DNA of 64,000 nucleotides, taken from the NCBI GenBank assembly GCA_963666485.2, contig CAXXUO010000002.1, positions 576,001 to 640,000 on the forward strand, written 5' to 3'. A program made the position numbers and the translations under genes. The stretch's first letter is position 1, and each line of letters opens with the position of its first letter. The notes beneath the pieces are model-generated. The model ran no database searches. It had not been told where the DNA came from and worked only from the letters and a program-made list of their open reading frames with translations. This document shows positions 1 to 64,000 of this stretch, piece by piece. Source of the stretch: Syntrophorhabdaceae bacterium. Its GTDB lineage: Bacteria > Desulfobacterota > Syntrophorhabdia > Syntrophorhabdales > Syntrophorhabdaceae.

Positions 1-227
1 ATGGCCTCGATGCGCTGCTCGGGAAGGGATGCCCGCAGGTCATAATCATCCATGTTGCCCCTCACGGCACGGACATCCCAGTTCGACAGGAAATCGAGAA
101 CACTCGACGACGTCATGTCGCCCGCATGCAGAACGACCTCGACGTTGGCGAAGAATTCCCTCATGTTTTTCCTGAAATTATCTGTAGGATGCGTCAGATG
201 TGTATCGGAAATGACCCCAATCTTCAT
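1..227 (-). CDS. Metallophosphoesterase (YfcE/MJ0936-like), partial, runs off the window start
   Basis: Manual translation MKIGVISDTH...VLHAGD...AVRGNMD has the calcineurin-like DxH, GD and GN motifs. Not in the ORF track. Confidence 0.85.
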   Translation of the reverse strand, partial: MKIGVISDTHLTHPTDNFRKNMREFFANVEVVLHAGDMTSSSVLDFLSNWDVRAVRGNMDDYDLRASLPEQRIEA

Positions 228-356
228 GCGATGATTAACTCTATAAGAAAACAGGGTTACTGTCAAAAATAAAAGAGGAACGAAGAAAATGGGTGATGGG
301 TGACGGGATCGGGAATTGAAATCTTTGTCTGAAACTTGGAATTCTTCTTTTTAGAA

Positions 357-424
357 CCTTGGATCCCGGTGTCAAGCACCGGGATGACGGGTGAGAGAAT
401 CCCGGTGTCAGCACCGGGATGACG
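357..424. repeat. Two tandem CGTC-type REP hairpins
   Basis: ccttggatcccggtgtcaagcaccgggatgacg followed by atcccggtgtcagcaccgggatgacg; the same unit recurs across the window. Confidence 0.85.
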
Positions 425-435
425 ACCCGGTTTTT

Positions 436-466
436 ACGTGGAACGTGGAACCTGGAACCTGGAACC
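436..466. repeat. Heptamer tandem array (gtggaac/ctggaac)x4
   Basis: acgtggaacgtggaacctggaacctggaacc read directly. Confidence 0.9.
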
Positions 467-492
467 GCCCGCGGACAGCGGGCGCATCCTCA

Positions 493-522
493 TTGACATG
501 ACGCCGTGCTCGATGTTAGACT
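493..522 (+). promoter_or_regulatory. Putative sigma70 promoter of lptFG, probably leaderless
   Basis: TTGACA-N18-TAGACT with extended TG; ATG 528 lies 5 nt downstream with no SD. Confidence 0.5.
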
Positions 523-527
523 AGGTG

Positions 528-1709
528 ATGAAATTATTCAGGAAAATCCCTTTAAAGTTCAATATATACCTTTTAAAGGAGCTTTCCTATATTCTCTTTC
601 TCTCGCTCGGCATTCTGACCTTCATCCTCGTCCTGTCACGCCTCGGAAAAATTGCCGACCTTGTGATCAATAAAGGTGTTGGTCTCAGGGATATTCTCTT
701 CCTTGTTGCCTTTTCGATCCCGCCTTACCTGACGTTCACGCTTCCCATGGCCTTTCTTCTCTCGGTCATCGTCGTGCTGGGCAGGCTCTCCACGGAGAAC
801 GAGGTGCTTGCGTTGAAGGCGAGCGGGGTAAACCTCAAATGGCTCCTTGTTCCCATCGCAGCGCTAAGCCTTGTCATCACGACCTGCGGCCTCTTGAACA
901 CGAACTTCCTTCTGCCCCAGTGCAGCGGGCTCTTCAGGGAAACCCTTATTAATGTCATCAGGAAGGGTATATCCGTCGACGACAAGGAAGGCGTGTTCAA
1001 TGACAGCGTGCCGGGCGTCGTCATTTACATAAATAAGGTGGATACGCACAAGAGACTATTGACCGGGATCGTCGTTTCGGACGACCGCGACAAGAACGTC
1101 AAACAGACCATAACAGCCCAGAACGGCTACGTGAATATCGATCCTGATACGTTCGAACTGTATTTTCTCCTGAAGAACGGCAGTATGCATCGCTGGGAAA
1201 AATTGACTGATACCTACAGGAATGTGAATTTCCAGGACTATACCTTCGCTATGAACCTGTCGCAATTGATACAGACCGGCGGAGTGACGAGGAAATTGCC
1301 CTATGAGATGGGGCACAATGAATTAAAAAAGACGCTTGCCAAAACAGCGAACCAGAACGATCGGTACGACCTGCTCCTCGAGATCTACAAAAAATTCTCA
1401 TTACCATTATCTTCGCTCGCATTTATATTCCTGACCGTTCCACTGGGTGTCAGGCGCAAGGCGGAGGGGAAATTCTCGGGCACGCTCTACAGTCTGCTCC
1501 TTTTTGTCTTTTATTATATCCTGATGGCCATGATGGACAGCTTTGGAAAAAATGCAAATATCCCGCCAAACATCATCACGTTTTTTCCGAACATCATCAT
1601 TACCCTTTTTGGCTTATATTTGCTGAGAAATATCAATAAAGAAGATCACGTTACCCTGTACCAGAGAATGAAATACCTGTGGGCTTATTGCTGTGAAAAA
1701 ATTAAATAG
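528..1709 (+). CDS. lptF: LPS export ABC permease LptF
   Basis: YjgP/YjgQ architecture: 3 TM, periplasmic domain, 3 TM; LGRLSTENEVLALKASG motif; paired with lptG. Confidence 0.9.
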   Translation: MKLFRKIPLKFNIYLLKELSYILFLSLGILTFILVLSRLGKIADLVINKGVGLRDILFLVAFSIPPYLTFTLPMAFLLSVIVVLGRLSTENEVLALKASGVNLKWLLVPIAALSLVITTCGLLNTNFLLPQCSGLFRETLINVIRKGISVDDKEGVFNDSVPGVVIYINKVDTHKRLLTGIVVSDDRDKNVKQTITAQNGYVNIDPDTFELYFLLKNGSMHRWEKLTDTYRNVNFQDYTFAMNLSQLIQTGGVTRKLPYEMGHNELKKTLAKTANQNDRYDLLLEIYKKFSLPLSSLAFIFLTVPLGVRRKAEGKFSGTLYSLLLFVFYYILMAMMDSFGKNANIPPNIITFFPNIIITLFGLYLLRNINKEDHVTLYQRMKYLWAYCCEKIK

Positions 1710-2772
1710 ATACATTTTATCGAGCGCCGTCAAATATCTGCTTGTCTGTCAACTTGCGGGGATCAGTCTTTTTCTCCTGATCGAGTTCTTTCAGCACACC
1801 GACCGTTTCACCGTCTCCGTGCACGCCTTCTTGATGGTCGTAACGTACGTGCTTCTCCTCATTCCCGGTTATTTCAACCTGATCCTCCCGCTCACATTTC
1901 TCATTTCCATGCTTATCGTATTGATCCTCATGATCCGCGGGAACGAGATGATAGTCGCCCGGACATCGGGTATCAGCACGCTCTCCCTCATGAAGCCCTT
2001 TGTCGGGTTCTCCGTTGTGCTTGTCCTCGTCTCGTTCGTCCTCGCCGAATGGGTGATCCCCCTGTCGGCAAATGCGTCAAACTACATCTACCAGGTCAAG
2101 ATCAAAGGTGAGGAATCCCACATATTCATAAAAAACGACAGGATATGGTTCAAAAGAGACAGGTTGATATGTAATATTGATTATTATGATACAAAAAAGG
2201 ATATAATCAAGGGATTGACGGTCCTGGAACTGAACCCTGATTTTTCAGTGCGGAAACGGACCGATGCGGCCGAGGGAAAATGGGTGGACGGCTCCTGGCG
2301 TTTCAGCGGGATATCCGTCAGGACGTTCGAGAAGAACGGGAACATCACGAAGAAGTCGTACCCCGTGATGAGCAATTTGATCGATGAGCCGCCATCCGTA
2401 TTCAAGGTGGCGGAGCGCAACCCCGAAGAAATGAGTTATCGGGAACTGAGGCGCTATATTTCGAGGCTGAGAGAGGACGGTCACGACGTGAGGAGATACC
2501 TCGTCGACCTTTACAACAAGATAGCTTTCCCCTTTATCAATCTCATCATGGTCTTTGCAGCGTTCTCCGTGGGTTTGAGGTACGCAAAGACAAAGCATGT
2601 ATCGAAAGGCATCTTCGGCGGGATACTGGTCGGCGCGACGTACTGGCTCTTCCATTCGATCTCGTTGTCACTCGGTTATTCGGAGATCTTTCCGCCCCTG
2701 TTCTCTGCCTGGTTCTCCAACCTGCTTTTTATCGCGTCGGGCGTAATTGGTATCGTAACCTTGAGGACTTAG
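1693..2772 (+). CDS. lptG: LPS export ABC permease LptG
   Basis: Second YjgP/Q paralogue (RGNEMIVARTSGIS, PEEMSYRELRRYI); overlaps lptF. Confidence 0.9.
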   Translation: MKKLNRYILSSAVKYLLVCQLAGISLFLLIEFFQHTDRFTVSVHAFLMVVTYVLLLIPGYFNLILPLTFLISMLIVLILMIRGNEMIVARTSGISTLSLMKPFVGFSVVLVLVSFVLAEWVIPLSANASNYIYQVKIKGEESHIFIKNDRIWFKRDRLICNIDYYDTKKDIIKGLTVLELNPDFSVRKRTDAAEGKWVDGSWRFSGISVRTFEKNGNITKKSYPVMSNLIDEPPSVFKVAERNPEEMSYRELRRYISRLREDGHDVRRYLVDLYNKIAFPFINLIMVFAAFSVGLRYAKTKHVSKGIFGGILVGATYWLFHSISLSLGYSEIFPPLFSAWFSNLLFIASGVIGIVTLRT

Positions 2773-2809
2773 TTTATACTATGTACGGCTACAGGAAAGG
2801 AGTTTTGTT

Positions 2810-3286
2810 TTGCGAGCATACTTGGACATCGAAACGGACAGGAGCGGAAACATCTGCGTCATCGGCCTCCTCGTCGAGAACAACGGTTTTTTGCAGTGGT
2901 ATGGCGACGACATCTCGCCGGAAACGATCGAGCGGGAGCTCTTGAATGTAAAGACCATAGTCACATTCAACGGAGACCTGTTCGATCTGCCTCAAATGAA
3001 GAAATGCCTCAACATTGACCTGCAGTCCAATTTCAAATCCCGGGACCTTTTCAAGGACAAGAAAAAGCTCGGCATCAAGGGCGGACTCAAACAGCTGGAG
3101 AAGATGTTCGGCATCGAGCGCAAGACCGAAGGCGTCAACGGGTACCAGGCCATGTTCTTGTGGGAAAAGTACAAGAAATACGGCAACGAAGAAGCCCTGA
3201 AGCTCCTCCTGGAATACAACAAGGAAGACGTCGTCAACCTGCTCAAGCTCGAGGAGATCATGGATGACCTCGGGGGTGGATACTGA
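2810..3286 (+). CDS. RNase H-like / DEDD 3'-5' exonuclease domain protein (YprB/RNase_H_2-like)
   Basis: YLDIET, VTFNGDLFDLP, GGLKQLE and YNKEDV motifs; TTG start after AGGAG. Confidence 0.8.
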   Translation: MRAYLDIETDRSGNICVIGLLVENNGFLQWYGDDISPETIERELLNVKTIVTFNGDLFDLPQMKKCLNIDLQSNFKSRDLFKDKKKLGIKGGLKQLEKMFGIERKTEGVNGYQAMFLWEKYKKYGNEEALKLLLEYNKEDVVNLLKLEEIMDDLGGGY

Positions 3287-4003
3287 TGATCGAACAGAAT
3301 TTCGTACTCGATTCGCGGTACAACAGGATAAGCGGCATCATGGTGCTCCCGGGGGAGGACAGGCGTTATCCCTGCGCGATCCTTTCCCACGGCCTTATCA
3401 GCTCCAAGGAAAGCTCGAAATATATGGCGGTCTCCCAATCCTTTGCCGAGGCCGGGATCGCTTCCTGCCGTTTCGACTATCACGGGTGCGGTGAAAGCGG
3501 CGGGAACATCGAGGGAAACCACCCTCTCGATCAGGCTGGACAACCTCAACGCGATATTCGACCATGTCCTCGCCCATCCCGCGGTCGATCCCCAGCGGGT
3601 GGGCATCATAGGGAGCAGTTTCGGCGGCTCGACCGGCCTTTTAAAAGCGGCCCGGGATGAACGCGTAAGATGCCTCTCCCTGTGGGCAACCCCGCACATA
3701 CTCGACAGCAGCGAGGACGATACCATATCGGACATCAAGTTCAAAAAGGCAATATACACCGACTTCGCATCCTACGACCTGCTTGAGGAAGCGAAGAAGG
3801 TCCAGCGCACCCTCGTTATTCACGGCGACAGCGACGAGGTGGTCCCCTGCATCGAAGGAAAAACGATATACAAGTACCTCAAGAAGCCGAAGGCGATCGA
3901 GATCATCAAGGGAGGCGATCACATATTCTCCGTCGACGCCCACCGGATAAAGGCCATCACGCTGGGGCTGAACTGGTTTAGAAGATACTTGATCTCGGAC
4001 TAA
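3286..4003 (+). pseudogene. Alpha/beta hydrolase split by a one-base frameshift near 3513-3515 (pseudogene or sequencing error)
   Basis: N-half (HGLISSK, RFDYHGCGESGG) is in one frame; C-half (GSSFGG nucleophile, IHGDSDEVV, GGDH) is in the +1 frame. Removing one G from gagggaaacc joins them. Confidence 0.75.
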
Positions 4004-4009
4004 AAGACG

Positions 4010-4361
4010 GTTCAACCGTTCAACCGTTCAACCGTTCAACCGTTCAACGAAAAAGACAAAAAAACGGTTCAACGGGTCAACAGAAAAGACAAAAAAATGG
4101 TTCAATGGTTCAACGCTGATACGGCGAACCTGGCTTGTCCTCAATCCGGCGAAACACCTGCCGAATGCGTATAAAGCAGCAACATAAGCCACCTGTCGTC
4201 ATTCCGGCTTGCCGGAATCCAGCGTCTTTGTCTTTTCTTCCCGAGATACAATCTTAAATTACCGGCTTAGAAACACCAAAGACACTGGATTCCGCCGCAA
4301 AAGCCGGCGGAATGACGGAAGTGGGAAGCGTTGAACCGTTGAACTGTTGAACTGTTGAACG
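4010..4361. repeat. Cassette: inward-facing octamer arrays (gttcaacc)n / (gttgaacy)n enclosing an inverted REP doublet (4197-4317)
   Basis: Arrays at 4010-4049 and 4330-4361; REPs cgtcattccggcttgccggaatccag and ctggattccgcc...ggcggaatgacg. Confidence 0.85.
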
Positions 4362-4366
4362 GTCTT

Positions 4367-5059
4367 TTATTCTTTGTTGTGCTGTTTATCGTTCTTTAGC
4401 TTCACCCGATCCCGGATCAACTCGCCAAGGACGTTGCTAAGCCCTATTCCGAGCGCAAGCGACATGGTGAGGACGATTCCGCCGAATACGATGAGGAAAC
4501 TGACCGTGACTATCGTGTTGCCGAGGCCGATATATTCGAAGACGATGCCGAAGGTGATGACGATGAGGAGGATCCTCACGCCCTTGGCAATAAAGTCGCC
4601 GTACTTGATCTTTGCATTCTCGCACGTCAGGAAGATGATCCGTCCGATGAAGTTGCTGAATATGATCCCGATAATGAGGATGACGAGGGATACGATGATG
4701 TTCGGCAGGGCCGTCGATATGCGGGACGCGTACTCCGAGAACTGGGTAATGCCCATGTAATTCAGGCCGAATGACAGGAACAGGACGATAAAGACCCAGT
4801 AAACTATCTTGCTGAGAATGAGCGACGGAGGCGAATGAATGCCGCCTTTCTCGAGAAACGTGACGATCCCGGCATCCTGGGCCCATTTATCGAACCGGAA
4901 CAGGACCAGGGCCTTGCCCAGCAGCTTCTTTATGAACCAGCTGATGATGAAGCCCAGTATCATCACGATGACCATCACGAGGATACTGAGAAAGACCTCC
5001 TGGAAATTGTCGAACAGGTCCAGGAACATGTCCTGGAAAAACTTCATGATCTCTTGCAT
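4367..5059 (-). CDS. Multi-TM membrane protein, MscS-associated TM_helix/CmpX-like
   Basis: Repeated LPNIIVSLVILIIG-type helices and a C-terminal LALGIG motif. Confidence 0.65.
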   Translation of the reverse strand: MQEIMKFFQDMFLDLFDNFQEVFLSILVMVIVMILGFIISWFIKKLLGKALVLFRFDKWAQDAGIVTFLEKGGIHSPPSLILSKIVYWVFIVLFLSFGLNYMGITQFSEYASRISTALPNIIVSLVILIIGIIFSNFIGRIIFLTCENAKIKYGDFIAKGVRILLIVITFGIVFEYIGLGNTIVTVSFLIVFGGIVLTMSLALGIGLSNVLGELIRDRVKLKNDKQHNKE

Positions 5060-5188
5060 GCGAATATATTATGCAAGGTGTCACCGCCTGTCAATGGAAA
5101 TAGGGGGTATGCAAATTTTTTTGTTGACATTCCTCATTGATTCGTTTAGGAAATTGTGTATTTTAAAAACCGAAAGGAGGGATTATTC

Positions 5189-5362
5189 ATGCCTGCAAAA
5201 GTTGACCAAGATGCCTGCACAGGATGCGGAGCCTGTTCAGAGATCTGCCCCGCCGATGCTATCAGTGTCGATGACACAGCAAAGGTCGATCCCGAACTCT
5301 GCACAGAATGCGGTGCGTGCACAGAAGAATGTCCTGTTGAAGCCATTTCGCTGGACGAGTAA
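5189..5362 (+). CDS. 2[4Fe-4S] ferredoxin
   Basis: Two CxxCxxCxxxCP motifs; SD AGGAGG before ATG 5189. Confidence 0.92.
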   Translation: MPAKVDQDACTGCGACSEICPADAISVDDTAKVDPELCTECGACTEECPVEAISLDE

Positions 5363-5386
5363 TTAATCTTCCGGATTAATTCCACA

Positions 5387-5424
5387 AAATAAAAGGATGA
5401 GGTGAAAACCCCATCCTTTTATTT
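5387..5424. terminator. Bidirectional intrinsic terminator
   Basis: Hairpin aaataaaaggatg...catccttttattt between convergent genes. Confidence 0.7.
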
Positions 5425-5445
5425 ATCCTCTTATGTAATTTCCGC

Positions 5446-7464
5446 TTATTCCATACCCTTCACGATGAGTTCTGAAAGGTCCATTGCCTTCATGGTCTCG
5501 ACCTTTTCCTTGTCCTTGATCGCGTCTTCCATCATGATAAGGCAGTACGGGCATGCCGTTACGACGGTGCCTGCCTGGATGGCGATGGCCTCATCGATCC
5601 TGGCGTGGTTGATGCGCTTGTGGTGTTCTTCCATCCACATCCCGCCGCCGCCGCCGCCGCAGCAGAAGCTCCGGTTGTGGTTCCTTTCCATCTCTTCGTA
5701 GGACCCCTTCGTTGCTTTCTTGACGAGGCTTCTCGGCTCTTCGAATATGCCGTTGGCCCTGCCGAGGTAGCACGGGTCATGGAAGGTGACCTTCCCTTCG
5801 ACGGCCGGGTTGATCTTCACTTTGCCTTCGCGCATGAGCTTGGCGAGGAATTCTCCCTGGTGGTAGACCTCGAAGTTGCCGCCGAGCTGCGCGTAATCTT
5901 TCTTGAGGGTCGTGTAGCAGTGCGGGCAGGTCGTTATGATCTTCTTGATGCCGATCTCGTTCATCATCTCTATGTTGCCCTGGGCCAGGCCGAGGTAGTT
6001 CTCTTCGTTGCCGCAGCGCCGTGACGGGTCCCCGCAGCACATTTCATCCGTACCGAGGATGCCGAAGTTGATACCGGCCTGGTTCAATATCGTGGCGAAT
6101 GCACGGGCGACCTTCCTGTTCCTGTCGTCGAGCGATGCGACGCACCCGACCCAGTACAGGTAGTCAACTTCCTGCTCTGCAGCGTTCCTGATCTCGAGGC
6201 CTTCCGTCCATCCCAGCCTTTCCTTCTTGCCCATGCCGTACGGGTTCGAGTTCTTCATGAGGTTCTTGAAGAGGAGCTTGGTGTCGGATGTCGTCTTGCT
6301 GAGCGTCAGGGTGAGGTAGCGTCTCATTTCGATGTTCTTGTCGATGGTCGGTATCGAGACCGGGCAGTTGACCTGGCAGGCAAGGCAGTTCGTGCATGAC
6401 CAGAGGGTCTGTTCCTCGATGACGGTATCGATCATGCCGTCCTCATTCTTGGCTCCGCCGTTGGCTACGCGTTCCCATTCACCTTTCAGGTCCTGGATAA
6501 ATTTTTTCGGTGAAAGGGGCTTTTCGGTGGCGTACGCAGGGCAGAGGTCCTGGCAACGGCCGCAGCGCGTACATGCATCGAAATCGAATATCTGCCGCCA
6601 GGTGAAACCGTCGATCTGGTTGATACCGAATTCCTCGGCGTTCTCAAAGTCTTCTATAGGCTGCAGCGCACCGCGGTCCGCCTCGGGGACGTCCTCGATG
6701 CCCCTGAACATCATGTTCAGTGAAGAGGTGATGAGGTGGAGCATTCTCGAGTAGACGATATAGGCGAGGAAACCGAAGGACAGGACCATGTGGATGTACC
6801 ACATCGCCATGTGTGTCGCTTTGATCGACTCAGCGGGCAGTCCGACAAAGATATATCCCGCGAGCCATCCCAGGAAGCTCCACTTTTCATACGCGTACGC
6901 CGGGTCATTCATGAACGCGGCGATCCTTGCGCCTTCGGCCAGGAAGCCGGTCACGAGGACAACGAGAATCCAGGCCAGTACGATGCCGTCATCCGGCTTC
7001 GTGTCGAGGCGGTCAGGCTTGACGACGTAGCGCCTGTAGATGGCCATCAGGATGCCGATGATCGCGGCAAGGCCGCCAACCTCGAGCAGGAATGAGAAGA
7101 TGAGGTAAAAGCCGCCCTTCAAGAATTTTACCTTGAACAGGAGGTCCGTAAAGTCAGCCTGGATCGCGACGAGGGCCGTTCCGACCGAGAGGATCAGGAA
7201 GCCCCAGAAGATGAAGAAATGCATCCAGCCGGGGAAGGCTTCACGCAGGATCGATTTATGGAAAATGCCGTTGGCGATGAAATACCCGATGCGCTCGCCA
7301 AGCCTTTTCTTGAAATCTATGGCGGCCGGTTTCCCGATTTTCCACATTGCGTACCGTTTCTTTAAACCTAGGATCAGAATGATCGCGGTAATGATCAAGA
7401 ACGCATAACTGACGTATTGCCCCGTATGTCCTACGTTCCACATTATTTCTCGTCCGACATCCAT
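5446..7464 (-). CDS. Membrane-bound heterodisulfide-reductase-like FeS oxidoreductase (NarI-like TM + 4Fe-4S + 2 CCG domains; FadF/DUF224 type)
   Basis: N-terminal TM helices with His, CTRCGRCQDLCP, CTNCLACQVNCP, MCCGDP, TCPHC, HDPCYL, FCCGGGG, ACPYC. Confidence 0.88.
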   Translation of the reverse strand: MDVGREIMWNVGHTGQYVSYAFLIITAIILILGLKKRYAMWKIGKPAAIDFKKRLGERIGYFIANGIFHKSILREAFPGWMHFFIFWGFLILSVGTALVAIQADFTDLLFKVKFLKGGFYLIFSFLLEVGGLAAIIGILMAIYRRYVVKPDRLDTKPDDGIVLAWILVVLVTGFLAEGARIAAFMNDPAYAYEKWSFLGWLAGYIFVGLPAESIKATHMAMWYIHMVLSFGFLAYIVYSRMLHLITSSLNMMFRGIEDVPEADRGALQPIEDFENAEEFGINQIDGFTWRQIFDFDACTRCGRCQDLCPAYATEKPLSPKKFIQDLKGEWERVANGGAKNEDGMIDTVIEEQTLWSCTNCLACQVNCPVSIPTIDKNIEMRRYLTLTLSKTTSDTKLLFKNLMKNSNPYGMGKKERLGWTEGLEIRNAAEQEVDYLYWVGCVASLDDRNRKVARAFATILNQAGINFGILGTDEMCCGDPSRRCGNEENYLGLAQGNIEMMNEIGIKKIITTCPHCYTTLKKDYAQLGGNFEVYHQGEFLAKLMREGKVKINPAVEGKVTFHDPCYLGRANGIFEEPRSLVKKATKGSYEEMERNHNRSFCCGGGGGGMWMEEHHKRINHARIDEAIAIQAGTVVTACPYCLIMMEDAIKDKEKVETMKAMDLSELIVKGME

Positions 7465-7528
7465 AAACTGAGCCTCCTGAGAGATTTTTGTATATTATCA
7501 TGGTAAAAGGCGTGTAAAATCAACAAAA

Positions 7529-7546
7529 ATGTGATTGATTTCACGA
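7529..7546. promoter_or_regulatory. Palindromic TF site, Rex- or CRP/FNR-like
   Basis: atGTGAttgattTCACga just upstream of the oxidoreductase promoter region. Confidence 0.4.
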
Positions 7547-7694
7547 AGGATCTGCTAAGTCAAGTCAAATCATCGGATTACAGTAAGTGAACCCTGAGAT
7601 TGCCGGATAATTTGGGCAAAAACGGGCGATTTTTCTTGACATAATTTCCTCTCAACTGGTATTTTACACCCTATAACAGCCAAAGAGGGGTTTC

Positions 7695-8615
7695 ATGCGA
7701 AGAAGCTTTGCTTTCTCTATATTCTGCCTCATCTTAATCTTCCTTGCATCACCTCTTATGACACACGCAGCACCAAGTAAAAACAAGGCAAAACAGAATT
7801 CCTCGAAAAACGTCACCAAGAAAAATTCATCGGCCAAGCAGTCAAAAACCCGGACAGCGAAAAAAAATAAACATTCTAAACATGCGTCGAGGGCACAGGC
7901 AGGGAAACCACAGGCAGAAGCTGTCATTTACGAAAGTGACGGTGAATACATCGAGTACAAGACCAAACGCGGCGATACGATAGACAAGGTCGCGGCCCTG
8001 TTCAGCGTCGAGAAAGACGAGCTTATCGAAACGAACAACCTTGCCTCCAACAAGAAACTCCCCGCGGGGACGACACTTTTGATCCCCAGGATAATAGAAG
8101 AGAATGACGACGGTGAAGAGATCGTCACCCTGAAAAGCATTCAGCTGAAGCCCTGGAAGAACAGCGACGAGAAATATATGCTCGTCAAGGTGGCCAAGAG
8201 CTTCATGGGCGCCCCGTACAAATACGGCGGCAATACTTTAAGGGGCCTTGACTGCTCGGCGTACGTCAAGAAGATCTACGAGATCTTCGATGTTCAGCTG
8301 CCGAGGAGCGCCCGCGAACAGTACCATGTGGGCACCAAGATCGGTAAGAGCGATCTCGCGGTCGGAGACCTCGTATTCTTCAAAACAAGGCGTTATGCCA
8401 AGTATCCCACCCATGTGGGCATCTTCATCGGCGACGGTAACTTCATCCATGCTTCATCCGGAAAGGGACGGTTGGGAGTGAAGATCGATTCCCTGGATTC
8501 CGACTACTACTCCGGGGCATACATTGGCGCGACCCGCATTAAGGGCGGCACCGACAATGCGAGCCGCGGCTCCGGCACCACCCCGGGCACAGACAAATCA
8601 AGCAATAATTCTTAA
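7695..8615 (+). CDS. LysM + NlpC/P60 peptidoglycan endopeptidase
   Basis: Signal peptide, Lys-rich linker, LysM (YKTKRGDT), GLDCSAY, HVGIFIG, FIHAS. Confidence 0.9.
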   Translation: MRRSFAFSIFCLILIFLASPLMTHAAPSKNKAKQNSSKNVTKKNSSAKQSKTRTAKKNKHSKHASRAQAGKPQAEAVIYESDGEYIEYKTKRGDTIDKVAALFSVEKDELIETNNLASNKKLPAGTTLLIPRIIEENDDGEEIVTLKSIQLKPWKNSDEKYMLVKVAKSFMGAPYKYGGNTLRGLDCSAYVKKIYEIFDVQLPRSAREQYHVGTKIGKSDLAVGDLVFFKTRRYAKYPTHVGIFIGDGNFIHASSGKGRLGVKIDSLDSDYYSGAYIGATRIKGGTDNASRGSGTTPGTDKSSNNS

Positions 8616-8624
8616 GTTTCTCAT

Positions 8625-9806
8625 GTGACCTCGCGAATTACCCCCGTTATTTTTGCACTGTTATTATACATAGCCGGGCATATTGCGCTGGCCGCGCGGT
8701 ATGAACCGATTGTTTCCTATTTCTTCGTAACATCGTGGTGGGCCTATCTCATCATGCTCGATTCCATCATTTCCCTGCGATCGGGCAAAATGATGTTCCT
8801 GAACAGGGAACTGCCCGAGATGGTCATCATCTCGTGCGGTTTCTGGTGTTTCTTCGAACTCGCCAATCTTCGATTGCAAGACTGGTTCTACATAAATATC
8901 CCTTTTCAGCCGTTCGTGCGGTATTCCGGTTATTTTCTCGCCTACGGGACGGTGATCCCGGCAATCTGCCTGACGGCAGCCGCCGTCGACCCCTTTTTTG
9001 CATCCTTAAGGACACGCCCGTTCACGGTCCGGTCTTATGCGGCACGGGCCATAACGGCGGGCGTCATCTTCTTTGTACTCGCCCTCATCCTGCCTGAATA
9101 TCTGTTCGGCCTGATATGGGTCTTCGGTATATTCCTGGTCGATGGCATCAATTATCGGGCCGGGTACCGGTCATTCATGGCAGATATCGAAAAGGGCGAT
9201 CCCGGACGGCTCCTTGGCGCTCTGACGGCGGGCCTTATCTGCGGCATACTCTGGGAAAGCTGGAATTCCATCTCCCCCGTACGGTGGGTCTACAGCGTCC
9301 CCTTCCTTGAAGGGATAAAGATATTCGAGATGCCCTTCGCCGGCTACATCGGTTTCCCGGTTTTTGCCGTAGAGACCGTTGCCTTTTTCAATCTCCTGCA
9401 AGGGATCCGGAAAAGGACCTCCGTGTACACCGCGCTCCTCAGTGCCGCGGTGATAATATCCGTCCTCGCCTTCGTGCTTATCGACCGTCACACTGTATTC
9501 TCTTACACGACCCCGGTTAAGGACCTGTCTTTCTTAGGGGAGGCAAGTAAGAAAAAAGCCATTGATTCAGGCGCGAAGACAAATATATCGATAGACCCGG
9601 CAGTGATCGAACCGGGAGACGCCGATGAATTGCGATTCGTAAATATGAAGGGCCTCGGATATGTCAATTACCTGAAATTGAAACGCGCCGGCGTCAACCG
9701 CGCACACGACCTCGCAAGGCTCGACGACCGCCGGTTCTCCCGCATCATCGGCGAGTCAAACCTGCGCCGGGTGCACGTCTATCAGGACACGGCGAAGAGA
9801 TATTGA
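8625..9806 (+). CDS. Polytopic membrane protein with C-terminal HhH-like (DUF4332-like) tail
   Basis: About 9 TM helices with repeated FE..N / WE.WN motifs; C-terminal KGLG...LKRAGV. Confidence 0.55.
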   Translation: MTSRITPVIFALLLYIAGHIALAARYEPIVSYFFVTSWWAYLIMLDSIISLRSGKMMFLNRELPEMVIISCGFWCFFELANLRLQDWFYINIPFQPFVRYSGYFLAYGTVIPAICLTAAAVDPFFASLRTRPFTVRSYAARAITAGVIFFVLALILPEYLFGLIWVFGIFLVDGINYRAGYRSFMADIEKGDPGRLLGALTAGLICGILWESWNSISPVRWVYSVPFLEGIKIFEMPFAGYIGFPVFAVETVAFFNLLQGIRKRTSVYTALLSAAVIISVLAFVLIDRHTVFSYTTPVKDLSFLGEASKKKAIDSGAKTNISIDPAVIEPGDADELRFVNMKGLGYVNYLKLKRAGVNRAHDLARLDDRRFSRIIGESNLRRVHVYQDTAKRY

Positions 9807-9848
9807 TTGTTGACATGGCGGTGCTTCTATGGTGAAATACGAACCACT

Positions 9849-10313
9849 ATGACGAGAAAAAAAGAAAAAGAGATCATCCATCGGCCCGATATATTGACCC
9901 AGGCCTACGAATGGGTCCTGATGTATATCCATGAAAACACCCGTCAATGCATCTACGGTCTGGTCGCGCTGTGCATCGTCGTCGCGGCGGTTGCATCCTT
10001 TTTTGTCTATTCCAATTACCAGGACAAAAAGATCCAATACCAGCTTTTCCAGGGGATCCAGGCCATGGACGGTTACGGTCAGACAAGGTCCCAGGAGTTT
10101 CTCGACAAAGCCGAAAATATATTCCAGAAGACCGCAAGCCAGGCAAGCGGCAAGCCCCGCTACATATCGAAGCTCTACCTCGCCAACATCACCATGATCA
10201 AGGGAAAGCGTGACGACGCGCTCAAGATGTACCAGGACGTTTCAAAAAATTCATCGAATGAAGTCCTCACGCAACTCGCGAACCAGGCGATAAAAAATCT
10301 CGAAAAGAAATAA
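9849..10313 (+). CDS. Single-TM TPR protein (YfgM-like)
   Basis: N-terminal TM anchor followed by helical TPR-like repeats. Confidence 0.65.
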   Translation: MTRKKEKEIIHRPDILTQAYEWVLMYIHENTRQCIYGLVALCIVVAAVASFFVYSNYQDKKIQYQLFQGIQAMDGYGQTRSQEFLDKAENIFQKTASQASGKPRYISKLYLANITMIKGKRDDALKMYQDVSKNSSNEVLTQLANQAIKNLEKK

Positions 10314-10549
10314 AGCGGTTCCACGTTCCAGGTTCCACGTTCCACGCCATTAAGATCTCGACGTCATCCCTTCACACTCGCCGTCATCCCGGCTCCCGAG
10401 CCGGGACCCAAGGTTTGGTTTTTATTATTATTTTTGGTGTCAAAGTTTTGAAATGGGTTCAAGAAGAAAGACCTTGGATCCCGGTGTCAAGCACCGGGAT
10501 GACGGACAGTAGAAGCCTTACGCCTTACGCCTTACGCCTTACGCCGTTA
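10311..10549. repeat. Cassette: (gttccac)n array, 20-nt REP head, inverted REP doublet (10382-10504), (gccttac)x4 array
   Basis: Read directly; the spacer is near-identical to that of the doublet at 38488-38607. Confidence 0.85.
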
Positions 10550-11767
10550 GCCGTATAACGCCGCCACCGGCTCGTACTTCGTCCCTTCCATCGCCGGATA
10601 GATGCCGGCGATGACGCCGATGATCATGCTGATGAAAAGGGCGAGGGGTGTATTCATCGATACGACTATCGGGAACCCCCCGACGAGGTCGACGACGACG
10701 GTGATGATGAATCCGGCAATTATCCCGCCAACGCCGCCGACGAGGGCCACGATGACGGATTCCGAGAGAAACTGGATTATGATGTCCCGCTTCCTTGACC
10801 CGACAACCCTCCGGATGCCGATCTCCATTTTTCTTTCTGATATCGACAGGAGCATGATGGCGAATATTCCCAGTCCCCCGATGAGAAAAGAGACTGTCGA
10901 GGCGATGACCGTCAGGACCGATACCAGCCGTATGCCCTCTTCCTGCGTCCGCAGGATGTCCTCCATCGTGAATATGGTGAAATCGTCCTTCTGCTCGGGC
11001 CTCGTGTTATGGATCTTCCGTATAAACCCCCGCAATGTACCTTTCATGTTGGCCAATGAAAAACCGTCCTGGACCTGGACGTAGATCCCCTTTATGTAAT
11101 CAACGTTGGAGTAGCGCCGCATGAATGCGTTGAGCGGGACATACACCTGCAGGTCCTGGTCCTGGCCGGCGAAATCCGTCCCTTTTTCCTGCATGACGCC
11201 GGTAACTTCAGTTGGCACGCGGAATATCAATACGTTCTTTCCTATCGGGTCTTCCGACAGGAAGAAGTTCTCATAAACCTTGTAGCCGATCACCGCCTTC
11301 TTTTCAGCCTTTTCATCCTCGGCCACCGTAAAGAACCTGCCGGCGGCGAGGTCAACGTTCCTGATGTCAAAGATCTTGTTCGATACGCCGGTAACGGTCA
11401 CGTTAAGCGAATAGTCCTTGTAGCGGGCAGGATAGCTGACATCGAAATACGGGACGACCTCGGAAATGCCGGGGACCGATTCCCGTATCGCCTGGACGTC
11501 TTTCAGCTTCAGTGTTCTCGATTCGGAGAATTGCCGGGCGCTCCGTCCCGCCGTGAATACGACCCCTGCCCGTACGATGAGGAGGTTCTTCCCGAATTTA
11601 CCTATCTCCAATTCTATTTTTTTCTTCATCCCGTTGCTGATATTCCCGAATGCCACGAGGCTCATGACCGCGAACATGATACCGAGAAGGGCAAGGGTCA
11701 TCCTCGCCTTGTGGACGACGAGGTTTTGCAGGGCTATTTTCAGGTAGAACGATACCTTGTTGATCAT
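10547..11767 (-). CDS. MacB-like ABC permease
   Basis: MacB periplasmic core + FtsX; ERKMEIGIRRVVG. Confidence 0.9.
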   Translation of the reverse strand: MINKVSFYLKIALQNLVVHKARMTLALLGIMFAVMSLVAFGNISNGMKKKIELEIGKFGKNLLIVRAGVVFTAGRSARQFSESRTLKLKDVQAIRESVPGISEVVPYFDVSYPARYKDYSLNVTVTGVSNKIFDIRNVDLAAGRFFTVAEDEKAEKKAVIGYKVYENFFLSEDPIGKNVLIFRVPTEVTGVMQEKGTDFAGQDQDLQVYVPLNAFMRRYSNVDYIKGIYVQVQDGFSLANMKGTLRGFIRKIHNTRPEQKDDFTIFTMEDILRTQEEGIRLVSVLTVIASTVSFLIGGLGIFAIMLLSISERKMEIGIRRVVGSRKRDIIIQFLSESVIVALVGGVGGIIAGFIITVVVDLVGGFPIVVSMNTPLALFISMIIGVIAGIYPAMEGTKYEPVAALYG

Positions 11768-12987
11768 CCGCGGATGGCCTCGATAGGCTCGATCCGGCTC
11801 GCCGTGAGCGCCGGCTTCAACCCGGAGAACAGACCCGTCAGGAAACTGAAAAGCAGGGCAAAGAAGACGACCTTCATCGAGAACATCATCGGGATGTCGA
11901 AAAGCTTTTCAAACGTGCCCCCGAGGATGACGCTGAGTATGATCCCCGCGATCCCGCCGATCAGGGTTATCATGATCGACTCAAAGAGGAACGACAGGAG
12001 GATGCCTTTCCTTGTCGCGCCGTACGCCCTCCTGATGCCGATGTCCTTCTTGCGCTCCTGGATAGTGATATAGAATAGATTTGCAAGGACGAACCCGCTG
12101 ACGACGAGGGCGACAATGGCGGCCGTGCCGAGGAACAGAAGGAGCGAACCGGATATCACCGTGACAAACGCCAGGATATCCTTCGAGCTGCGCATCGTGA
12201 AATCATCGTCGAGGTTCCCTTTCAGGCCGTGGCTTTCCCGCAAGGTCGCCCGAATATCCTCCATCGTCCTGTCGATGTCCCTGTTCGTTTTCAGGCGGAC
12301 GGCGCTGAGGTACCGTTTCTCGTTCACGATCCGGGCGGTAACGGTCGTGAGCGGCATGATGATCCTGTCATCGATGTTGGGCCCCCCGGTCGAGCCGCCT
12401 TTTTCCTCAAGAACACCGATAACGCGCGTGGGGAGTTTTCCGACAACGATGGTCTTTGCCAGCGGGTCTTCCCCCCGGAACAGTTCCTCGTAAACCTTGG
12501 CGCCTATAACGCAAACCGCCTCGGCCCTGTCGTAATCTTCCGATGTGAACGGTGTACCCGACTGGAATTTCCAGACAAGCGAGCCGAAATAGTTCGTCGG
12601 CGCCCCGACCACCTGCGTCTGCCAGTTCCGGTCTTTGAACCGCATGATCACGTTGCGTGCCGAATATGTCTGCACGAGATCGTAGATGCCCTCAACGCGG
12701 CTTAAGAGTTCCGCATCCTCAACCTTGAGCGTACTTACGCGCAGCCGCGCTGCCCGCTGCCTTTCCCCGCCCCCGAAAACCATGATCGAGTCCGGGCCCA
12801 GCGCCTCGAATATCTCCTGCGCTTTCTTGTTCGCCCCGTCGATCGTGGTCACGATGATGCAGATGGAAAGGATCCCGAGGGCCACCCCCGAGAAAGAGAA
12901 GATGACCCGCCCCCGGTAATAATAGAGGATCTTCAGGACTTCCTCTATGAACTCCCTAAGTTGCGATATCTTCTGAGATAGCGCCAT
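11764..12987 (-). CDS. MacB-like ABC permease (second paralogue)
   Basis: ERKKDIGIRRAYGA; PIEAIR C-terminus. Confidence 0.9.
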   Translation of the reverse strand: MALSQKISQLREFIEEVLKILYYYRGRVIFSFSGVALGILSICIIVTTIDGANKKAQEIFEALGPDSIMVFGGGERQRAARLRVSTLKVEDAELLSRVEGIYDLVQTYSARNVIMRFKDRNWQTQVVGAPTNYFGSLVWKFQSGTPFTSEDYDRAEAVCVIGAKVYEELFRGEDPLAKTIVVGKLPTRVIGVLEEKGGSTGGPNIDDRIIMPLTTVTARIVNEKRYLSAVRLKTNRDIDRTMEDIRATLRESHGLKGNLDDDFTMRSSKDILAFVTVISGSLLLFLGTAAIVALVVSGFVLANLFYITIQERKKDIGIRRAYGATRKGILLSFLFESIMITLIGGIAGIILSVILGGTFEKLFDIPMMFSMKVVFFALLFSFLTGLFSGLKPALTASRIEPIEAIRG

Positions 12988-13630
12988 CTTCTATCCTGAC
13001 CAGGCGTTTTCCGTAAGCGGCGAGCTTGGGGTCGTGGGTAACGACAATTATGGTCTTCCCCTCGTCGTTGAGCATTTTGAAAAGGTCCATGATCTCGCTC
13101 CCCGTTTTTGAATCGAGGGCCCCCGTCGGCTCGTCGGCCAGTATGAGCTCGGGATCGTTCACGAGCGCCCGCGCTATCGCCACGCGCTGCTGCTCGCCGC
13201 CGGAGAGCTGGGAGGGCTTGTTGTGTACCCTGTGTTCGAGCCCGAACTTGGCGAGAAGCGTCTTCGCCTTCTCCCGGGGATGTCTGATGTCCTTCTTCGA
13301 ATAAACGATCGGTATCAGGACATTCTCTATGGCATCGAGATAGGGAAGGAGAAAGAATTGCTGGAAAACAAAGCCGATGTACCTGTTCCTCATGTCGGCG
13401 AGGTTCTCGTCGTCGAGCGCGTTCACATCGGTGCTCGCGAAGACGTAATCGCCGTCCGTCTGCTTGTCGAGAAGGCCGACGATGTTCATGAGCGTCGTCT
13501 TGCCCGAACCGGAGACGCCCATGAGGACCACGAACTCCCCCCGGGATATTGTCAGGTCGATGCCTTTGAGGATGGACAACTCCCTGTCGCCGACAAAATA
13601 GCTCTTCTTTATGTTCTTGAGATCGATCAT
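12956..13630 (-). CDS. ABC ATP-binding protein (LolD/MacB type)
   Basis: [29 protein letters not shown]. Confidence 0.95.
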
Positions 13631-14760
13631 TTCCGGGGCGGCGCACTGCCCGTCGGCTTTTTTGCGGCCGGTGCGACGGCGGGCACAATGATCTCCTGGC
13701 CTTCGGAGAGCCCCGATGCTATCTCGGTGAACCTCTGGTCCCTGACGCCGGGGATGACCTCCTGCCGGACCACTTTTCCCCGGGATTTGACATAAACCAC
13801 GTTCTTGCGGTCCTCGAAACGCACGGCTCCATTCGGGACGACAATGACGTTGGATTTTTGCTCGATTATGATCTTTACATGGCTCGTCATTTCCGGCTTC
13901 AGGGTCAGGGCGTCCGTCGGGTCTATTTTCACGATGGCAAGGTAGTATACGATATTTTCCTTGAGCTCCGGCTGGGGGTAAATGCGGTCGATAACGCCTT
14001 TGTATATCTTGTCTCTGTACGCATCGACCCAGTATTCGATCTTGAGCCCGGGCTTGACCCGCCCGATGTCGGTCTCATCGACGTATATCCACATCTCGAG
14101 CTTGGTGGGGTCGATTATGGTTATCAGGTTGGGGGCGGACAGGCCCGAGACGACGGTCTCACCCTCCTGCGTCGCAACGGATGAGATGTACCCGGATATC
14201 GGGGCATAGATCTTCGTGTAGCTGTGGCTCACCTTGAGGGCTTTCCATCTCTCCTGGGCTTCTCTTACCTTTGCCTTGCCGAGATCTACCTGCGCACGTG
14301 AAACATCAAGTTCGCGTTTCGCCTTCTCGACATTGTCCCGGGTCGTATATTCTTTCGCCAAAAGGCGCTGCTCCCTCTCGTAGTTTGTCTGGTTGTAGAC
14401 GTCCTGGGCCTTTTTTGCGTCGAGGTCCCTGCGCTGTTCCTCGACCACCGCCTCGGCGTTGCGGAGGTTTGCCAGGATCTCGCGATCGTCTATCTCGACA
14501 ATGAGGTCCCCTTTCTTCACAAAATCGCCGATCTGGAACTTGAGCCTGTTGAGGAGGCCGGTTGCACGGGTGCCTACTTTAACGATGGCGCCCACCTGGG
14601 CCTTGATGATCCCCGTCTGTTCCGTCGAGTAGGTCACGTTGGCCCGTTTCACCGTGAATAATTCGCCTGCCTTCTGCCTGTCCCCTTTCCGGGCCACGAA
14701 GAAGATTATGAGCACGACAATGCAGAGTCCGACGACGGCGTATATGAGCTTCCGTTTCAT
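13627..14760 (-). CDS. Periplasmic adaptor / membrane fusion protein (MacA-like)
   Basis: N-terminal TM, lipoyl halves, coiled coil, IYAPISG, VDETDIG. Confidence 0.9.
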   Translation of the reverse strand: MKRKLIYAVVGLCIVVLIIFFVARKGDRQKAGELFTVKRANVTYSTEQTGIIKAQVGAIVKVGTRATGLLNRLKFQIGDFVKKGDLIVEIDDREILANLRNAEAVVEEQRRDLDAKKAQDVYNQTNYEREQRLLAKEYTTRDNVEKAKRELDVSRAQVDLGKAKVREAQERWKALKVSHSYTKIYAPISGYISSVATQEGETVVSGLSAPNLITIIDPTKLEMWIYVDETDIGRVKPGLKIEYWVDAYRDKIYKGVIDRIYPQPELKENIVYYLAIVKIDPTDALTLKPEMTSHVKIIIEQKSNVIVVPNGAVRFEDRKNVVYVKSRGKVVRQEVIPGVRDQRFTEIASGLSEGQEIIVPAVAPAAKKPTGSAPPRK

Positions 14761-16058
14761 TCGATATAAGCCGCCCTTTGCAGATATGACAACGATACGC
14801 GGGACCGCGCAAGGGCGCCGACATAGTTTTCGTTTGCAGCCGCTAAGTCCTTTTCACTCTGGAGCAGGTTGAGGATATCGCCCTTGCCCTCGAGGAACTC
14901 ACCGTAAAGCTGGTTGAAATTTGACGTCGCCTCGCGGACAAGCTGGGAATACATCGAAACATCGTCTATGCTCAACTCATAATCTTTCAGGCCCCGTGCG
15001 ATGTCGAGACTCGTTGTCCTTTTCGTTTCTGCCAGCCGCTGCCGGGCCGCGTTCACGCCGCTCATCGCACCCTGCATGTTGTAATACCGTCCGACACCAT
15101 CGAACAGCGGAAAGGTAAAGCTGAGGATGAAGGCATCACTCCTGCCTTCCGGGAAGAAGGTCTTGTCCTGCCGCGTTTGCTGGAGAGAGCTGTCGATCTT
15201 GGGGTACCAGGCGGCCTTGGTCTGGTCGTAGACGCTCATCAGTCTTTCAACTTCCTTCTGCTGGGCAACGATCTCCGGTTTCACCTCAAGTGCCCTGGCG
15301 TTCAAGGTGTTGTAATCCACGCGGTATGACGGCGCGGTGAGCGGGCCTTCCACGTCGAAGGGGTCCTTGCTTTCGACTATGATCAAAGACCGTACCGTCT
15401 CCAGGGATTTCTCATATTCCTTGACAGCCTTCTGGAGATCTATCTTGGCATTAAGGAGCCTGACCTCGGCCTGGAGCAGATCACTCTTCTTTGCGACCCC
15501 TTCTTCGTACCGTCCGCGGGTGAGATTGTATATTTTCTGGGCGGCCGCGACCGCCTCCTGTCTCTTGCCGACTACCCCCTTTGCTCCCAGGGCAACATAG
15601 AAGGCAGTCTTAATATTATAGAGGACGTCTTCGCGGACGCTCTTGAATTTTTCTTTCTCGCGCTCCCAGGCAGAATACGCACCCCGCCTTTTTGCAAACC
15701 GCTCTCCCCCATCGAATACTCTCCAGGAGATTGTGCCCGTAAAAGTGTATGTGTCCCGCGAATCGGTCGTATCGCTCAGGTCGCCCGTATACGTGCTTAT
15801 CGGCGTCCGGGGTGATATGATCCGTATATACGAAGAATAGACGTCGAACTTCGGCAGAAAAGGATCGATAGAGGAAATATAAGAGAAACGGGATATCTTG
15901 ACGAATTCCGCCTGTTCCTTGACGACGTAAGATTCGCCGAGAGCGCTCTTTATAGCCTCGTCCAGTGTGACAGGAAAGGCAGGGCCCTGCAACCCGAAAA
16001 ATGTGAAGAGAAGCGCTCCGAACAGAAAGAAGGCTTTAGATAAAAACGTTTTCGCCAT
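14757..16058 (-). CDS. TolC-family outer membrane efflux protein
   Basis: Signal peptide, two OEP repeats (FLPKFD, WYPKID, FPLFDG); first gene of the Mac-type operon. Confidence 0.9.
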   Translation of the reverse strand: MAKTFLSKAFFLFGALLFTFFGLQGPAFPVTLDEAIKSALGESYVVKEQAEFVKISRFSYISSIDPFLPKFDVYSSYIRIISPRTPISTYTGDLSDTTDSRDTYTFTGTISWRVFDGGERFAKRRGAYSAWEREKEKFKSVREDVLYNIKTAFYVALGAKGVVGKRQEAVAAAQKIYNLTRGRYEEGVAKKSDLLQAEVRLLNAKIDLQKAVKEYEKSLETVRSLIIVESKDPFDVEGPLTAPSYRVDYNTLNARALEVKPEIVAQQKEVERLMSVYDQTKAAWYPKIDSSLQQTRQDKTFFPEGRSDAFILSFTFPLFDGVGRYYNMQGAMSGVNAARQRLAETKRTTSLDIARGLKDYELSIDDVSMYSQLVREATSNFNQLYGEFLEGKGDILNLLQSEKDLAAANENYVGALARSRVSLSYLQRAAYIE

Positions 16059-16193
16059 GTCTACCAGGAATCCGGTTCTATTTAGTAAATCCCGTCTATT
16101 GTAGCATAACCACTATAACGCCACAATTATAAAGACGCGGTCCCCCGGCCGGGACACGATCTAAAGGCGCTGACCGGCGGGAATATTAACGAT

Positions 16194-16637
16194 CTAGAAA
16201 TCCTGAATACCAGGGGGACATTGCGCCGGGTAGGCTATGGTCCTCGCCAGCACTTCATACACGATGACGCACGATGTGTCCCTGCCGTCCGAGTGGTTCG
16301 ACTTCAGGAAACGGGCGGTCTTGAGCTGGTCTTTCCCGTCATATTCAACAAGTGCGTCGTACCGGACCCAGGCGAACGTGCTTTTGGAGGATATCTTGAA
16401 AAAGACCTGGCGATGCGCCGGGTCCTTCTTTGACGGGGATTTATCGTTCAGCCTGAAACCGTTGCCTGTAAGGGTAAGCGCTACATCGTTCCGGGTCATC
16501 CCCGCCGAGATGCCGGATGCCATCTTCACAACCCCTGCCTCATCCTTCGTGGTCTTTTTTTCGATCGCTTTAATATAGTAAAAGGTCGCTATAATGCCGA
16601 TCAGCACGACCAGGATCAATTTCACAGATTTTTTCAT
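16194..16637 (-). CDS. Hypothetical membrane-anchored protein
   Basis: ORF with an N-terminal hydrophobic anchor; no recognised motif. Confidence 0.55.
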   Translation of the reverse strand: MKKSVKLILVVLIGIIATFYYIKAIEKKTTKDEAGVVKMASGISAGMTRNDVALTLTGNGFRLNDKSPSKKDPAHRQVFFKISSKSTFAWVRYDALVEYDGKDQLKTARFLKSNHSDGRDTSCVIVYEVLARTIAYPAQCPPGIQDF

Positions 16638-16727
16638 GGTGCGCGTATCCAATGAAGTCACCCCACCCCTCTTTGCGCTTCGCTATCCGCCATATGGGCC
16701 GCGAAGCAGGTTGATTGTTCGGCGGTT

Positions 16728-17660
16728 TTATTTAACGGGAACGGCATACGGGGTCCCCGATGGAGGAATAATCCTCAACGAAACGGGCCTTGGCTCTGTT
16801 TGTTCCCGCCACAAGATAGCCGTCCCGCAATCAATGCCCTTCGTCAGCGTAAACGCGGCAATTACCTCTCCCTTTTTTCCGAGGGCCTCGATCCTGTTGC
16901 GGTCCTGTTTCGGAACATAGACCTGCGTCACGCCCGAGGACCAGTGGGCCAGGCTTTCATAGGTCTTGACATTGATGATAAGGAACATGGCAATATAGCA
17001 CCCGATCATCGCCATCCTTATGATACGGATCCGCAGTTTCTTATCTGCCGCCCCTATGGCCCAGAATGACAGTACCATGGCCCCTGAAAGGATCACCAGG
17101 TAGGAATAGAAGTAGCCGCCGGCCCAATCCTGGGCAAGGAAGAGGAATACGGGCAGGTGTATGGTATTGCAACCGAAGGGGATCACGCCGCTGCCGGCCG
17201 GCCCCCCTTCCAGGCCGACGGTAAATATTACACTGCAAGCGAGGACCGCAAAAAGTATGGAAAGCACCCAATGCCTCAGGAACCAGAACCGGTCGCGCAA
17301 GCCCTCCGGTGGCACGGGCGGTAGTTTATCGCGATAAATATCTGTTGGTGTTCCCTTCCGGTATGATCCTGTTACCTCGTAGCTCCACGTTTGCAGCAGC
17401 TTCCATGCCGGGTCTATGTTAACCAGTTCAACGCAATTACGCGGAACGTCGAACCGATAACCGGGTAATTGGGGATCGTAGTCCTGGCTCTCGGGACCAG
17501 ATCCGCGACCGTGATATACGGTTATCTTGTGGATCACACTGTCGTTGCACAGCACCAACGGCCGGGACCCGGAGGGAACCTGCCCGAGGAGAACGGCCGG
17601 AGACAGGGAGAAGACGGTTATGAATATAATAATATAGACGTTTCGGAAGGCAGTGTTCAT
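16728..17660 (-). CDS. Hypothetical membrane protein
   Basis: Signal-like N-terminus, soluble domain, 4 TM, C-terminal domain. Confidence 0.55.
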   Translation of the reverse strand: MNTAFRNVYIIIFITVFSLSPAVLLGQVPSGSRPLVLCNDSVIHKITVYHGRGSGPESQDYDPQLPGYRFDVPRNCVELVNIDPAWKLLQTWSYEVTGSYRKGTPTDIYRDKLPPVPPEGLRDRFWFLRHWVLSILFAVLACSVIFTVGLEGGPAGSGVIPFGCNTIHLPVFLFLAQDWAGGYFYSYLVILSGAMVLSFWAIGAADKKLRIRIIRMAMIGCYIAMFLIINVKTYESLAHWSSGVTQVYVPKQDRNRIEALGKKGEVIAAFTLTKGIDCGTAILWREQTEPRPVSLRIIPPSGTPYAVPVK

Positions 17661-17763
17661 AGCGACCCTCCATGGGATCCTAATCATTCTGGATCAACCC
17701 TGAATCGTTGTCAAGCCAAAGGACCAAGACGGGTTCAGGGAAACACGATCCAGGCGGCAAGCC

Positions 17764-17790
17764 AAAAAAAAAGGCCTTGCTGAGCAAGGC
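17764..17790 (-). terminator. Intrinsic terminator downstream of tRNA-Phe
   Basis: gccttgc-tca-gcaaggc hairpin plus 9 T on the minus strand. Confidence 0.75.
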
Positions 17791-17836
17791 ATGAAGGAAT
17801 CATTCGCGTGTCGGATCAAACTTGGATAAAAAGAAA

Positions 17837-17909
17837 TGCCGAGGGACGGAATTGAACCGCCGACACGGGGATTTTCAGTCCCCTGCTCTACCGACTGAGC
17901 TACCTCGGC
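17837..17909 (-). tRNA. tRNA-Phe(GAA), CCA not encoded
   Basis: GCCGAGGTAGCTCAGTCGGTAGAGCAGGGGACTGAAAATCCCCGTGTCGGCGGTTCAATTCCGTCCCTCGGCA folds as a cloverleaf. Confidence 0.97.
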
Positions 17910-18040
17910 AACAGGTTTATTTAAAACATATGAGGTCATGGCCTGTCAACTGTTTCCTTGCGCGGCTTCTCGAAAACCTTTTGACAGCGCCCCGCTGCCT
18001 GTGTTACACAGATTCATCATCTGTTCAGCAGGATACATCT

Positions 18041-19252
18041 ATGAAACCATTCAGGGGCATACTTTACAACACGCAGAAAGCTGACGGCATCGCCGGCCTT
18101 GTGTGCCCGCCTTATGACGTGATCGAGAATACCGATCCGTATTATTCCCGGAGCCCCTTCAACGCGATACGCCTTGAACTGCCGCGCGACCTGCCTGATA
18201 TGGACAGGTACCAGAACGCCAGGAACACCATGGAGCACTGGCTTTCGCAGGGTGTCCTTCTGCCCGATGCGCATGAATCGGTCTATGTTTACGAGCAGGA
18301 GTTTGCTGTCGACAGCGGCACTTTTTGCAGGACCGGTTTCATCTCGCTCCAGAGGCTCGACAGAGACCGCATCCTCACCCATGAGCAGACACGGAAAAAG
18401 GCAAAAGCCGACCGCGAGCAGCTGATAGGAACGCTCAAGACATATACGAGCTTCATTTTCGGCCTGTATGACGACAGGGAAAAAGAGATCCATCAGGCCA
18501 TAGCCGGGGCTTCCCGCGAGAAGATCTACGACTTCATCGACGAACAGGACATCAAGACCGGGTTTTACCGGATCAGTGATAGCGGCTCGATCAGGGACCT
18601 TGTCAATCTCGTTGAAAAGAAGAACATCTACATTGCCGACGGGCATCACAGGCTCGATGTGTCGTACCGGCTGAATGTCACCCATGCCCCGTTTTACCTG
18701 ACCGACATGTACGACCGGGGGATCGTGATCTTCCCGTATCACAGGCTGGTCAAGTTTTCGCGGAAGCGTCCGCTTAACGAATTGATCGGAACGCTTGAGC
18801 CTTTTATGAAGATCGAACGAATACCCTTTGGCGGCAAGGATGCCCTGCCCTCCGTACTGGCTGCGGTAGCTGCTTCGGGGCCGCTCGCGTTCGCATTCTT
18901 TTCAACCGACGACCACGGCCATATCTACATGGCTTCGGAAAAGACCCGCCTGCCTCTGTACGACGATGCCGGGGTCCATGACAGCCTCAAGAAATTGAAG
19001 GTCAACGCTATCCACAGCGGCATCATCCGCGGCATAATGAAGATCGAGGACGATGAGATCTCCTTCACCGAGGACCATCAGTGGTCCGTGGAATGCGTGA
19101 TGAACGGGTCCGCAGATCTCGCCTTTTTCCTCCCTCCCACAACGGTCGACGAGGTCCGCGACATAGCCGAGAACGGGCTCGACATGCCGCCGAAGTCGAC
19201 GTTCTTCTATCCCAAGATCCTGACGGGGCTTGTTTTCTACAAGTATGCGTGA
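18041..19252 (+). CDS. DUF1015 family protein
   Basis: KPFRG, CPPYDVI, THEQT, IADGHHR, MPPKSTFFYPK motifs. Confidence 0.85.
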   Translation: MKPFRGILYNTQKADGIAGLVCPPYDVIENTDPYYSRSPFNAIRLELPRDLPDMDRYQNARNTMEHWLSQGVLLPDAHESVYVYEQEFAVDSGTFCRTGFISLQRLDRDRILTHEQTRKKAKADREQLIGTLKTYTSFIFGLYDDREKEIHQAIAGASREKIYDFIDEQDIKTGFYRISDSGSIRDLVNLVEKKNIYIADGHHRLDVSYRLNVTHAPFYLTDMYDRGIVIFPYHRLVKFSRKRPLNELIGTLEPFMKIERIPFGGKDALPSVLAAVAASGPLAFAFFSTDDHGHIYMASEKTRLPLYDDAGVHDSLKKLKVNAIHSGIIRGIMKIEDDEISFTEDHQWSVECVMNGSADLAFFLPPTTVDEVRDIAENGLDMPPKSTFFYPKILTGLVFYKYA

Positions 19253-19985
19253 GATCGTCGGAAAAGACGAAACGCTTGATATTCTGTGCAATGAGAAACT
19301 CCGGATAATCCAGAAAAAACGCGGGTACCGTTTCTCCATCGACGCCATCCTCCTCGCGTCGTTTGTAAGGCTCCGAAAGCATGAAAGGTTGTTGGATATA
19401 GGTTCGGGTTGTGGTATCATACCTATCTATATCGCGAGAAGGGGATGCACGAACGATATGACGGGTGTCGAACTCCAGAAAGACCTTTGCGACGCCGCAG
19501 AAAAGAACAGGGCATTGAACCGGTGTGGGGACCATGTCCGGTTTATCAACGGTGATATCAGGTCCCTCGTCAAGGACATGAAGGCACATCCCTTTCAGGT
19601 CGTCGTTTCCAATCCGCCATACACAAGGCGGCGAAGCGGGCGGACATGCCCCGACGAGTCACGTTACCTGGCGCGCTACGAAGATAAGCTCGATATCGAT
19701 GAACTGACATCGGCGGCGTCTTCCCTGCTTTCCACGAAAGGGCGTTTCTATGTCATATATCCGGCCCATCGCCTGGAGGAGATTATTCGCGCGGCACGGG
19801 AAAAACAGTTGGTCTTGAAAAAGCTGCGCATCGTCTATCCCAGGCAGAACGAGAAGGCAAATCTCGTTCTCGCAGAATTCCTCAAAGGTGCCGGGACGGG
19901 AGTGACCATAGAAGAGCCTCTTTATGTTTACAACGGGACTGAAATTTCAGACGAAGTCAAAAAATACTATTCATTCGAGGATTGA
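19245..19985 (+). CDS. tRNA1(Val) A37 N6-methyltransferase-like (TrmN6/YfiC)
   Basis: RFSIDAILL, LDIGSGCG, VSNPPY, ARYE. Confidence 0.8.
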   Translation: MREIVGKDETLDILCNEKLRIIQKKRGYRFSIDAILLASFVRLRKHERLLDIGSGCGIIPIYIARRGCTNDMTGVELQKDLCDAAEKNRALNRCGDHVRFINGDIRSLVKDMKAHPFQVVVSNPPYTRRRSGRTCPDESRYLARYEDKLDIDELTSAASSLLSTKGRFYVIYPAHRLEEIIRAAREKQLVLKKLRIVYPRQNEKANLVLAEFLKGAGTGVTIEEPLYVYNGTEISDEVKKYYSFED

Positions 19986-19987
19986 TT

Positions 19988-20956
19988 ATGTCCGGATTCA
20001 CGAAGATCATTCAGAAGGACCTTGACAAGCTCGAGTCGTCTATCGACGACCTGCTGAGCACGCGCGTCAATTACATTAAAGAGATCGTCACGTACATCAT
20101 CAAATCAGGCGGCAAAAGGGTGCGCCCCGTCCTCGTCATGCTCTGTTCCAAGCTGTGCGGGTACCGCGGAAAAAAACACATCCCCTATGCCGCGATCATA
20201 GAGTTCATTCACACCGCGACGCTTCTCCATGACGATGTCGTCGACAACGCGAAGACGCGCCGGGGCCTTTCGACGGTCAATACCGTCTGGGGGAACGAAC
20301 CGAGCGTGCTCGTGGGCGATTTCCTCTATTCGCGCTCCTTTGAGCTGATGTCCCGCGACGGGAACACCGAGATACTCAAAACGATATCCCAGGTGACCAC
20401 GGCGCTGTCCGAAGGGGAGATCCTCGAAATAGTCAAGACCGCGGACGTCGAGACGTCGGAGAAGGATTACTACGAGATCATCGGGAACAAGACGGCCGTC
20501 CTTTTCGGCGCTGCCTGCGAGATCGGCGCCATTCTTGGCAACAGGGCCCCCGTTGAAAGAAAGTCGCTGAGAAATTTCGGGTACAACCTCGGCATCGCCT
20601 TTCAGCTCATGGACGACGTGCTCGATTACACGTCGATCAACGACGTGCTGGGAAAACGCGTCGGCACAGACCTCAAGGAAGGAAAGGTCACCCTGCCCCT
20701 TATTCACGTCCTGAAAAACTCCCGTGAGAAGGACAAAGCTTACATAGAATCCGTCTTTGCAAAACAGCGGATCACGCAGGGCGATTTCGATCGCGTCAGG
20801 AAAATAATCGAGAAGAACGGCGGCATCGCATACACAATGGATGCAACGAGGAAGCACCTCGACAAAGCGAAGAAGCACCTGGACATATTCCCGGCATCAC
20901 AATATAAGACCGCGCTGCTGGAACTGGCGGACTATATGCTGAACCGGGAGATGTAG
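19988..20956 (+). CDS. ispB: Polyprenyl (octaprenyl) diphosphate synthase
   Basis: GGKRVRP, LLHDDVVD, FQLMDDVLD, DLKEGKVTLP. Confidence 0.85.
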   Translation: MSGFTKIIQKDLDKLESSIDDLLSTRVNYIKEIVTYIIKSGGKRVRPVLVMLCSKLCGYRGKKHIPYAAIIEFIHTATLLHDDVVDNAKTRRGLSTVNTVWGNEPSVLVGDFLYSRSFELMSRDGNTEILKTISQVTTALSEGEILEIVKTADVETSEKDYYEIIGNKTAVLFGAACEIGAILGNRAPVERKSLRNFGYNLGIAFQLMDDVLDYTSINDVLGKRVGTDLKEGKVTLPLIHVLKNSREKDKAYIESVFAKQRITQGDFDRVRKIIEKNGGIAYTMDATRKHLDKAKKHLDIFPASQYKTALLELADYMLNREM

Positions 20957-20965
20957 GCAAAAGAT

Positions 20966-21067
20966 GGTTCAAGGTTCAAGGTTCAAAGACAAAAAAAGAA
21001 CCGGGATAATGCAAAACGCTTTCGCAGTTTAGGGGATCTTTTAACCTTGAACCTTGAACCTTGAACC
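20966..21067. repeat. Cassette: (ggttcaa)x3 ... (ttgaacc)x3-4, inward-facing, short spacer only
   Basis: Read directly between the convergent ispB and glgC stop codons. Confidence 0.9.
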
Positions 21068-21072
21068 GTTTT

Positions 21073-22302
21073 TTACAGTATGGCTCCCTTGGGGATGACA
21101 ACAAGCCCCTCTTCCGTCACGTGGAACCGTTTCCGGTCTTTCTCGAGGTCATAGCCTATCTTCATCCCCTCGGGAACGCGAACGCCTTTGTCGATGATCG
21201 CCCTGCGCACTTTTGCGCGCATCCCGATGATGACGTTATGAAAAAGTATCGATTCGCTTACTTCGGCATAACTGTTGACGCGAACGCCCGGCGACAGGAC
21301 GGAGGCGTGTACCTTCCCGCCGCTGATGATAACGCCGCCGCAGATCACCGAATCGAGCGCCTTGCCGGCCCTGCCTGATCTTTCATCGGCAAAAACGGTC
21401 TTCGCGGGAGGATACTGCCCCTGGTACGTCCGGATCGGCCAGTCGGGGTCGTAGAGGTTGAACTCCGGGGTTACGGCCGCCAGGTCCATGTTGGCCTTCC
21501 AGTATGCATCGATGGTCCCTATATCTCTCCAGTATTTCTCTCCCTTCCCTTTGCCTGAACCGAATTTGTATATGTAAACGTTGTGGTTGGGATACATATA
21601 GGGGATAACGTCGTGCGCAAAGTCATGGAGGGAATCTTCACGGGCGGCATCTTTCGTGAGCATGTCGATGAGGACGTCGCGTCTGAAGACGTAGACGCCC
21701 ATAGAAACACAGGCGCGTCCGGGCTTGTCCGGCAGAGGCCGCGGGTCTTCGGGCTTTTCCTCGAAACCGGTGACCCGGCAATCTGCAGCCGCCTCGATGA
21801 CCCCGAAACGCGGGGCGTCCTCAAGGTCCACCTCGACTGAAGATATCGTCACGTCCGCCTTCTTCGCCTGGTGATACCGCACGAAGTGGCTGTAATCCAT
21901 TTTGTAGATGTGGTCGGCAGACAGGATGACCACGTTGTCCGCATCGACCTGCTTCAAGTGGTACAGGTTCTGGTAAACAGCATCGGCCGTCCCCCTGTAC
22001 CATTCTTCGCTCACCCTCATCTGCGGCGGCAGGTTCGAGACATATTCCCCGAGTTCCGGGTTCAATATGCTCCACGCGTCCCGGATATGCTCGATGAGAG
22101 AGTACGACTTGTATTGCGGCAGGACGAATATTTTTCTGATGCCCGAGTTAACGCAATTGCTTAACGTGAAATCGATGATGCGGTATTTTCCACCGAAGAC
22201 GACCGCCGGTTTCGCCCTGTCCCGTGTAAGCGGGTGAAGCCGCTCCCCGGCACCGCCGGCCAGGACGAACGCGACTGCCCTGTGCATGACCCTCGTTCTC
22301 AT
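21073..22302 (-). CDS. glgC: Glucose-1-phosphate adenylyltransferase
   Basis: LAGGAGERLHPLT, RAKPAVVFGGKYRIIDF, WYRGTADAV, FEEKP, YWRDIGT. Confidence 0.95.
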   Translation of the reverse strand: MRTRVMHRAVAFVLAGGAGERLHPLTRDRAKPAVVFGGKYRIIDFTLSNCVNSGIRKIFVLPQYKSYSLIEHIRDAWSILNPELGEYVSNLPPQMRVSEEWYRGTADAVYQNLYHLKQVDADNVVILSADHIYKMDYSHFVRYHQAKKADVTISSVEVDLEDAPRFGVIEAAADCRVTGFEEKPEDPRPLPDKPGRACVSMGVYVFRRDVLIDMLTKDAAREDSLHDFAHDVIPYMYPNHNVYIYKFGSGKGKGEKYWRDIGTIDAYWKANMDLAAVTPEFNLYDPDWPIRTYQGQYPPAKTVFADERSGRAGKALDSVICGGVIISGGKVHASVLSPGVRVNSYAEVSESILFHNVIIGMRAKVRRAIIDKGVRVPEGMKIGYDLEKDRKRFHVTEEGLVVIPKGAIL

Positions 22303-22338
22303 GATCTCATATTATTATGCTGGGCCGACTATGTTTAT

Positions 22339-23046
22339 TCAATGAAAATCGGGCTGGGGGCCCTGCTTGCCTTTGCCCGCCACGATGAATGCGTATTCTC
22401 CGAGCTTCTCGTCTGCGGCCATGAGGTCAATGACCTCCCGCACGCTCCCCCGGTATGTCCTTTCGTAGAGTTTGGTCATTTCCTTGATAACAACTATCTT
22501 GCGGTCGCCCAGTATGTCGAGGACAAAACCAAGTGTTTCCTCGATCCTTCGCGGCGATTCGTAAAATACTATCGGATAGGGGAACTCACAGAGCTCCTGC
22601 AGCGTTTTCTTCCGTTTCCCTTTTTTGAGAGGAAGAAAGCCGTAAAAAAGGAACCGGTCTGCGAAAAGGCCGGAGACCGAAACAAGCGACGCGACGGCGC
22701 TTGGTCCCGGGACCGGGCACACGTCGATACCCGCTTCGACACACCGGTTTACCAGGATGTTCCCCGGGTCCGAGATGCACGGCGTTCCCGCGCTCGTAAT
22801 GAGGGCGATATTCTTTCCGGCCTTCAGGCCCTTTATGAGCGATGCGGAGCGCCGGTCTTCATTATAGCTGCTGACGGTGACGATCGTCTTCTTTATACCG
22901 TAGTGACCGAAGAGCTTCATGGCACGAGAGGTGCTCTCCGCAACGACAATGTCGGCCTCTTTCAAGACCTCCACCGCCCGGAAAGTGATGTCCCCCAGGT
23001 TGCCGATCGGCGTCGCGACCACGTAGAGAATGCCTTCTGAACTCAT
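22339..23046 (-). CDS. rsmI: 16S rRNA C1402 2'-O-methyltransferase
   Basis: LYVVATPIGNLGDIT, AGTPCISDPG, FYESPRR. Confidence 0.92.
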   Translation of the reverse strand: MSSEGILYVVATPIGNLGDITFRAVEVLKEADIVVAESTSRAMKLFGHYGIKKTIVTVSSYNEDRRSASLIKGLKAGKNIALITSAGTPCISDPGNILVNRCVEAGIDVCPVPGPSAVASLVSVSGLFADRFLFYGFLPLKKGKRKKTLQELCEFPYPIVFYESPRRIEETLGFVLDILGDRKIVVIKEMTKLYERTYRGSVREVIDLMAADEKLGEYAFIVAGKGKQGPQPDFH

Positions 23047-23111
23047 GCGTATCAAGCATAGTACAGTCCAAAAATCTTGACAAGGGGAAAAAAGTTTAAG
23101 AAAATAAAATC

Positions 23112-23686
23112 ATGACCCTACGCGGAGCATTGATAATAGCTTTGTGCCTGGTGCCCCTCGCCGGATATCCCGCCATATATACATACGTAGATAAAGATGG
23201 GATATCGCATTTTACAAATATTCTGCCCGTAGGAAAAAAATTTCGTGTCGTGATTTCCGATCGGATCAAGTATGTCGTATCGAGGGTTTTTAACAACACG
23301 ACCTACGACGTGATGATCGAGCGCCATGCTCAGTTCCACGGGATAGACCCGAATCTTATCAAAGCGGTCATGAAGGCGGAGTCCAATTTCAACCCGAATG
23401 CCATGTCGCATAAAGGCGCCCAGGGGCTCATGCAGCTCATGCCGGACACGGCCCGGCTCATGAAGGTCGACAATCCCTGGGACCCTGACGAAAATATACG
23501 CGGCGGAACGAAATACCTGAAGTACCTTGACGAAACATTCGGCGGAAACCTCGATCTCATGCTGGCAGCGTACAACGCAGGGCCCGGGCGCGTAAAAGAA
23601 CACAACATGAGCATCCCGCCCTATGAAGAGACCCGGACGTATGTCCAGCGGGTTAAATCGTACTACCATTCGTTCAAGAAGAATTG

Positions 23687-23687
<1 letters not shown>
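23112..23687 (+). CDS. Lytic transglycosylase (SLT) with N-terminal DUF4124-like domain
   Basis: AESNFNP, GAQGLMQLMP, AAYNAG, ETRTYV. Confidence 0.92.
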
Positions 23688-25430
<1,743 letters not shown>

Positions 25431-25463
25431 AGAAGAAATCAGTTGACATCGAACACAGTTGCT

Positions 25464-25625
25464 TGGATCCCGGTGTCAAGCACCGGGATGACGGACTGTA
25501 CGGGAAGAGGTTGGCTTCTACAGTGCTAGTTACCGCCTTACGCCGTTCGCCCTTCGCTGTTCGCCGTTCGCCGTTCGCCGTTAGCCGTTAGCCGTACGCC
25601 GTTAGCCGTTAGCCGTTAGCCGTTC
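25464..25625. repeat. REP hairpin followed by a 13-unit degenerate heptamer array (gccgtta/gccgttc)
   Basis: REP at 25464-25492; array at 25535-25625 overlaps the KamA stop codon. Confidence 0.88.
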
Positions 25626-26698
25626 CTTTTACAAATCCCGCACCGCATACAAACACTTTCTTCTGCATTGTCGTTGTAGTATCCGATTTTTCCGTCCGGG
25701 CTTGTCAGTTTCACCATTGTCGTTTTTTCGAGGAATTGAACGTGCTCCGGATCGACCGGGATTTTACCGAGCCCTCCGGGGATATCGAGTGCGTACCGGG
25801 GAATGGCGAGCCCTGATGCATGAAGGCGCAGGAATGCCATGATATCGCGGCCGCGGCTTAAGCCTACCTTGAAATGGGACGCGCCGACGACATCGTCGAG
25901 CTGAAACAGGTAATACGGCTTGATGCCCGCTTCGACAAGGGATTCAAAAAGGTCGAGAAGCACGTGGGGACAATCGTTCACGTTCCTGAGAAGCACGGTC
26001 TGGCTTACAATGGATGCGCCGGCCTTCCGGAGGCTTCCGATCTTTTTCAGGAACCGGGGGGTAACCTCTTTCGGATGATTTACGTGGATCACCAACCATA
26101 TCGGCGAGGCGTCCCTGATCGCTTTAAGGTGGCCGGCGGTGAGCCCATCCGGATGGACGACGGGAAGCCGGGTACTGAGCCGGATGGTCAGTCTCTTTTT
26201 CATCGAGCGCAGCCGGCCAAGTATCGCGCGGAGTTTTTCCGCCTCCAGCATCAGGGGGTCGCCGCCCGATAAAATGACCTCCCGTATGTCCGGATCATGT
26301 TCGATGACGGCGAGGGATTCCTCGATAAAAGGGTCCGGATCTATGGCCTTTCCGGCAAAGCGCCTCCGATTGCAGAACCGGCAGTACATGGCACATTCGG
26401 AGCTCACCAGGAAAACGCACCGGTCAGGATGCCTCTTTATAAGGATCGGTGTCACGGAGTACAGGGCTTCGCCGAGGGGATCGTCTTCGCCCGACCTCTC
26501 GGCCTCCTTCGAGGACGGTATCGCCTGCGCCCTGATCGGGCAAAAAGGGTCTTTAAAATCAATTAGGTTGAGATAATAACGGGAGATCCTGACGTTGTGG
26601 CTGATCGGGATGCCTTCCAGTGTCCGGATCGCCGGCTGGAGTTCGGGGATTGTATCTAGTTCTCTGAGGGAGAAAAGAAAAGGGAGGGTATGTGAAAT
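25616..26698 (-). CDS. KamA-family radical SAM protein (lysine 2,3-aminomutase-like); start uncertain
   Basis: CAMYCRFCNR, LSGGDPL, HVNHPKE, QTVLLRNVND, PYYLFQLD, PGGLGK. Confidence 0.85.
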   Translation of the reverse strand: MSHTLPFLFSLRELDTIPELQPAIRTLEGIPISHNVRISRYYLNLIDFKDPFCPIRAQAIPSSKEAERSGEDDPLGEALYSVTPILIKRHPDRCVFLVSSECAMYCRFCNRRRFAGKAIDPDPFIEESLAVIEHDPDIREVILSGGDPLMLEAEKLRAILGRLRSMKKRLTIRLSTRLPVVHPDGLTAGHLKAIRDASPIWLVIHVNHPKEVTPRFLKKIGSLRKAGASIVSQTVLLRNVNDCPHVLLDLFESLVEAGIKPYYLFQLDDVVGASHFKVGLSRGRDIMAFLRLHASGLAIPRYALDIPGGLGKIPVDPEHVQFLEKTTMVKLTSPDGKIGYYNDNAEESVCMRCGICKRNG

Positions 26699-26705
26699 AC
26701 CCTCC
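26673..26705 (-). terminator. Intrinsic terminator after pal, overlapping the KamA 5' region
   Basis: GGAGGGTAT-ttcac-ATACCCTCC followed by CTTTTCTTTT. Confidence 0.65.
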
Positions 26706-26726
26706 TCCTCGCTTTTCTTGTCTTTT

Positions 26727-27230
26727 TTACTGGAGCGCCAGAAAATGTGCTCTTCTGTTTTTCGCCCAGGCTGCTTCGTTGTGACCCGGATCAACCGGTT
26801 TCTCTTTGCCATAGCTTACGGTTTCGAGAAGCCTTGAATCTGCGCCGAGATTTACGAGGAAATTCTTTGCAGAGTCAGCCCTCTTCTGTCCGAGGACAAG
26901 GTTGTACTCCACTGTGCCTCTTTCGTCACAATGGCCTTCGACCCTGACTTTTTTGCCCTTGTTTTCCGGAGCGGCTAACCATTTCATGTTATCTTTCAAA
27001 ATGGCTGCATCTGCATCCCTGATGGCATACTTGTCGAAATCGAAGTTGATGTCCTTCATCGGTGCTGCCATGGGGACTTCAACCTTCTGTTCCGGCGGTG
27101 CAACCTTGGCAGGTTCCGCGGCGGGAGGCGGGGTCTCACCTTTCATCTGCTGCCAGAAACAACCACAACCACCAAGTGAAATACCTATGAGGGCAACGAG
27201 TAAAATAAGAGACAATGATTTTATTTTCAT
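26727..27230 (-). CDS. pal: Peptidoglycan-associated lipoprotein
   Basis: Lipobox LGGC, INFDFDK, EGHCDERGTVEYN..LG..RA, SYGKEKP, NRR. Confidence 0.93.
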   Translation of the reverse strand: MKIKSLSLILLVALIGISLGGCGCFWQQMKGETPPPAAEPAKVAPPEQKVEVPMAAPMKDINFDFDKYAIRDADAAILKDNMKWLAAPENKGKKVRVEGHCDERGTVEYNLVLGQKRADSAKNFLVNLGADSRLLETVSYGKEKPVDPGHNEAAWAKNRRAHFLALQ

Positions 27231-27301
27231 GTTCCACCCCTTCCTTCAAAAATTAGAGGGTATACCCAATTCTTTCACCGGATATACCCTCGCATGCAAC
27301 A

Positions 27302-27520
27302 TTACTTTTTCTCCGGTGCCGGCTTCTCTGCTGCCGGTTTCTCTGCTGCGGGTTTCTCTGCTGCTGCCGGCTCTGCCTTCTTTTCCTCTGCAGGCGGCGT
27401 CGGTTTTGCCTCTTCCTTCGGTGGTGCCGGTTTCGGAGGTTCCGCTGACGGACCACATCCGATCAGTGAAAAACCTGCAAAAAATGCGATAGCTATCATT
27501 AATGCGACGAGCTTCTTCAT
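27302..27520 (-). CDS. Small Pro/Ala/Glu/Lys-rich lipoprotein
   Basis: SD AGGAGG, lipobox LIGC, (AAEKP)x3 repeats. Confidence 0.8.
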   Translation of the reverse strand: MKKLVALMIAIAFFAGFSLIGCGPSAEPPKPAPPKEEAKPTPPAEEKKAEPAAAEKPAAEKPAAEKPAPEKK

Positions 27521-27593
27521 CAATTTTCACCTCCTTTCTAATTGATCTTTACCTATATTGAATACATATATACTATCAATGGTAATATGTAAA

Positions 27594-28517
27594 TTAAAAT
27601 TTTTCAATAATTACTTCTTCCTTGATAGTATTTATGTCGTTTTTGGAACCGATCGTACCCGATACGCCCATAGTAGTGGCTGTTCCGCAGGCGACCCCTA
27701 TTTTGAGGGATTCCTCAAAAGAACCGCTCTGCGTCAGCGCGGAAATAAAACCTCCCAAAAGCGAATCCCCGGCACCCGATGAGTTGCGCCGGTCAACCCG
27801 GGGCGGCTTTGCGTAATAATTTCCGTTTTTCGAAAAACCGACAGCGCCCCGTGCACCCAGGGACACAATAATATATTCGACATTATCCTGGAATGGTTTA
27901 ACAATTTCTTTAATTTCTTCCGGGCGGTCAACCTTCGCACCTGCAAGCCTGTTAAGCTCGAATATGTTCGGCTTGATCATATAAGGGCCTGCCTCGACAC
28001 CCAGTTTCAGCGGCTCGCGGTCCGAATCAAAAAAAACCTTGATGTCCCTTTTCTTCAGCCGCCTGATCAGATCGGCAAAAAAATCATCCCGCATGCCGCC
28101 CGGGACAAGCCCGCTTAAGACGACCGAGCTGCCGCCGGGTATCGCATCTATCTTTGCACAAAAAGAATCTATCTCTGATTGGTCGGGAACAGGCTGTGCA
28201 GTGTATAGCAACGTTTTTATCTTCTTTTTTTGCTGAAATATGGTCAGGCCCGTCCGGGTTTCACTCCTGGTCCGCGTAAAATCCGTTTTGATACCCTCTG
28301 CGGCAAGAAGATCGGTCAATTCCAATCCGGTATATCCCCCCGCAAAACCAAGCGCTACCGTCTCGCCGCCCAATTCCCTTATGATCCGCGAAACGTCGAT
28401 GCCCTTGCCGGCAGGCCTTCTGAGGTCCTCAGTGATGTGATTGATGTCATCGTACACCAGTTCTTCTACCCGGACGACTCTGTCAAGCATCGGATCTAAA
28501 GTGACGGTGTATATCAT
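27594..28517 (-). CDS. 1-phosphofructokinase-family (PfkB) hexose kinase
   Basis: MIYTVTL, AGKGIDVS, IKPNIFEL, GAGDS. Confidence 0.9.
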   Translation of the reverse strand: MIYTVTLDPMLDRVVRVEELVYDDINHITEDLRRPAGKGIDVSRIIRELGGETVALGFAGGYTGLELTDLLAAEGIKTDFTRTRSETRTGLTIFQQKKKIKTLLYTAQPVPDQSEIDSFCAKIDAIPGGSSVVLSGLVPGGMRDDFFADLIRRLKKRDIKVFFDSDREPLKLGVEAGPYMIKPNIFELNRLAGAKVDRPEEIKEIVKPFQDNVEYIIVSLGARGAVGFSKNGNYYAKPPRVDRRNSSGAGDSLLGGFISALTQSGSFEESLKIGVACGTATTMGVSGTIGSKNDINTIKEEVIIEKF

Positions 28518-28605
28518 TGATAGTAAAAATTATTGTAGTACTTACAGGAAAAAATCGCTACAAAAATTTTAATTTTTTGTCTGTGAGGGCTTGAGAGGCT
28601 TGAGT

Positions 28606-29868
28606 TTACCCGGCCAGGCGTCTTTTGAGGGTTTCGATGATCGCATTTATATCGAGAGGCAGTTCTTCCTGGGATTTTCCCGCCATGTCCCGCAAGGTGA
28701 TGGCCCCTCTGTCTATCTCGTCATCACCGAGAATAAGGACAAAGTCGCACCTGAGGTTGTCCGCATACCGCATCTGCGCCTTGAGCGATTTTGCCTCGTA
28801 CGCATACCGGAGCGGAATATCTTCAGCCAGGCATTTTTTGAGTATCGACGTCAGGTAGTCCCGTGCCCGTTCTCCGATGCCGGCGAAGAAGCACTCCTTG
28901 CCGGGCTTATGCCCTTCCGGCGGCAGGAGCATCGCGAGCCTTTCGACACCCACCGCAAAACCGATCCCGGCTGTCGCCGGCCCGCCCATTTCCTCGACGA
29001 GGTTGTCGTACCGGCCGCCCGCTATGAACGCCTTCTGGGCGCCAAGGTCGTCTGATGTGACCTCGAAAACGGTTTTCGTGTAATAGTCGAGGCCCCGGAC
29101 GAGGCGCTTATTGATCTCGACATCGATGCCGAAACTCGCCACGTGCTTCTGGAACAGGTCGAAATGGTCCTTGCATTCATCGCACAGCGAATCGAAGAGA
29201 AGAGGCGATGAGGCCGTCACCTGGATGCATTGCTGCACCTTGCAGTCGAATATCCGCAGCGGGTTCTTCTCGAGCCTTCTCAAGCAATCCCCGCACAGCT
29301 CACCTTTCCTGCTCTCGAAAAAATCGATCAGTATCTTCCGAAAGGATTCCCGGCACTTCGGACACCCGACGCTGTTCACCTCTATGTGGTACCGGTGAAC
29401 ATCGAGTTCGTCAAGGAACATCCGGATCATAAATATCAGCTCGGCATCGACCAGGGGCTCTTTGACGCCGAACACCTCGACATCGATCTGGTGAAATTCG
29501 CGGTACCTGCCTTTCTGGGGCCGCTCGTGGCGGAACATGGGGCCTATCGTACAGACCTTCGTCAGCCTCTCGGTCGCGTAGAGGCCTTCCTGCAGGTATG
29601 ACCTGACCATCCCCGCCGTTGCTTCCGGCCTCATGGACAGGGAATCACCACCGGCATCTACGAATGTGAACATCTCTTTCTCAACGATATCCGTCGTATC
29701 GCCTATGCTCCGCACGAATAATTCTGTCTTTTCCAGGATGGGGAGCTCGATCTCCCGGTAACCGAGCCGCGTGCTGTATTTCCGGAAAGCCTGCTCTATC
29801 GTTTTAAATTTCTCGAGCTCTTCGCCCAGGATATCGCGAAAGCCGCGCAGTGTTCTGATCTTCTCCAT
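28606..29868 (-). CDS. hisS: Histidine--tRNA ligase
   Basis: RGFRD, KEMFTF, RPEATA, FRHERPQKGRYREFHQ, LVRGLDYY, GGRYD. Confidence 0.97.
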   Translation of the reverse strand: MEKIRTLRGFRDILGEELEKFKTIEQAFRKYSTRLGYREIELPILEKTELFVRSIGDTTDIVEKEMFTFVDAGGDSLSMRPEATAGMVRSYLQEGLYATERLTKVCTIGPMFRHERPQKGRYREFHQIDVEVFGVKEPLVDAELIFMIRMFLDELDVHRYHIEVNSVGCPKCRESFRKILIDFFESRKGELCGDCLRRLEKNPLRIFDCKVQQCIQVTASSPLLFDSLCDECKDHFDLFQKHVASFGIDVEINKRLVRGLDYYTKTVFEVTSDDLGAQKAFIAGGRYDNLVEEMGGPATAGIGFAVGVERLAMLLPPEGHKPGKECFFAGIGERARDYLTSILKKCLAEDIPLRYAYEAKSLKAQMRYADNLRCDFVLILGDDEIDRGAITLRDMAGKSQEELPLDINAIIETLKRRLAG

Positions 29869-29951
29869 TATCGCTCCGGCATCGGGTATTCCGACTTCAT
29901 TTAGGTATCATAAAATAAAGAAGAAATGGAAGTGAATTTTCCTGCCACCCC

Positions 29952-30302
29952 CGCCGTCATTCCCAACCACTCCCCGTCATTCCCAACCACTCGCCGTCAT
30001 TCCCAACCACTCGCCGTCATTCCCAACCACTCGCCGTCATTCCCAACCTCCCGCCCGTCGGCATCCCCAACCTCCCGCCCGTCATTCCCAACCACTCGCC
30101 GTCATTCCCAACCACTCGCCGTCATTCCGGCGAAGGCCGGAATCCAGTGTCTTTAATTTCTTCCTTTCGTTATGACAATAGATTTGATATCTTCATCTAG
30201 TTCAGTGCCTGAAGAATTTTGTCTGGATCTTTCACCTGGCCTGTTAGAGGGCAATAAAGACACTGGATTCCGGCACCCAGAGGGTACCCGGCCGGAATGA
30301 CG
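29952..30302. repeat. Eight ~20-nt tandem REP heads (cgccgtcattcccaaccact) followed by an inverted REP doublet (30120-30302)
   Basis: Read directly; the ninth unit is a full REP, cgtcattccggcgaaggccggaatccagtgtcttt. Confidence 0.9.
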
Positions 30303-30335
30303 GGTTGAGAGATTCTCGTTTGTAATGGGACCAGT

Positions 30336-30731
30336 ATGACCGAAGAATACAGCAAGCTGATCACCGACCATTTTGAGAACCCGCGCAATTGCGGGACCAT
30401 GGAAGGCCCTGACGGCGTCGGGCGCGTCGGCGACCCTGACCAGGGGGATTACCTCACGGTGTTTATCAGGGTCGAGGACACGGTCATTAAAGACGTTAAA
30501 TACCAGACACGGGGCTGCCCCGTATGTGTCGCATGCGCAAGCATGATGACCGGGCTTGCCATCGGGTCGAACCTCGACGACGCCATGACGATCGAGGGCG
30601 AGGATATCTCGTCTGCCTTCGGGGGTTTGCCGGAAGATAAGATGCACTGCGCGAACCGTGCGGCAAAAGGTATCCAGGAAGCCGTTATCTCGCACGTCTA
30701 CGGCCGGGCGGGTGTTTCTTCAAAAAGCTGA
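30336..30731 (+). CDS. IscU/NifU-N-type Fe-S scaffold-like protein
   Basis: YSKLITDHFENPRNCG, GCPVCVACAS, KMHCA; the usual first Cys (xCGD) reads QGD here. Confidence 0.8.
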   Translation: MTEEYSKLITDHFENPRNCGTMEGPDGVGRVGDPDQGDYLTVFIRVEDTVIKDVKYQTRGCPVCVACASMMTGLAIGSNLDDAMTIEGEDISSAFGGLPEDKMHCANRAAKGIQEAVISHVYGRAGVSSKS

Positions 30732-31765
30732 CATATTTTCTCACGGGCAGCGGCGAGGAGCGTATTCTTCAGCGTATCGTCCGCCGGGTCGCTGGCTTGC
30801 AGTTCCTCATTCCCGTACACATCCCCCAAAATGATAAGCGCTTCGACGGCCGCCTGATTAAGGTCCGCCATAGACTTTCCGGCAAACCATCTTTCATCGA
30901 GCATGCCGAGGTGACTGAGCACCATGAAAACGAATCCCGTCATGCACAGGAACGACGCACATGAGTCGAGGCTTGGCTCGCCCCCTGCGTCGTAGATGGC
31001 ACACCGGCCGCTCTCCAGAAAACAGCAGGGGTGTGCTGTGCCGTCTATCCACATGAGCGACAGGTAATGGCGCCCTTTCGGAATATCGCGGGCAAGGCCC
31101 TCCCCGAGTTCCTGTTCTTTCCGGCGGGGAAAGATGACCGAGGCCGCGCCTTCATAACGTATAATATCGTGCGGCGAAAAAAGACTGTCCGTATTTTCGG
31201 CCCCGGCTACGGGGAAGGCACCCAGGAGGTCCTTTTCGTTGAGCCCTTTTTCCCTGAAATACTCCCGGAGCGCGCTGAGCTTCCACGCCCCTATCGTCAC
31301 CCCGTGGAGAAACATCCTCTCCTTGAAATGGCAACAGTACGCGGGGCACGACCTTACAGGGCAGGAGGGTTTATCAAATACGCCCTCAAACGCCTCGTTG
31401 AGTACGGAGACCGCCCGGCTGATGGTATTCATGCGTGCGTAGTTGGGATCGATCACTATCGCCCTCGCGAGATCGTCCCTGGCGAGGTCCTCCCTGCCGA
31501 GTTCCGTAAGGAGCCGTGAGCGCTCGTAGTAATAATCGGGTATGCCGGGGGCCATCTTGATTGCCCGGGATATAGCCCCGACCGCGCCCGCGGTGTCTCC
31601 CGCCATCCCGAGGGCACGCGAGAGCCCGGACCAGGCATGCGGGGTATCGCCGACATCGATCGCCTTTTGAAAATAGACGATCCCCTCCTCCAGGTCTCCC
31701 TCGTCGACCAGGCGCTCCGCCATGCTGTGAAGATATTTTTCGAGCAGCTTGTCAGGATCGGTCAT
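30698..31765 (-). CDS. TPR protein fused to a YkgJ-like Cys-cluster domain
   Basis: N-terminal TPRs; CPVRSCPAYCC, CCFLESGRCAIY, CASFLC. Confidence 0.7.
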   Translation of the reverse strand: MTDPDKLLEKYLHSMAERLVDEGDLEEGIVYFQKAIDVGDTPHAWSGLSRALGMAGDTAGAVGAISRAIKMAPGIPDYYYERSRLLTELGREDLARDDLARAIVIDPNYARMNTISRAVSVLNEAFEGVFDKPSCPVRSCPAYCCHFKERMFLHGVTIGAWKLSALREYFREKGLNEKDLLGAFPVAGAENTDSLFSPHDIIRYEGAASVIFPRRKEQELGEGLARDIPKGRHYLSLMWIDGTAHPCCFLESGRCAIYDAGGEPSLDSCASFLCMTGFVFMVLSHLGMLDERWFAGKSMADLNQAAVEALIILGDVYGNEELQASDPADDTLKNTLLAAAREKICQLFEETPARP

Positions 31766-31875
31766 ATCATCTCCGGGTATCGCCTTATGGTACCACGCTT
31801 CAGATGCGAGTGCCAGTGCCACCCCGGGGGAAATCTATTGAAAATTGCCGACCGGTCATTTTAGAATGACTCCGT

Positions 31876-33285
31876 ATGTCATCCCATCCGGCGCCGCTCG
31901 TTTTCCGCTGGATCGTCATAACGGTTGCATTCGGCGCATTCATGTCGAAGCTTGACAGCTACATTGTCAACATCTCGCTTCCCACGATCGCCGAACGCTT
32001 TCACGTGACATCCGCGGAGGTTTCCTGGGTTGTCCTCGTCTACCTCCTGGTATCGACGAGCACACTCTTGCTTTTCGGCAAACTGGGAGACCGGTTCGGG
32101 CTGCGGCGCGTCTTCTTTTTCGGCTACCTGCTCTTCACCATAGGTTCGTTCCTGTGCGGCGCGGCCATGTCCCTCGGGATGCTGGTCGCGGCACGCTTCG
32201 TACAGGGCCTCGGGTGCGCGATGATACTGGCCATCGCTTTCGCCGTGATACCGCGGTTCCTCCCGCCCGAAAGGACCGGCTGGGCCTTCGGCATCGCGTC
32301 GACCGGGGCCGCCCTGGGGATAGCGATCGGTGCTCCCGCGGGCGGCATCATTACAGGCTTCCTGTCCTGGCGCTGGGTGTTTCTTGTCAACGTTCCCTTC
32401 GGGCTGTTCGCCATGTACGCGGTCAACAGGTACATACCGGATGAGGACACGGCCCGGCTCAAAAGGCCCGGGAAGGCGAGTTTCGACATCTTAGGCGCCG
32501 GCTTAAGCTTTGGCGGTCTCGCATTTTTCATTTATGCCCTGAGCGCGGGCTGGGATTTTGGATGGGTCTCCTTCCGGATACTCGGGTCGTTTGCGGCATC
32601 CTTCGTGCTCCTGGCCCTGTTCTTCGTGCGGGAGGTGAAATGTTCGGAACCTCTTCTCGAACTCAGCCTGTTCCGGAGCTTCCACTTCACTGCCGCGGTC
32701 ACATCTACCCTCTTTGCATACATGCTCCTCGCGGGCAACTCATTCCTCCTGCCTTTTTATCTCGAGACAGGCAAGAAACTGCCCACGCAGACGGTCGGCT
32801 TCGTCATTATGATCTACTCGGTGATCTACATGGCGATAGGCCCCTACGCCGGCCGTATATCCGACAAGATCCGCCCGAGCGCGTTGTGTGCGTTTGCCAT
32901 GCTCTCCGCCGCGGCATGTTCCTTCGTCTTCGCATTCACCCTCGATATGCCGGGCCTCGTACCCGTTGTCGTCTTTCTCATATGGATAGCGTTTTCTTTC
33001 GGCTTTTTCATCTCCCCCAACAACAACCAGGTCATGCGCCTCGCACCCGACCACAAGCAGGGCAGCGCCTCCGGCGTATTCAACACCATCAACAGCCTCG
33101 GGCTCGCCCTCGGCGTCTGTCTCTTCGAATCCCTCATGTCCCGCTCCTCAACGGACGCAGGGCTGCGCACTTTTCAAACCGCGACCATGGCAGGGTACCG
33201 CAATGCCTATATTTTCGGCGGCATCGTGTGCATCATATCTCTCTTCTTTTCGTTGTTGATTGGGTGGAATAATAAAAACAAATAG
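31876..33285 (+). CDS. MFS efflux transporter, DHA2 (EmrB/QacA) family
   Basis: LDSYIVNISLP, GKLGDRFG, WRWVFLVNVP; about 14 TM. Confidence 0.9.
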   Translation: MSSHPAPLVFRWIVITVAFGAFMSKLDSYIVNISLPTIAERFHVTSAEVSWVVLVYLLVSTSTLLLFGKLGDRFGLRRVFFFGYLLFTIGSFLCGAAMSLGMLVAARFVQGLGCAMILAIAFAVIPRFLPPERTGWAFGIASTGAALGIAIGAPAGGIITGFLSWRWVFLVNVPFGLFAMYAVNRYIPDEDTARLKRPGKASFDILGAGLSFGGLAFFIYALSAGWDFGWVSFRILGSFAASFVLLALFFVREVKCSEPLLELSLFRSFHFTAAVTSTLFAYMLLAGNSFLLPFYLETGKKLPTQTVGFVIMIYSVIYMAIGPYAGRISDKIRPSALCAFAMLSAAACSFVFAFTLDMPGLVPVVVFLIWIAFSFGFFISPNNNQVMRLAPDHKQGSASGVFNTINSLGLALGVCLFESLMSRSSTDAGLRTFQTATMAGYRNAYIFGGIVCIISLFFSLLIGWNNKNK

Positions 33286-33292
33286 AAAAAAT

Positions 33293-33459
33293 GGTTCAAG
33301 GTTCAAGGTTCAAGGTTCAAGGTTCAAGGTTCAAGGAAAAAAAATCAAAACCTTGGGTCCCGGGTCAAGCCCGGGACGATGATTTAAAACATTTTCAATT
33401 AAGTGAATAGAAAAAGGGTAATCTGTTCGCTTTGAACTTTGAACCTTGAACTTTGAACC
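33293..33459. repeat. Cassette: (ggttcaa)x6 ... single REP (33351-33380) ... (ttgaacy)x4
   Basis: Read directly between the convergent MFS and QueF-like genes. Confidence 0.9.
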
Positions 33460-33476
33460 GGCCCGCTGCGCGGGCC

Positions 33477-33914
33477 TTACATCGTGACCGACCACCCGTC
33501 TTCGATCCCCACCCAGTCTTTGTACTTCTCTTCCCCGCCTCTTGCGCCCCAGTCGGAGTCTATGGTCAGCTTCGAGCTGATGCCGCCGCGCGGGTGACAT
33601 ATCATCATGATGCGCACCCGGTCGGGCTCGTATACTTCCATGAGGTGATCGTACATGATGTTGATGAGCCTTTCGTAGGAGACCACGATGTTCCGCAGCT
33701 GGAACATGTACTGTTTGAGGGACTTCAGCTCTATTATCGCCTTCTTCGGATAGAATGTCAGGTACACGACGCCGAAATCGGGCTGCTCGCTGACACCGAG
33801 GAACGTGAACTCGGGGATCTTGATCTTGATCTCGTAGGCTTCTTTCGACGGGTTTGGAATGCATTTGAGTATCGACTTGTCGATATCCTTATATGTTTTG
33901 ACGTTGGGTCCCAT
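33477..33914 (-). CDS. QueF-like T-fold protein lacking the catalytic Cys
   Basis: PEFTFLGVSEQPDF, ELKSLKQY, RGGI; SD AGGAGG before ATG 33914. Confidence 0.8.
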   Translation of the reverse strand: MGPNVKTYKDIDKSILKCIPNPSKEAYEIKIKIPEFTFLGVSEQPDFGVVYLTFYPKKAIIELKSLKQYMFQLRNIVVSYERLINIMYDHLMEVYEPDRVRIMMICHPRGGISSKLTIDSDWGARGGEEKYKDWVGIEDGWSVTM

Positions 33915-33931
33915 GTGATGCCTCCTTGTAT

Positions 33932-34657
33932 TTACAGAGTGCGGAACTGCTGGCGGACCTCGTCGGAGCTGCCGCACGAATACTGCCCTTCCGGGCACGG
34001 GCCGCCAAGGCAAGCCGGCCCCGCCTCGCTGAAAATTGCGGGGGCCGCGCCCCTCGCGAGCTTGAGCATTTCGACCGCCATTGCGCGTATCTCCCACTGT
34101 GCACGCCTGCAGCACCTCTGGGAAAAGAAGTGGAGCAACTCCCTGCCATTCATGGTCACGATGATCTTCGTCTCGGCCGCGTTAGGCAGAACGAACCGGG
34201 CGTCTTCATACGCCGATTCACCCGCGATGCCGCGTTCGTTGAGGGCCTCGATCAGCCTGTTATAGAATTCCTGTATGCCCTCCATGAAGAACTCGAATTG
34301 TTCCTTAAGGGCCGGTTCACCGGCGATCGACGGCGGGATTATGTACCCAAAACCGTCCGCCATGCTCACGTACCTCTGGGATTGTTGACTGTACGAGGCC
34401 AGGCGGTGCCTGACCAGCTGATGAGAGCAGGCACGGGATATCCCCTCTATTGCAAAGGTGAAGGAAGCATGTTCTATCGGGCTTAAATGCCCTGAATCGA
34501 CCAGCTTTCCAATGAACGGCTCCTGGTCCTTCGACGCAACGGCTTCCTTGATCCCGGCGACGTCGGACGCGCTGTAGCATAATTTTGCCGCCGCGGCCAC
34601 CGTCCCTTCCGGGTCGGGCGTATACGCGAGCAGGACCACGTTTAGCTTTGATTCCAC
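33932..34657 (-). CDS. thyX: FAD-dependent thymidylate synthase
   Basis: GHLSPIEH, HQLVRHRLASYSQQSQRY, ARFVLP, AQWEIR. Confidence 0.95.
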   Translation of the reverse strand: MESKLNVVLLAYTPDPEGTVAAAAKLCYSASDVAGIKEAVASKDQEPFIGKLVDSGHLSPIEHASFTFAIEGISRACSHQLVRHRLASYSQQSQRYVSMADGFGYIIPPSIAGEPALKEQFEFFMEGIQEFYNRLIEALNERGIAGESAYEDARFVLPNAAETKIIVTMNGRELLHFFSQRCCRRAQWEIRAMAVEMLKLARGAAPAIFSEAGPACLGGPCPEGQYSCGSSDEVRQQFRTL

Positions 34658-34673
34658 TCGATCCTCCTTTTCC

Positions 34674-35045
34674 TCAGATGTCTATCCCCTGCTTCCGGAG
34701 CAATTCGGTCTTCTTCTTCGAACATTCCTCGCACCGGAATTCCGGTTTCGGGTCGCGGGTCCTGTCATACCCTTCAGCCCGGACGATCCGGTACCCGCGC
34801 GCCTCCTTCCCGCAATCCACGCAGACGACAACGTCCTTCACTTCCCACTCGACGGCCAGGTGCCGGGATGTAAAGATGAACCGGTCGACCCAGAAGAATA
34901 TGAGGCCGCCGATAAGGTTCGCTATGGTGGTGGCGACGAACTCACCCGTATCGGAAAGCCAGTACAGGACCACTGCCAGTATGGGGGTCGAGAGCTGCCA
35001 CCGTACAAGATAAAGCCCGTACCGTTTGAAATTGATCTTCCCCAT
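34674..35045 (-). CDS. Small membrane protein with two CxxC pairs (Zn-ribbon-like)
   Basis: Two TM (RWQLSTPIL, ANLIGGLIFFWVD), CVDC...CEEC; SD GGAGG. Confidence 0.7.
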   Translation of the reverse strand: MGKINFKRYGLYLVRWQLSTPILAVVLYWLSDTGEFVATTIANLIGGLIFFWVDRFIFTSRHLAVEWEVKDVVVCVDCGKEARGYRIVRAEGYDRTRDPKPEFRCEECSKKKTELLRKQGIDI

Positions 35046-35151
35046 GGCCCCTCCTTATTGTACTCCCGATGCCGAAATTGTTTGCACTGTACTTTTTTTG
35101 GTCATGACTTGTCAACCATAAATATAAGTGAGTTAACAGTTTTTCGACGCC

Positions 35152-35730
35152 TTACGTCGGTCCGCTTTTGCACACCAGGGCGTAGCGCCACGTATATCGG
35201 GATATCCTGCACGAGAAGCCGTTCGCTTCCAGCTTTGCCTTAAGCTCCCGCGGTGAATAGAACCTCGCCGGCTCTCCGAGGATTTTTTCCATCCGGGTAA
35301 TGAAACGGCCCACAACCTTTTCGGGGTCGATCTCAAATATGAGAAGCATTCCCGAGGGCCCGAGCACCCTTCGCATCTCAGTGACAGCCCGGTCGGTATC
35401 GTTGAAATGATGGAACGCATCGCCGATCATGACCGCCGCCAGAGACCGCTCACGGAAGGGCAACGATTCCGCCATGCCCAGTACCTTTGCGGTAAACCCG
35501 GGTGCGTACTTGAGCATTCCGGGAGCGGGGTCGAGAAGAATGAATGTAACGTCCTTACGCATGTCATGCAGGAACCGGGACAACACACCCGTCCCCGAAC
35601 CGGAATCAAGGATATATGCGCCTTCAGCTATTTCCTTCGATAAGAGGCGGAGATCTTTTTTAAATTGTTTCGGGTAGACCAGGGATGCGAACACCTTAAA
35701 AACAGGCCCAAGATAATTGAAAGGTATCAT
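35152..35730 (-). CDS. Class I SAM-dependent methyltransferase (UbiE-like)
   Basis: LDSGSGTG, AESLPF, AFHHF, EMRRVL. Confidence 0.85.
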   Translation of the reverse strand: MIPFNYLGPVFKVFASLVYPKQFKKDLRLLSKEIAEGAYILDSGSGTGVLSRFLHDMRKDVTFILLDPAPGMLKYAPGFTAKVLGMAESLPFRERSLAAVMIGDAFHHFNDTDRAVTEMRRVLGPSGMLLIFEIDPEKVVGRFITRMEKILGEPARFYSPRELKAKLEANGFSCRISRYTWRYALVCKSGPT

Positions 35731-35769
35731 GAGCAAATATATATCATGCCGGGGAATTTCCCCAGTGGC

Positions 35770-36123
35770 TCAGGGCAGGATCTCCTCTTCGCGGACAACT
35801 TCGTTCTTTATCCTGCCGAGGAGATGCTGGAGGACGGGCAACACATCCGTCCTGAAACGTCCCGCAACGAGAACGTACATTATGTCATCACCAACCGTGA
35901 GGTCCCCTTCGTTGATCCACGCCCTGACCCCCGCTATCCCGTCCTGGCTTTTCGCCTCGCCGACAACGACCTCGAGGAGTTCCCTGTCGAATGACAGGCG
36001 CATGCCTTTGACCTGCCCGCCCTGTTTCGAGCTCGCCCTTACCACACCGTTATGGACAAGCATCATGCCGAGCATCTCGGGGTCGACAGATCTCTTTATC
36101 TCTTCTATCCATTTTTCGACCAT
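35770..36123 (-). CDS. moaE: Molybdopterin synthase catalytic subunit-like
   Basis: HNGVVR, GDLTVGDDIMYVLVAGRFR; SD GGAGG. Confidence 0.8.
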   Translation of the reverse strand: MVEKWIEEIKRSVDPEMLGMMLVHNGVVRASSKQGGQVKGMRLSFDRELLEVVVGEAKSQDGIAGVRAWINEGDLTVGDDIMYVLVAGRFRTDVLPVLQHLLGRIKNEVVREEEILP

Positions 36124-36233
36124 GTCCGTCCTCCTCAAGACGTTTCTATCATTGATGGCCCTTAAACGCAACTTCTATTCGGGATACCCGGGGAATAGAA
36201 TTACGGATGCCGCATGACGTATAATTAAAAGGT

Positions 36234-38264
36234 ATGGTTGTCGAATATCTCCAGACGCTGGTCATCATTCTCGGAATGAGCGCTATTATCGTGTTTGTCC
36301 TGGGAAAGCTCAGGATATCGTCCGTGGTCGGGTTCCTTCTCGCGGGCGTCCTTATCGGCCCGTCGGGTTTCAATCTCATCAGGCAGGTCCACAGTGTTGA
36401 GATAATGGCGGAGATCGGGGTCGTTCTGCTGATGTTCACGATCGGCCTTGAATTTTCCCTGAAGAACCTTTTCCAGCTGCGCACGATCGTGCTCGGGGGC
36501 GGTTCTTTGCAGGTGGGGCTGACCATTGCCCTTATCTGCGGCATCAGTTACCTTTTTTACGGACAGACACTGAGGGCCGGCATTTTTCACGGTTTTCTGA
36601 TCGCCCTGAGCAGCACCGCGATCGTATTCAAGCTTCTCTTTGACAACGCACAGATAAACAGCCCGGCCGGCCGCTTTTCCGTGGGGACGCTCATCTTCCA
36701 GGACCTGTGCGTGGTCCCTTTCATGCTTCTCATTCCCGTTCTCTCGGGCAATACGACAGGCCCGGGCATCCCGTTCACGATCCTGAAAGCCTTCCTGGTT
36801 GTCGGGTTCCTGCTTTTTGCCGCCCGCTGGCTGGTCCCTTACATTTTCAGCCATATAGTCGGCACGAGGAGCCGGGAATTGTTCGTCATATCGGTCCTGA
36901 CGCTGTGCCTCGGCACGGCGGTCCTTACATCCTCCCTCGGCCTGTCCCTGGCGCTGGGCGCCTTCCTGGCGGGCATGGTCATATCGGAATCCGAATATGC
37001 CGCACAGGCCGTATCGGATATCATTCCCTTCAAGGAAAGCTTCACCGGGCTTTTTTTCATATCCGTGGGCATGCTGCTCAACCTCGGCGTGTTGAAGGGC
37101 AATCTTCCGGAAATAGGGGAAATGGTCCTCATCATAATTTTCTTGAAGATGGGCGTCATTTTTATTACAAGCATCATCCTGGGAAACTCGGTAAAGACAT
37201 CTCTTATCGCGGGCCTGTACCTGTTCCAGGTGGGCGAGTTCTCCTTTGTCCTCGCTCTCCAGGGAAGACAATTCGGGCTCATATCCGCGAATCTTTACCA
37301 GGCGTTCCTCGCGGCCTCCGTCATTACCATGGTCCTCACCCCTCTCTTGACGCGGGCATCCGCGGAAGTAGCGGAATGGGCAGTGACACGTACGCCGCTT
37401 CGGGTTATCGAGAAGAAAAAACTCCGGGCCGATGGCGAGCGTTATCCCAAAGACATACGGGACCATGTGATCATCGTCGGGTTTGGGCTCAATGGCGGCA
37501 ACCTGGCGAGGATTTTACGTTCCATGGGAATCGAGTACCTCATCCTCGAGTTGAACAGTAAAACTGTACGGTCGGCAAAAAGAAAGGGTGAGCCGATATT
37601 TTATGGTGACGGGACAAGCGTGGAGATCCTGCATAAACTGGGCATCCACAATGCGAACATCCTGGTCGTGGCCATCAGTGACGCGGCGTCGACACGACGG
37701 ATAGTTCAGCTCGCCCGCTCGGAAAATCGCGAGTTGTATATCATCGTTCGTACCCGGTATGTGGCGGAAGTGGAGGAATTGAAAATACTCGGCGCGAACG
37801 AAGTGATCCCGGAGGAATTCGAGACGTCCATCGAAATATTTTCCAAGGTGCTCCATCGCCTGCATATACCACTCAATGATATACGCGAACATATCGACCG
37901 GACGCGAAGCGATAATTACCTTGCGTTACGGTCCGTCAAGCTCCCCCAAAAATTCTTCGTGGAACATGAGGACCTCTTGAAGAACATCGCGATAGAGACG
38001 TACCGTATAAGGGGCGGCTCCGCTGCCGATGATACCAACCTTGGGGAGCTTGAACTTCGGTCGAAGACCGGGGTCACCGTGATAGGCATCGAGCGCCAGG
38101 GCGCCGTCTACAGAATGCCGTCTTCGGCGATGCGCCTCATGGCGGATGACGTCCTTCTCTTTATCGGAAAGAGGCGGGACATCGATTGTGCGATTGAATT
38201 TCTTGATTCAAGACCGGGCGAACCGGTACAGTGCCCGGTAAGGGAGGATGAACCAGACCTATGA
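36234..38264 (+). CDS. CPA2 cation:proton antiporter with TrkA-N and TrkA-C (KefC-like)
   Basis: LMFTIGLEFS, LSSTAIV, FQDL, GEFSFV, IVGFG, FYGD, RCK_C. Confidence 0.9.
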   Translation: MVVEYLQTLVIILGMSAIIVFVLGKLRISSVVGFLLAGVLIGPSGFNLIRQVHSVEIMAEIGVVLLMFTIGLEFSLKNLFQLRTIVLGGGSLQVGLTIALICGISYLFYGQTLRAGIFHGFLIALSSTAIVFKLLFDNAQINSPAGRFSVGTLIFQDLCVVPFMLLIPVLSGNTTGPGIPFTILKAFLVVGFLLFAARWLVPYIFSHIVGTRSRELFVISVLTLCLGTAVLTSSLGLSLALGAFLAGMVISESEYAAQAVSDIIPFKESFTGLFFISVGMLLNLGVLKGNLPEIGEMVLIIIFLKMGVIFITSIILGNSVKTSLIAGLYLFQVGEFSFVLALQGRQFGLISANLYQAFLAASVITMVLTPLLTRASAEVAEWAVTRTPLRVIEKKKLRADGERYPKDIRDHVIIVGFGLNGGNLARILRSMGIEYLILELNSKTVRSAKRKGEPIFYGDGTSVEILHKLGIHNANILVVAISDAASTRRIVQLARSENRELYIIVRTRYVAEVEELKILGANEVIPEEFETSIEIFSKVLHRLHIPLNDIREHIDRTRSDNYLALRSVKLPQKFFVEHEDLLKNIAIETYRIRGGSAADDTNLGELELRSKTGVTVIGIERQGAVYRMPSSAMRLMADDVLLFIGKRRDIDCAIEFLDSRPGEPVQCPVREDEPDL

Positions 38265-38422
38265 ACCCTTTTCTGGCAGGAATAATGGGTACCATCCTGC
38301 ACCTCAAGAGAACGTGCCCGAAATGCAAACGCGAACAGGTCACCAAGCCTAGTGATAAGCATAAGCCCGTACGATGCAAATTCTGCGGAGCGAAGATCCC
38401 GCCGACACCGTCGACGGATTGA
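38261..38422 (+). CDS. 53-aa zinc-ribbon protein
   Basis: MNPFLAGIMGTILHLKRTCPKCKREQV...VRCKFCGAKIPP; ATGA overlap with the antiporter stop. Below the ORF-track cutoff. Confidence 0.65.
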   Translation: MNPFLAGIMGTILHLKRTCPKCKREQVTKPSDKHKPVRCKFCGAKIPPTPSTD

Positions 38423-38446
38423 CGGCATAACAGGAATCTACCACTG

Positions 38447-38607
38447 CCGTCATCCCTTCACGCTCGCCGTCATCCCTTCACGCTCGCCGTCATCCCGGGC
38501 TTGACCCGGGACCCAAGGTTTGGTTTTTATTATTCTTTTTGATATCAAAGTTTTGAAATGGTTCAAGAAGAAAAACCATGGGTCCCGGCTCGGAGGCCGG
38601 GATGACG
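38447..38607. repeat. Two 20-nt REP heads plus an inverted REP doublet (38488-38607)
   Basis: (gccgtcatcccttcacgctc)x2 then REP-spacer-REP; spacer shared with 10382-10504. Confidence 0.88.
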
Positions 38608-38682
38608 GACCTGGATGATTACGACACAGTCCGGGAAACCGGGTTCCCGTGTTTTTGTCCTTGTTTTTGCACGCCCGTGCTG

Positions 38683-39600
38683 TTACGCGAAGAACTCGGT
38701 GCTCTCGCAGGTCTTGCCGCCGCGGCCGATGAACTCCTCCATGAACGCGTCGCTGAGACCTTCCGGGTAGCCGACTGCGCTCGTACAGTCGGTCAGGATG
38801 ACCATCTTCCCGATGTTCACATCACCAAAGTTGTGCATGATATCCCTCACCGTGTTCGCGACACAGTAATCGTGCGCCTCGCCCGCGATCGGGATCACAT
38901 CGGCATTCCGGAGGATTTCTATGAGATGCGTATTGAGCAAGGTGCCCGGGTCGTCGGGATCGGCGACCTCGGCCTTTACCGCGCTGTAATGCTCCGTGTA
39001 CGGGTTCGTCCCCTTGATAATATAGTCGACCATCCTGTGATATTTTTTCTCGTACGCAACCAGGGCATCGAAAAGAACCGGGTACACGCTGCTGCCCACC
39101 GAGCCGATCTTGCAGTGAGGAGGCCAGATGACGTGCGGATAACGGCCGGAGGCCTCCAGCGCGTCTTCGTAGTCGATCGTCCGTCCCAGGGCCTCCGGGC
39201 GGGTCGTGACCAGTTCGCCCTTTCGGAGCATCTCCGCGGTGACGACGGACAGCGGGGCGGGATGTTTCCCCTCGCGGTCCTTGAACCACACCGGGTGGCC
39301 GATATCGATGGGGTGATGATTGTCCAGGGTGACATGAATACCCGTCAGCCTGTTGCCGAGCCGGCCGATCATCGCCGTCAGGCGCTCCATATCCGCCGCC
39401 GCACCTGCAACGGCGAGGCTCCCCGTGAACTTTGAAATGAACCTGGCAGCCAGCGGGTCGATGGCCTCGATCTTCGCGATAACATCCCGGGGAAACCCCG
39501 CAAAGCAAAAATCGACCTGCGGGTCGACAACAAGCAGATCGATCCTCAGTTCACGCCCCGTTTCCGGAATTCTAAAAGTGTTGGGATACTTTCGCGCCAT
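38683..39600 (-). CDS. Isochorismatase/nicotinamidase-family cysteine hydrolase
   Basis: VDPQVDFC, WPPHC, IKG...EHYSA, AGEAHDYCV. Confidence 0.8.
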   Translation of the reverse strand: MARKYPNTFRIPETGRELRIDLLVVDPQVDFCFAGFPRDVIAKIEAIDPLAARFISKFTGSLAVAGAAADMERLTAMIGRLGNRLTGIHVTLDNHHPIDIGHPVWFKDREGKHPAPLSVVTAEMLRKGELVTTRPEALGRTIDYEDALEASGRYPHVIWPPHCKIGSVGSSVYPVLFDALVAYEKKYHRMVDYIIKGTNPYTEHYSAVKAEVADPDDPGTLLNTHLIEILRNADVIPIAGEAHDYCVANTVRDIMHNFGDVNIGKMVILTDCTSAVGYPEGLSDAFMEEFIGRGGKTCESTEFFA

Positions 39601-39687
39601 ACCTTATCCTCGTTTGTCTTATCATATCGAATAATATCCTATTTCCCCCCGGTCAGTCCATCCTCGCAGCCACCCACTGATAAAAAA

Positions 39688-39821
39688 GGTTCCACGTTCC
39701 ACGGTTCCACGTTCCACGATAAAAGATAAAGCAAAAGCGAAACCTTAACTCCACCGGCAATGTAATTGACGGGTATGCATGATTTTTTTTGCGTGGAACG
39801 TGGAACGTGGAACGTGGAACG
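39688..39821. repeat. Cassette: (gttccac)x4 ... (gtggaac)x4, inward-facing
   Basis: Read directly between divergent genes. Confidence 0.9.
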
Positions 39822-39840
39822 TCAAGCCGCTGCCGGCGGC

Positions 39841-39870
39841 TTGACATTGTTATGAGCATATGCTTATAAT
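39841..39870 (+). promoter_or_regulatory. sigma70 promoter with overlapping palindromic operator
   Basis: TTGACA-N18-TATAAT; TATGAGCAT/ATGCTTATA palindrome at 39851-39868; ATG 5 nt after the -10 box. Confidence 0.75.
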
Positions 39871-39875
39871 ACTGC

Positions 39876-40175
39876 ATGTCGCGCCCGAAGAAATGCAGGT
39901 CCACCTGCTGCACCGTCGAATCCGATTATTTCAAACCGCGGGGAATCCCGCTTTCGGACCTCGACGAGGTGAACCTCAACATGGACGAGGTCGAGGCACT
40001 CAGGCTCGCGGATTACGAGGGCCTCTACCAGGAGGATGCCGCAAAGAGGATGAACATCTCACGGGCGACATTCGGGCGGATCGTCGAGACGGCACACAGA
40101 AAGATAGCGGATGCCATTCTTCACGGCAAGGCCGTGAAAATTGAATCAAAAGAAAGTACTGGAGGAGATGTATGA
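39876..40175 (+). CDS. DUF134 (UPF0251) HTH DNA-binding protein
   Basis: MSRPKKCR, FKPRG, EALRLAD.EGL.QE.AA..M.ISR.TF. Confidence 0.88.
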   Translation: MSRPKKCRSTCCTVESDYFKPRGIPLSDLDEVNLNMDEVEALRLADYEGLYQEDAAKRMNISRATFGRIVETAHRKIADAILHGKAVKIESKESTGGDV

Positions 40176-40549
40176 AACTTTGTTTTGCAGTAGAAAAAGA
40201 TGAAGGCGCAGAAAGCCTGGTATACGGGCATTTTGGCTCGGCCCCTGCTTTCATCGTCGTGAACACGGAAGACAGTGCGATGTTCAAGATCGTCAACAGT
40301 GATATCAACCATATCCATGGCGCGTGCAGCCCGATGAAAGCCATCGGCGGTGCCGACATCGACGCCGTTGTCGTCGGCGGCATCGGGGCCGGGGCATTAA
40401 ATGGCCTCAATTCCCGGGGTATAAAGGTTTTTAAGGCCATGGAGAATACCATAAGGGAAAACCTGGCCCTGTTCCGCGATAACAAGCTCCCGGAGCTTAC
40501 GGTGCTTCATACGTGCGGCGGGCATGCGGGCGGCTGCGCGCACAACTAA
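40172..40549 (+). CDS. NifB/NifX-family (FeMo-cofactor-binding-like) protein
   Basis: GHFGSAP.F, HGAC.P, VVGGIG.GA, C-terminal CGGH...CAH. Confidence 0.85.
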   Translation: MKLCFAVEKDEGAESLVYGHFGSAPAFIVVNTEDSAMFKIVNSDINHIHGACSPMKAIGGADIDAVVVGGIGAGALNGLNSRGIKVFKAMENTIRENLALFRDNKLPELTVLHTCGGHAGGCAHN

Positions 40550-40564
40550 CACGGAGGAGAAGAT

Positions 40565-40798
40565 ATGCCCATCTATGAATATAAATGCGAAGAGTGCGGG
40601 ACGGTAAGTGAATTCATCGTCTTTTCGGCTGATGAAGATGTTGCGTGCCGCTCATGCAGCAGCACGAAGTTGACGAAGCTGATGTCCGCACACAACACGA
40701 CATCGTCTTCCGGCCCCGGCGCGATGCCGAACTTCGGCGGGGGCTGCTGCGGCGACCCGGGGACATGCGGATCACCGGGCGGCTGCTGCGCCTGCTGA
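40565..40798 (+). CDS. FmdB-family zinc-ribbon protein
   Basis: MPIYEYKCEECG...CRSCSS..LTKLMS with a Cys-rich tail. Confidence 0.85.
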   Translation: MPIYEYKCEECGTVSEFIVFSADEDVACRSCSSTKLTKLMSAHNTTSSSGPGAMPNFGGGCCGDPGTCGSPGGCCAC

Positions 40799-40859
40799 TA
40801 CCGGTCCTGCCCGGCATACGCGGGACAGGCGACAATACACGGGATTACGGGGAGGTACG

Positions 40860-40997
40860 ATGAAAAGCATTATTCTTCTCTTGACGATCGTTGCAACGGG
40901 GTTGTTCATTTTCGCGTGTTCTTCATGCCCTGTCCCGCCCGACGCCCCGCGGACCTATTCGCTCACGACAGTGCCGGGCGGCACACCTCAAAAATAG
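40860..40997 (+). CDS. 45-aa lipoprotein
   Basis: MKSIILLLTIVATGLFIFACSSCPVPP...; SD GGAGG; lipobox IFAC. Not in the ORF track. Confidence 0.6.
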   Translation: MKSIILLLTIVATGLFIFACSSCPVPPDAPRTYSLTTVPGGTPQK

Positions 40998-41008
40998 GAT
41001 AAAGCGCT

Positions 41009-41512
41009 ATGCGGGACAACATGGAACCGGGGAACCCGATCGCAGAAAAGGCGCCCATGAGCGTCCCGGGCCTTATCGGGCGGTACAGGCCTGTCATAAA
41101 TATCGTTCTCGCCTGCATCGCGATAGGGGTTGAAGTCTATTACAGCATTTGCGCCGGGTCCTGCTCGTACCTTCGCGGCACCATCCTCGGCATCGGCCTC
41201 CAGTACATCGGAATGGCTTTTATGGCCGCGATCATAGTGCTCAGCATCTTCAGGGAACGCTTTCTCACGTTCCTGCTCATCTCGGCCGCGGTCGGCATTG
41301 AGTTCTACCTCATCGGTTTCCAGGTCTGGTACGATACCTACTGCGCGTATTGCCTGGCCTTTGGCGGGATCATCTTTGTTCTCTATGTGGTGAATTTTAT
41401 CAGGAAATATGTTTTTTATTCCCTGTTCTGGATGGTTATCGGCCTCATCGGTTTTGCCCTGGTCTTTAAAGGGTCTGTTGCTCCGACCTATACATACACA
41501 TTCTTACACTAA
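41009..41512 (+). CDS. VKOR-like membrane thiol oxidoreductase
   Basis: About 5 TM, loop Cys pair (CAGSC) and TM CxxC (CAYC). Confidence 0.7.
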   Translation: MRDNMEPGNPIAEKAPMSVPGLIGRYRPVINIVLACIAIGVEVYYSICAGSCSYLRGTILGIGLQYIGMAFMAAIIVLSIFRERFLTFLLISAAVGIEFYLIGFQVWYDTYCAYCLAFGGIIFVLYVVNFIRKYVFYSLFWMVIGLIGFALVFKGSVAPTYTYTFLH

Positions 41513-41533
41513 GGAACAGAGGGTGAGGAAAAA

Positions 41534-42136
41534 ATGAACGAACGGTCAATAAAAAGAGTTTTCACCGGGTGCGCGGCTGCGTTTATCCTGCTTCTCCTTG
41601 TCGGTCCCGCTTCCACCGTATGCCTGGCGGATGAGCCGGCACTGTCGACCTTCGGCGACGGCAAGACGGTCGTCAGGCTTTATGCGGATTATTTTTGCTA
41701 CCCGTGCCAGGAAATGGAGCCCGGCATAGAACTCATCCTTGCGGACCTTGACCGCCAGAGGGCAGTGAAGATCGTTTTCATTGACACCCCGTTCAACCGG
41801 TATTCCTCGCTGTATGTCAGGTATTTCCTGTACGCCATGAACGAGAAAAAGACCCTGGATAACGCTTTCATCGTTCGCAAGGCCCTTATCGAGGCCGCAA
41901 GGAAGAGAATAGTCGATGCAGAGAAGCTCGAGGCCTTTCTCAACGAAAAGAAGGTCGGTTTCAGGCCGTTCGACGTGAAGCCCGTGTTCAACACGCTGTC
42001 GGGATACCTGAAACAGGACGAGATCGACAGCACCCCCACATGCGTTATAGAAATGAACAACAAGACTTACAAGTACAAGGGGGCGGACATAACGGACGCC
42101 CTGGAAAGACTGAGACAGAAGAAACCGCTCAAATAG
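41534..42136 (+). CDS. Exported thioredoxin-fold (DsbA/DsbG-like) protein
   Basis: Signal peptide, DYFCYPC, cis-Pro loop STPT. Confidence 0.8.
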   Translation: MNERSIKRVFTGCAAAFILLLLVGPASTVCLADEPALSTFGDGKTVVRLYADYFCYPCQEMEPGIELILADLDRQRAVKIVFIDTPFNRYSSLYVRYFLYAMNEKKTLDNAFIVRKALIEAARKRIVDAEKLEAFLNEKKVGFRPFDVKPVFNTLSGYLKQDEIDSTPTCVIEMNNKTYKYKGADITDALERLRQKKPLK

Positions 42137-42158
42137 CGGGAATGGGCTATACTATAGC

Positions 42159-43070
42159 ATGGGCATGACAGGCCAAAAGCGGCTGACATTCACCCTCATC
42201 GTGACGCTCGTCATCATGGCGGGAGAGTTGATCGGCGGCTATTTAAGCAACAGCCTTGCCCTCTTAAGCGACGCCGGCCACATGGTCACCGACGCGCTCG
42301 CCATCATGCTCGGCCTCGTGGCGGCGGTCATAAGCAAGAGGCCGTCCGACAGGCGTGCCACGTTCGGTTATGACCGTGTCGGGCTCCTCGCAGCGCTCAT
42401 CAACGGATTAAGCCTCCTCATCATCGCGGTCGTCATATTCTACGAGTCATACGAGAGGTTCCGGACCCCGCCGACCCTGGATATCGCGGTCATGATAGCG
42501 ATCGCCGGCGTGGGCCTCGCCGGGAACATAGCCATGGTGTTCATCGTGGGCCATAGCCATGATGACCTGACGCTGAAAAGTGTCTGGCTTCATGTCCTTG
42601 GAGATACCCTGTCGTCGGTGGGCGTCATTATTTCCGGCCTCATCATCTATTATACCGGCTGGACATATGCCGACCCCATCGCCAGCGTTCTCATCGGCGG
42701 CGTTATCATCTGGGGAGGAGTGAGGCTCGTACGGGACACAATGTCCATATTCCTCAACTTGACCCCGCGGGGTTTCGACGTAGAAAAGATTGCCGCCGAC
42801 ATCGCGAAGATGCATGACGTCATAGACGTGCACGACGTTCATCTGTGGCCCGTCGCGCATAACCAGGTCGCTTTTTCGGCCCACATCCTCGTTGATGACA
42901 AGACACTGAAAGAGGCCGAAGAAACAAAGAAGAACATCGAGGCTATGCTCAAAAAAGCGGGCGTCCATCACAGCACGCTGCAGATAGAATGCAGCTGCAT
43001 CGACTGTGACAACAACCTCTTCTGTGCGATCCGCCCGGACTCCGCCGACCACGACACCCACCACCATTAG
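42159..43070 (+). CDS. Cation diffusion facilitator (CzcD/ZitB-like)
   Basis: SLALLSDAGHMVTD, LHVLGD, HDVHLW, HSTLQIE, His-rich end. Confidence 0.92.
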   Translation: MGMTGQKRLTFTLIVTLVIMAGELIGGYLSNSLALLSDAGHMVTDALAIMLGLVAAVISKRPSDRRATFGYDRVGLLAALINGLSLLIIAVVIFYESYERFRTPPTLDIAVMIAIAGVGLAGNIAMVFIVGHSHDDLTLKSVWLHVLGDTLSSVGVIISGLIIYYTGWTYADPIASVLIGGVIIWGGVRLVRDTMSIFLNLTPRGFDVEKIAADIAKMHDVIDVHDVHLWPVAHNQVAFSAHILVDDKTLKEAEETKKNIEAMLKKAGVHHSTLQIECSCIDCDNNLFCAIRPDSADHDTHHH

Positions 43071-43144
43071 CCCCATTCAACCTTAGCCGTTAGCGGTTAA
43101 TGGCACAATAAACGACTGCCATGTCGCAGGCCCCTGTCAGATAT

Positions 43145-43357
43145 CGTCATCCCGGTGCTTGACACCGGGATCCAAGGTTTGTCACTTTCTTGTACTGTCT
43201 GCGTTTCATATTGCGGAACCATGGAGCCTCGCAGATCTAAAACAAAGACACTGGATCCCGGTGTCAAGCACCGGGATGACGGCGGTGGTAGTCATTTGTT
43301 TGCATATGACCGTTCGCCTTTAGCCTTTCGCCTTTAGCCTTTCGCCGTTCGCCGTTT
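43145..43357. repeat. Inverted REP doublet (43145-43281) plus heptamer array (gcctttm/gccgttc)x7
   Basis: Read directly. Confidence 0.88.
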
Positions 43358-43490
43358 TCACATTTCCTAACGCTTTTATAATGTAATACCAATGCAAGAG
43401 AAAATTTTTAATATTAGATACATATAGGCTTGATTAAATGCCTGCGTATGTTATAGTTTACATATTCCAAGTTAAATGGGGGCCGGGTAA

Positions 43491-43670
43491 ATGGGTGATA
43501 AGAATTTAATTATTCTGTACGTCATCGCAGCACTGATCATGATCGGCGGCTTCGTCATGATCTTCATGACCCGCAGCACGACCGTGCTGGCTGCCGGGGC
43601 AGTCCTGATCTTCATCGGGCTGTTCGTCTTCCTGTTCGGACGGGAAAAAGCAAAAAAGGCCAAAGCTTAG
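43491..43670 (+). CDS. 59-aa two-TM membrane protein
   Basis: MGDKNLIILYVIAALIMIGGF...LFGREKAKKAKA; upstream TTGATT-N16-TATAGT and a downstream terminator. Confidence 0.7.
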   Translation: MGDKNLIILYVIAALIMIGGFVMIFMTRSTTVLAAGAVLIFIGLFVFLFGREKAKKAKA

Positions 43671-43695
43671 GAATCCATTATTTATATTGCTTCGT

Positions 43696-43725
43696 AAAAG
43701 TCCTGCAATTGCAGGACTTTTTTTT
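43696..43725 (+). terminator. Intrinsic terminator
   Basis: aaaagtcctgc-aatt-gcaggacttttttttt. Confidence 0.8.
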
Positions 43726-43823
43726 CGATCCGCAACACCGGCCCTTCTGAACATGGTTGAATTTACCCGGCCGGCATTATAATATGTGCGATACCGCCCC
43801 GTTGAAGCGGGGGCACCGAAGCC

Positions 43824-45038
43824 ATGAACGAACCACTGCCTGACCATGACGACATTGAGATCATCCGGCTTGAAGGACGGATAGACAGCATCACCTGCCG
43901 GGAGGTCGAATCGGTTTTCAAAGGTTCGGTCATAACTGGCAAAAGGGCCATTGTGGCCGATATGGAGGGCGTCACCTACATCAGCAGCGCGGGCCTGCGC
44001 GTGTTCCTTTCCTTTCAGAAAGAACTGAAGAAGGCCGGAGGGGAGGTATGCTTCCTCAGGACCAGGCCCGAGGTCTTCTCCATATTCGAGATAAGCGGGT
44101 TCACGAAGATCTTCCGGTTCCTCGCGTCCCCCGATGACATTCATTCGCTCGCCCTCACGCGGGCAGGTTCCGGGACCCGCGAGATCAACTTCGAGCAGGG
44201 GACCTTGAAGATACTCGACACAGGGAACGATGCGGCGCAGGGCCTGACACGGATCGGGACGGAAGAAAAGCTTCCCCCGGCCGATTATACAGAGCATGAC
44301 GTCAGGTCCATACAGGCGTCCCGGGCCGATTTCGGCGCGGGCTTCACGGCCCTCGGCAATGATTTTGAAAATTTCAGGGACTTCTTCGGTGAATCCGTGG
44401 TCATTGACGGCAACATCTTTGTCTACCCGGCGGTACCGAGGTCGGCGGTGGATTTTATCATCCACAGTACCGGCGAGCGCGACACCGTCTATCATTTCCT
44501 GTATGGCTTTTCATTCCCGGGGAAGTTCGGGCATCTTGTCTCCTTCGACCCCTCACGGGACCACGCGACCCTCGACGAGATCATCGGTGAGATAAGCACC
44601 GTGGCGAACTCACCCCTGATAGGGATAACCGGCATCTTTGAAAGCCGGGGGCTTTTCGGGATGCGTTTGAAAAAAATACCTTTCCGTCACAATCACGGGC
44701 AGGGGCCGATCGATATCTTTTCCCCCGAAAATTTTCCGGAATGGATCGACTACTCGATAGAGCCGGAAGACCTATACAACCTCGTGGTTTTCACCGGCAT
44801 CGCGGTCCGGGACCGGGGGTCCGTCACGGCAGACCTCGGGGGAGTTATCCCGGCTTCGAGGCTCTTTCACCTGCACGGCATCGTTTTCGACAGGAAGCCG
44901 TTCAACAAGGTCCTCGACAACTTTTCCAATGAGCTCAGGAGGATAACGACGGGAATGGAGCCGCGCAAGGTCCTGCACCTCTTGGGTAAAACACGTGTCG
45001 GGCAGGGACTTTTCGGCATCGTCGAACTGAACGGTTAG
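43824..45038 (+). CDS. STAS (anti-sigma antagonist) domain fused to an unknown ~290-aa domain
   Basis: LEGRID, YISSAGLRV, FEISGF in the N-terminal ~110 aa. Confidence 0.75.
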   Translation: MNEPLPDHDDIEIIRLEGRIDSITCREVESVFKGSVITGKRAIVADMEGVTYISSAGLRVFLSFQKELKKAGGEVCFLRTRPEVFSIFEISGFTKIFRFLASPDDIHSLALTRAGSGTREINFEQGTLKILDTGNDAAQGLTRIGTEEKLPPADYTEHDVRSIQASRADFGAGFTALGNDFENFRDFFGESVVIDGNIFVYPAVPRSAVDFIIHSTGERDTVYHFLYGFSFPGKFGHLVSFDPSRDHATLDEIIGEISTVANSPLIGITGIFESRGLFGMRLKKIPFRHNHGQGPIDIFSPENFPEWIDYSIEPEDLYNLVVFTGIAVRDRGSVTADLGGVIPASRLFHLHGIVFDRKPFNKVLDNFSNELRRITTGMEPRKVLHLLGKTRVGQGLFGIVELNG

Positions 45039-45041
45039 ACT

Positions 45042-47867
45042 ATGGAATTGTGGTTTGGCGCTCTTAACCTCGGATTTCTCTACGCACTTGTTGCAATCGG
45101 CATATACATAACATTCCGTATCCATGATTTTCCCGATATAACGGTGGACGGGACATTCACGACAGGGGCTGCGGTCACGTCTGTCATGGTCGTGTCGGGC
45201 ATTCACCCGCTGTTTGCCCTGCCCGCCTCTTTCCTTGCCTGTGCCCTCGCCGGAGGCGTCACCGCCGTCATCAACACCCGGCTCAAGGTCAACAGCCTGC
45301 TTGCCGGCATCCTCGTGATGACAGGCCTTTACTCGATCAACCTCCATATAATGGGCCGCTCGAACATACCTCTTCTCGATACCGCCGAGTTCTTTGCGCT
45401 CCTTAACCGGGTAAACCCGGGGCTCAACCGGGAGATCTGGACAGCCATCTGTCTTGCCGTCGTCATGGCGGGCGTGTGGTCCGTGATCTCCTTTTTCTTC
45501 AAGACCGACTTCGGCCTGGCAATGCGGGCGAGCGGCAACAATCCCGCCATGGCCCGGGCATCGGGCATCAATGTCGACCGCGTGAAGGTTTTCGGGGTCG
45601 CTTTCGCCAACGGGCTCGCCGGCCTCTCGGGGAGCCTGGTCGCGCAGTACCAGGGATTTTCCGACATCGGGATGGGGATCGGGACCGTCGTGACGGGCCT
45701 AGCATCCGTTATCATAGGCGAGGCCATTTTCAGGAAGCATTCCGTTTATGCGTGGATAGCGAGCGCTATCGTTGGTTCCGTTATATTCCGGTTCATGATC
45801 GCGCTTGCCCTGTTTGCCGGGATGAATCCCATAGACTTAAAGCTCGTGACCGCCATCTTCGTGCTCGTGACGCTCGCCGTCACCATGAGGATCACAAAGG
45901 GCACCGCCTGGGTGCGAAAAAGCCACTTTCTGAAAGTTGCAGTGACGGCCCTCGTCATTATCGGCATTATCGCCGGGATACGGTACGGAAAGCTCGGCAG
46001 CATCATACCGCAGAAGAAGACGAAGATCGGGGTCTTCCTGATGAGCGACAGCCCCGTCCTCACCATCACGCGGGATAGTTTCCTTGCCCATATGGAGGAA
46101 CTCGGCTACGTCGACGGCCGGAATGCCACCTTCCTCGTGGAGAACGCGAACGGGGACATGGCGACGGTCAACACCATCGCCGATAAGTTCATCCGCGAAA
46201 AGGTCGATATCGTCGTCCCTGTTTCCACGAATTGCACGCAGGTCGCCATCAACAAGGTGAAGAACATCCCCATCGTGTTCGCGACGGTGGCGAATCCTTT
46301 TATCATCGGGGCGGGAAGATCGGAGAAAGACCATCTGCCGAACGTGACGGGCGTCTACGGGGCCATGGACATGGCCAGGGTGATGGAGGTTGTGCGAAGG
46401 ATATTCCCCGGCCCTATTGCGGTCGGCGCCATCTGGGACCCCGGGCAGGCCAATTCGGAATACAACGTCGGCCAGCTCAAAGAAGCGCTGAAAGAATATC
46501 CCGACATCGGGTTCAAGGGCGGTAATGTCGCGAGTTCCTCCGAGGTCTTCCAGGTCGCGCAGTCACTCGTCCACAGGGGCATCGACGCCTTTGTCCAACC
46601 CACGGAAAATATCGTGTTCTCGGCATTCGATTCTGTCATCAAGGCGGCCCGAAGCGGAAAGGTGCCTGTCATTTACACCGATGTCAGCAACCCTGCCAGC
46701 GGCGCCCTGATCGTTTACGGGCACACGTATGAAACGAGTGGGAGGCAGGCGGCCAATCTTGTCGACCGCATAATTAAAGGAGAAGACCCCGCAGGTATTC
46801 CCTTCGAGAAGTACAGGGAAGTCATCCTGGGCGTCAACCTCAAGGTCGCAAAGGAGCTCGGGATAGCCATCCCGCGCGACGTGACCGACAGGGCCGACCT
46901 CATCATAGACGAGGCGGGCAGGCTGCAGCACCGGACAGCTCAAGCGGCCGGACGCAAACAGGCCGCCACTTCGGGGAAGAAGATGGCCGTGTTCCAGTTC
47001 ACGAATAACTTTATCCTTGACCTTACCGCAAAGGGGGTTGTCGACGGGCTGAAGAAGAGCGGTGTCCTCGATAAAGAAAAAATAACGATCGACCAGAAGA
47101 ATGCCCACGGGGACTACAGTACTGCCCAATCGATAGGGCAGGAGATCGTGAGCAGGAAATATGACTACGTCGTAACCGTCTCAACAGTGGCCGCACAGGT
47201 GGTGGTACAGCAGAACAAGAAGATCCCCCATGTCTTCGCCGCCGTCACCGATCCCATAAAAACGGGTATTGCAAAGGGCATGGCCGACCATCCCGCCAAT
47301 GTGACGGGAATCGCCACGCCCCAGCCCGTGGAATCGACGGTGAAGCTCATGCGCAGGCTGTTCCCGAAGGCAAAGGTCATCGGCATGATCTGGACCCCGG
47401 CCGAAGCCAACTCGGAGATCTGCACGCGGCAGGCGCGGGAAACCGCAAAAAAATTGGGCTTCACGGTGATCGAAGTGCAGATCGCGGGCACGCAGGAAAT
47501 AGATGAGGCATTGAGGTCCATCCTCAGCAGTCACCCTGACATATTTTTCACGTCCGGGGATGTCACAGTTTCGGCAGCGATCCCTTCCCTGGCCCCGAAA
47601 TTAAGCCAAAAGAAGATACCCTACTTCACCAACACCCCGGCGGACATTGATTCCGGGGTTTTCCTCAGCCTCGGGGCCGACTATTACGATGTTGGTTTGA
47701 AAGCGGCCGGGCTCGCAACAAGGATCATGACGGGCGAGGACCCGGCAAAAATGCCGATCATTCATTTTGTTCCCGAACAGCTCACCTTAAACCTCAAACT
47801 CGCGAAGGAATACGGGATCACGATACCTGACGATCTTATCAGGAGAGCATCCAGGGTGGTGAAATAA
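45042..47867 (+). CDS. ABC permease fused to two ABC_sub_bind substrate-binding domains (putative Trp/Tyr-type importer)
   Basis: FPDITVDG permease followed by two repeats (PIVFATV / PHVFAAV, NVTG, E/QANSE, NLK.AKE.GI). Confidence 0.85.
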   Translation: MELWFGALNLGFLYALVAIGIYITFRIHDFPDITVDGTFTTGAAVTSVMVVSGIHPLFALPASFLACALAGGVTAVINTRLKVNSLLAGILVMTGLYSINLHIMGRSNIPLLDTAEFFALLNRVNPGLNREIWTAICLAVVMAGVWSVISFFFKTDFGLAMRASGNNPAMARASGINVDRVKVFGVAFANGLAGLSGSLVAQYQGFSDIGMGIGTVVTGLASVIIGEAIFRKHSVYAWIASAIVGSVIFRFMIALALFAGMNPIDLKLVTAIFVLVTLAVTMRITKGTAWVRKSHFLKVAVTALVIIGIIAGIRYGKLGSIIPQKKTKIGVFLMSDSPVLTITRDSFLAHMEELGYVDGRNATFLVENANGDMATVNTIADKFIREKVDIVVPVSTNCTQVAINKVKNIPIVFATVANPFIIGAGRSEKDHLPNVTGVYGAMDMARVMEVVRRIFPGPIAVGAIWDPGQANSEYNVGQLKEALKEYPDIGFKGGNVASSSEVFQVAQSLVHRGIDAFVQPTENIVFSAFDSVIKAARSGKVPVIYTDVSNPASGALIVYGHTYETSGRQAANLVDRIIKGEDPAGIPFEKYREVILGVNLKVAKELGIAIPRDVTDRADLIIDEAGRLQHRTAQAAGRKQAATSGKKMAVFQFTNNFILDLTAKGVVDGLKKSGVLDKEKITIDQKNAHGDYSTAQSIGQEIVSRKYDYVVTVSTVAAQVVVQQNKKIPHVFAAVTDPIKTGIAKGMADHPANVTGIATPQPVESTVKLMRRLFPKAKVIGMIWTPAEANSEICTRQARETAKKLGFTVIEVQIAGTQEIDEALRSILSSHPDIFFTSGDVTVSAAIPSLAPKLSQKKIPYFTNTPADIDSGVFLSLGADYYDVGLKAAGLATRIMTGEDPAKMPIIHFVPEQLTLNLKLAKEYGITIPDDLIRRASRVVK

Positions 47868-48680
47868 GTGATAGAGATATCCGGCTACCACAAAACGTTC
47901 AACGCCGGGACCTTAAACGAGGTTCACGCACTTCGCGGCATTGACCTCGCGATACAGGAAGGCGAGTTCCTCACCATGATAGGAACGAACGGATCGGGGA
48001 AGTCAACCCTTCTCAACGCGATCGCCGGCACGTTCCTCCCCGATCGCGGGACGATCACTATCAGCGGCAGGGATGTGGCAAAAAAAGCCGACTTTCAGCG
48101 CGCGCGCTACATCTCGCGCGTATTCCAGAACCCTTTCACGGGAACGGCACCCGACATGACGATCGCGGAGAATATTCACCTCGCGTTTCTGCGGGGCAGG
48201 CCCCGCTTTCCCGTCCCCGGTCTGACACGGGAGCGCCGCGCCTTCTACCGCGAAGAGGTGAGGATGCTCGAAATGCAGCTTGAAGACAGGCTCGACAACA
48301 CGATAGGGACGCTGTCGGGCGGCCAGAGACAGGCGCTCACCCTGCTCATGGCAGTCATGAACGGGCCGAAGGTCCTCCTTCTCGATGAACATACGGCCGC
48401 TCTCGACCCCAAGTCGGCATCACAGATCGTCGCCCTGACCCAAAGATTCATCGAGCGCTATCATCTCACCACCATCATGATAACGCACAGCATGCAGCAG
48501 GCCCTGGAGCTCGGCACCCGGACAGTCCTGATGCACAAGGGAAAGATCATAGAAGAGATAGCCGAAAAGGACAAAAAATTGCTGACCACGGCCGACCTCC
48601 TTGACCGCTTCGCCGACCTGAGGAAACAGGAAAAACTGACGGTTGAAATGATAGAAGAGATGCGGCGGGAATATCTGTAG
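47868..48680 (+). CDS. ABC ATP-binding protein
   Basis: GTNGSGKST, LSGGQRQ, LLDEHTAALDP. Confidence 0.92.
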   Translation: MIEISGYHKTFNAGTLNEVHALRGIDLAIQEGEFLTMIGTNGSGKSTLLNAIAGTFLPDRGTITISGRDVAKKADFQRARYISRVFQNPFTGTAPDMTIAENIHLAFLRGRPRFPVPGLTRERRAFYREEVRMLEMQLEDRLDNTIGTLSGGQRQALTLLMAVMNGPKVLLLDEHTAALDPKSASQIVALTQRFIERYHLTTIMITHSMQQALELGTRTVLMHKGKIIEEIAEKDKKLLTTADLLDRFADLRKQEKLTVEMIEEMRREYL

Positions 48681-48693
48681 GTCTACCCGCCTT

Positions 48694-48768
48694 CGTCGTC
48701 CCGGCGAACCGGGGCGCTTTTCTAAAAGGCCCTCATTCCGGTGCTTGACACCGGGATCCAGCGTCTTT
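48694..48768. repeat. Two degenerate REP hairpins
   Basis: cgtcgtcccggcgaaccgggg and tcattccggtgcttgacaccgggatccagcgtcttt. Confidence 0.7.
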
Positions 48769-48853
48769 AAATAAGTAGAATCGGTACTGGTTTTATAGTT
48801 TAAGATGGAAAGATGACACCGGGCTGTGTGTTGTACGTCTGCCCTTTCGGGTT

Positions 48854-49042
48854 TTACTCAGCCGGTTTCTCTTCGGCAGCGGTTTCCTGTTCGGCGGGAG
48901 CCTGTTCGGCGGTCTCTTCGTTGGTCTCCTCAGGTTCCTCGGTCTTCAGGCCGTGCCTTCTCGCCATTTTCTCCTGGGCCTTCTGCTGCCGTTTGATCTC
49001 TTTTTGCCGTTTCAAAAAAGTATTTTGATTACGTTTTGCCAT
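48854..49042 (-). CDS. Small basic/acidic hypothetical protein
   Basis: MAKRNQNTFLKRQKEIKRQQKAQEK followed by a Glu-rich tail. Confidence 0.7.
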   Translation of the reverse strand: MAKRNQNTFLKRQKEIKRQQKAQEKMARRHGLKTEEPEETNEETAEQAPAEQETAAEEKPAE

Positions 49043-49250
49043 GTGAGGCATCCTTTCCTTCTTCCTGACGAAAAGAGTGTCCGGAAGAGATAATTATTTC
49101 CGATGCAGTTAAGGATTATGACGTTATTCGGCGGGTTTGTCAAGATGACAAGGGCAATCCGCCCCGACCTGCCTTCTTTTCCCTTTACATTTGTTTCGAT
49201 ACGCTTTAGTGTCTAAAGTAGTAAATATGAAGAGAAAAAGGGGACAGTAT

Positions 49251-49514
49251 ATGCATTGCCGCCTGTTAGCTATCTTATGTATGGTATCGATTCTTGTCTT
49301 GTCCGCCGCTCCATCCCTCTATGCCCAGAACTACGGTTCCTGTGCCAACACGGTATGCGGCCCGGGATATGTGGCAACCCCGCAGATGAACGGCGAATGC
49401 CTCTGTGTTGCGCAGGACTGCAAAGATCTGGACGGATGCGTCCAGCCGCCGAAGGCGGTCGAAGACTGCAACAGCATCGAGGGATGCAACCCGCCGCAGA
49501 TCATCAAGCCGTAG
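49251..49514 (+). CDS. Small secreted Cys-rich protein
   Basis: Signal peptide, 8 Cys in the mature part, internal DCxxxxGC repeat. Confidence 0.65.
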   Translation: MHCRLLAILCMVSILVLSAAPSLYAQNYGSCANTVCGPGYVATPQMNGECLCVAQDCKDLDGCVQPPKAVEDCNSIEGCNPPQIIKP

Positions 49515-49538
49515 CGTCACGTATCTGCCGCCCGGAAA

Positions 49539-50000
49539 ATGGCCAGGGTCCTGATAACGTATCACTCGCAGACCGGAAACACGAGGAGGATGGCCGAGGC
49601 CGTTGCGGACGGCGTCAGGGACGCGGCCCATTCCGAAGCGATACTGAAGAAAGCCTTCGACACCACTTCGGAGGACATACGCGCCTGTGATGCCGTCGTA
49701 TTCTGTTCGCCGGAGTATTTCGGATATATGTCGGGCGCCATCAAAGACCTCTTTGACCGCACATACGAGGAATTACGCGATGACCCGCGATCGCTGAAGA
49801 AACCATACAGCATAGTCGTGAGCGCAGGTAATGACGGCACCGGTGCCGTCCGCCAGATAGAGCGCCTCTGTAAGGGATACAATTTCAAGAAAGTTCAGAA
49901 CCCGATAATAGCGAAGGGCACAGTGACGGACGACATCCTCGCCCAATGCCGCGAACTCGGCGCCACCCTGGCCGAAGGCATCAACGCCAAGATATTCTGA
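49539..50000 (+). CDS. Flavodoxin/WrbA-like FMN-dependent oxidoreductase
   Basis: YHSQTGNT, SPEYFGYMSG.IKDLFD. Confidence 0.88.
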   Translation: MARVLITYHSQTGNTRRMAEAVADGVRDAAHSEAILKKAFDTTSEDIRACDAVVFCSPEYFGYMSGAIKDLFDRTYEELRDDPRSLKKPYSIVVSAGNDGTGAVRQIERLCKGYNFKKVQNPIIAKGTVTDDILAQCRELGATLAEGINAKIF

Positions 50001-50027
50001 CAATCGAAATCCGGAAACTCTGAAAAG

Positions 50028-50326
50028 ACTCTCTCTCGCCCGTTCGTCGCTTCGCTCCTCTCTCGAGCTCGCGGAGAACGCGGAGAACGGCGGAGGCCGC
50101 GGGAGCCCGGAGCCGACCAGGCTCCCGCGGCATCTTCGATCCTGCCCTTCAGGCAGGATGGACCGCTTGGACTATTAATTACCTTGTATTGTTTTTCTTC
50201 TTTTCCTCGGCGAAGCCGACGAAAGTGCCGGCTGGTCGTGGTCGGCTCCGCGACCAGCCGGCAAAGTCTTTCCCCTTCGCAGTTCTCTGTGTTCTCTGTG
50301 AGCTCGAGCGAAGCGGGCGAGAGAGT
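50028..50326. repeat. ~300-bp non-coding element with imperfect terminal inverted repeats containing 9-mer repeats (MITE-like)
   Basis: actctctctcgcccg..cttcgct..ctcgagctcgcggagaacgcggagaac versus gttctctgtgttctctgtgagctcgagcgaagcgggcgagagagt. Confidence 0.7.
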
Positions 50327-50330
50327 GTAT

Positions 50331-51983
50331 TTATCGTCTCTTGTCTTTTTCCAGCTTCCTTTTCTCTTCGTCACGGATCTCGCGGCGGAGGAGCTTGCCG
50401 ACCTTTGATTTCGGGAGCATGTCGCGGAATTCGATGTATCCCGGGACCTTGTACGGGGCGAGCCTGTCCCGGCACCATTTCAGGAGCTCGTTGCTGCCGA
50501 TGCCTTTCGCGTCTTCCTTGAGAACGACGATCGCTTTTATCCTCTCGCCTACCCGCGGGTCGGGGACGCCGATGACACAGGCGCCGATGACGGTCGGATG
50601 GTCCTGCAGGGCGGCCTCGACCTCCGACGCGGAGACGCGGTATGCCTTGTACTTGATGATGTCCGCGGTCCTCTCCACGAACTCCAGTTCCCCTTTGTCG
50701 TTTATCTTTACGTAATCGCCCATGCGGTAATAGATATCGCCGTTCATCTTAACGTAGGAGTACTCTGTTTCTTCGGGCTTGTTGAGGTATTCCTTCAGGG
50801 TGTACGGGGAGGTCACGAGAAGTTCCCCGAGTTCCCCCGGCGGCAGTTTTTCGAGGGTTTCGCGATCGACGACGATCGACTTGCGCGTCTTGAGGGGCGT
50901 CCCGATCACTGTCGGTGAGGGCTCCTGGTTGAGCAGGCTGTACGTGACATGCCCTATTTCCGTCGAGCCGTACACCTGGTAGAGCGGGATCTGGTATTTC
51001 TCGCGCCATGTCTTGAACACCTCGACGGGAAGGACGTCGCCGCCGCAATAGCAGTACCGCAGGGAACTCAGGTCATACTGGTCGAGCCTGTCGTTCTCGA
51101 GCATCATCCGGTAGAGTGCCGGAACGCCGAGCATCCACTTGATCTTGTACCGCTCGATCGCGGACAGGGTCGCGTCGACCTCGGGAAGCGGCAGCAGCAC
51201 GACGGTGTTCCCGTAATTGAACCCGAAGGCGATGGAGAAGCCCTTCGCCATGATGTGGAACAACGGGTTCACCATCAGGACCGTATCCCTTCCCGGCGTC
51301 ACATAGTCCTTTATGACGTCGTCCATGATGTCACGGATGTAGGTGACCTCGCCGATATGGTTTCCCGGGACGCCTTTCGGGAACCCTGTCGTACCGCCCG
51401 TGTACATGATGTAGGACAGGTCCTTTACCGGGTCGATCTCGACCTCTGGCGGAATGGGACGGGATTTGTAGAGGATCTTCGTGAATGAATGTATCTTATC
51501 GCCTTTCGGGACAGTCCCGCGCGGTATTTTGTCGAAAAGGTACCCTATGACCCTTTTCACCGGCGATACGAAGTCGACAAGGTTCGTCACGATCACCCGC
51601 TTGAGATTCGTCCTCTCCATGACCTCTTTCACATACACGAAATTCGTGTCGAGGCAGATGACCGTCTCGATGCCGGCGTCTTTTATCATGTACTCTATTT
51701 CGAACGCCGTATAGATGGGCGATACAGGCACCGTCACCGCGCCTATCCGGTTGATGGCGAAATTCGCGATGATCCACTGCGGGCAGTTCGATATATACAG
51801 CATGACCCGGTCCTGCTTCTTGACGCCGAGGTCTGCGAGCCCCCGGGCAAACTGGTGGACCAGCGTCTCCAGCCGGCCGTACGTGAATACCTCGCCGAGA
51901 TAGATGAGGGCCGGCCGGGATATATATTTCTTGCAGGCTTCTTCAAACCGGGTAAATGTACATTCTTTTTCCAAGGATGTCAT
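50331..51983 (-). CDS. AMP-forming acyl-CoA ligase
   Basis: YTGGTTGFPKG, YGSTE, RMGD, PKSKVGKLLRR. Confidence 0.92.
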   Translation of the reverse strand: MTSLEKECTFTRFEEACKKYISRPALIYLGEVFTYGRLETLVHQFARGLADLGVKKQDRVMLYISNCPQWIIANFAINRIGAVTVPVSPIYTAFEIEYMIKDAGIETVICLDTNFVYVKEVMERTNLKRVIVTNLVDFVSPVKRVIGYLFDKIPRGTVPKGDKIHSFTKILYKSRPIPPEVEIDPVKDLSYIMYTGGTTGFPKGVPGNHIGEVTYIRDIMDDVIKDYVTPGRDTVLMVNPLFHIMAKGFSIAFGFNYGNTVVLLPLPEVDATLSAIERYKIKWMLGVPALYRMMLENDRLDQYDLSSLRYCYCGGDVLPVEVFKTWREKYQIPLYQVYGSTEIGHVTYSLLNQEPSPTVIGTPLKTRKSIVVDRETLEKLPPGELGELLVTSPYTLKEYLNKPEETEYSYVKMNGDIYYRMGDYVKINDKGELEFVERTADIIKYKAYRVSASEVEAALQDHPTVIGACVIGVPDPRVGERIKAIVVLKEDAKGIGSNELLKWCRDRLAPYKVPGYIEFRDMLPKSKVGKLLRREIRDEEKRKLEKDKRR

Positions 51984-51993
51984 GCATCACCCC

Positions 51994-52740
51994 TTACACG
52001 CCGAAATAGGCGGATTTCACGTCGGGATTGTCGAGCAGCTCCTCGCGCGTCCCCGAAAGTACGCTCGAGCCGTTCTCGAGGATATAGCCGTAATCGATGA
52101 TGGGCATGACCGGCCGCGCATACTGCTCGGTGATTATGATCGAGATGCCCTTCGAGTCCCGGATCGCCTTCGTCCCGTTGATGACGATCTCCTGGTAGGC
52201 AGGGCTCAAACCGAGAAGCGGCTCGTCGAGAAGCAGCAGTTTCGGCGACGCCATGAGCGCCCTCCCGATCGCGAGCATCTGCTGCTCGCCGCCGCTCAAA
52301 AAACCGCCCTGCCTTTTGAGGTGGTCCTTCAGGCGCGGGAACAGGTCGAGAACGTACTCCAGGTTCTGTCGCGTTTCCCTGCCGCCCGTCAGGTACGACC
52401 CTATCTTGAGGTTTTCGAGCACCGAGCTTTCCGGGAATATCCTCCTGCGCTCCGGGCACAGCACGATGCCCGCCTTCGCCCGGTTGTGGGGCTTGATCGC
52501 ACTCATGTCCTTCCCATTGAAAAAGACACGGCCGAACACGGATATCCGCTCACCGCCGCGCATCTCCTCCTTCTTCTTGATATCGAGGATGATGCCCGAT
52601 ATGGCGTGCATGAACGTGCTCTTTCCCGCACTGTTGGAACCGAATATCCCGACTATTTTACTGTCCTCACAATTGATGCTGACGTTGTTGAGGGCGATCA
52701 TATTTTCGAAGAACACCATCATCTCAAAGGCTTCGAACAT
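51994..52740 (-). CDS. Liv-type ABC ATP-binding protein (LivF-like)
   Basis: GSNSAGKST, LSGGEQQMLAIGRALM, LDEP. Confidence 0.9.
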   Translation of the reverse strand: MFEAFEMMVFFENMIALNNVSINCEDSKIVGIFGSNSAGKSTFMHAISGIILDIKKKEEMRGGERISVFGRVFFNGKDMSAIKPHNRAKAGIVLCPERRRIFPESSVLENLKIGSYLTGGRETRQNLEYVLDLFPRLKDHLKRQGGFLSGGEQQMLAIGRALMASPKLLLLDEPLLGLSPAYQEIVINGTKAIRDSKGISIIITEQYARPVMPIIDYGYILENGSSVLSGTREELLDNPDVKSAYFGV

Positions 52741-52744
52741 GGAC

Positions 52745-53512
52745 CTACACTCCTTCGCTTCCGAGATATGCCTCGCGCACCCTCTTGTCCTCGATGACGT
52801 CGAGCGGCTGGCCTTCCTGTATCTTTTCGCCGAAATTGAGCGCCATGACCCGCGTGGCAACCTTGAACAGCTCCCGCAGGCGGTGTTCGACCATGATGAG
52901 CGTTATGCCCTCATCCTTCATCTTCTCGATAAGGGGCAGCATGCCTGCGATCTCGCTCATGGAGAGCCCTGAAAAAACCTCGTCGCAGAAGATTATCTCG
53001 GGGCGCAGTGCCATGCAGCGCGCCAGCTCGAGCCTCTTCTGGTACCCCGTCGGCAGGGTCGACGCCATCTTGTACGGCACGCGCGAATCGCGCTCGAACC
53101 CGATCTCTTCCAGGATGTCCACGGCGACAGTGTCCCTGTCCCCGTGCTTGCCGCCCCCGCGCCATCCGCCCGTCTTCCGTGCGCGCGGCGACCACAGCGG
53201 TATGATGAGGTTCTTGTAGGCCGGCAGGGAATGGTAGGGCCTCATGATCTGGAACGTCCGCGCGATCCCGATGTCGGCGATCTTGTGCGGCTTCCAGCCC
53301 GTGATGTCCTGGCCTTTGAACGTCACCTTGCCCGACTCGGTCTTGATGAAGCCGGTAATGCAGTTTATCAGGGTTGTCTTCCCCGACCCGTTCGGGCCGA
53401 TGATGCCGAAGACGTCGCCCTGTTCGATATCGAAGCTCACATCCATGAGCGCCTTCAACCCCCCGAAGGATTTCGTGATGCCCTGTACGGATAAAACCGG
53501 CTGCGCGCTCAT
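52745..53512 (-). CDS. Liv-type ABC ATP-binding protein (LivG-like)
   Basis: FGGLKAL, GPNGSGKTT, ARTFQ, VREAYLG. Confidence 0.9.
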   Translation of the reverse strand: MSAQPVLSVQGITKSFGGLKALMDVSFDIEQGDVFGIIGPNGSGKTTLINCITGFIKTESGKVTFKGQDITGWKPHKIADIGIARTFQIMRPYHSLPAYKNLIIPLWSPRARKTGGWRGGGKHGDRDTVAVDILEEIGFERDSRVPYKMASTLPTGYQKRLELARCMALRPEIIFCDEVFSGLSMSEIAGMLPLIEKMKDEGITLIMVEHRLRELFKVATRVMALNFGEKIQEGQPLDVIEDKRVREAYLGSEGV

Positions 53513-54522
53513 ACCTTCACCCACCTTTCAAACTGATGATACTTCCGCTGAAGGTAGACCATGATCCCCTCACTCTTGAAGACGATAAAACCGGTCAGGA
53601 TGATGCAGTAGATAACGATCCTGAACGTCCCGAACGCGCGCAGGACCTCCGACAGGGGCACGAGTATGAAGGCCCCGATCATCGCGCCCACCAGCGTCCC
53701 GCCGCCCCCGATGACGACCGCGGCGATCGGTATGATGGAGAAGTCAAGGGCGAAGAGCGAGATGCCCGCCCACATGTAAAGGTGCGCTATGTACGCCCCG
53801 GCGAAGCACCCGATGAAGGACGCTATGAAAACAGCGATTATCCTCATTCGGGTGACGCTGATCCCCGAGGCCCTGACTGCCTGGTCATTGTCCTTGACCC
53901 CCCGAAGAACGAGGCCGATATCCTGGTTCACGAACCTGCGCATGCCGAAGAGGAAGATCAACGCAACAATGATGATCGTATAATTTTCAAAATACGGATT
54001 CGGGAATGCGTCGATCCCCGACATGCCGTTCGTCCCGCCCAGGATGTCGAGCGCCTCGATGATCCGGGTGAACAAGAGCGGATACATCAGGGTCACGATG
54101 GCAAAGTAGACGCCCCTCAGCGGTAAACACGGCAGGAGGCACAGGGTGCAGAATGCCGCCCCGGCCAATGTCGCGAGCGGCATGGACAGCCATATCGGCA
54201 TCCCCAGGGTCGTGTTGAATATTGCAGCGAAGTACCCTCCTACCCCCGTAAAAAACGCCCCGCCAAGGCACACAAGGCCCACGTAGTTCGCAAGGAAATC
54301 GAATGACAGCGCCAGGATCGCGTAGGCGCACATGATGTTGATCACCTTTTTCCAGTACGGGGCGAGCTCAAATACGAACGGAAGGGCCAGGAGCCCGACA
54401 ATGAGCAGGAGCCTCGGTCCCATGAGATACAGGATCTCGCGCAGGGACGATATTGCGTAAATGCCTTCCGTCCGGACCTTCAGGCCCCGGTCAATCCTTT
54501 CTTTTCGCATCATCGCGTCCAT
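53509..54522 (-). CDS. Liv-type ABC permease (LivM-like)
   Basis: LRGVYFAIVTL, GGTNG, GG.GTL.G. Confidence 0.88.
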   Translation of the reverse strand: MDAMMRKERIDRGLKVRTEGIYAISSLREILYLMGPRLLLIVGLLALPFVFELAPYWKKVINIMCAYAILALSFDFLANYVGLVCLGGAFFTGVGGYFAAIFNTTLGMPIWLSMPLATLAGAAFCTLCLLPCLPLRGVYFAIVTLMYPLLFTRIIEALDILGGTNGMSGIDAFPNPYFENYTIIIVALIFLFGMRRFVNQDIGLVLRGVKDNDQAVRASGISVTRMRIIAVFIASFIGCFAGAYIAHLYMWAGISLFALDFSIIPIAAVVIGGGGTLVGAMIGAFILVPLSEVLRAFGTFRIVIYCIILTGFIVFKSEGIMVYLQRKYHQFERWVKV

Positions 54523-54523
54523 A

Positions 54524-55393
54524 TCACACCCGCTCTTCCAGTTCTTTTTGTTTACCGAAGATCCCCGACGGCTTGACCAGGAGAGTGAGGATGATAGCGA
54601 GAAGCGCGACCACCATCTGGTAATGGGCCGAAAGGAACGACTCGGTAAGGATCTGCGCGAACCCTATAATGAAGGACGCCACAATGACGCCTCCCCAGCT
54701 CCCCAGTCCCCCGATAACGCAAACCGCTATCGCAAAAATGAGGACATTGTACCCGGTCTCAACGACGATATTTCCCAGGGGAAGAAGTATTATCGCCGCG
54801 AGCCCGGCCAGGGCCGAACCTATACCCAGAGAGAGCACCGCGGTGACGTCCGAGTTGATCCCGAGCATCATGGCTGCCCTCTCATCCTGGGCAATGCCCC
54901 GGAAAGCCAGGCCCATTTTGGTGTACCGTGTGAAAAGGTAGAGAAGGATGAACGTCCCGATGCCGGCCCCGACGATGATGAGGCGCTGGTAATCGACGCT
55001 GACACCGAGTATGTCCACCGAACCGGCAAAGAAGGTGGGCAGGCTGAATGTCCCGCCCCGCAGGCCTCCCCATCGCAAACCCTCGAGAATGGCCAGCCCG
55101 ATGGCGTATGTCGCGATGATCTCGGATATCTCCATACCCCGTATCCTGACCAGTATGAACTGGTAGATGAGGGCCCCGACGATCGCCGTGATCCCTATAC
55201 CCAGGATTATCGCCATTATGTACGGCATCCCCGTGCATTTGTTAACGAACACCCAGGTCAGGTACCCCGCGGTGATATACAGGGCCCCGTGTGCGAAGTT
55301 CGGGACCCTGCTTATCGAGTAAACTAGGGTGAATCCAAGCGATATAAGGGAGAGGGTTATGCTGTTGATTATCCCGTAGACGACAATTTCCAT
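54524..55393 (-). CDS. Liv-type ABC permease (LivH-like)
   Basis: GFTLVYS, NFAHG, IGGLGS, KPSGIFG. Confidence 0.9.
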   Translation of the reverse strand: MEIVVYGIINSITLSLISLGFTLVYSISRVPNFAHGALYITAGYLTWVFVNKCTGMPYIMAIILGIGITAIVGALIYQFILVRIRGMEISEIIATYAIGLAILEGLRWGGLRGGTFSLPTFFAGSVDILGVSVDYQRLIIVGAGIGTFILLYLFTRYTKMGLAFRGIAQDERAAMMLGINSDVTAVLSLGIGSALAGLAAIILLPLGNIVVETGYNVLIFAIAVCVIGGLGSWGGVIVASFIIGFAQILTESFLSAHYQMVVALLAIILTLLVKPSGIFGKQKELEERV

Positions 55394-55414
55394 ACGTCCC
55401 CTCTTTTCTTTCTT

Positions 55415-56674
55415 TTATTTCATCCAGGGCGGAAGCAGGACCTTTCCCTCTGCCGTCTTCGGCGGGAATACCTGGACGCGCTTGCTCTTCTGCCACTGGA
55501 TGATGCCCGTTACCGCGCCTTCCTTCGGGTCGAGCGACGGGATGATCTGGTGTGTCTTCGGGTCGAATTTCATTCTTCCGTACACGCCCTGGAAATCGAG
55601 GTTTTCGAGCGCCGTCACAACCTTGTCGGAATCCGTGGTCCCGGCTTTTTCAATCGCATTCTTGAGCTGGTAGACAGCCATATAGCTCGATGATGTGCCG
55701 TACCCTTCAGGCTCGAGTCCCCATCTTTTCTTGTAGGCGTCGACGAATTTCATCGTCCACGGGGTGATCTTCGCCGGGGCGTTGCCGCCGTTAACGAGGT
55801 TCACGATGAGGTAGTCCCCCTTGCCGCCGGATGCCTTGGCGAAACCGGGCTGCTCCGCGGCGTTCACGAAACCGATGGGAAGCGATTTCATCTTCATGTC
55901 GGCCCACTGTTTCAGGAGGATCGTGCTCTCAGGCATGTCCATCCAGAGGAAAAGTATCTGCGCGCCTTTCTTCGATGCGTCGGAAAGCCCGACGGAGTAG
56001 TCCGTTGTACCGGTAGGGTAGATCTTCGGTGCGATAACGGTCCATCCCTTGTCTGTCAGGGCCTTCTGCATCACCTCGCCGCCCTTGCGGGCATGCTCGA
56101 CGTCCTGAACCATGATGGCTGCCGTCTTGAACCCGTAGCTCTTCCTCAAGTCCTCGAGCATGGTCACGAAGTCGCCCATCATGACGCCGACATGGCTCGT
56201 GTTGCGGAAGCAGTATTTATACTTGGCGTAATTGCCTTCGACCTTTTTATGATAGGCCGGCGTGAGAACACCCGTCGTTACGATGCTCACCCTTTTGTAC
56301 TTGCTGAGGAGGTCCATGGCAGCGAGGGCCGCCTCCGAGCGCACCGGGCCGCCGACGATGAAGTCGGCCTTCTTCTCCAATATCAGCTTCTCAAGCCCGA
56401 GAAGCGCCTCGCTGACGGGGACCCCCGGCTCTAAGTCACGCGTGTCGATGACCTCGACTGCGATCGGCCTCTTGGTCCCGCCGACGTTGACACCCCCGGC
56501 CTTGTTGATCTCCTCGGCCGCGAGCTTTATGCCCCTTTCAGCATCCCAGCCGTACAGAAAAGCTGTCGCAAGCGGAGCACCGATAACGATCGGCTTCTCT
56601 GCCGCGGACATCAAGTTGGGAAAAAATAAAACCACCGCAACCAGGAAAACGATGATATACGTCGCCTTTCTCAT
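55415..56674 (-). CDS. Liv-type periplasmic substrate-binding protein
   Basis: Signal peptide, AAEEINKAGG, type I PBP pattern. Confidence 0.88.
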   Translation of the reverse strand: MRKATYIIVFLVAVVLFFPNLMSAAEKPIVIGAPLATAFLYGWDAERGIKLAAEEINKAGGVNVGGTKRPIAVEVIDTRDLEPGVPVSEALLGLEKLILEKKADFIVGGPVRSEAALAAMDLLSKYKRVSIVTTGVLTPAYHKKVEGNYAKYKYCFRNTSHVGVMMGDFVTMLEDLRKSYGFKTAAIMVQDVEHARKGGEVMQKALTDKGWTVIAPKIYPTGTTDYSVGLSDASKKGAQILFLWMDMPESTILLKQWADMKMKSLPIGFVNAAEQPGFAKASGGKGDYLIVNLVNGGNAPAKITPWTMKFVDAYKKRWGLEPEGYGTSSSYMAVYQLKNAIEKAGTTDSDKVVTALENLDFQGVYGRMKFDPKTHQIIPSLDPKEGAVTGIIQWQKSKRVQVFPPKTAEGKVLLPPWMK

Positions 56675-56727
56675 ACATTCCCTCCCCTTGGCTTTGTATT
56701 ATTGTGCCCTTACCCTGTCGCTAAAAC

Positions 56728-56743
56728 AGCAATAACTATGCCA
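56728..56743 (-). promoter_or_regulatory. sigma54 (-24/-12) promoter of the Liv/CoA-ligase operon
   Basis: TGGCAT-AGTTA-TTGCT matches TGGCAC-N5-TTGC. Confidence 0.85.
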
Positions 56744-56855
56744 CTTTAAACGGCCTCTCCCCGCGGAAGGTACGGAAAGACATATTTTCAGGGGGTTGAG
56801 CGCAGGGAAGGCATCTTTAGTTTTTTATCGCGGGACATGGTCCGAAAAGAGGGAA

Positions 56856-56903
56856 TGAAAGAAATTTTCAATTCCCCGGGTGTGCAATTGAAAGAAATAT
56901 TTA
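56856..56903. promoter_or_regulatory. Paired putative enhancer (UAS) sites
   Basis: TGAAA-N5-TTTCA (56856-70) and TGAAA-N5-ATTTA (56889-903), 33 bp apart, 110-160 bp upstream of the sigma54 promoter. Confidence 0.6.
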
Positions 56904-57074
56904 TTTTGCGGGATGGGGTTTCTTCTTGACGATGCCGGCCCTGTTGATCTCTTTTACCAGGACGTCCTCGGGAATTTCGAGGATGACGCTGGCTTCTTTC
57001 AAGTTCCAGCGCGTCTCTTCGAGGACTTTCCCGATGTGCTCCTTGCGGATCTCTTGCAGGGTCTTCATGGACAT
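56901..57074 (-). CDS. Stand-alone Fis-type HTH protein (57 aa)
   Basis: MSMKTLQEIRKEHIGKVLEETRWNLKEASVILEI resembles the HTH tail of the adjacent regulator. Not in the ORF track. Confidence 0.7.
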   Translation of the reverse strand: MSMKTLQEIRKEHIGKVLEETRWNLKEASVILEIPEDVLVKEINRAGIVKKKPHPAK

Positions 57075-57112
57075 ATCCGGTATTCTGGTTGCAATTGAAG
57101 TGCCAGCGATGA

Positions 57113-58483
57113 TCAGGCGGGTACGGTGATATCGTATTCTTTCAGTTTCTGCCGGAGGGTCGGGCGGGATATTCCCAGGATGTCACACGTTTTGCCGAAA
57201 TGCCACCCGGTGTATTCGAGGACCCTCAGGATATGCACCTTTTCGACGTCATGCAGGGACATCGATCCAGGATGGCTTGCCGCCGCATCCTTCCCGGCCG
57301 GCGGGCCTTTCTCGAGCAGCGCCGCAATGAGTTCATCGAGGATCGCCTCGCCCAGGGTGGAGATGACACCCCGCGTCAGGACATTTTCGAGCTCCCGGAC
57401 ATTGCCGGGCCACTCATAATTGAGCAGCCTTTCCATGGCCCTCTCTTCCACCCGCTTTATAGAGCGGCGCAATTCGCCGTTTATCTTCTTGAGGAGGTAC
57501 TGGACCAGGAGCGGGATGTCGCTTTTGCGCCCGCGAAGCGGGGGGACCCTGATCATCGCGACGCTCAGCCGGTAGAAAAGGTCTTCGCGGAACGTCCCCT
57601 CCCCCACCATGTGCCAGAGGTCGCGGTTCGTCGCCGCAATGACCCGCGCGTTCGACCTCAGGCTTCTTTCGCCGCCGACATGCTCGAACTCTTTTTCCTG
57701 GAGAAATCGCAGGAGCTTCGCCTGGAGCTCGAAGGGGATCTCGCTCACCTCGTCGAGAAAGATCGTCCCCTCTCCCGCGAGCTCGAACTTCCCTTTTTTC
57801 GTCGCGATCGCCCCGGTGAAGGACCCTTTCTCGTGGCCGAAAAGCTCGCTCTCAAGGAGCGTGCCGACGATAGACGAGCAGTTTATCGCAAGGAACGGCG
57901 CGTCCTTGGACGGGCTGTGATAATGGATCGCCTGGGCGATCATCTCTTTGCCTGTCCCTGTCTCGCCTTCGATGAGCACGGTCACCTTGTTCTCCGACAG
58001 GATGCCGATCGCCTTGAATATCTCCTTCATCACCCGGCTCTTGCCGATGATCTTCCCCTTCTCATACGCCAGCGACGGATCGAGCGAGAGGGCGTTCGTC
58101 ATCGTCCCCGGCGCCGCCGCCCGGGCCGCGCGCACGACTGCCTTCTCCAGCTCCTCGATATCGATAGGCTTCGGTATATATTCGCAGGCCCCGTACTTCA
58201 TCGCTTTTATCGTCGTGTCCATGTCGTGGAAGGCGGTTATCATGATGACGTTGTTCTTTTTCGAACCCTCGTGGAAGCCTTTCAGGACCTCGAGCCCGTC
58301 CTTGTCCGGCAGGCGGATGTCCAGTATGACGACATCCGGCGCGAATAATTCGTTCTCGGCTATGGCCTCCGCCGCCGTGGTCGCGCATGCGACATCATAT
58401 CCCTTTTCCGAAAAGAACATTTCCAGGGATTCTAGCAATGACCTTTCGTCGTCGACGATGAGTATCTTCTTTTTTACCGGCAT
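57113..58483 (-). CDS. sigma54-dependent NtrC-family response regulator
   Basis: REC (ILIVDDE, LDIRLP), GETGTGKE, GSFTGA, FREDLFYRL, WPGNVRELEN, Fis HTH. Confidence 0.95.
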   Translation of the reverse strand: MPVKKKILIVDDERSLLESLEMFFSEKGYDVACATTAAEAIAENELFAPDVVILDIRLPDKDGLEVLKGFHEGSKKNNVIMITAFHDMDTTIKAMKYGACEYIPKPIDIEELEKAVVRAARAAAPGTMTNALSLDPSLAYEKGKIIGKSRVMKEIFKAIGILSENKVTVLIEGETGTGKEMIAQAIHYHSPSKDAPFLAINCSSIVGTLLESELFGHEKGSFTGAIATKKGKFELAGEGTIFLDEVSEIPFELQAKLLRFLQEKEFEHVGGERSLRSNARVIAATNRDLWHMVGEGTFREDLFYRLSVAMIRVPPLRGRKSDIPLLVQYLLKKINGELRRSIKRVEERAMERLLNYEWPGNVRELENVLTRGVISTLGEAILDELIAALLEKGPPAGKDAAASHPGSMSLHDVEKVHILRVLEYTGWHFGKTCDILGISRPTLRQKLKEYDITVPA

Positions 58484-59997
58484 CAGGCCTTCCCGACAGG
58501 TATGGCCATCGACAGATGGACGCCGCCTGTCCGTTTCGATGTAATATCGACGCTCCCCCCGTGGGCCTCGATCACCTTCTTGACATTCCACAGGCCGAGA
58601 CCGGTCCCTTTCTTCTTGTTGCTGAAAAAGGGGTCGAACACGTACGGGAGGTCTTCCTGCGCGATGCCGGGCCCGTTGTCGTCGATCGCTATCTCGACAT
58701 GCGACATGCTCCGCGGGGCATATTTGGTGGATATCCCGATCCACCCGTTCGCAGGAACGGCATCGATGGAATTTTGCAGCACATTTATAATGGCCTGCTC
58801 CATCTTGTCCTGGTCGATGAGGATATTCGGGATGGACCGCGAAAATCTCCTGCGGACATCGATACCCTTCTCCTGGAACCTCACGGTCATCATCTCGAGG
58901 CACGACGCGATGACGCGTTTGAGGGATGTGGACTTCAGGTTAAGGCGCAGCGGTTTCGCGAAGTCGAGCATTTCGCTCAAGATCCTCTCGAGCCGCGATA
59001 TCTCCTCGGTCATGATCTCCATGCGCCGCTTGTCGTTCCCGCTGAACTCCAGTTTCTTGAGCAATATCTGGATATTCATCTTCACGGACGAGAGCGGGTT
59101 GCGGATCTCGTGGGCAAGCGACGTCGTCAGCTGCCCGATGTGCGCGAGGCTCTCCGACTCGCGGACCTTTTTCTCCATCTCGACCCTCTCCGTGATATCC
59201 CGGCAGATGCCGGCGGCGGCGGTCTTTCCCCGGTACACGATAAGCTTGACCTTGTTCTCCGTCGGGAGCGCCCGTCCATCCCGGGTCCGGCGGGAATACA
59301 CATAAAGGTCCTGGGCATGGCCCACTTCGACGCGCCGCTCATACAGCTTCTTCACTTCCGACCGTGATTCCGGTGAGATGAAATCGACGTAAGGCCTCCC
59401 GATCACCTCGGCGACCGTGTAATCATGGAGGTCGCAGAACGCCTTGTTCGCAAAGACAATGATCCCGTCCTGGTTGACGAAATACCCGTCGTTGATATCC
59501 TCCACAAGCACGCGGTACTGGGCCTCCGATTCCGCCAGTTCCCGTGTCCTCTTGTCGACCTGTTCCTTCAGGTCCTGTGCATGTTCCCGGATCTGTTTCT
59601 CATGAAGCTGCTGGAAATTGTCGCTGAACCGCGTGATCGTATAGTAGAGGCACTCATTGACCCGTTCGAGCGCCTCCTTCATTTCCCGTTTGCCAAGCTC
59701 CCTCGCCAGCACCGGCGTCGCCACCTTCCGGAACATCTCGTACGCGCCCTGGACCTCCGACAACGAGAAACCCCCCATAAGCCGTATCCCCGTGATCCAC
59801 CGGATGTGGCAATCGATCAGCCGGTAGTCCCGCTCGACCAGCACCGCATAACTCGCATCGAACGCCGCCGCAACAGTAATGTACAGCTCCTCTTTCGGCC
59901 GTGTGCTGTACCGCGGCCCGTTCTCCATTTTAAGACGGTCGATCCATTCTTCGATCAACTCGTCACGGTGCCTTCTCAAAATTTCAGCGATATGCAT
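58483..59997 (-). CDS. PAS sensor histidine kinase with N-terminal RsbRD-like helical domain
   Basis: PAS, AHEIRNPL, N box, DNGPGI, PFFS, GTGLGL; no TM segments. Confidence 0.92.
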   Translation of the reverse strand: MHIAEILRRHRDELIEEWIDRLKMENGPRYSTRPKEELYITVAAAFDASYAVLVERDYRLIDCHIRWITGIRLMGGFSLSEVQGAYEMFRKVATPVLARELGKREMKEALERVNECLYYTITRFSDNFQQLHEKQIREHAQDLKEQVDKRTRELAESEAQYRVLVEDINDGYFVNQDGIIVFANKAFCDLHDYTVAEVIGRPYVDFISPESRSEVKKLYERRVEVGHAQDLYVYSRRTRDGRALPTENKVKLIVYRGKTAAAGICRDITERVEMEKKVRESESLAHIGQLTTSLAHEIRNPLSSVKMNIQILLKKLEFSGNDKRRMEIMTEEISRLERILSEMLDFAKPLRLNLKSTSLKRVIASCLEMMTVRFQEKGIDVRRRFSRSIPNILIDQDKMEQAIINVLQNSIDAVPANGWIGISTKYAPRSMSHVEIAIDDNGPGIAQEDLPYVFDPFFSNKKKGTGLGLWNVKKVIEAHGGSVDITSKRTGGVHLSMAIPVGKA

Positions 59998-60018
59998 GTT
60001 TGATTGTAGCAAAAAAAG

Positions 60019-60580
60019 GGTTCAAGGTTCAATGTTCAAGGTTCAAGGGTAAAAAAAGCGGGGGGATGTTGGTCGTTGCGGATTTTATTCCGCTTTGAAA
60101 AGTAATATTAGGAAAAAGGAGGTCACGTGTGGCGAATGATATGTTTGAAGATTTGAAGATGTGGCAGGAGGCGAGGCAATTGACGGGAAAGATTTATGAG
60201 CTTACCAAAAAGCCCCCATTGTCAAAGGATTTTGAAATGATAGGTCAGTTGAGGCGAGGACTGATTTCAATAACCTCAAATATTGCAGAGGGATTCGAAC
60301 GCGGAGGCAACCGGGAGTTTATCTATTTTTTATCAATAGCAAAGGGATCTTCAGGTGAAGTTCGATCGCAGCTGTACCTGGCATTGGATCAAGGATACAT
60401 AGAAAAACAGGAATGCGAGCAAATAGTAAATAGCCTTAAAGTTTTATCATCAATGATAGGCAATTTCCTAAAATACTTAAAAGACTCCCATTATAAGGGC
60501 TCTAAATTCAAAAAGCCCGCCGCCCCCCGGTAAATACCGCGAATTGTTTTACCTTGAACTTTGAACCTTGAACCTTGAAC
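60019..60580. mobile_element. Heptamer-bounded cassette carrying a four-helix-bundle gene
   Basis: (ggttcaa)x4 at 60019-46 and (ttgaacy)x4 at 60552-80 flank an AT-rich ORF; mobility is inferred. Confidence 0.6.
60129..60533 (+). CDS. Four helix bundle protein (23S rRNA IVS protein / Avd-like family)
   Basis: FEDLKMWQ, QLRR...SITSNIAEGFER, FLSIAKGSSGEVRSQL; SD AGGAGG. Confidence 0.93.
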   Translation: MANDMFEDLKMWQEARQLTGKIYELTKKPPLSKDFEMIGQLRRGLISITSNIAEGFERGGNREFIYFLSIAKGSSGEVRSQLYLALDQGYIEKQECEQIVNSLKVLSSMIGNFLKYLKDSHYKGSKFKKPAAPR

Positions 60581-60617
60581 GGGGCATTATCGAAGTATCG
60601 ATAATGCCCCGGTTTTT
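60580..60617 (+). terminator. Intrinsic terminator
   Basis: cggggcattatcga-agta-tcgataatgccccg followed by ttttt. Confidence 0.75.
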
Positions 60618-60620
60618 CGC

Positions 60621-60842
60621 CTATTTCCTCGTCCCCTGGTTCGGGTTGACCGGTGTCGGTTTCGGAACCTCCGGTACCTTCACATCTTCTATTTTCTTCC
60701 CGGCCTGGCTCTCGAGCTGCTGCAAGGCCTGTCCTTTCTCTTTCTTCGGCGCATTATCCGCCGCAAAAACCTCGCTTCCTGCAAACACGAGCCCAAAAAT
60801 AACCAGCGCCGCCGCAAACATCCTCACCATTTTCCTTTTCAT
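60621..60842 (-). CDS. Small secreted protein
   Basis: Signal peptide, Lys/Pro-rich mature part; SD GGAGG. Confidence 0.65.
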   Translation of the reverse strand: MKRKMVRMFAAALVIFGLVFAGSEVFAADNAPKKEKGQALQQLESQAGKKIEDVKVPEVPKPTPVNPNQGTRK

Positions 60843-60944
60843 CTCTCTCCTCCGTATGTTTTTTTGTTCATACACTATATGACACAGGCAGACAGAAAAA
60901 TGTTCCAAAAAAAGGGTGGACCATTTCAGTCCGCCCCTTATTTG

Positions 60945-60978
60945 TTAACCTTGAACTTTGATCCTTGAACCTTGAACC
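60945..60978. repeat. Heptamer array (ttgaacy)x4 just after the cmk-like stop
   Basis: Read directly. Confidence 0.85.
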
Positions 60979-60988
60979 GTCTTTTCGC

Positions 60989-61729
60989 CTAAAAGACCGC
61001 CGCTCTCCGTCCCGACATTATCTCCGGTTTCGCCGGCGTATCCAGCTTGTACCTCCGTATCATCTCGTTCCCGATCAGCTTCGCCGCATCCTCGTACGTG
61101 ATGAGGTCCGTATTTATTACTATATGATAGATCAGCGGATCATCGATGTCCGCGTCGAAATTGTCCTTTATATACCGTTTCCGGCCGTCATCTTTTTTCT
61201 TGATATATTTGGCGGCATCCTTCTCGTTGTAGCCGAACGCCTTCATCGCCTGCTCGACCCTTTTCTCGAACGAGCCGATGAGCCGTACGTGAAAAACATT
61301 GGGCATGTCCTTTGTCACGAGGTTTGCGCCCCTGCCCACGAGGATGCAGTTCCCGATCTGCGCCAGGCGCAGTATTGTCGCGTTCGTCCTTTCGACGAGC
61401 GACCAGGTGGACGGGTGCAGGCCGATGAATTCCTCGAATGCGTCGGTCACCGAGCCCTTGTGGTCTTCCTTCATGAACTTTTCCACATGTCCCTTGAGAT
61501 TGAACACCTCGAGCACCTTCACGACGAGCTTCTGGTCAAAGACGGTCCATTCCTCGTGGGACGTCGTCTTCTCCTGCAGGTATTTCACGAGCTCGGACGA
61601 AACGGTCAGGCCGCCCGCCCCCTCAGAACGCGAGATCGTGATCGCAGGCTTTAACTCTGCCTTCCCCTTCTTCCCGAAATGACGTTCGATGTACGTTTCA
61701 CACTTGTCAGACGTTATGTTTTCCCACAT
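60989..61729 (-). CDS. Cytidylate kinase-like family protein
   Basis: ITISRSEGAGG, ILVGRGA, HVRL, YHIVINT. Confidence 0.85.
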   Translation of the reverse strand: MWENITSDKCETYIERHFGKKGKAELKPAITISRSEGAGGLTVSSELVKYLQEKTTSHEEWTVFDQKLVVKVLEVFNLKGHVEKFMKEDHKGSVTDAFEEFIGLHPSTWSLVERTNATILRLAQIGNCILVGRGANLVTKDMPNVFHVRLIGSFEKRVEQAMKAFGYNEKDAAKYIKKKDDGRKRYIKDNFDADIDDPLIYHIVINTDLITYEDAAKLIGNEMIRRYKLDTPAKPEIMSGRRAAVF

Positions 61730-61870
61730 ATCAGGACCTCCTCCTGACTTTACACGCATCAGCTGAAAACAACCCGCCTATTTATGAAACCTGCCCTTTA
61801 TTAATTGTGTATAGCCGAGGGTTGGCGGTTTGTCAACTGCCGGGGGGACCAGCGCGGGGCAATTTCTTCT

Positions 61871-62293
61871 TTAAAGAAGTTTTATAAAGTCGGCAGGGGT
61901 GAGTATCCTGGTCCCTTTATAATGTCTGACATCGAGCAGCGCCCTGTCGCCCGTAACCAGATGCCCGGCACCGGCGCTCAGGGCACAGGAGATGAACATG
62001 TCATCATCAGGATCAGCGCATACCCCGCGTACCTTTTCACTTATTATCACAACCTCGAAATAAGGCAGGACCTCATCTTCGATGAGAAAAGTAATTTCAT
62101 CCCGGGTCAGCGAAAATTTAGGGTACCATAGAGTGTCAACGAGTTCCTGAAAGGTTTCGCGGGACAGGACAGGGTTTATCCGGGCATCCCTCAAGGAGGC
62201 CCGGATCTCCGACATCGTACCGCCGAAGATAAGGGCCGATATCAGGACATTTGTATCGAGGACGACCTTTATTTCTTTCTCCTTCTCGACCAG
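61871..62293 (-). CDS. PIN-domain toxin (VapC-like); non-canonical start
   Basis: VVLDTNVLISA, DPDDDMFISCA, LVTGD..LL; only CTG (62293) or ATA (62272) are near the domain start. Confidence 0.85.
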   Translation of the reverse strand: MVEKEKEIKVVLDTNVLISALIFGGTMSEIRASLRDARINPVLSRETFQELVDTLWYPKFSLTRDEITFLIEDEVLPYFEVVIISEKVRGVCADPDDDMFISCALSAGAGHLVTGDRALLDVRHYKGTRILTPADFIKLL

Positions 62294-62508
62294 CGGACGG
62301 CATCCGCGACATCGTTTCGATCTATTCCCAGTCTTTCCATCTTGCTCCGTATTCCCTCGACAGATAACGAAACCGGAGATATTCTGACCGGTGTAAGGAT
62401 TATCAGATTGTCCTTTATAACGATGTCGAAATAATCGGTGTCGGGAAACCTGTCCGCGATCTCTTTGGGCAAGGTAACCTGGTTCTTCGATGTTTTCTTT
62501 GCAAGCAT
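62269..62508 (-). CDS. AbrB/MazE-type antitoxin
   Basis: MLAKKTSKNQVTLPK; SD AGGAGG; upstream of the PIN gene. Confidence 0.88.
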   Translation of the reverse strand: MLAKKTSKNQVTLPKEIADRFPDTDYFDIVIKDNLIILTPVRISPVSLSVEGIRSKMERLGIDRNDVADAVRWSRRRKK

Positions 62509-62516
62509 TCCTTACC

Positions 62517-62531
62517 TCCTTACTGTAAGGA
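62517..62531. promoter_or_regulatory. Putative TA operator palindrome
   Basis: tccttac-t-gtaagga plus a third tccttac half-site at the RBS. Confidence 0.55.
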
Positions 62532-62687
62532 TATCTTAGTAACATCCAAAGTTCAACCAATAATTCCGCTCAACGCAAACGTTTCAACAATCATCTGCCC
62601 CCTGGGTTTGATCCTATATTACTTTTTAGAACAAGAAAACGTGATTGAAACTTGAAACGATTTTCAGGTTACTCTACAATCAATTTT

Positions 62688-63065
62688 ATGAGAATATCAT
62701 TCCCGGCAATATTGGCTCTGGCAGCGCTCGCCCTGACCGCCTGCACGGTGACGAAAAACATTGCCATCGAGATGCCCCCCACCGCTGCCGTGTCCGTCTA
62801 TGACGGGAAGATCGTCGGCAAGCCCTTCGTCAACAAGGTCGGTCAGGAGAGCCCGAAAATGATCGACCTGTATTTCGAGACGGGTGGGAAAACATATTTC
62901 ATCAAGTTCATCGACAGCAACGTATCCCGCAATGAAATGTCCCAATACATCAATACGCGCCTGAAGGTGGAGGGCAGGCTCGGTGACGGCCTGTGGGACA
63001 CGAATGACCCCAACCATCAGAGCCGGGTCGGGGAGTATATCGTTATCGAAAAGATAAAAAAGTAA
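62688..63065 (+). CDS. Lipoprotein of unknown function
   Basis: Lipobox LTAC; TTGAAA-N17-TACAAT upstream. Confidence 0.75.
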   Translation: MRISFPAILALAALALTACTVTKNIAIEMPPTAAVSVYDGKIVGKPFVNKVGQESPKMIDLYFETGGKTYFIKFIDSNVSRNEMSQYINTRLKVEGRLGDGLWDTNDPNHQSRVGEYIVIEKIKK

Positions 63066-63418
63066 AGCGGTTCCACGTTCCAGGTTCCACGTTCCATGAG
63101 AAAAGCGAAGATTTGGCACAACGTCTGTACTCAAACTGAGCACGATTGTTCTCAATTTGAGTACAGACATTTAGTGATGCCGTCATCCCGGTGCTTGACA
63201 CCGGAATCCAGGGTTTTGCATCTCTTTTTGACGTTGAACGGTTGTCAGAGGAAGGGGACGTCCTTAAGAAAGTAAGTAACTCGGTTAGGGGTAAAGAATG
63301 TAAGAATGGTCCATTGAGTCATTGTGGGGAGTTTCTTACTTTCTTAAGGACGTCCCCTCAGTCTTTTACGTGATCTAAGGTTTTTTAGCTTTGAACCTTG
63401 AACCTTGAACCTTGAACC
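63063..63418. repeat. Composite cassette: (gttccac)n, hairpin 63123-63168, REP 63181-63215, 30-bp IR 63253-63358, (ttgaacc)x4
   Basis: Read directly between convergent stop codons. Confidence 0.85.
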
Positions 63419-63428
63419 TTTTTTTAAA

Positions 63429-63704
63429 TTATTTGAAATATTCCCGTAGCTTTTTGTTCATCTCCTCACTGCCTTCAACCAGGTTCACCTCGCGGACCTC
63501 GGGAAGCGCCTCTTTCAGTAACTTGTCGGCCCACAGACTGAGGGCGTTTATCCCGCATCAGTGCATGGTGCCGCCGAGGAGCCGCAGGGTGACGGTGGCC
63601 GTGCCTTCGTCGACCGAGACCACTTCAACCTCGCCCTCGGCCAGGTCTTCCAGTCGGGGATTGAGGCGCTTCAGTTCCTCTTCAACTCTCTGCCTTAAAT
63701 CCAA
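63429..63704 (-). CDS. NifU/NfuA C-terminal-like protein with in-frame TGA (candidate selenoprotein)
   Basis: TTG start after GGAGG; LDLRQRVEEELKRLNPRLEDLAEGEVEVVSVDEGTATVTLRLLGGTMH(TGA)CGINALSLWADKLLKEALPEVREVNLV; TGA at 63558-60. Confidence 0.65.
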
Positions 63705-63773
63705 TTCAGGCCTCCACGAGAGAAACATATGGTTTCATATTGAAAGTTTCAAGTGTCAGACAGGCTCGCCCGG

Positions 63774-64000
63774 TCATTCCGATGCGGGCTCATCCGGCAT
63801 CGGGCCCCAGACGGTGTTTACCTGGCATATCTCCGGTATGGCATCTTTCAACAATTTTTCAGCCCACAGGCAGCAGGCGTTTATCCCGTTCGCGATAAGC
63901 AGGCCGCGAAAGACCCGCAGCGTGACAATGCATGTCTCTTCATCCACGGAAATTATTGCCACGTCACCCTGGGCCAATTCCTGGAGCCGCGGGTTCAGGC
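63774..64000 (-). CDS. NifU C-terminal-like paralogue, partial (5' end beyond the window)
   Basis: LNPRLQELAQGDVAIISVDEETCIVTLRVFRGLLIANGINACCLWAEKLLKDAIPEI aligns with the downstream copy. Confidence 0.7.
   Translation of the reverse strand, partial: LNPRLQELAQGDVAIISVDEETCIVTLRVFRGLLIANGINACCLWAEKLLKDAIPEICQVNTVWGPMPDEPASE

Follow-up and report, generated by a model that had tools for sequence, protein, structure and literature searches.

The intergenic arrays found in a 64,000-nt stretch of the genome of a Syntrophorhabdaceae bacterium (the window) are heptanucleotide simple-sequence repeats that sit at the edges of intergenic regions, keep a consistent polarity, occur mostly as complementary pairs, are flanked by A- and T-tracts and have counterparts in many phyla. 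The arrays would be the two arms of intergenic palindromic modules, with (GGTTCAA)n or (GTTCCAC)n invariably as the 5' arm and with a stem of 28-39 bp. Judged from the sequence, it is somewhat probable that such a two-arm module grows by slippage, is subject to copying between arms and between sites, and works as a bidirectional terminator or as a protector of 3' ends.

Tandem Repeats Finder and our own lag scan of the window recovered arrays with a period of 7 or 8 nt at every coordinate named in the original prediction, and added those at 436-466, 43313-43356, 60019-60048 and 60551-60580. A run scan gave 14 strong runs at period 7, two at period 8 and one at period 6, and none at periods 4, 5 and 9-11 in the window; the mean number of period-7 runs in 100 first-order Markov simulations was 0.0, against the 14 real ones. 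The units are arranged head to tail in three or more copies, as is characteristic of heptanucleotide repeats of the LSSR or STRR type (one cassette uses an 8-nt unit), and the typical array has about four units, that is, about 30 nt. Genes cover 88.1% of the window, and 698 of the 708 array bases fall outside gene calls, a non-coding bias matched by none of 20,000 random placements.

At the left end of the window, a cassette (289-466) starts with 2.7 units of ATGGGTG on the plus strand (289-307; Tandem Repeats Finder), and its other side is a GGTTCCA/GTTCCAC array on the minus strand (436-466; TGGAACC on the plus strand) with a GC hairpin next to it, located 58 nt before the start of LptF. The cassette with the 8-nt period has a 5' arm, (GTTCAACC)x4.9, on the plus strand (4010-4048), 6 nt past the TAA at 4001-4003, and a 3' arm on the minus strand (4325-4360), 6 nt from the minus-strand stop 4367, which pairs with 4001-4052 over 39 bp (-53.6 kcal/mol). 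Degenerate GGTTCAAC units alternating with AAAAGACAAAAAAA spacers form a 33-nt super-repeat on the plus strand (4063-4113, family D9). A GTTCCAC array on the plus strand (10318-10346), 4 nt past the stop 10313, overlaps a 34-mer identical to positions 63063-63096; on the minus strand it faces a GGCGTAA/CGGCTAA-type array (10515-10556) that holds the minus-strand stop 10547-10549 and is not complementary to it. Related to this, the plus-strand GTTCCAC array at 63070-63096, 4 nt past the stop of a lipoprotein gene (63065), faces a GGTTCAA array on the minus strand (63391-63420; TTTTTTT next on the plus strand), 8 nt from the TAA at 63429-63431. It had been predicted that arms of different types can bound one cassette, and these two cases (10318 with 10515; 63070 with 63391) bear it out.

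Between these two sites, (GGTTCAA)x3 on the plus strand (20966-20986), 9 nt past the stop 20956, faces a minus-strand arm (21043-21067) that reads TTGAACC x3.6 and then GTTTTTT on the plus strand and lies 5 nt from the minus-strand stop 21073. Further on, (GGTTCAA)x6.3 on the plus strand (33293-33336), 7 nt past the stop 33285, faces a 3' arm that reads GTTCAAA/G on the minus strand (33430-33458); a GC hairpin comes next, and the minus-strand stop 33477 is 18 nt away from the arm. An array of 12 CGGCTAA/CGGCGAA units on the minus strand (25541-25625) overlaps the minus-strand stop 25616. The inward-facing pair announced between divergent genes was also found, between two divergent promoter-like sites: it consists of a GTTCCAC arm on the plus strand (39688-39718) and an arm on the minus strand (39792-39822; GTGGAAC on the plus strand) with a hairpin directly next to it and then a promoter with a 12/12 match to the consensus (39841-39870). 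In another region, a weak three-unit TTAGCSG run (43084-43100, minus strand, family D5) lies past the plus-strand stop 43070 in the opposite polarity, and a GCCTTTM array (43313-43356, TAAAGGC-type on the minus strand) occupies a mid-region position 242 nt from the left gene. The cassette that carries a PF05635 gene begins on its left with GGTTCAA x4.3 on the plus strand (60019-60048), 6 nt from the start of a minus-strand kinase gene. Its minus-strand 3' arm (60551-60580), 17 nt past the stop of the PF05635 gene and 40 nt from the minus-strand stop 60621, pairs with 60008-60056 over 31 bp (-46.6 kcal/mol). Finally, a GGTTCAA array on the minus strand (60947-60978) lies 10 nt past the minus-strand stop 60989, with GTCTTTTCG next on the plus strand.

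Fourteen of 18 arrays lie 18 nt or less from the edge of their own intergenic region, a value that random placement in the same regions (mean 4.6) did not reach in any of 100,000 trials. The array pattern described in the original prediction is confirmed in the window. Arrays adjoin all twelve stops listed in the original prediction: ten are separated from their array by 4-18 nt, and those at 10547 and 25616 lie inside it. A genuine TAA stands at 63429-63431 on the minus strand, but its reading frame is interrupted further up by an in-frame TGA at 63558-63560, and the gene that ends there is therefore uncertain, since it needs this TGA to be read through. The wider claim that arrays start mostly just after stops applies to 12 of the roughly 19 solid arrays, the others being next to starts or promoters or in the middle of a region. 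The stops next to arrays are TAA in nine cases, TAG in four and TGA in none, whereas TGA ends 20 of 50 other genes (p = 0.006). Arrays occupy 7 of 9 convergent gaps versus 5 of 22 other gaps (p = 0.012).

As far as polarity is concerned, the GTTCMA reading points away from whichever gene is nearer in 14 of 15 arrays of this type (binomial p ~0.001). The array at 60551-60580 is an exception, reading TTGAACC 17 nt past the plus-strand stop 60533; the rule that arrays always follow the sense strand of the gene thus holds for most GTTCMA arrays and fails at this site and at 43084-43100. As in Xanthomonas, arrays keep near the 5' ORF, on the strand that codes for it (twelve lie 0-18 nt past a sense-strand stop), and form convergent inverted pairs. 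This inward polarity is mostly hairpin geometry: a left arm with GTTCMA on the plus strand and a right arm with GTTCMA on the minus strand allow either strand to fold. Five of seven array pairs are complementary, with duplexes of 28-39 bp and energies of -44 to -58 kcal/mol, versus -12 to -18 kcal/mol for shuffled arms. The other two pair poorly, and 10318/10515, with -13.1 kcal/mol, equals shuffled arms. Hairpin loops range from 56 to ~500 nt, and the z-scores of whole-region folds are -5 to -10 in six of the seven regions folded. One real asymmetry is left, the order GGTTCAA...TTGAACC and never the reverse: all six GTTCMA pairs of the window are in the forward-then-reverse order.

The modules of the window show an A-tract outside the 5' arm, a long stem and a T-tract outside the 3' arm. 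The 12-nt flanks contain 50-53% A on the GTTCMA strand, compared with a background of 22%; AAAA is present in 9 of the 14 outer flanks and in 11 of the 14 inner ones, and TTTT in none. These A- and T-tracts would often absorb the TAA or TAG stop. The resemblance to Rho-independent bidirectional terminators lies in the A-tract, stem and U-tract right past convergent stops, as in 20950-21085, where a 28-bp stem is followed by GUUUUUU. At 33459, 39823, 467 and 60581, a separate GC hairpin is found instead of the U-tract. The differences from such terminators are that the stem is made of tandem units and has 28-39 bp rather than ~5-14 bp, and that the loops span tens to hundreds of nt instead of being small; the array hairpins are absent from the output of a consensus terminator scan allowing loops of 3-8 nt. 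Transcribed from either side, the module would be expected to work as an intrinsic terminator, compact and bidirectional, or as a stem protecting 3' ends between convergent genes. The 3'-UTR signal that had been suggested is plausible in this genome, considering the A-tract/stem/T-tract order, the convergent gaps and the adjoining stops, but such placement is not exclusive: the array 436-466 is upstream of the LptF start, and the pair 39688-39822, lying between two divergent promoter-like sites, need not belong to any mRNA.

A pattern scan of species-representative genomes revealed at least 121 array loci, distributed over many phyla. Among the matches listed, 26 close pairs (gap of 250 nt or less) have the GGTTCAA-then-TTGAACC order and none the reverse. 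Also among the matches listed, an ORF of 100 aa or more on the same strand stops within 30 nt 5' of the array at 25 of 68 loci, versus 7 of 68 for the mirror case and a random expectation of 3.4, and GGTTCAA alone gives 16 stop-side cases versus one mirror case. The polarity of sister motifs outside this genome is inconsistent (GTTCAAC, 3 versus 2; GTTCCAC, 0 versus 2, in the listed matches). In these listed loci of other genomes, hairpins fill the spacer between genes. The flanks in other phyla are not A/T-rich (25-28% A among the listed matches), and the hairpins there lie between co-directional genes in 10 of 14 assignable listed cases, often abutting the next start without a U-tract. Further period-7 arrays found in the flanks of 120 loci have unrelated motifs in 22 of 24 cases (among the matches listed), which means that the trait in common is the period and not the sequence.

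With regard to origin, the original prediction held that arrays are copied or templated units rather than products of local slippage. Several observations suggest that sequence is copied from arm to arm and from site to site: the 34-mer, including the TAA, is indeed identical at 10311-10344 and 63063-63096, where the match stops exactly at its ends (0 nt of extension on both sides); in one cassette the unusual 8-nt period is found in the two arms alike; complementarity holds for five of seven pairs; and at one locus (L090) the unit variants form a mirrored gradient across both arms. Slippage still fits as the growth mechanism, as the period is pure and the number of copies varies, so that the prediction on origin is supported in part. 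We infer that the arms would grow by replication slippage in a 7-nt register until coding sequence is reached, and that their likeness would be maintained through copying between arms and sites. It is proposed that the arms abut stops and starts because such growth halts at coding sequence.

The suggestion that arrays serve as landing pads for REP and IS cargo is not supported. The IS110-type element apparently interrupts a REP flank (CCTTG/GATCC) and not an array; by eye, REP hairpins occupy three gaps without arrays and arrays five gaps without REPs; and the REP of the window was not found in the 121 array loci listed from other genomes. REP elements, the PF05635 gene and other palindromes between arms would be cargo of the loop, and it is proposed that they lie there because nothing but the loop is dispensable, not because arrays attract them. 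REP, REPIN and BIME elements and terminator-paired DNA-uptake sequences are inverted doublets of intergenic DNA that fold into hairpins and keep a fixed order; they are commoner at 3' ends, form mosaics with other motifs and often double as terminators or mRNA stabilisers. REP units are species-specific, imperfect palindromes of 20-40 nt tied to a RAYT enzyme. The arrays also form intergenic inverted doublets that fold into hairpins; nevertheless, they were rejected as REP or REPIN elements, being tandem 7-mers instead of 20-40 nt palindromes, with unrelated loops and a motif spread across phyla. A REP family distinct from the arrays is present in the window, and no Y1/RAYT domain was detected among the 80 ORFs scanned in it. 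At 60019-60580, a PF05635 ORF (E = 2.6e-33) within long-stem inverted repeats recalls a 23S rRNA intervening sequence. This assignment was discarded, as the site lies between protein genes and not in a 23S rRNA helix; no rRNA was found in the window (Rfam).

Several rival explanations must be weighed against the two-arm module. The arrays could be a functionless by-product of a 7-nt slippage bias, appearing wherever tolerated, purged from coding DNA and inverted through template switching. This is unlikely, in spite of the report that heptamers outnumber the other long simple repeats in the genomes of most prokaryotes and arise by polymerase slippage (Mrazek 2007), of the diversity of motifs in the flanking arrays (22 of 24 unrelated) and of the unrelated loops and flanks of hairpins within one genome. 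Neutral arrays would be expected throughout intergenic DNA, yet most of them hug its edge (14/18); both arm orders would be expected, yet the counts are 26:0 in the listed loci and 6:0 in the window; the A- and T-tract flanks and the absence of TGA stops suggest integration with gene ends; and an irregular 34-mer identical at two loci is not independent slippage. More improbable still is that the arrays are terminal inverted repeats of non-autonomous mobile elements, foldback- or REPIN-like, which a transposase or HUH enzyme would recognise in one orientation only, with cargo in between. The fixed arm order, the complementarity of five of seven pairs (as in MITE or foldback elements), the PF05635 gene exactly inside the complementary pair 60019-60580, the duplicated 34-mer and the occurrence of the motif in many phyla fit this possibility. 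Against it, target-site duplications and conserved internal or flanking sequence were absent by eye, within and between genomes; the window lacks a candidate enzyme except for the IS110-type gene in the REP flank; phmmer (E up to 0.001) found no PF05635 homologue among the ORFs of at least 60 aa in the 121 listed loci; the arms of one cassette may be unrelated; and the same genomes contain many other heptamer motifs.

The two-arm module itself leaves the 26:0 bias in arm order without an account, the thermodynamics being identical for both orders. As this order cannot be derived from hairpin stability, it implies either a strand-specific reader or a directional copying process. In the first case, the arrays would be orientation-specific binding sites: a putative protein with a 7-nt footprint (for instance, a cold-shock-domain protein) would recognise the 5' arm in single-stranded form, as RNA or DNA, and its binding would compete with hairpin formation and tune termination or read-through; the recognised strand must then be transcribed first. 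Among the models considered here, this one alone accounts for the 7-nt period together with the strict identity of the 5' arm on both strands. Besides, CspB reportedly binds heptamer repeats, with each heptamer taking up a single protein, and has been proposed as a reader of TAACTGA repeats (MacGregor 2015, PMC4679880), and the modal arm of about four units matches that of Xanthomonas, though here in a motif without G-tracts. The diversity of motifs in these genomes argues against one sequence-specific reader, the pair 39688-39822 may be untranscribed and the polarity of sister motifs outside this genome is inconsistent, so that we regard this possibility as very doubtful. Equally doubtful would be its broader form, a cross-phylum class of cis-elements in which a first-transcribed (GGUUCAA)n is read by a conserved factor with a 7-nt footprint in competition with the stem, setting termination or read-through. 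If true, it would explain both the 7-nt preference of bacterial non-coding repeats and the never-reversed arm order.

The arrays are a fresh example of the known heptanucleotide intergenic repeats, their closest relatives being the cyanobacterial STRR and the GGGAATC repeats of Xanthomonas. The cyanobacterial heptamers were reportedly described by Mazel and colleagues in 1990, and STRR in the P12 helix of RNase P RNA are said to have been described by Vioque in 1997. They are likewise tandem non-coding heptamers with few families per genome, whose complementary arrays may extend an RNA helix, but they have other motifs and belong to another lineage; we know of no description of them that includes a polarity rule relative to gene ends. 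For the GGGAATC heptamers of Xanthomonas, Rehm et al. (2015, PMC4692102) report a mode of four units, 89-93% intergenic location, 70-75 convergent inverted pairs and a mean distance of 28 nt to the 5' ORF versus 160 nt to the 3' ORF. These and the GGGGAYT repeats of Nostoc share with the present arrays the 7-nt unit, the approximately four copies, the convergent inverted pairs and the proximity to the 5' ORF; the arrays described here differ in having no G-tracts, in their A/T-tract flanks and in lying mostly at convergent gene ends. Moreover, the Xanthomonas repeats are described as kept to one genus, whereas the GTTCMA motif occurs in many phyla. The TAACTGA direct repeats of marine Beggiatoaceae, Cyanobacteria and Bacteroidetes (MacGregor 2015, PMC4679880) are likewise intergenic heptamers of distant phyla, with a fixed position at gene boundaries and, in that account, no evident transfer mechanism. 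However, they comprise 169 direct sets versus one indirect, lie just upstream of starts and are thought to act in translation, while the present arrays are mostly inverted pairs at 3' ends.

Since 2007, heptamers have been recognised as more frequent than any other long simple repeat in prokaryotic non-coding DNA, and the heptamer literature cited here still gives them neither function nor mechanism. The window provides a clean case of heptamer arrays as hairpin arms at gene ends. As the GTTCMA motif has no G-tracts, G-quadruplexes cannot account for the preference for four units here: the 7-nt unit, the approximately four copies and the polarity recur without G-quadruplex capacity, which removes the explanation put forward for Xanthomonas. 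For annotation, the modules may serve to mark gene ends and likely terminators in lineages whose terminators are poorly defined.

Period-7 and period-8 arrays were sought over the 64-kb window with Tandem Repeats Finder and with our own lag-based scan. The former recovered an array at every coordinate named in the original prediction, together with four that had been missed there (436-466, 43313-43356, 60019-60048 and 60551-60580). The lag scan gave 14 strong runs at period 7, compared with two at period 8 and one at period 6; periods 4, 5 and 9-11 had none. When the whole window, or its intergenic DNA alone, was simulated 100 times with a first-order Markov model, period-7 runs averaged 0.0. 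Genes, called from ORFs and Pfam matches, cover 88.1% of the window. Nevertheless, 698 of the 708 array bases are intergenic, a share matched by 0 of 20000 random placements, and 14 of 18 arrays are located 18 nt or less from the edge of their own intergenic region (random mean 4.6; 14 reached in 0 of 100000 trials).

Twelve stop codons had been listed as followed by arrays. Ten of them precede, by 4-18 nt, an array whose sense strand reads GGTTCAA, GTTCCAC or GTTCAACC, and the TAA of the other two (10547 and 25616) is itself part of a GGCGTAA/CGGCTAA-type array. About 7 of the 19 solid arrays have no adjoining stop: the one at 60019 adjoins a start, those at 436-466 and 39792-39822 lie upstream of promoters, and the one at 43313 is found mid-region. 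Regarding the genes themselves, the one ending at 63429-63431 (TAA) is uncertain because of an in-frame TGA at 63558-63560, just ahead of CGINALSLW, which might encode selenocysteine, mark a pseudogene or be a sequencing error. It is the downstream member of two tandem NifU-like ORFs on the minus strand (63429-63728 and 63774-63998), whose DNA repeat is 74% alike at a spacing of 333 nt. The region 3286-4003 may be a frameshifted gene; the Peptidase_S9 alpha/beta-hydrolase match is restricted to its C-terminal ORF (3443-4003), and the overlapping ORF 3286-3660, in a different frame, gave zero domain matches.

The polarity observed in the window is real. Among the GTTCMA-type arrays (GGTTCAA, GTTCCAC and kin, the GTTCMA strand being forward), 14 of 15 are directed away from whichever gene edge is closer (binomial p about 0.001). 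The rule that the arrays always read on the sense strand of the gene has two exceptions. The array at 60551-60580 reads TTGAACC on the sense strand despite a plus-strand stop of a PF05635 gene 17 nt before, and it obeys the rule only if the arms at 60019 and 60551 are taken to enclose that gene as cargo. Reversed polarity is also shown by a weak run of three units at 43084-43100. Stop codons were considered as the cause of the polarity. As read from the sequences, the strand carrying GGTTCAA is free of stop codons and the other has TGA in every frame, GGCGTAA and CGGCTAA show the opposite pattern, and GTTCCAC is stop-free on both strands; as the rule differs among these motifs, this cause was rejected. 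For a sense-strand composition rule shared by all heptamer motifs, the material (one non-GTTCMA inverted pair and about ten oriented single arrays) was too small.

The array pairs of the window are composed of a forward array on the left and a reverse array on the right. Five of the seven pairs are complementary and form duplexes of 28-39 pairs with energies of -44 to -58 kcal/mol, versus -12 to -18 for shuffled arms; the pair 10318/10515 has zero complementarity and the pair 63070/63391 is only partially complementary. Folding of whole regions gave z-scores between -5 and -10 in six of seven cases, the seventh (33280-33420, z = -2.1) having been folded without its right arm (33430-33458). The cassette at 4004-4366 has an unusual 8-nt period in both arms. 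It can be stated with high confidence that the arrays are arms of hairpins made of heptamer repeats, and the arrays "facing into intergenic space" largely reflect the geometry of these arm-loop-arm modules. STRR elements, REPINs, DNA-uptake-sequence pairs in terminators and the foldback elements of Drosophila are systems with which such modules can be compared.

The 5' (left) arm is the GTTCMA strand without exception. Since a hairpin with swapped arms has the same nearest-neighbour stability, folding energy cannot account for this choice. As a possible sign of which strand is selected as RNA, the asymmetry between G-U and A-C was compared in top and bottom RNA folds of 27 pairs: the sense strand was better in 5/5 "top only" cases, but the top strand was better also in 3/4 "bottom only" cases.

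The surroundings of the modules in this genome resemble those of terminators. In the 12-nt flanks on either side of the arrays, read on the GTTCMA strand, A amounts to 50-53%, versus 22% in the background; AAAA is present in 9/14 outer and 11/14 inner flanks and TTTT in none. Given these A-rich flanks, a transcript coming from either side would meet an A-tract, the 5' arm, the loop, the 3' arm and a U-tract. The fold of 20950-21085, for example, has a 28-bp stem and then GUUUUUU, and the reverse strand is similar. Arrays are found in 7/9 convergent gaps, 2/7 divergent gaps and 3/15 co-directional gaps (convergent versus rest, p = 0.012). The stops followed by arrays are TAA (nine) or TAG (four) and never TGA, a codon that closes 20 out of 50 other genes (p = 0.006), and the stop often lies inside the A-tract of the module or the T-tract of the other strand; 4361-4369 (GGTCTTTTA) is an example. 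To judge from the sequence, the modules look as compact bidirectional terminators would be expected to look, although their stems and loops far exceed textbook size, and a role of the arrays in terminating or stabilising transcripts can be proposed with moderate confidence. The proposal that they act as 3'-UTR signals is plausible for this genome in view of the A/T-tract flanks and the convergent gaps, but the pair 39688-39822 argues against a role at the RNA level alone, since it is flanked by a minus-strand promoter-like site (39660-39631) on one side and a 12/12 consensus promoter (39841-39870) on the other.

Directly after the right arm of that pair, within 39821-39870, there is a GC hairpin and then the perfect TTGACA-18-TATAAT promoter; GC hairpins likewise stand outside arrays at 467-483, 33459-33475 and 60581-60610. 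A consensus terminator scan of the window, with loops limited to 3-8 nt, could not see the array stems, and Rfam at gathering thresholds returned nothing beyond a tRNA-Phe in the whole window. AAAGAC was considered as a general part of the module and rejected: it occurs beside arrays at six distinct sites versus 0.7 expected (a tally of seven includes one site shared by two arrays), but these are confined to three cassettes. The convergent gap 50001-50330 is free of heptamers and contains instead inverted period-9 arrays of the same architecture (50036-50326): (GCGGAGAAC)n forms the left array and (GTTCTCTGT)n the right one, and the outer inverted ends are CTCTCTCGCCCG...GAGCTC and GAGCTC...CGGGCGAGAGAG.

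The content between the arms comprises REP-type hairpins, other palindromes and one PF05635 gene. The REP hairpin CCGGTG-N5-CACCGG has seven copies in the window versus 0.08 expected, and further variants were recognised by eye. Its REP/REPIN-like family, separate from the heptamer arrays, has the unit CGTCATYCCGG-hairpin-CCGGRATCCARG and is found at 352-425, 4187-4318, 10356-10508, 25461-25495, 30120-30150, 33355-33385, 38440-38612, 43140-43285, 48726-48766 and 63176-63216. The units are frequently inverted doublets whose T-rich spacer is conserved, and the stretch 10398-10456 is 93% alike to 38503-38561. One half of the unit, the 5' one, also forms 20-nt tandem arrays of CGCCGTCATYCC... at 29952-30128 (8.6 copies) and 38446-38496 (2.5 copies), both of which terminate in a full REP hairpin.

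It had been suggested that the arrays are landing pads for REP and IS elements. In favour of an association, seven gaps contain both REPs (identified by eye) and arrays, five only arrays, three only REPs and 16 neither (p = 0.02). However, each occurs alone, and the REP, abundant in the window, is absent from the 121 array loci listed from other genomes, which indicates that REPs and arrays are independent elements. The IS110-type element (about 24285-25460, transposase gene with DEDD_Tnp_IS110 and Transposase_20) has the borders CCTTG / ...AAAACCTTG on the left and CTTGGATCC / CTTGGATCCCGG... on the right. It appears to interrupt a REP flank and so lies outside any array, an insertion that would fit the habit of the IS110 family of targeting REPs. 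The landing-pad idea is not supported, and a shared tolerance of loops and 3' gaps to insertion is a better account of the co-occurrence. The PF05635 gene ("23S rRNA intervening sequence protein", 60129-60533, plus strand) lies exactly between complementary GGTTCAA/TTGAACC arms of 31 bp, and the whole unit (60019-60580) is embedded in a run of minus-strand genes. In layout it is like the intervening sequences of rRNA, in which the stem is a target of RNase III, but it differs in being located between protein genes. A general link between PF05635 and the arrays was rejected, as phmmer (E up to 0.001) found no homologues when every ORF of 60 aa or longer in the 121 listed loci was searched, a search that distant family members could escape.

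A scan of a species-representative genome collection for three GTTCMAS units gave at least 121 stretches, 80 of those listed with 2.5-kb flanks. According to their titles, the matches listed belong to Thermodesulfobacteriota, Acidobacteriota, Bacteroidota, Nitrospirota, Methylomirabilota, Planctomycetota, Verrucomicrobiota, Binatia, Betaproteobacteria, Chloroflexota and Patescibacteria, and they comprise isolates too, plus one complete chromosome; the source genome is absent among them. The arm order is the same: among the matches listed, opposite arrays up to 250 nt apart are forward-then-reverse in 26 cases and in the reverse order in none, and the sole reverse-forward neighbours there are 712 nt apart, with a gene between two separate hairpins. 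With the seed setting the orientation, 68 of the listed loci have sufficient flank to show whether an ORF of 100 aa or more on the same strand ends no further than 30 nt upstream of the array. This is so in 25 of them, versus 7 for the mirror arrangement and 3.4 expected at random. By motif, the two arrangements among the matches listed stand at 16 to 1 for GGTTCAA, 3 to 2 for GTTCAAC and 0 to 2 for GTTCCAC.

Locus L015, from a Syntrophaceae MAG, has GCCTTTA and GGTTCAA arrays (1810-1833 and 2501-2545) around one gene, both families being those of the window, and both point away from it, a hint as to the lineage of the window. At L029 (2501-3712; L030 is the same place), on a Prevotellaceae contig, a radical-SAM gene is flanked by GTTCCAC arrays with adjoining GC hairpins and by ACTTAAC arrays, and the polarity relative to the stop is opposite to that of the window. 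The hairpins among the matches listed mostly fill the entire spacer; of the 14 assignable ones, 10 have co-directional genes on their two sides, three divergent genes and one convergent genes. Their flanks lack A/T richness, which brings them closer to intercistronic REP-like stems than to terminators. Very long arrays were also seen, the one on a contig of a Galbibacter isolate (L100, 189-397) having 30 units and the one in a Betaproteobacteria MAG (L024, 2501-2583) 12. Of the further period-7 arrays located over 300 nt away from the seed in the flanks of the matches listed, 22/24 have unrelated motifs, so that the common trait of the listed genomes is the 7-nt period and not a single sequence.

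Whether such arrays are copied units rather than products of slippage, as originally predicted, receives a divided answer. The 34-mer at 10311-10344 is identical to that at 63063-63096, identity ending at its borders on both sides, and the likeness of the arms is best read as kept by copying; at locus L090 (163-362) the unit variants are graded along both arms, mirror-wise. Hairpins of the same genome among the matches listed have the motif in common and differ in loops and flanks. The units themselves, however, still read as slippage-prone. The hairpin arms would accordingly be built of slippage-prone heptamers and copying would keep them alike; in this genome, the modules would have become part of the gene ends, where they resemble bidirectional terminators.

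The GTTCMA-type arrays are a new motif family, but heptamer intergenic repeats are already a known kind. As quoted in Rehm et al. 2015 and MacGregor 2015, Mrazek 2007 found heptamers to be the most abundant long repeats and put forward polymerase slippage. Rehm et al. 2015 (PMC4692102) describe 186 and 183 arrays of GGGAATC heptamers in two Xanthomonas genomes, with a mode of four units that they linked to G-quadruplexes, 89-93% of them intergenic, and 70 and 75 convergent inverted pairs, respectively; no function was found. The G-quadruplex account is inapplicable to GGTTCAA. TAACTGA heptamers are, according to MacGregor 2015 (PMC4679880), common to Beggiatoaceae, Cyanobacteria and Bacteroidetes, with cold-shock proteins, each binding one heptamer, as proposed readers. 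A 2025 survey states, without detail, that 6-9-bp repeats are enriched in prokaryotic phyla, and a literature string search with six 14-nt forms of the present arrays gave nothing relevant, its three hits being unrelated. It is the 7-nt unit and the fixed order of the arms that would give this class its interest, should a strand-specific reader turn up.

Follow-up and report, generated by a model that had tools for sequence, protein, structure and literature searches.

A four-helix-bundle gene enclosed by its own family of inverted heptamer arrays: a candidate repeat-spreading cassette in a Syntrophorhabdaceae bacterium

In a Syntrophorhabdaceae genome, a gene for a small four-helix-bundle protein of the PF05635 family is enclosed by two inverted arrays of heptamers, and arrays of the same kind occur hundreds of times without the gene. 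We observed the anatomy of this cassette, the exclusive enclosure of PF05635 genes by such arrays, the match between repeat unit and protein clade, five phased G residues in the arms, a fixed polarity and distance to stop codons, and gain or loss, flips and moves of the cassette among relatives. Our preferred explanation, to which we give about an even chance, is a self-contained cassette whose predicted homopentamer binds its own arms and keeps the repeat family spreading behind host stop codons.

The window, that is, the whole stretch of DNA that was analyzed, comprises 64,000 nt of Syntrophorhabdaceae bacterium assembly GCA_963666485.2 (CAXXUO010000002.1:576,001-640,000, forward strand), and positions are given in the window unless a contig is named. 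The genome is 99% complete. The left arm (60011..60050, + strand) consists of an A-tract, four GTTCAA units at 7-nt spacing (60020, 60027, 60034 and 60041) and a fifth in-phase G at 60048. The four-helix-bundle gene (60129..60533, + strand; PF05635/TIGR02436) encodes 134 amino acids from a GTG start and is antisense to both of its neighbors. AGGAGG at 60117-60122 was graded as a good ribosome-binding site, and the GC content of the ORF is 41.5%, compared with about 55% for the genome. The right arm (60549..60581, - strand) contains four units inverted relative to the left arm, with TTGAAC at 60554, 60561, 60568 and 60575. The first-pass annotation had placed the ORF between inward-facing (GGTTCAA)x4 and (TTGAACY)x4 arrays. 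The positions read from the sequence bear this out, with small deviations: the third unit of the left arm reads TGTTCAA, and the last unit of the right arm ends with G, not Y. In RNA, the two arms are predicted to pair and to enclose the gene with a stem of about 28 bp; the fold has a z of -2.74, and none of 100 shuffles was as stable.

The motif AAAAGTAATAT (60098..60108, + strand), inside the left arm, probably represents the -10 region of a promoter that belongs to the cassette itself. A AAGTAATA core was seen by eye upstream of the gene in 14 of the 19 genus loci, in two protein clades. A sigma-70 scan did not pick up the motif. A promoter inside the left arm would make expression of the gene possible in either orientation of the cassette. 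The PAS histidine kinase gene on the left (58483..60012, - strand) lies outside the cassette; it and the gene on the right, for a small protein without a Pfam match (60621..60842, - strand), are host genes and served as synteny anchors. A terminator-like hairpin (60580..60611), a consensus match only, lies directly outside the right arm, before the stop codon of the small gene. A lone arm of the same family (60951..60978, - strand) is flanked by a terminator-like hairpin (60914-60936) on one side and by the stop codon of a cytidylate-kinase-like gene (60989) on the other. A search of 59900-61100 against Rfam gave nothing near a gathering score. On the left arm's minus strand (60003-60032), a TTGAAC hexamer stands 18 nt before an extended -10-like TACAAT that faces the histidine kinase start. 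An antisense arm is the nearest 5' neighbor of 153 genes, and thus arms may supply -35 boxes; the promoter-scan count for such boxes was at chance level (2 compared with 1.4).

The protein matched PF05635 (E 2.6e-33; 114.8 bits, curated cut-off 33.8) and TIGR02436 (E 1.6e-32; 111.9 bits, cut-off 24). Its predicted model has four helices (pLDDT 90.7) and resembles XCC0516 (2GSC, TM 0.80) and BT_0352 (2RLD, TM 0.74), whose structure entries contain five chains each. By analogy with these two proteins, and with what the accessible part of a Coxiella study describes (PMC4990558), we infer that the 134-aa protein is a homopentamer. No catalytic domain was found in it by Pfam, NCBIfam or fold comparison, and no transposase was found within the cassette by Pfam or NCBIfam. 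In the 99% complete genome, neither the reverse transcriptase family RVT_1 nor PF01797 gave a match; both results count against the cassette explanation.

The model also matched Avd, the accessory protein of diversity-generating retroelements, weakly (4DWL; TM 0.71, E 0.03, 10% identity). The relation of the family to Avd, which had been put forward in the first-pass annotation, holds at the level of the fold only. The likeness to Avd lies in the fold and in the presumed pentamer, whereas the identity is about 10% and there is no template region or variable gene. A diversity-generating retroelement is recognized by a reverse transcriptase beside avd and by TR/VR repeats; this arrangement is not seen here, the neighbors being the histidine kinase gene and the small gene.

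Across the genome, 634 period-7 arrays were detected, compared with 8, 6 and 4 in three shuffles. Two unit families, GTT (328) and the looser GGC (295), account for 623 of the 634; the unit lists of these families were drawn from the arrays themselves, which counts against the cassette explanation. According to a simple in-house gene caller, 618 of the 623 family arrays are intergenic. Arm pairs lay in 71 spacers between convergent, 103 between co-directional and 17 between divergent genes, the background numbers of such spacers being 248, 982 and 371, respectively. As side observations, three runaway arrays were found in genome G000 (C1:407392-407585, C4:299442-299747 and C1:413025-413173; 28, 43 (43-44) and 19 units). 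Among the runaway arrays, one has an alternating 14-base pattern and one an 8-base spacing. These arrays likely arose by slippage after installation.

The genome possesses two PF05635 genes, the one at 60129-60533 and a second paralog at C4:146882-147271, which sits between CGGCTAA-type arms of the GGC family. Genes enclosed by inward arms of one family within 150 bp numbered 2 among 3153 (3151 called genes plus the two PF05635 genes, which the caller had missed and which were added by hand). These two are the PF05635 genes, one within GTT-type and the other within GGC-type arms. None of the 3151 called genes was enclosed, and the 28 adjacent pairs more than 200 bp wide contained no further tightly enclosed ORF. 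Same-family pairs within 700 bp faced inward in 192 cases and outward in 13, whereas 255 of the 623 arrays were unpaired. Thus, the co-occurrence of four-helix-bundle genes and arrays in a fixed orientation, for which the first-pass annotation had proposed a genome-wide check, was found for both genes.

Could it be mere chance that the gene shares an intergenic space with one of the many repeat pairs? Arms are common, since about one stop codon in ten (310 of 3151) has an arm behind it. Against a coincidence, 0 of 3151 called genes are enclosed, compared with two of two PF05635 genes, and inverted flanks recur at foreign loci. We fetched 190 related loci and kept 152, including both loci of the present genome; 35 were dropped as partial, duplicate or short-flanked, and 3 had no match. 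An inverted repeat (score of at least 15) joins the flanks at 108 of the 152 loci and at 0 of 233 shifted windows. In a draw from the phylum, HMM-picked loci had inverted flanks in 22 of 28 cases (30 were picked, of which 2 were short), compared with 0 of 52 controls. These two results and the exclusive enclosure of PF05635 genes refute coincidence, to which we leave a negligible probability.

On a quick tree of the related proteins, the unit follows the protein clade. Seven-base units were found in 120 of the 152 rows, and the rest have 8-9-base units or weak arms. GTT/GTC units belong to the clade of gene 60129-60533, whose members come from Acidobacteriota, Verrucomicrobiota, Bacteroidota, Nitrospirota and other groups. 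Units in the second paralog's clade are GCT/GCG/GTA and end in G, and a third clade has GCTRTCA. One sub-clade near gene 60129-60533 (L013-L031, L101, L103, L104 and L119) carries 8- and 9-base units around the same GTTCAA/TTGAAC core; the core can thus be kept at a changed spacing. In raw counts, covariation with unit positions was seen for residues 16, 56, 79, 80 and 83. After correction for kinship, no residue-to-base pairing was significant among about half of 16 traits, with 4-7 independent pairs per trait, which counts against the cassette explanation. No conserved partner gene was found (277 neighbors in 195 clusters, the largest of 9), which counts against the cassette explanation. The related copies are co-directional inside gene runs in 83 of 126 cases. 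Eight Acidobacteriota loci (L032, L035, L041, L044, L050, L051, L055 and L078) share the same two flanking genes, which we take to be efflux-pump genes, and differ in their units.

A GTT arm opens with an A-rich lead, which is followed by four units in most cases (209 of 327) and by an incomplete fifth. In the unit profile GTTC(A/C)AN, positions 1-4 and 6 are fixed at 97-100% and position 7 is free (G in 49%). Of 301 GTT arms, 203 had five in-phase G anchors, which is likewise the commonest number at the related loci (77 of 219 arms). Paired arms belonged to the same subfamily in 94 of 106 cases (51.5 in shuffles, maximum 64). We considered and rejected copying of the arms from each other, since their complementarity is no better than in within-subfamily shuffles (stem identity 24.57 compared with 24.47 of 27, 44 pairs). 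Fixed and free unit positions, together with a shared subfamily that brings no extra complementarity, are expected for binding sites and not for copies.

How the cassette might work is suggested by the number of anchors, by the fixed and free unit positions and by the match between unit and clade. The putative pentamer would bind its own arms with one subunit per repeat unit, over five phased units. In Avd, as far as the accessible text describes it, all five protomers contact one RNA element, whose bases lie in crevices between protomers (10.1101/2023.10.23.563531). This hold on one RNA element and the polarity of the arms to transcription make single-stranded binding probable; the arm may be bound as single-stranded RNA or DNA, its bases being read between protomers as in Avd. 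Bound arms would then be substrates for host recombination or repair and could give rise to flips, hops, deletions and new arms, the new ones being installed at A-rich sites after stop codons. The cutting and joining would presumably be done by host enzymes. A further-reaching version, which we consider possible but doubtful, is an undescribed class of enzyme-less selfish element: a pentameric ring that reads five phased heptamers on nucleic acid that is transcribed and single-stranded, recruits host repair or recombination and, throughout the genome, writes arms specific to its paralog 5-6 nt behind stop codons. If it is true, bacterial heptamer repeats and ORF-bearing rRNA intervening sequences (IVSs) would be footprints of such elements, and exchanging the paralog would change which repeat is written.

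Of the arms located at most 30 bp downstream of a stop codon, 310 are in the sense and 16 in the antisense orientation. Among strict GTT arms with a stop codon within 400 bp, 72 of 189 begin 5-6 nt after the stop. The stop codon ahead of the arms is TAA in 100 of 134 cases, compared with 42% genome-wide. The A-rich lead accounts for part of this association: a stop triplet is also found there in 45 of 132 arms that have no called stop codon. A role of the interiors as host terminators was rejected, since the median fold z was -0.08 when GTT arms were paired and -0.51 when they were unpaired, and hairpins occur in a minority.

This sense polarity (310:16) and the peak at 5-6 nt would also be accounted for if the arms were host RNA signals, such as RNase III stems or stability and stalling elements, and the protein a domesticated RNA-binding regulator that acts on these transcripts and on its own message, spread and flips being side effects. 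REPs within 15 nt of a stop codon stall ribosomes, according to the accessible part of one report (PMC12306157). The stem of the Coxiella IVS is cut by RNase III in vitro, again in the accessible text (PMC4990558); an RNase III gene match is present in our genome, and the cassette arms pair in predicted RNA. However, the 255 unpaired arms (of 623) cannot form a stem, the same site carries different families or none in congeners, and the position of the gene is not conserved. In addition, some 600 sites rebuilt per species would still require an installing process. We therefore judge a host regulon of this kind unlikely.

The gain, loss and movement of the cassette were seen by comparison with relatives. 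The gene lies directly beside the histidine kinase gene in 0 of the 11 relatives that have the kinase ortholog. Filled and empty alleles had been proposed for search in the first-pass annotation, and an armed allele without the gene was indeed found at the cassette site: in G007, a decayed gene-less arm pair lies between the kinase gene and the small gene. G011 has short arms at the kinase site, and its orthologous gene is located beyond the cytidylate-kinase-like gene in the opposite direction. Broken gene copies were found at this far site in G003 and G014. Two successive inversions between neighboring arms may have moved the gene across the cytidylate-kinase-like gene. In the window, 61871-62508 is occupied by a PIN-domain gene and a small upstream gene, likely a VapBC-type toxin-antitoxin pair; this is the position of the four-helix-bundle cassette in G011.

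Flips in place with both flanks kept were observed twice, in G008 and G016 compared with G012, and in G016, G002 and G001 compared with G018. A shift by one gene was observed in G004 and G001 compared with G012; together with the case of G011, shifts occurred at two sites in the genus. An apparent third flip (G004/G001 compared with G012a) was rejected, since the gene had moved past one neighboring gene there and kept its direction. In a related strain (run X5), the cassette is at the same place in a stretch about 85% alike; thus, movement is infrequent, which counts against the cassette explanation. An empty allele in X5 at 90% likeness was rejected, because the gene is present at 80% likeness. 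Run X6 confirmed the junction of gene, arm and small gene. The 'skips' joints were rejected as evidence of excision, as their sides are short and derive from other arm pairs. Repeats of at least 5 bases flank 7.5% of pairs and 7.5% of shuffles, so that no target-site duplication was detected at that length; a 2-bp duplication would be below detection. This negative result counts against the cassette explanation.

Gene-less pairs in the window were found at 20966..21067 (3+3 units, between two convergent stop codons), at 33293..33459 (6+4 units with one REP-like palindrome inside) and at 63069..63422 (a GTTCCA-type left arm and a GTTCAA-type right arm); the first two are as the first-pass annotation had described them, and the third, like the lone arm at 60951..60978, had escaped it. 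At the 20966 site, both host stop codons are conserved in five relatives, and the interiors are unrelated. The gap holds GTT arms in G002, GGGCTAT-type arms in G011, a GGTTAT-type arm in G017, ACCAATA-type arms in G006 and none in G007. In L207 and L212 (G006), both of them orthologous empty sites, the ACCAATA-type arms have an apparently reversed polarity compared with the GGTTAT family. The 33293 gap measures 190 bp here, compared with 15 bp in G011 and 3 bp in G017. As side observations, REP-like palindromes and a longer multi-copy insert are nested in or beside arm pairs (36 of 192 pair interiors; window 29880-30400), and 29880-30400 also holds tandemly repeated units of about 18 bases.

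The empty pairs for the most part have no interior in common and hence are not simple deletion copies. Because most interiors are unique, 255 of 623 arms are unpaired and different families occupy one site, arms appear to have been installed repeatedly, beyond what deletion would leave behind. Post-stop sites appear, from these comparisons, to be occupied again and again by whichever family is active. The first-pass annotation had suggested a gene-carrying element with empty derivatives that fill intergenic spaces. Gene and arrays do belong together, the armed empty site in G007 and the flips and moves at arms agree with such an element, and some pairs are copied; for the empty derivatives the support is partial, given the mostly unique interiors, the unpaired arms and the differing families at one site.

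The few copied pairs bring in another reading, which we hold to be improbable: that the arms are a self-propagating repeat of the MITE or REP type, which slippage, gene conversion or some unrelated transposase would spread, with the gene as a passenger and the unit-clade match due to co-inheritance. An inner flank is shared with a dispersed arm by 70 of 623 arms, many of them via nested REP-like repeats or the partner arm, and a few empties are true whole copies (C1:905761 and C1:943752, about 93% alike beside each arm). Separately, five dispersed GGC arms (C2:446729, C2:470307, C2:532192, C4:31157 and C9:223650) share a 50-base flank and a terminator-like hairpin; judged by these sequences, this arm-plus-terminator unit is recently copied. 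Both the whole copies and the five-copy family would suit a passenger gene. So would the slippage displayed by very long homogeneous arrays (28 and 43-44 units), the arrays without a detected gene and the failure of a residue-base code to survive kinship correction among about half of 16 traits. Moreover, inverted repeats alone can explain flips via host recombination. Against a passenger gene, no other cargo is enclosed. The same protein family stands between many unrelated units in many phyla, the five-anchor mode holds across units, and neither fixed MITE-like termini nor a duplication was found. In addition, 20 of the 27 listed coding differences to the X5 strain (which come from 40 of 123 differences) fall at third codon positions (p 2e-5), which shows purifying selection at the sequence level.

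A cassette that keeps its repeat family spreading, as we prefer, would lead to arrays that track the paralog present. GGC arrays (at least 10 matches) were found in 3 of 3 genus genomes with an ortholog of the second paralog at 70% or more and in 2 of 16 without it (p 0.010; 0.039 without the present genome), the genomes being kin. Seven relatives that have an intact ortholog gave 11-188 GTT matches, and nine that lack one gave 1-138 (p 0.022, with overlapping ranges; two relatives with broken genes were left out). Since the genomes are kin and mostly fragmented, these p-values overstate the association and the gene absences are soft. The other paralog of G007 has CGTAAAT arms, and its unit gave 151 matches in G007 compared with 0-2 in four other genomes. 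In the phylum draw, in which S23p/TIGR02436 genes were found in 86 of 151 genomes, a generic five-anchor pattern gave at least 3 matches in 49 of the 85 genomes with the gene and in 8 of the 65 without it, and at least 10 matches in 30 of 85 and 3 of 65, respectively. Besides the overlap of the GTT ranges, three results count against the cassette explanation. The unit of G013 occurs only in the arm of its own gene, with no copies elsewhere under the pattern used; all 18 genus relatives have GGTDAT arrays, whether or not a gene was detected in them; and G073 has 99 array matches and no gene match. In G017 (L117, C14:21196-25327), 15 of 18 GGC matches cluster within about 2.6 kb of a GGC-clade gene. 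This cluster reflects either spread in cis at short range or the recent import of an island.

Several parts of the cassette have counterparts in print, which we compared as far as the accessible text of each paper extends. The S23p ORF-bearing 23S IVS of Coxiella burnetii has terminal inverted repeats that form a 28-bp stem around the ORF, with 3-4 tandem GACAGAT heptamers, variable in number among strains, upstream of the ORF (PMC4990558); in that text, the heptamers are handled as a local feature. The protein family, the stem-forming inverted repeats around the ORF and the heptamers are common to both. In contrast, the present cassette lies between protein genes and antisense to them, the genome's own 23S gene (C1:198705-201709) is without an array, the gene has a good ribosome-binding site and is under purifying selection, and about 300 gene-less arms exist. 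Since it lies outside rRNA, the cassette is IVS-like in build and not an IVS.

The GGGAATC heptamers of Xanthomonas and Nostoc have a four-unit mode and 70-75 inverted pairs per genome, lie in sense within 50 bp after stop codons and in antisense before start codons, and are attributed to G-quadruplex formation (Rehm et al. 2015, PMC4692102, accessible part). Our arms resemble the Xanthomonas repeats in the four-unit mode, the pairing and the polarity to stop codons, whereas GTTCAAN contains no G-tract; GG forms when position 7 is G (49%), and four G-tracts are not reached. No link to a four-helix-bundle gene was found in the accessible part of that paper. Geobacter metallireducens has paired tandem hepta- or octanucleotide sites, the partners lying on opposite strands and a variable distance apart (Aklujkar et al. 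2009, PMC2700814), and Beggiatoaceae have TAACTGA direct repeats (PMC4679880). With the cassette arms they share 3-5 tandem units, several families per genome and a position fixed to gene ends. In the accessible text of both papers, the repeats are read as regulator binding sites or RNA elements and no protein is named; 'helix bundle' and 'S23' have 0 occurrences in the Beggiatoaceae main text.

In REP/RAYT systems and MITEs, one gene is flanked by cognate repeats, hundreds of gene-less copies are intergenic, and families are keyed to paralogs. Like REP/RAYT, the present gene is flanked by cognate repeats with hundreds of gene-less copies near stop codons. Unlike REP/RAYT, the enclosed protein is PF05635 and not Y1_Tnp, and the arms are tandem heptamers of variable number and not palindromic REPs; unlike MITEs, the arms have no fixed terminal sequence or target duplication. 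No published link between the S23p/TIGR02436 family and heptamer arrays was found in a search that covered main texts, mostly of openly accessible journals. Thus the parts are known, in the accessible texts on the Coxiella IVS and the paired repeats of Xanthomonas and Geobacter, and the system linking them is apparently unpublished.

Such a system would join two loose ends, the function of the S23p/TIGR02436 family and the origin of the heptamer repeats of Xanthomonas, Nostoc, Geobacter and Beggiatoaceae. With just two paralogs, each with an arm unit of its own, the genome would provide built-in controls for a cross-binding assay. A small ring protein with an exchangeable repeat specificity that targets DNA behind stop codons would be of practical use. 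Matches to the protein family were obtained for 0 of 50,697 phage records and 29 of 72,556 plasmid records. Three plasmid copies were inspected by eye, and both arms were present in two of them and the downstream arm alone in one.
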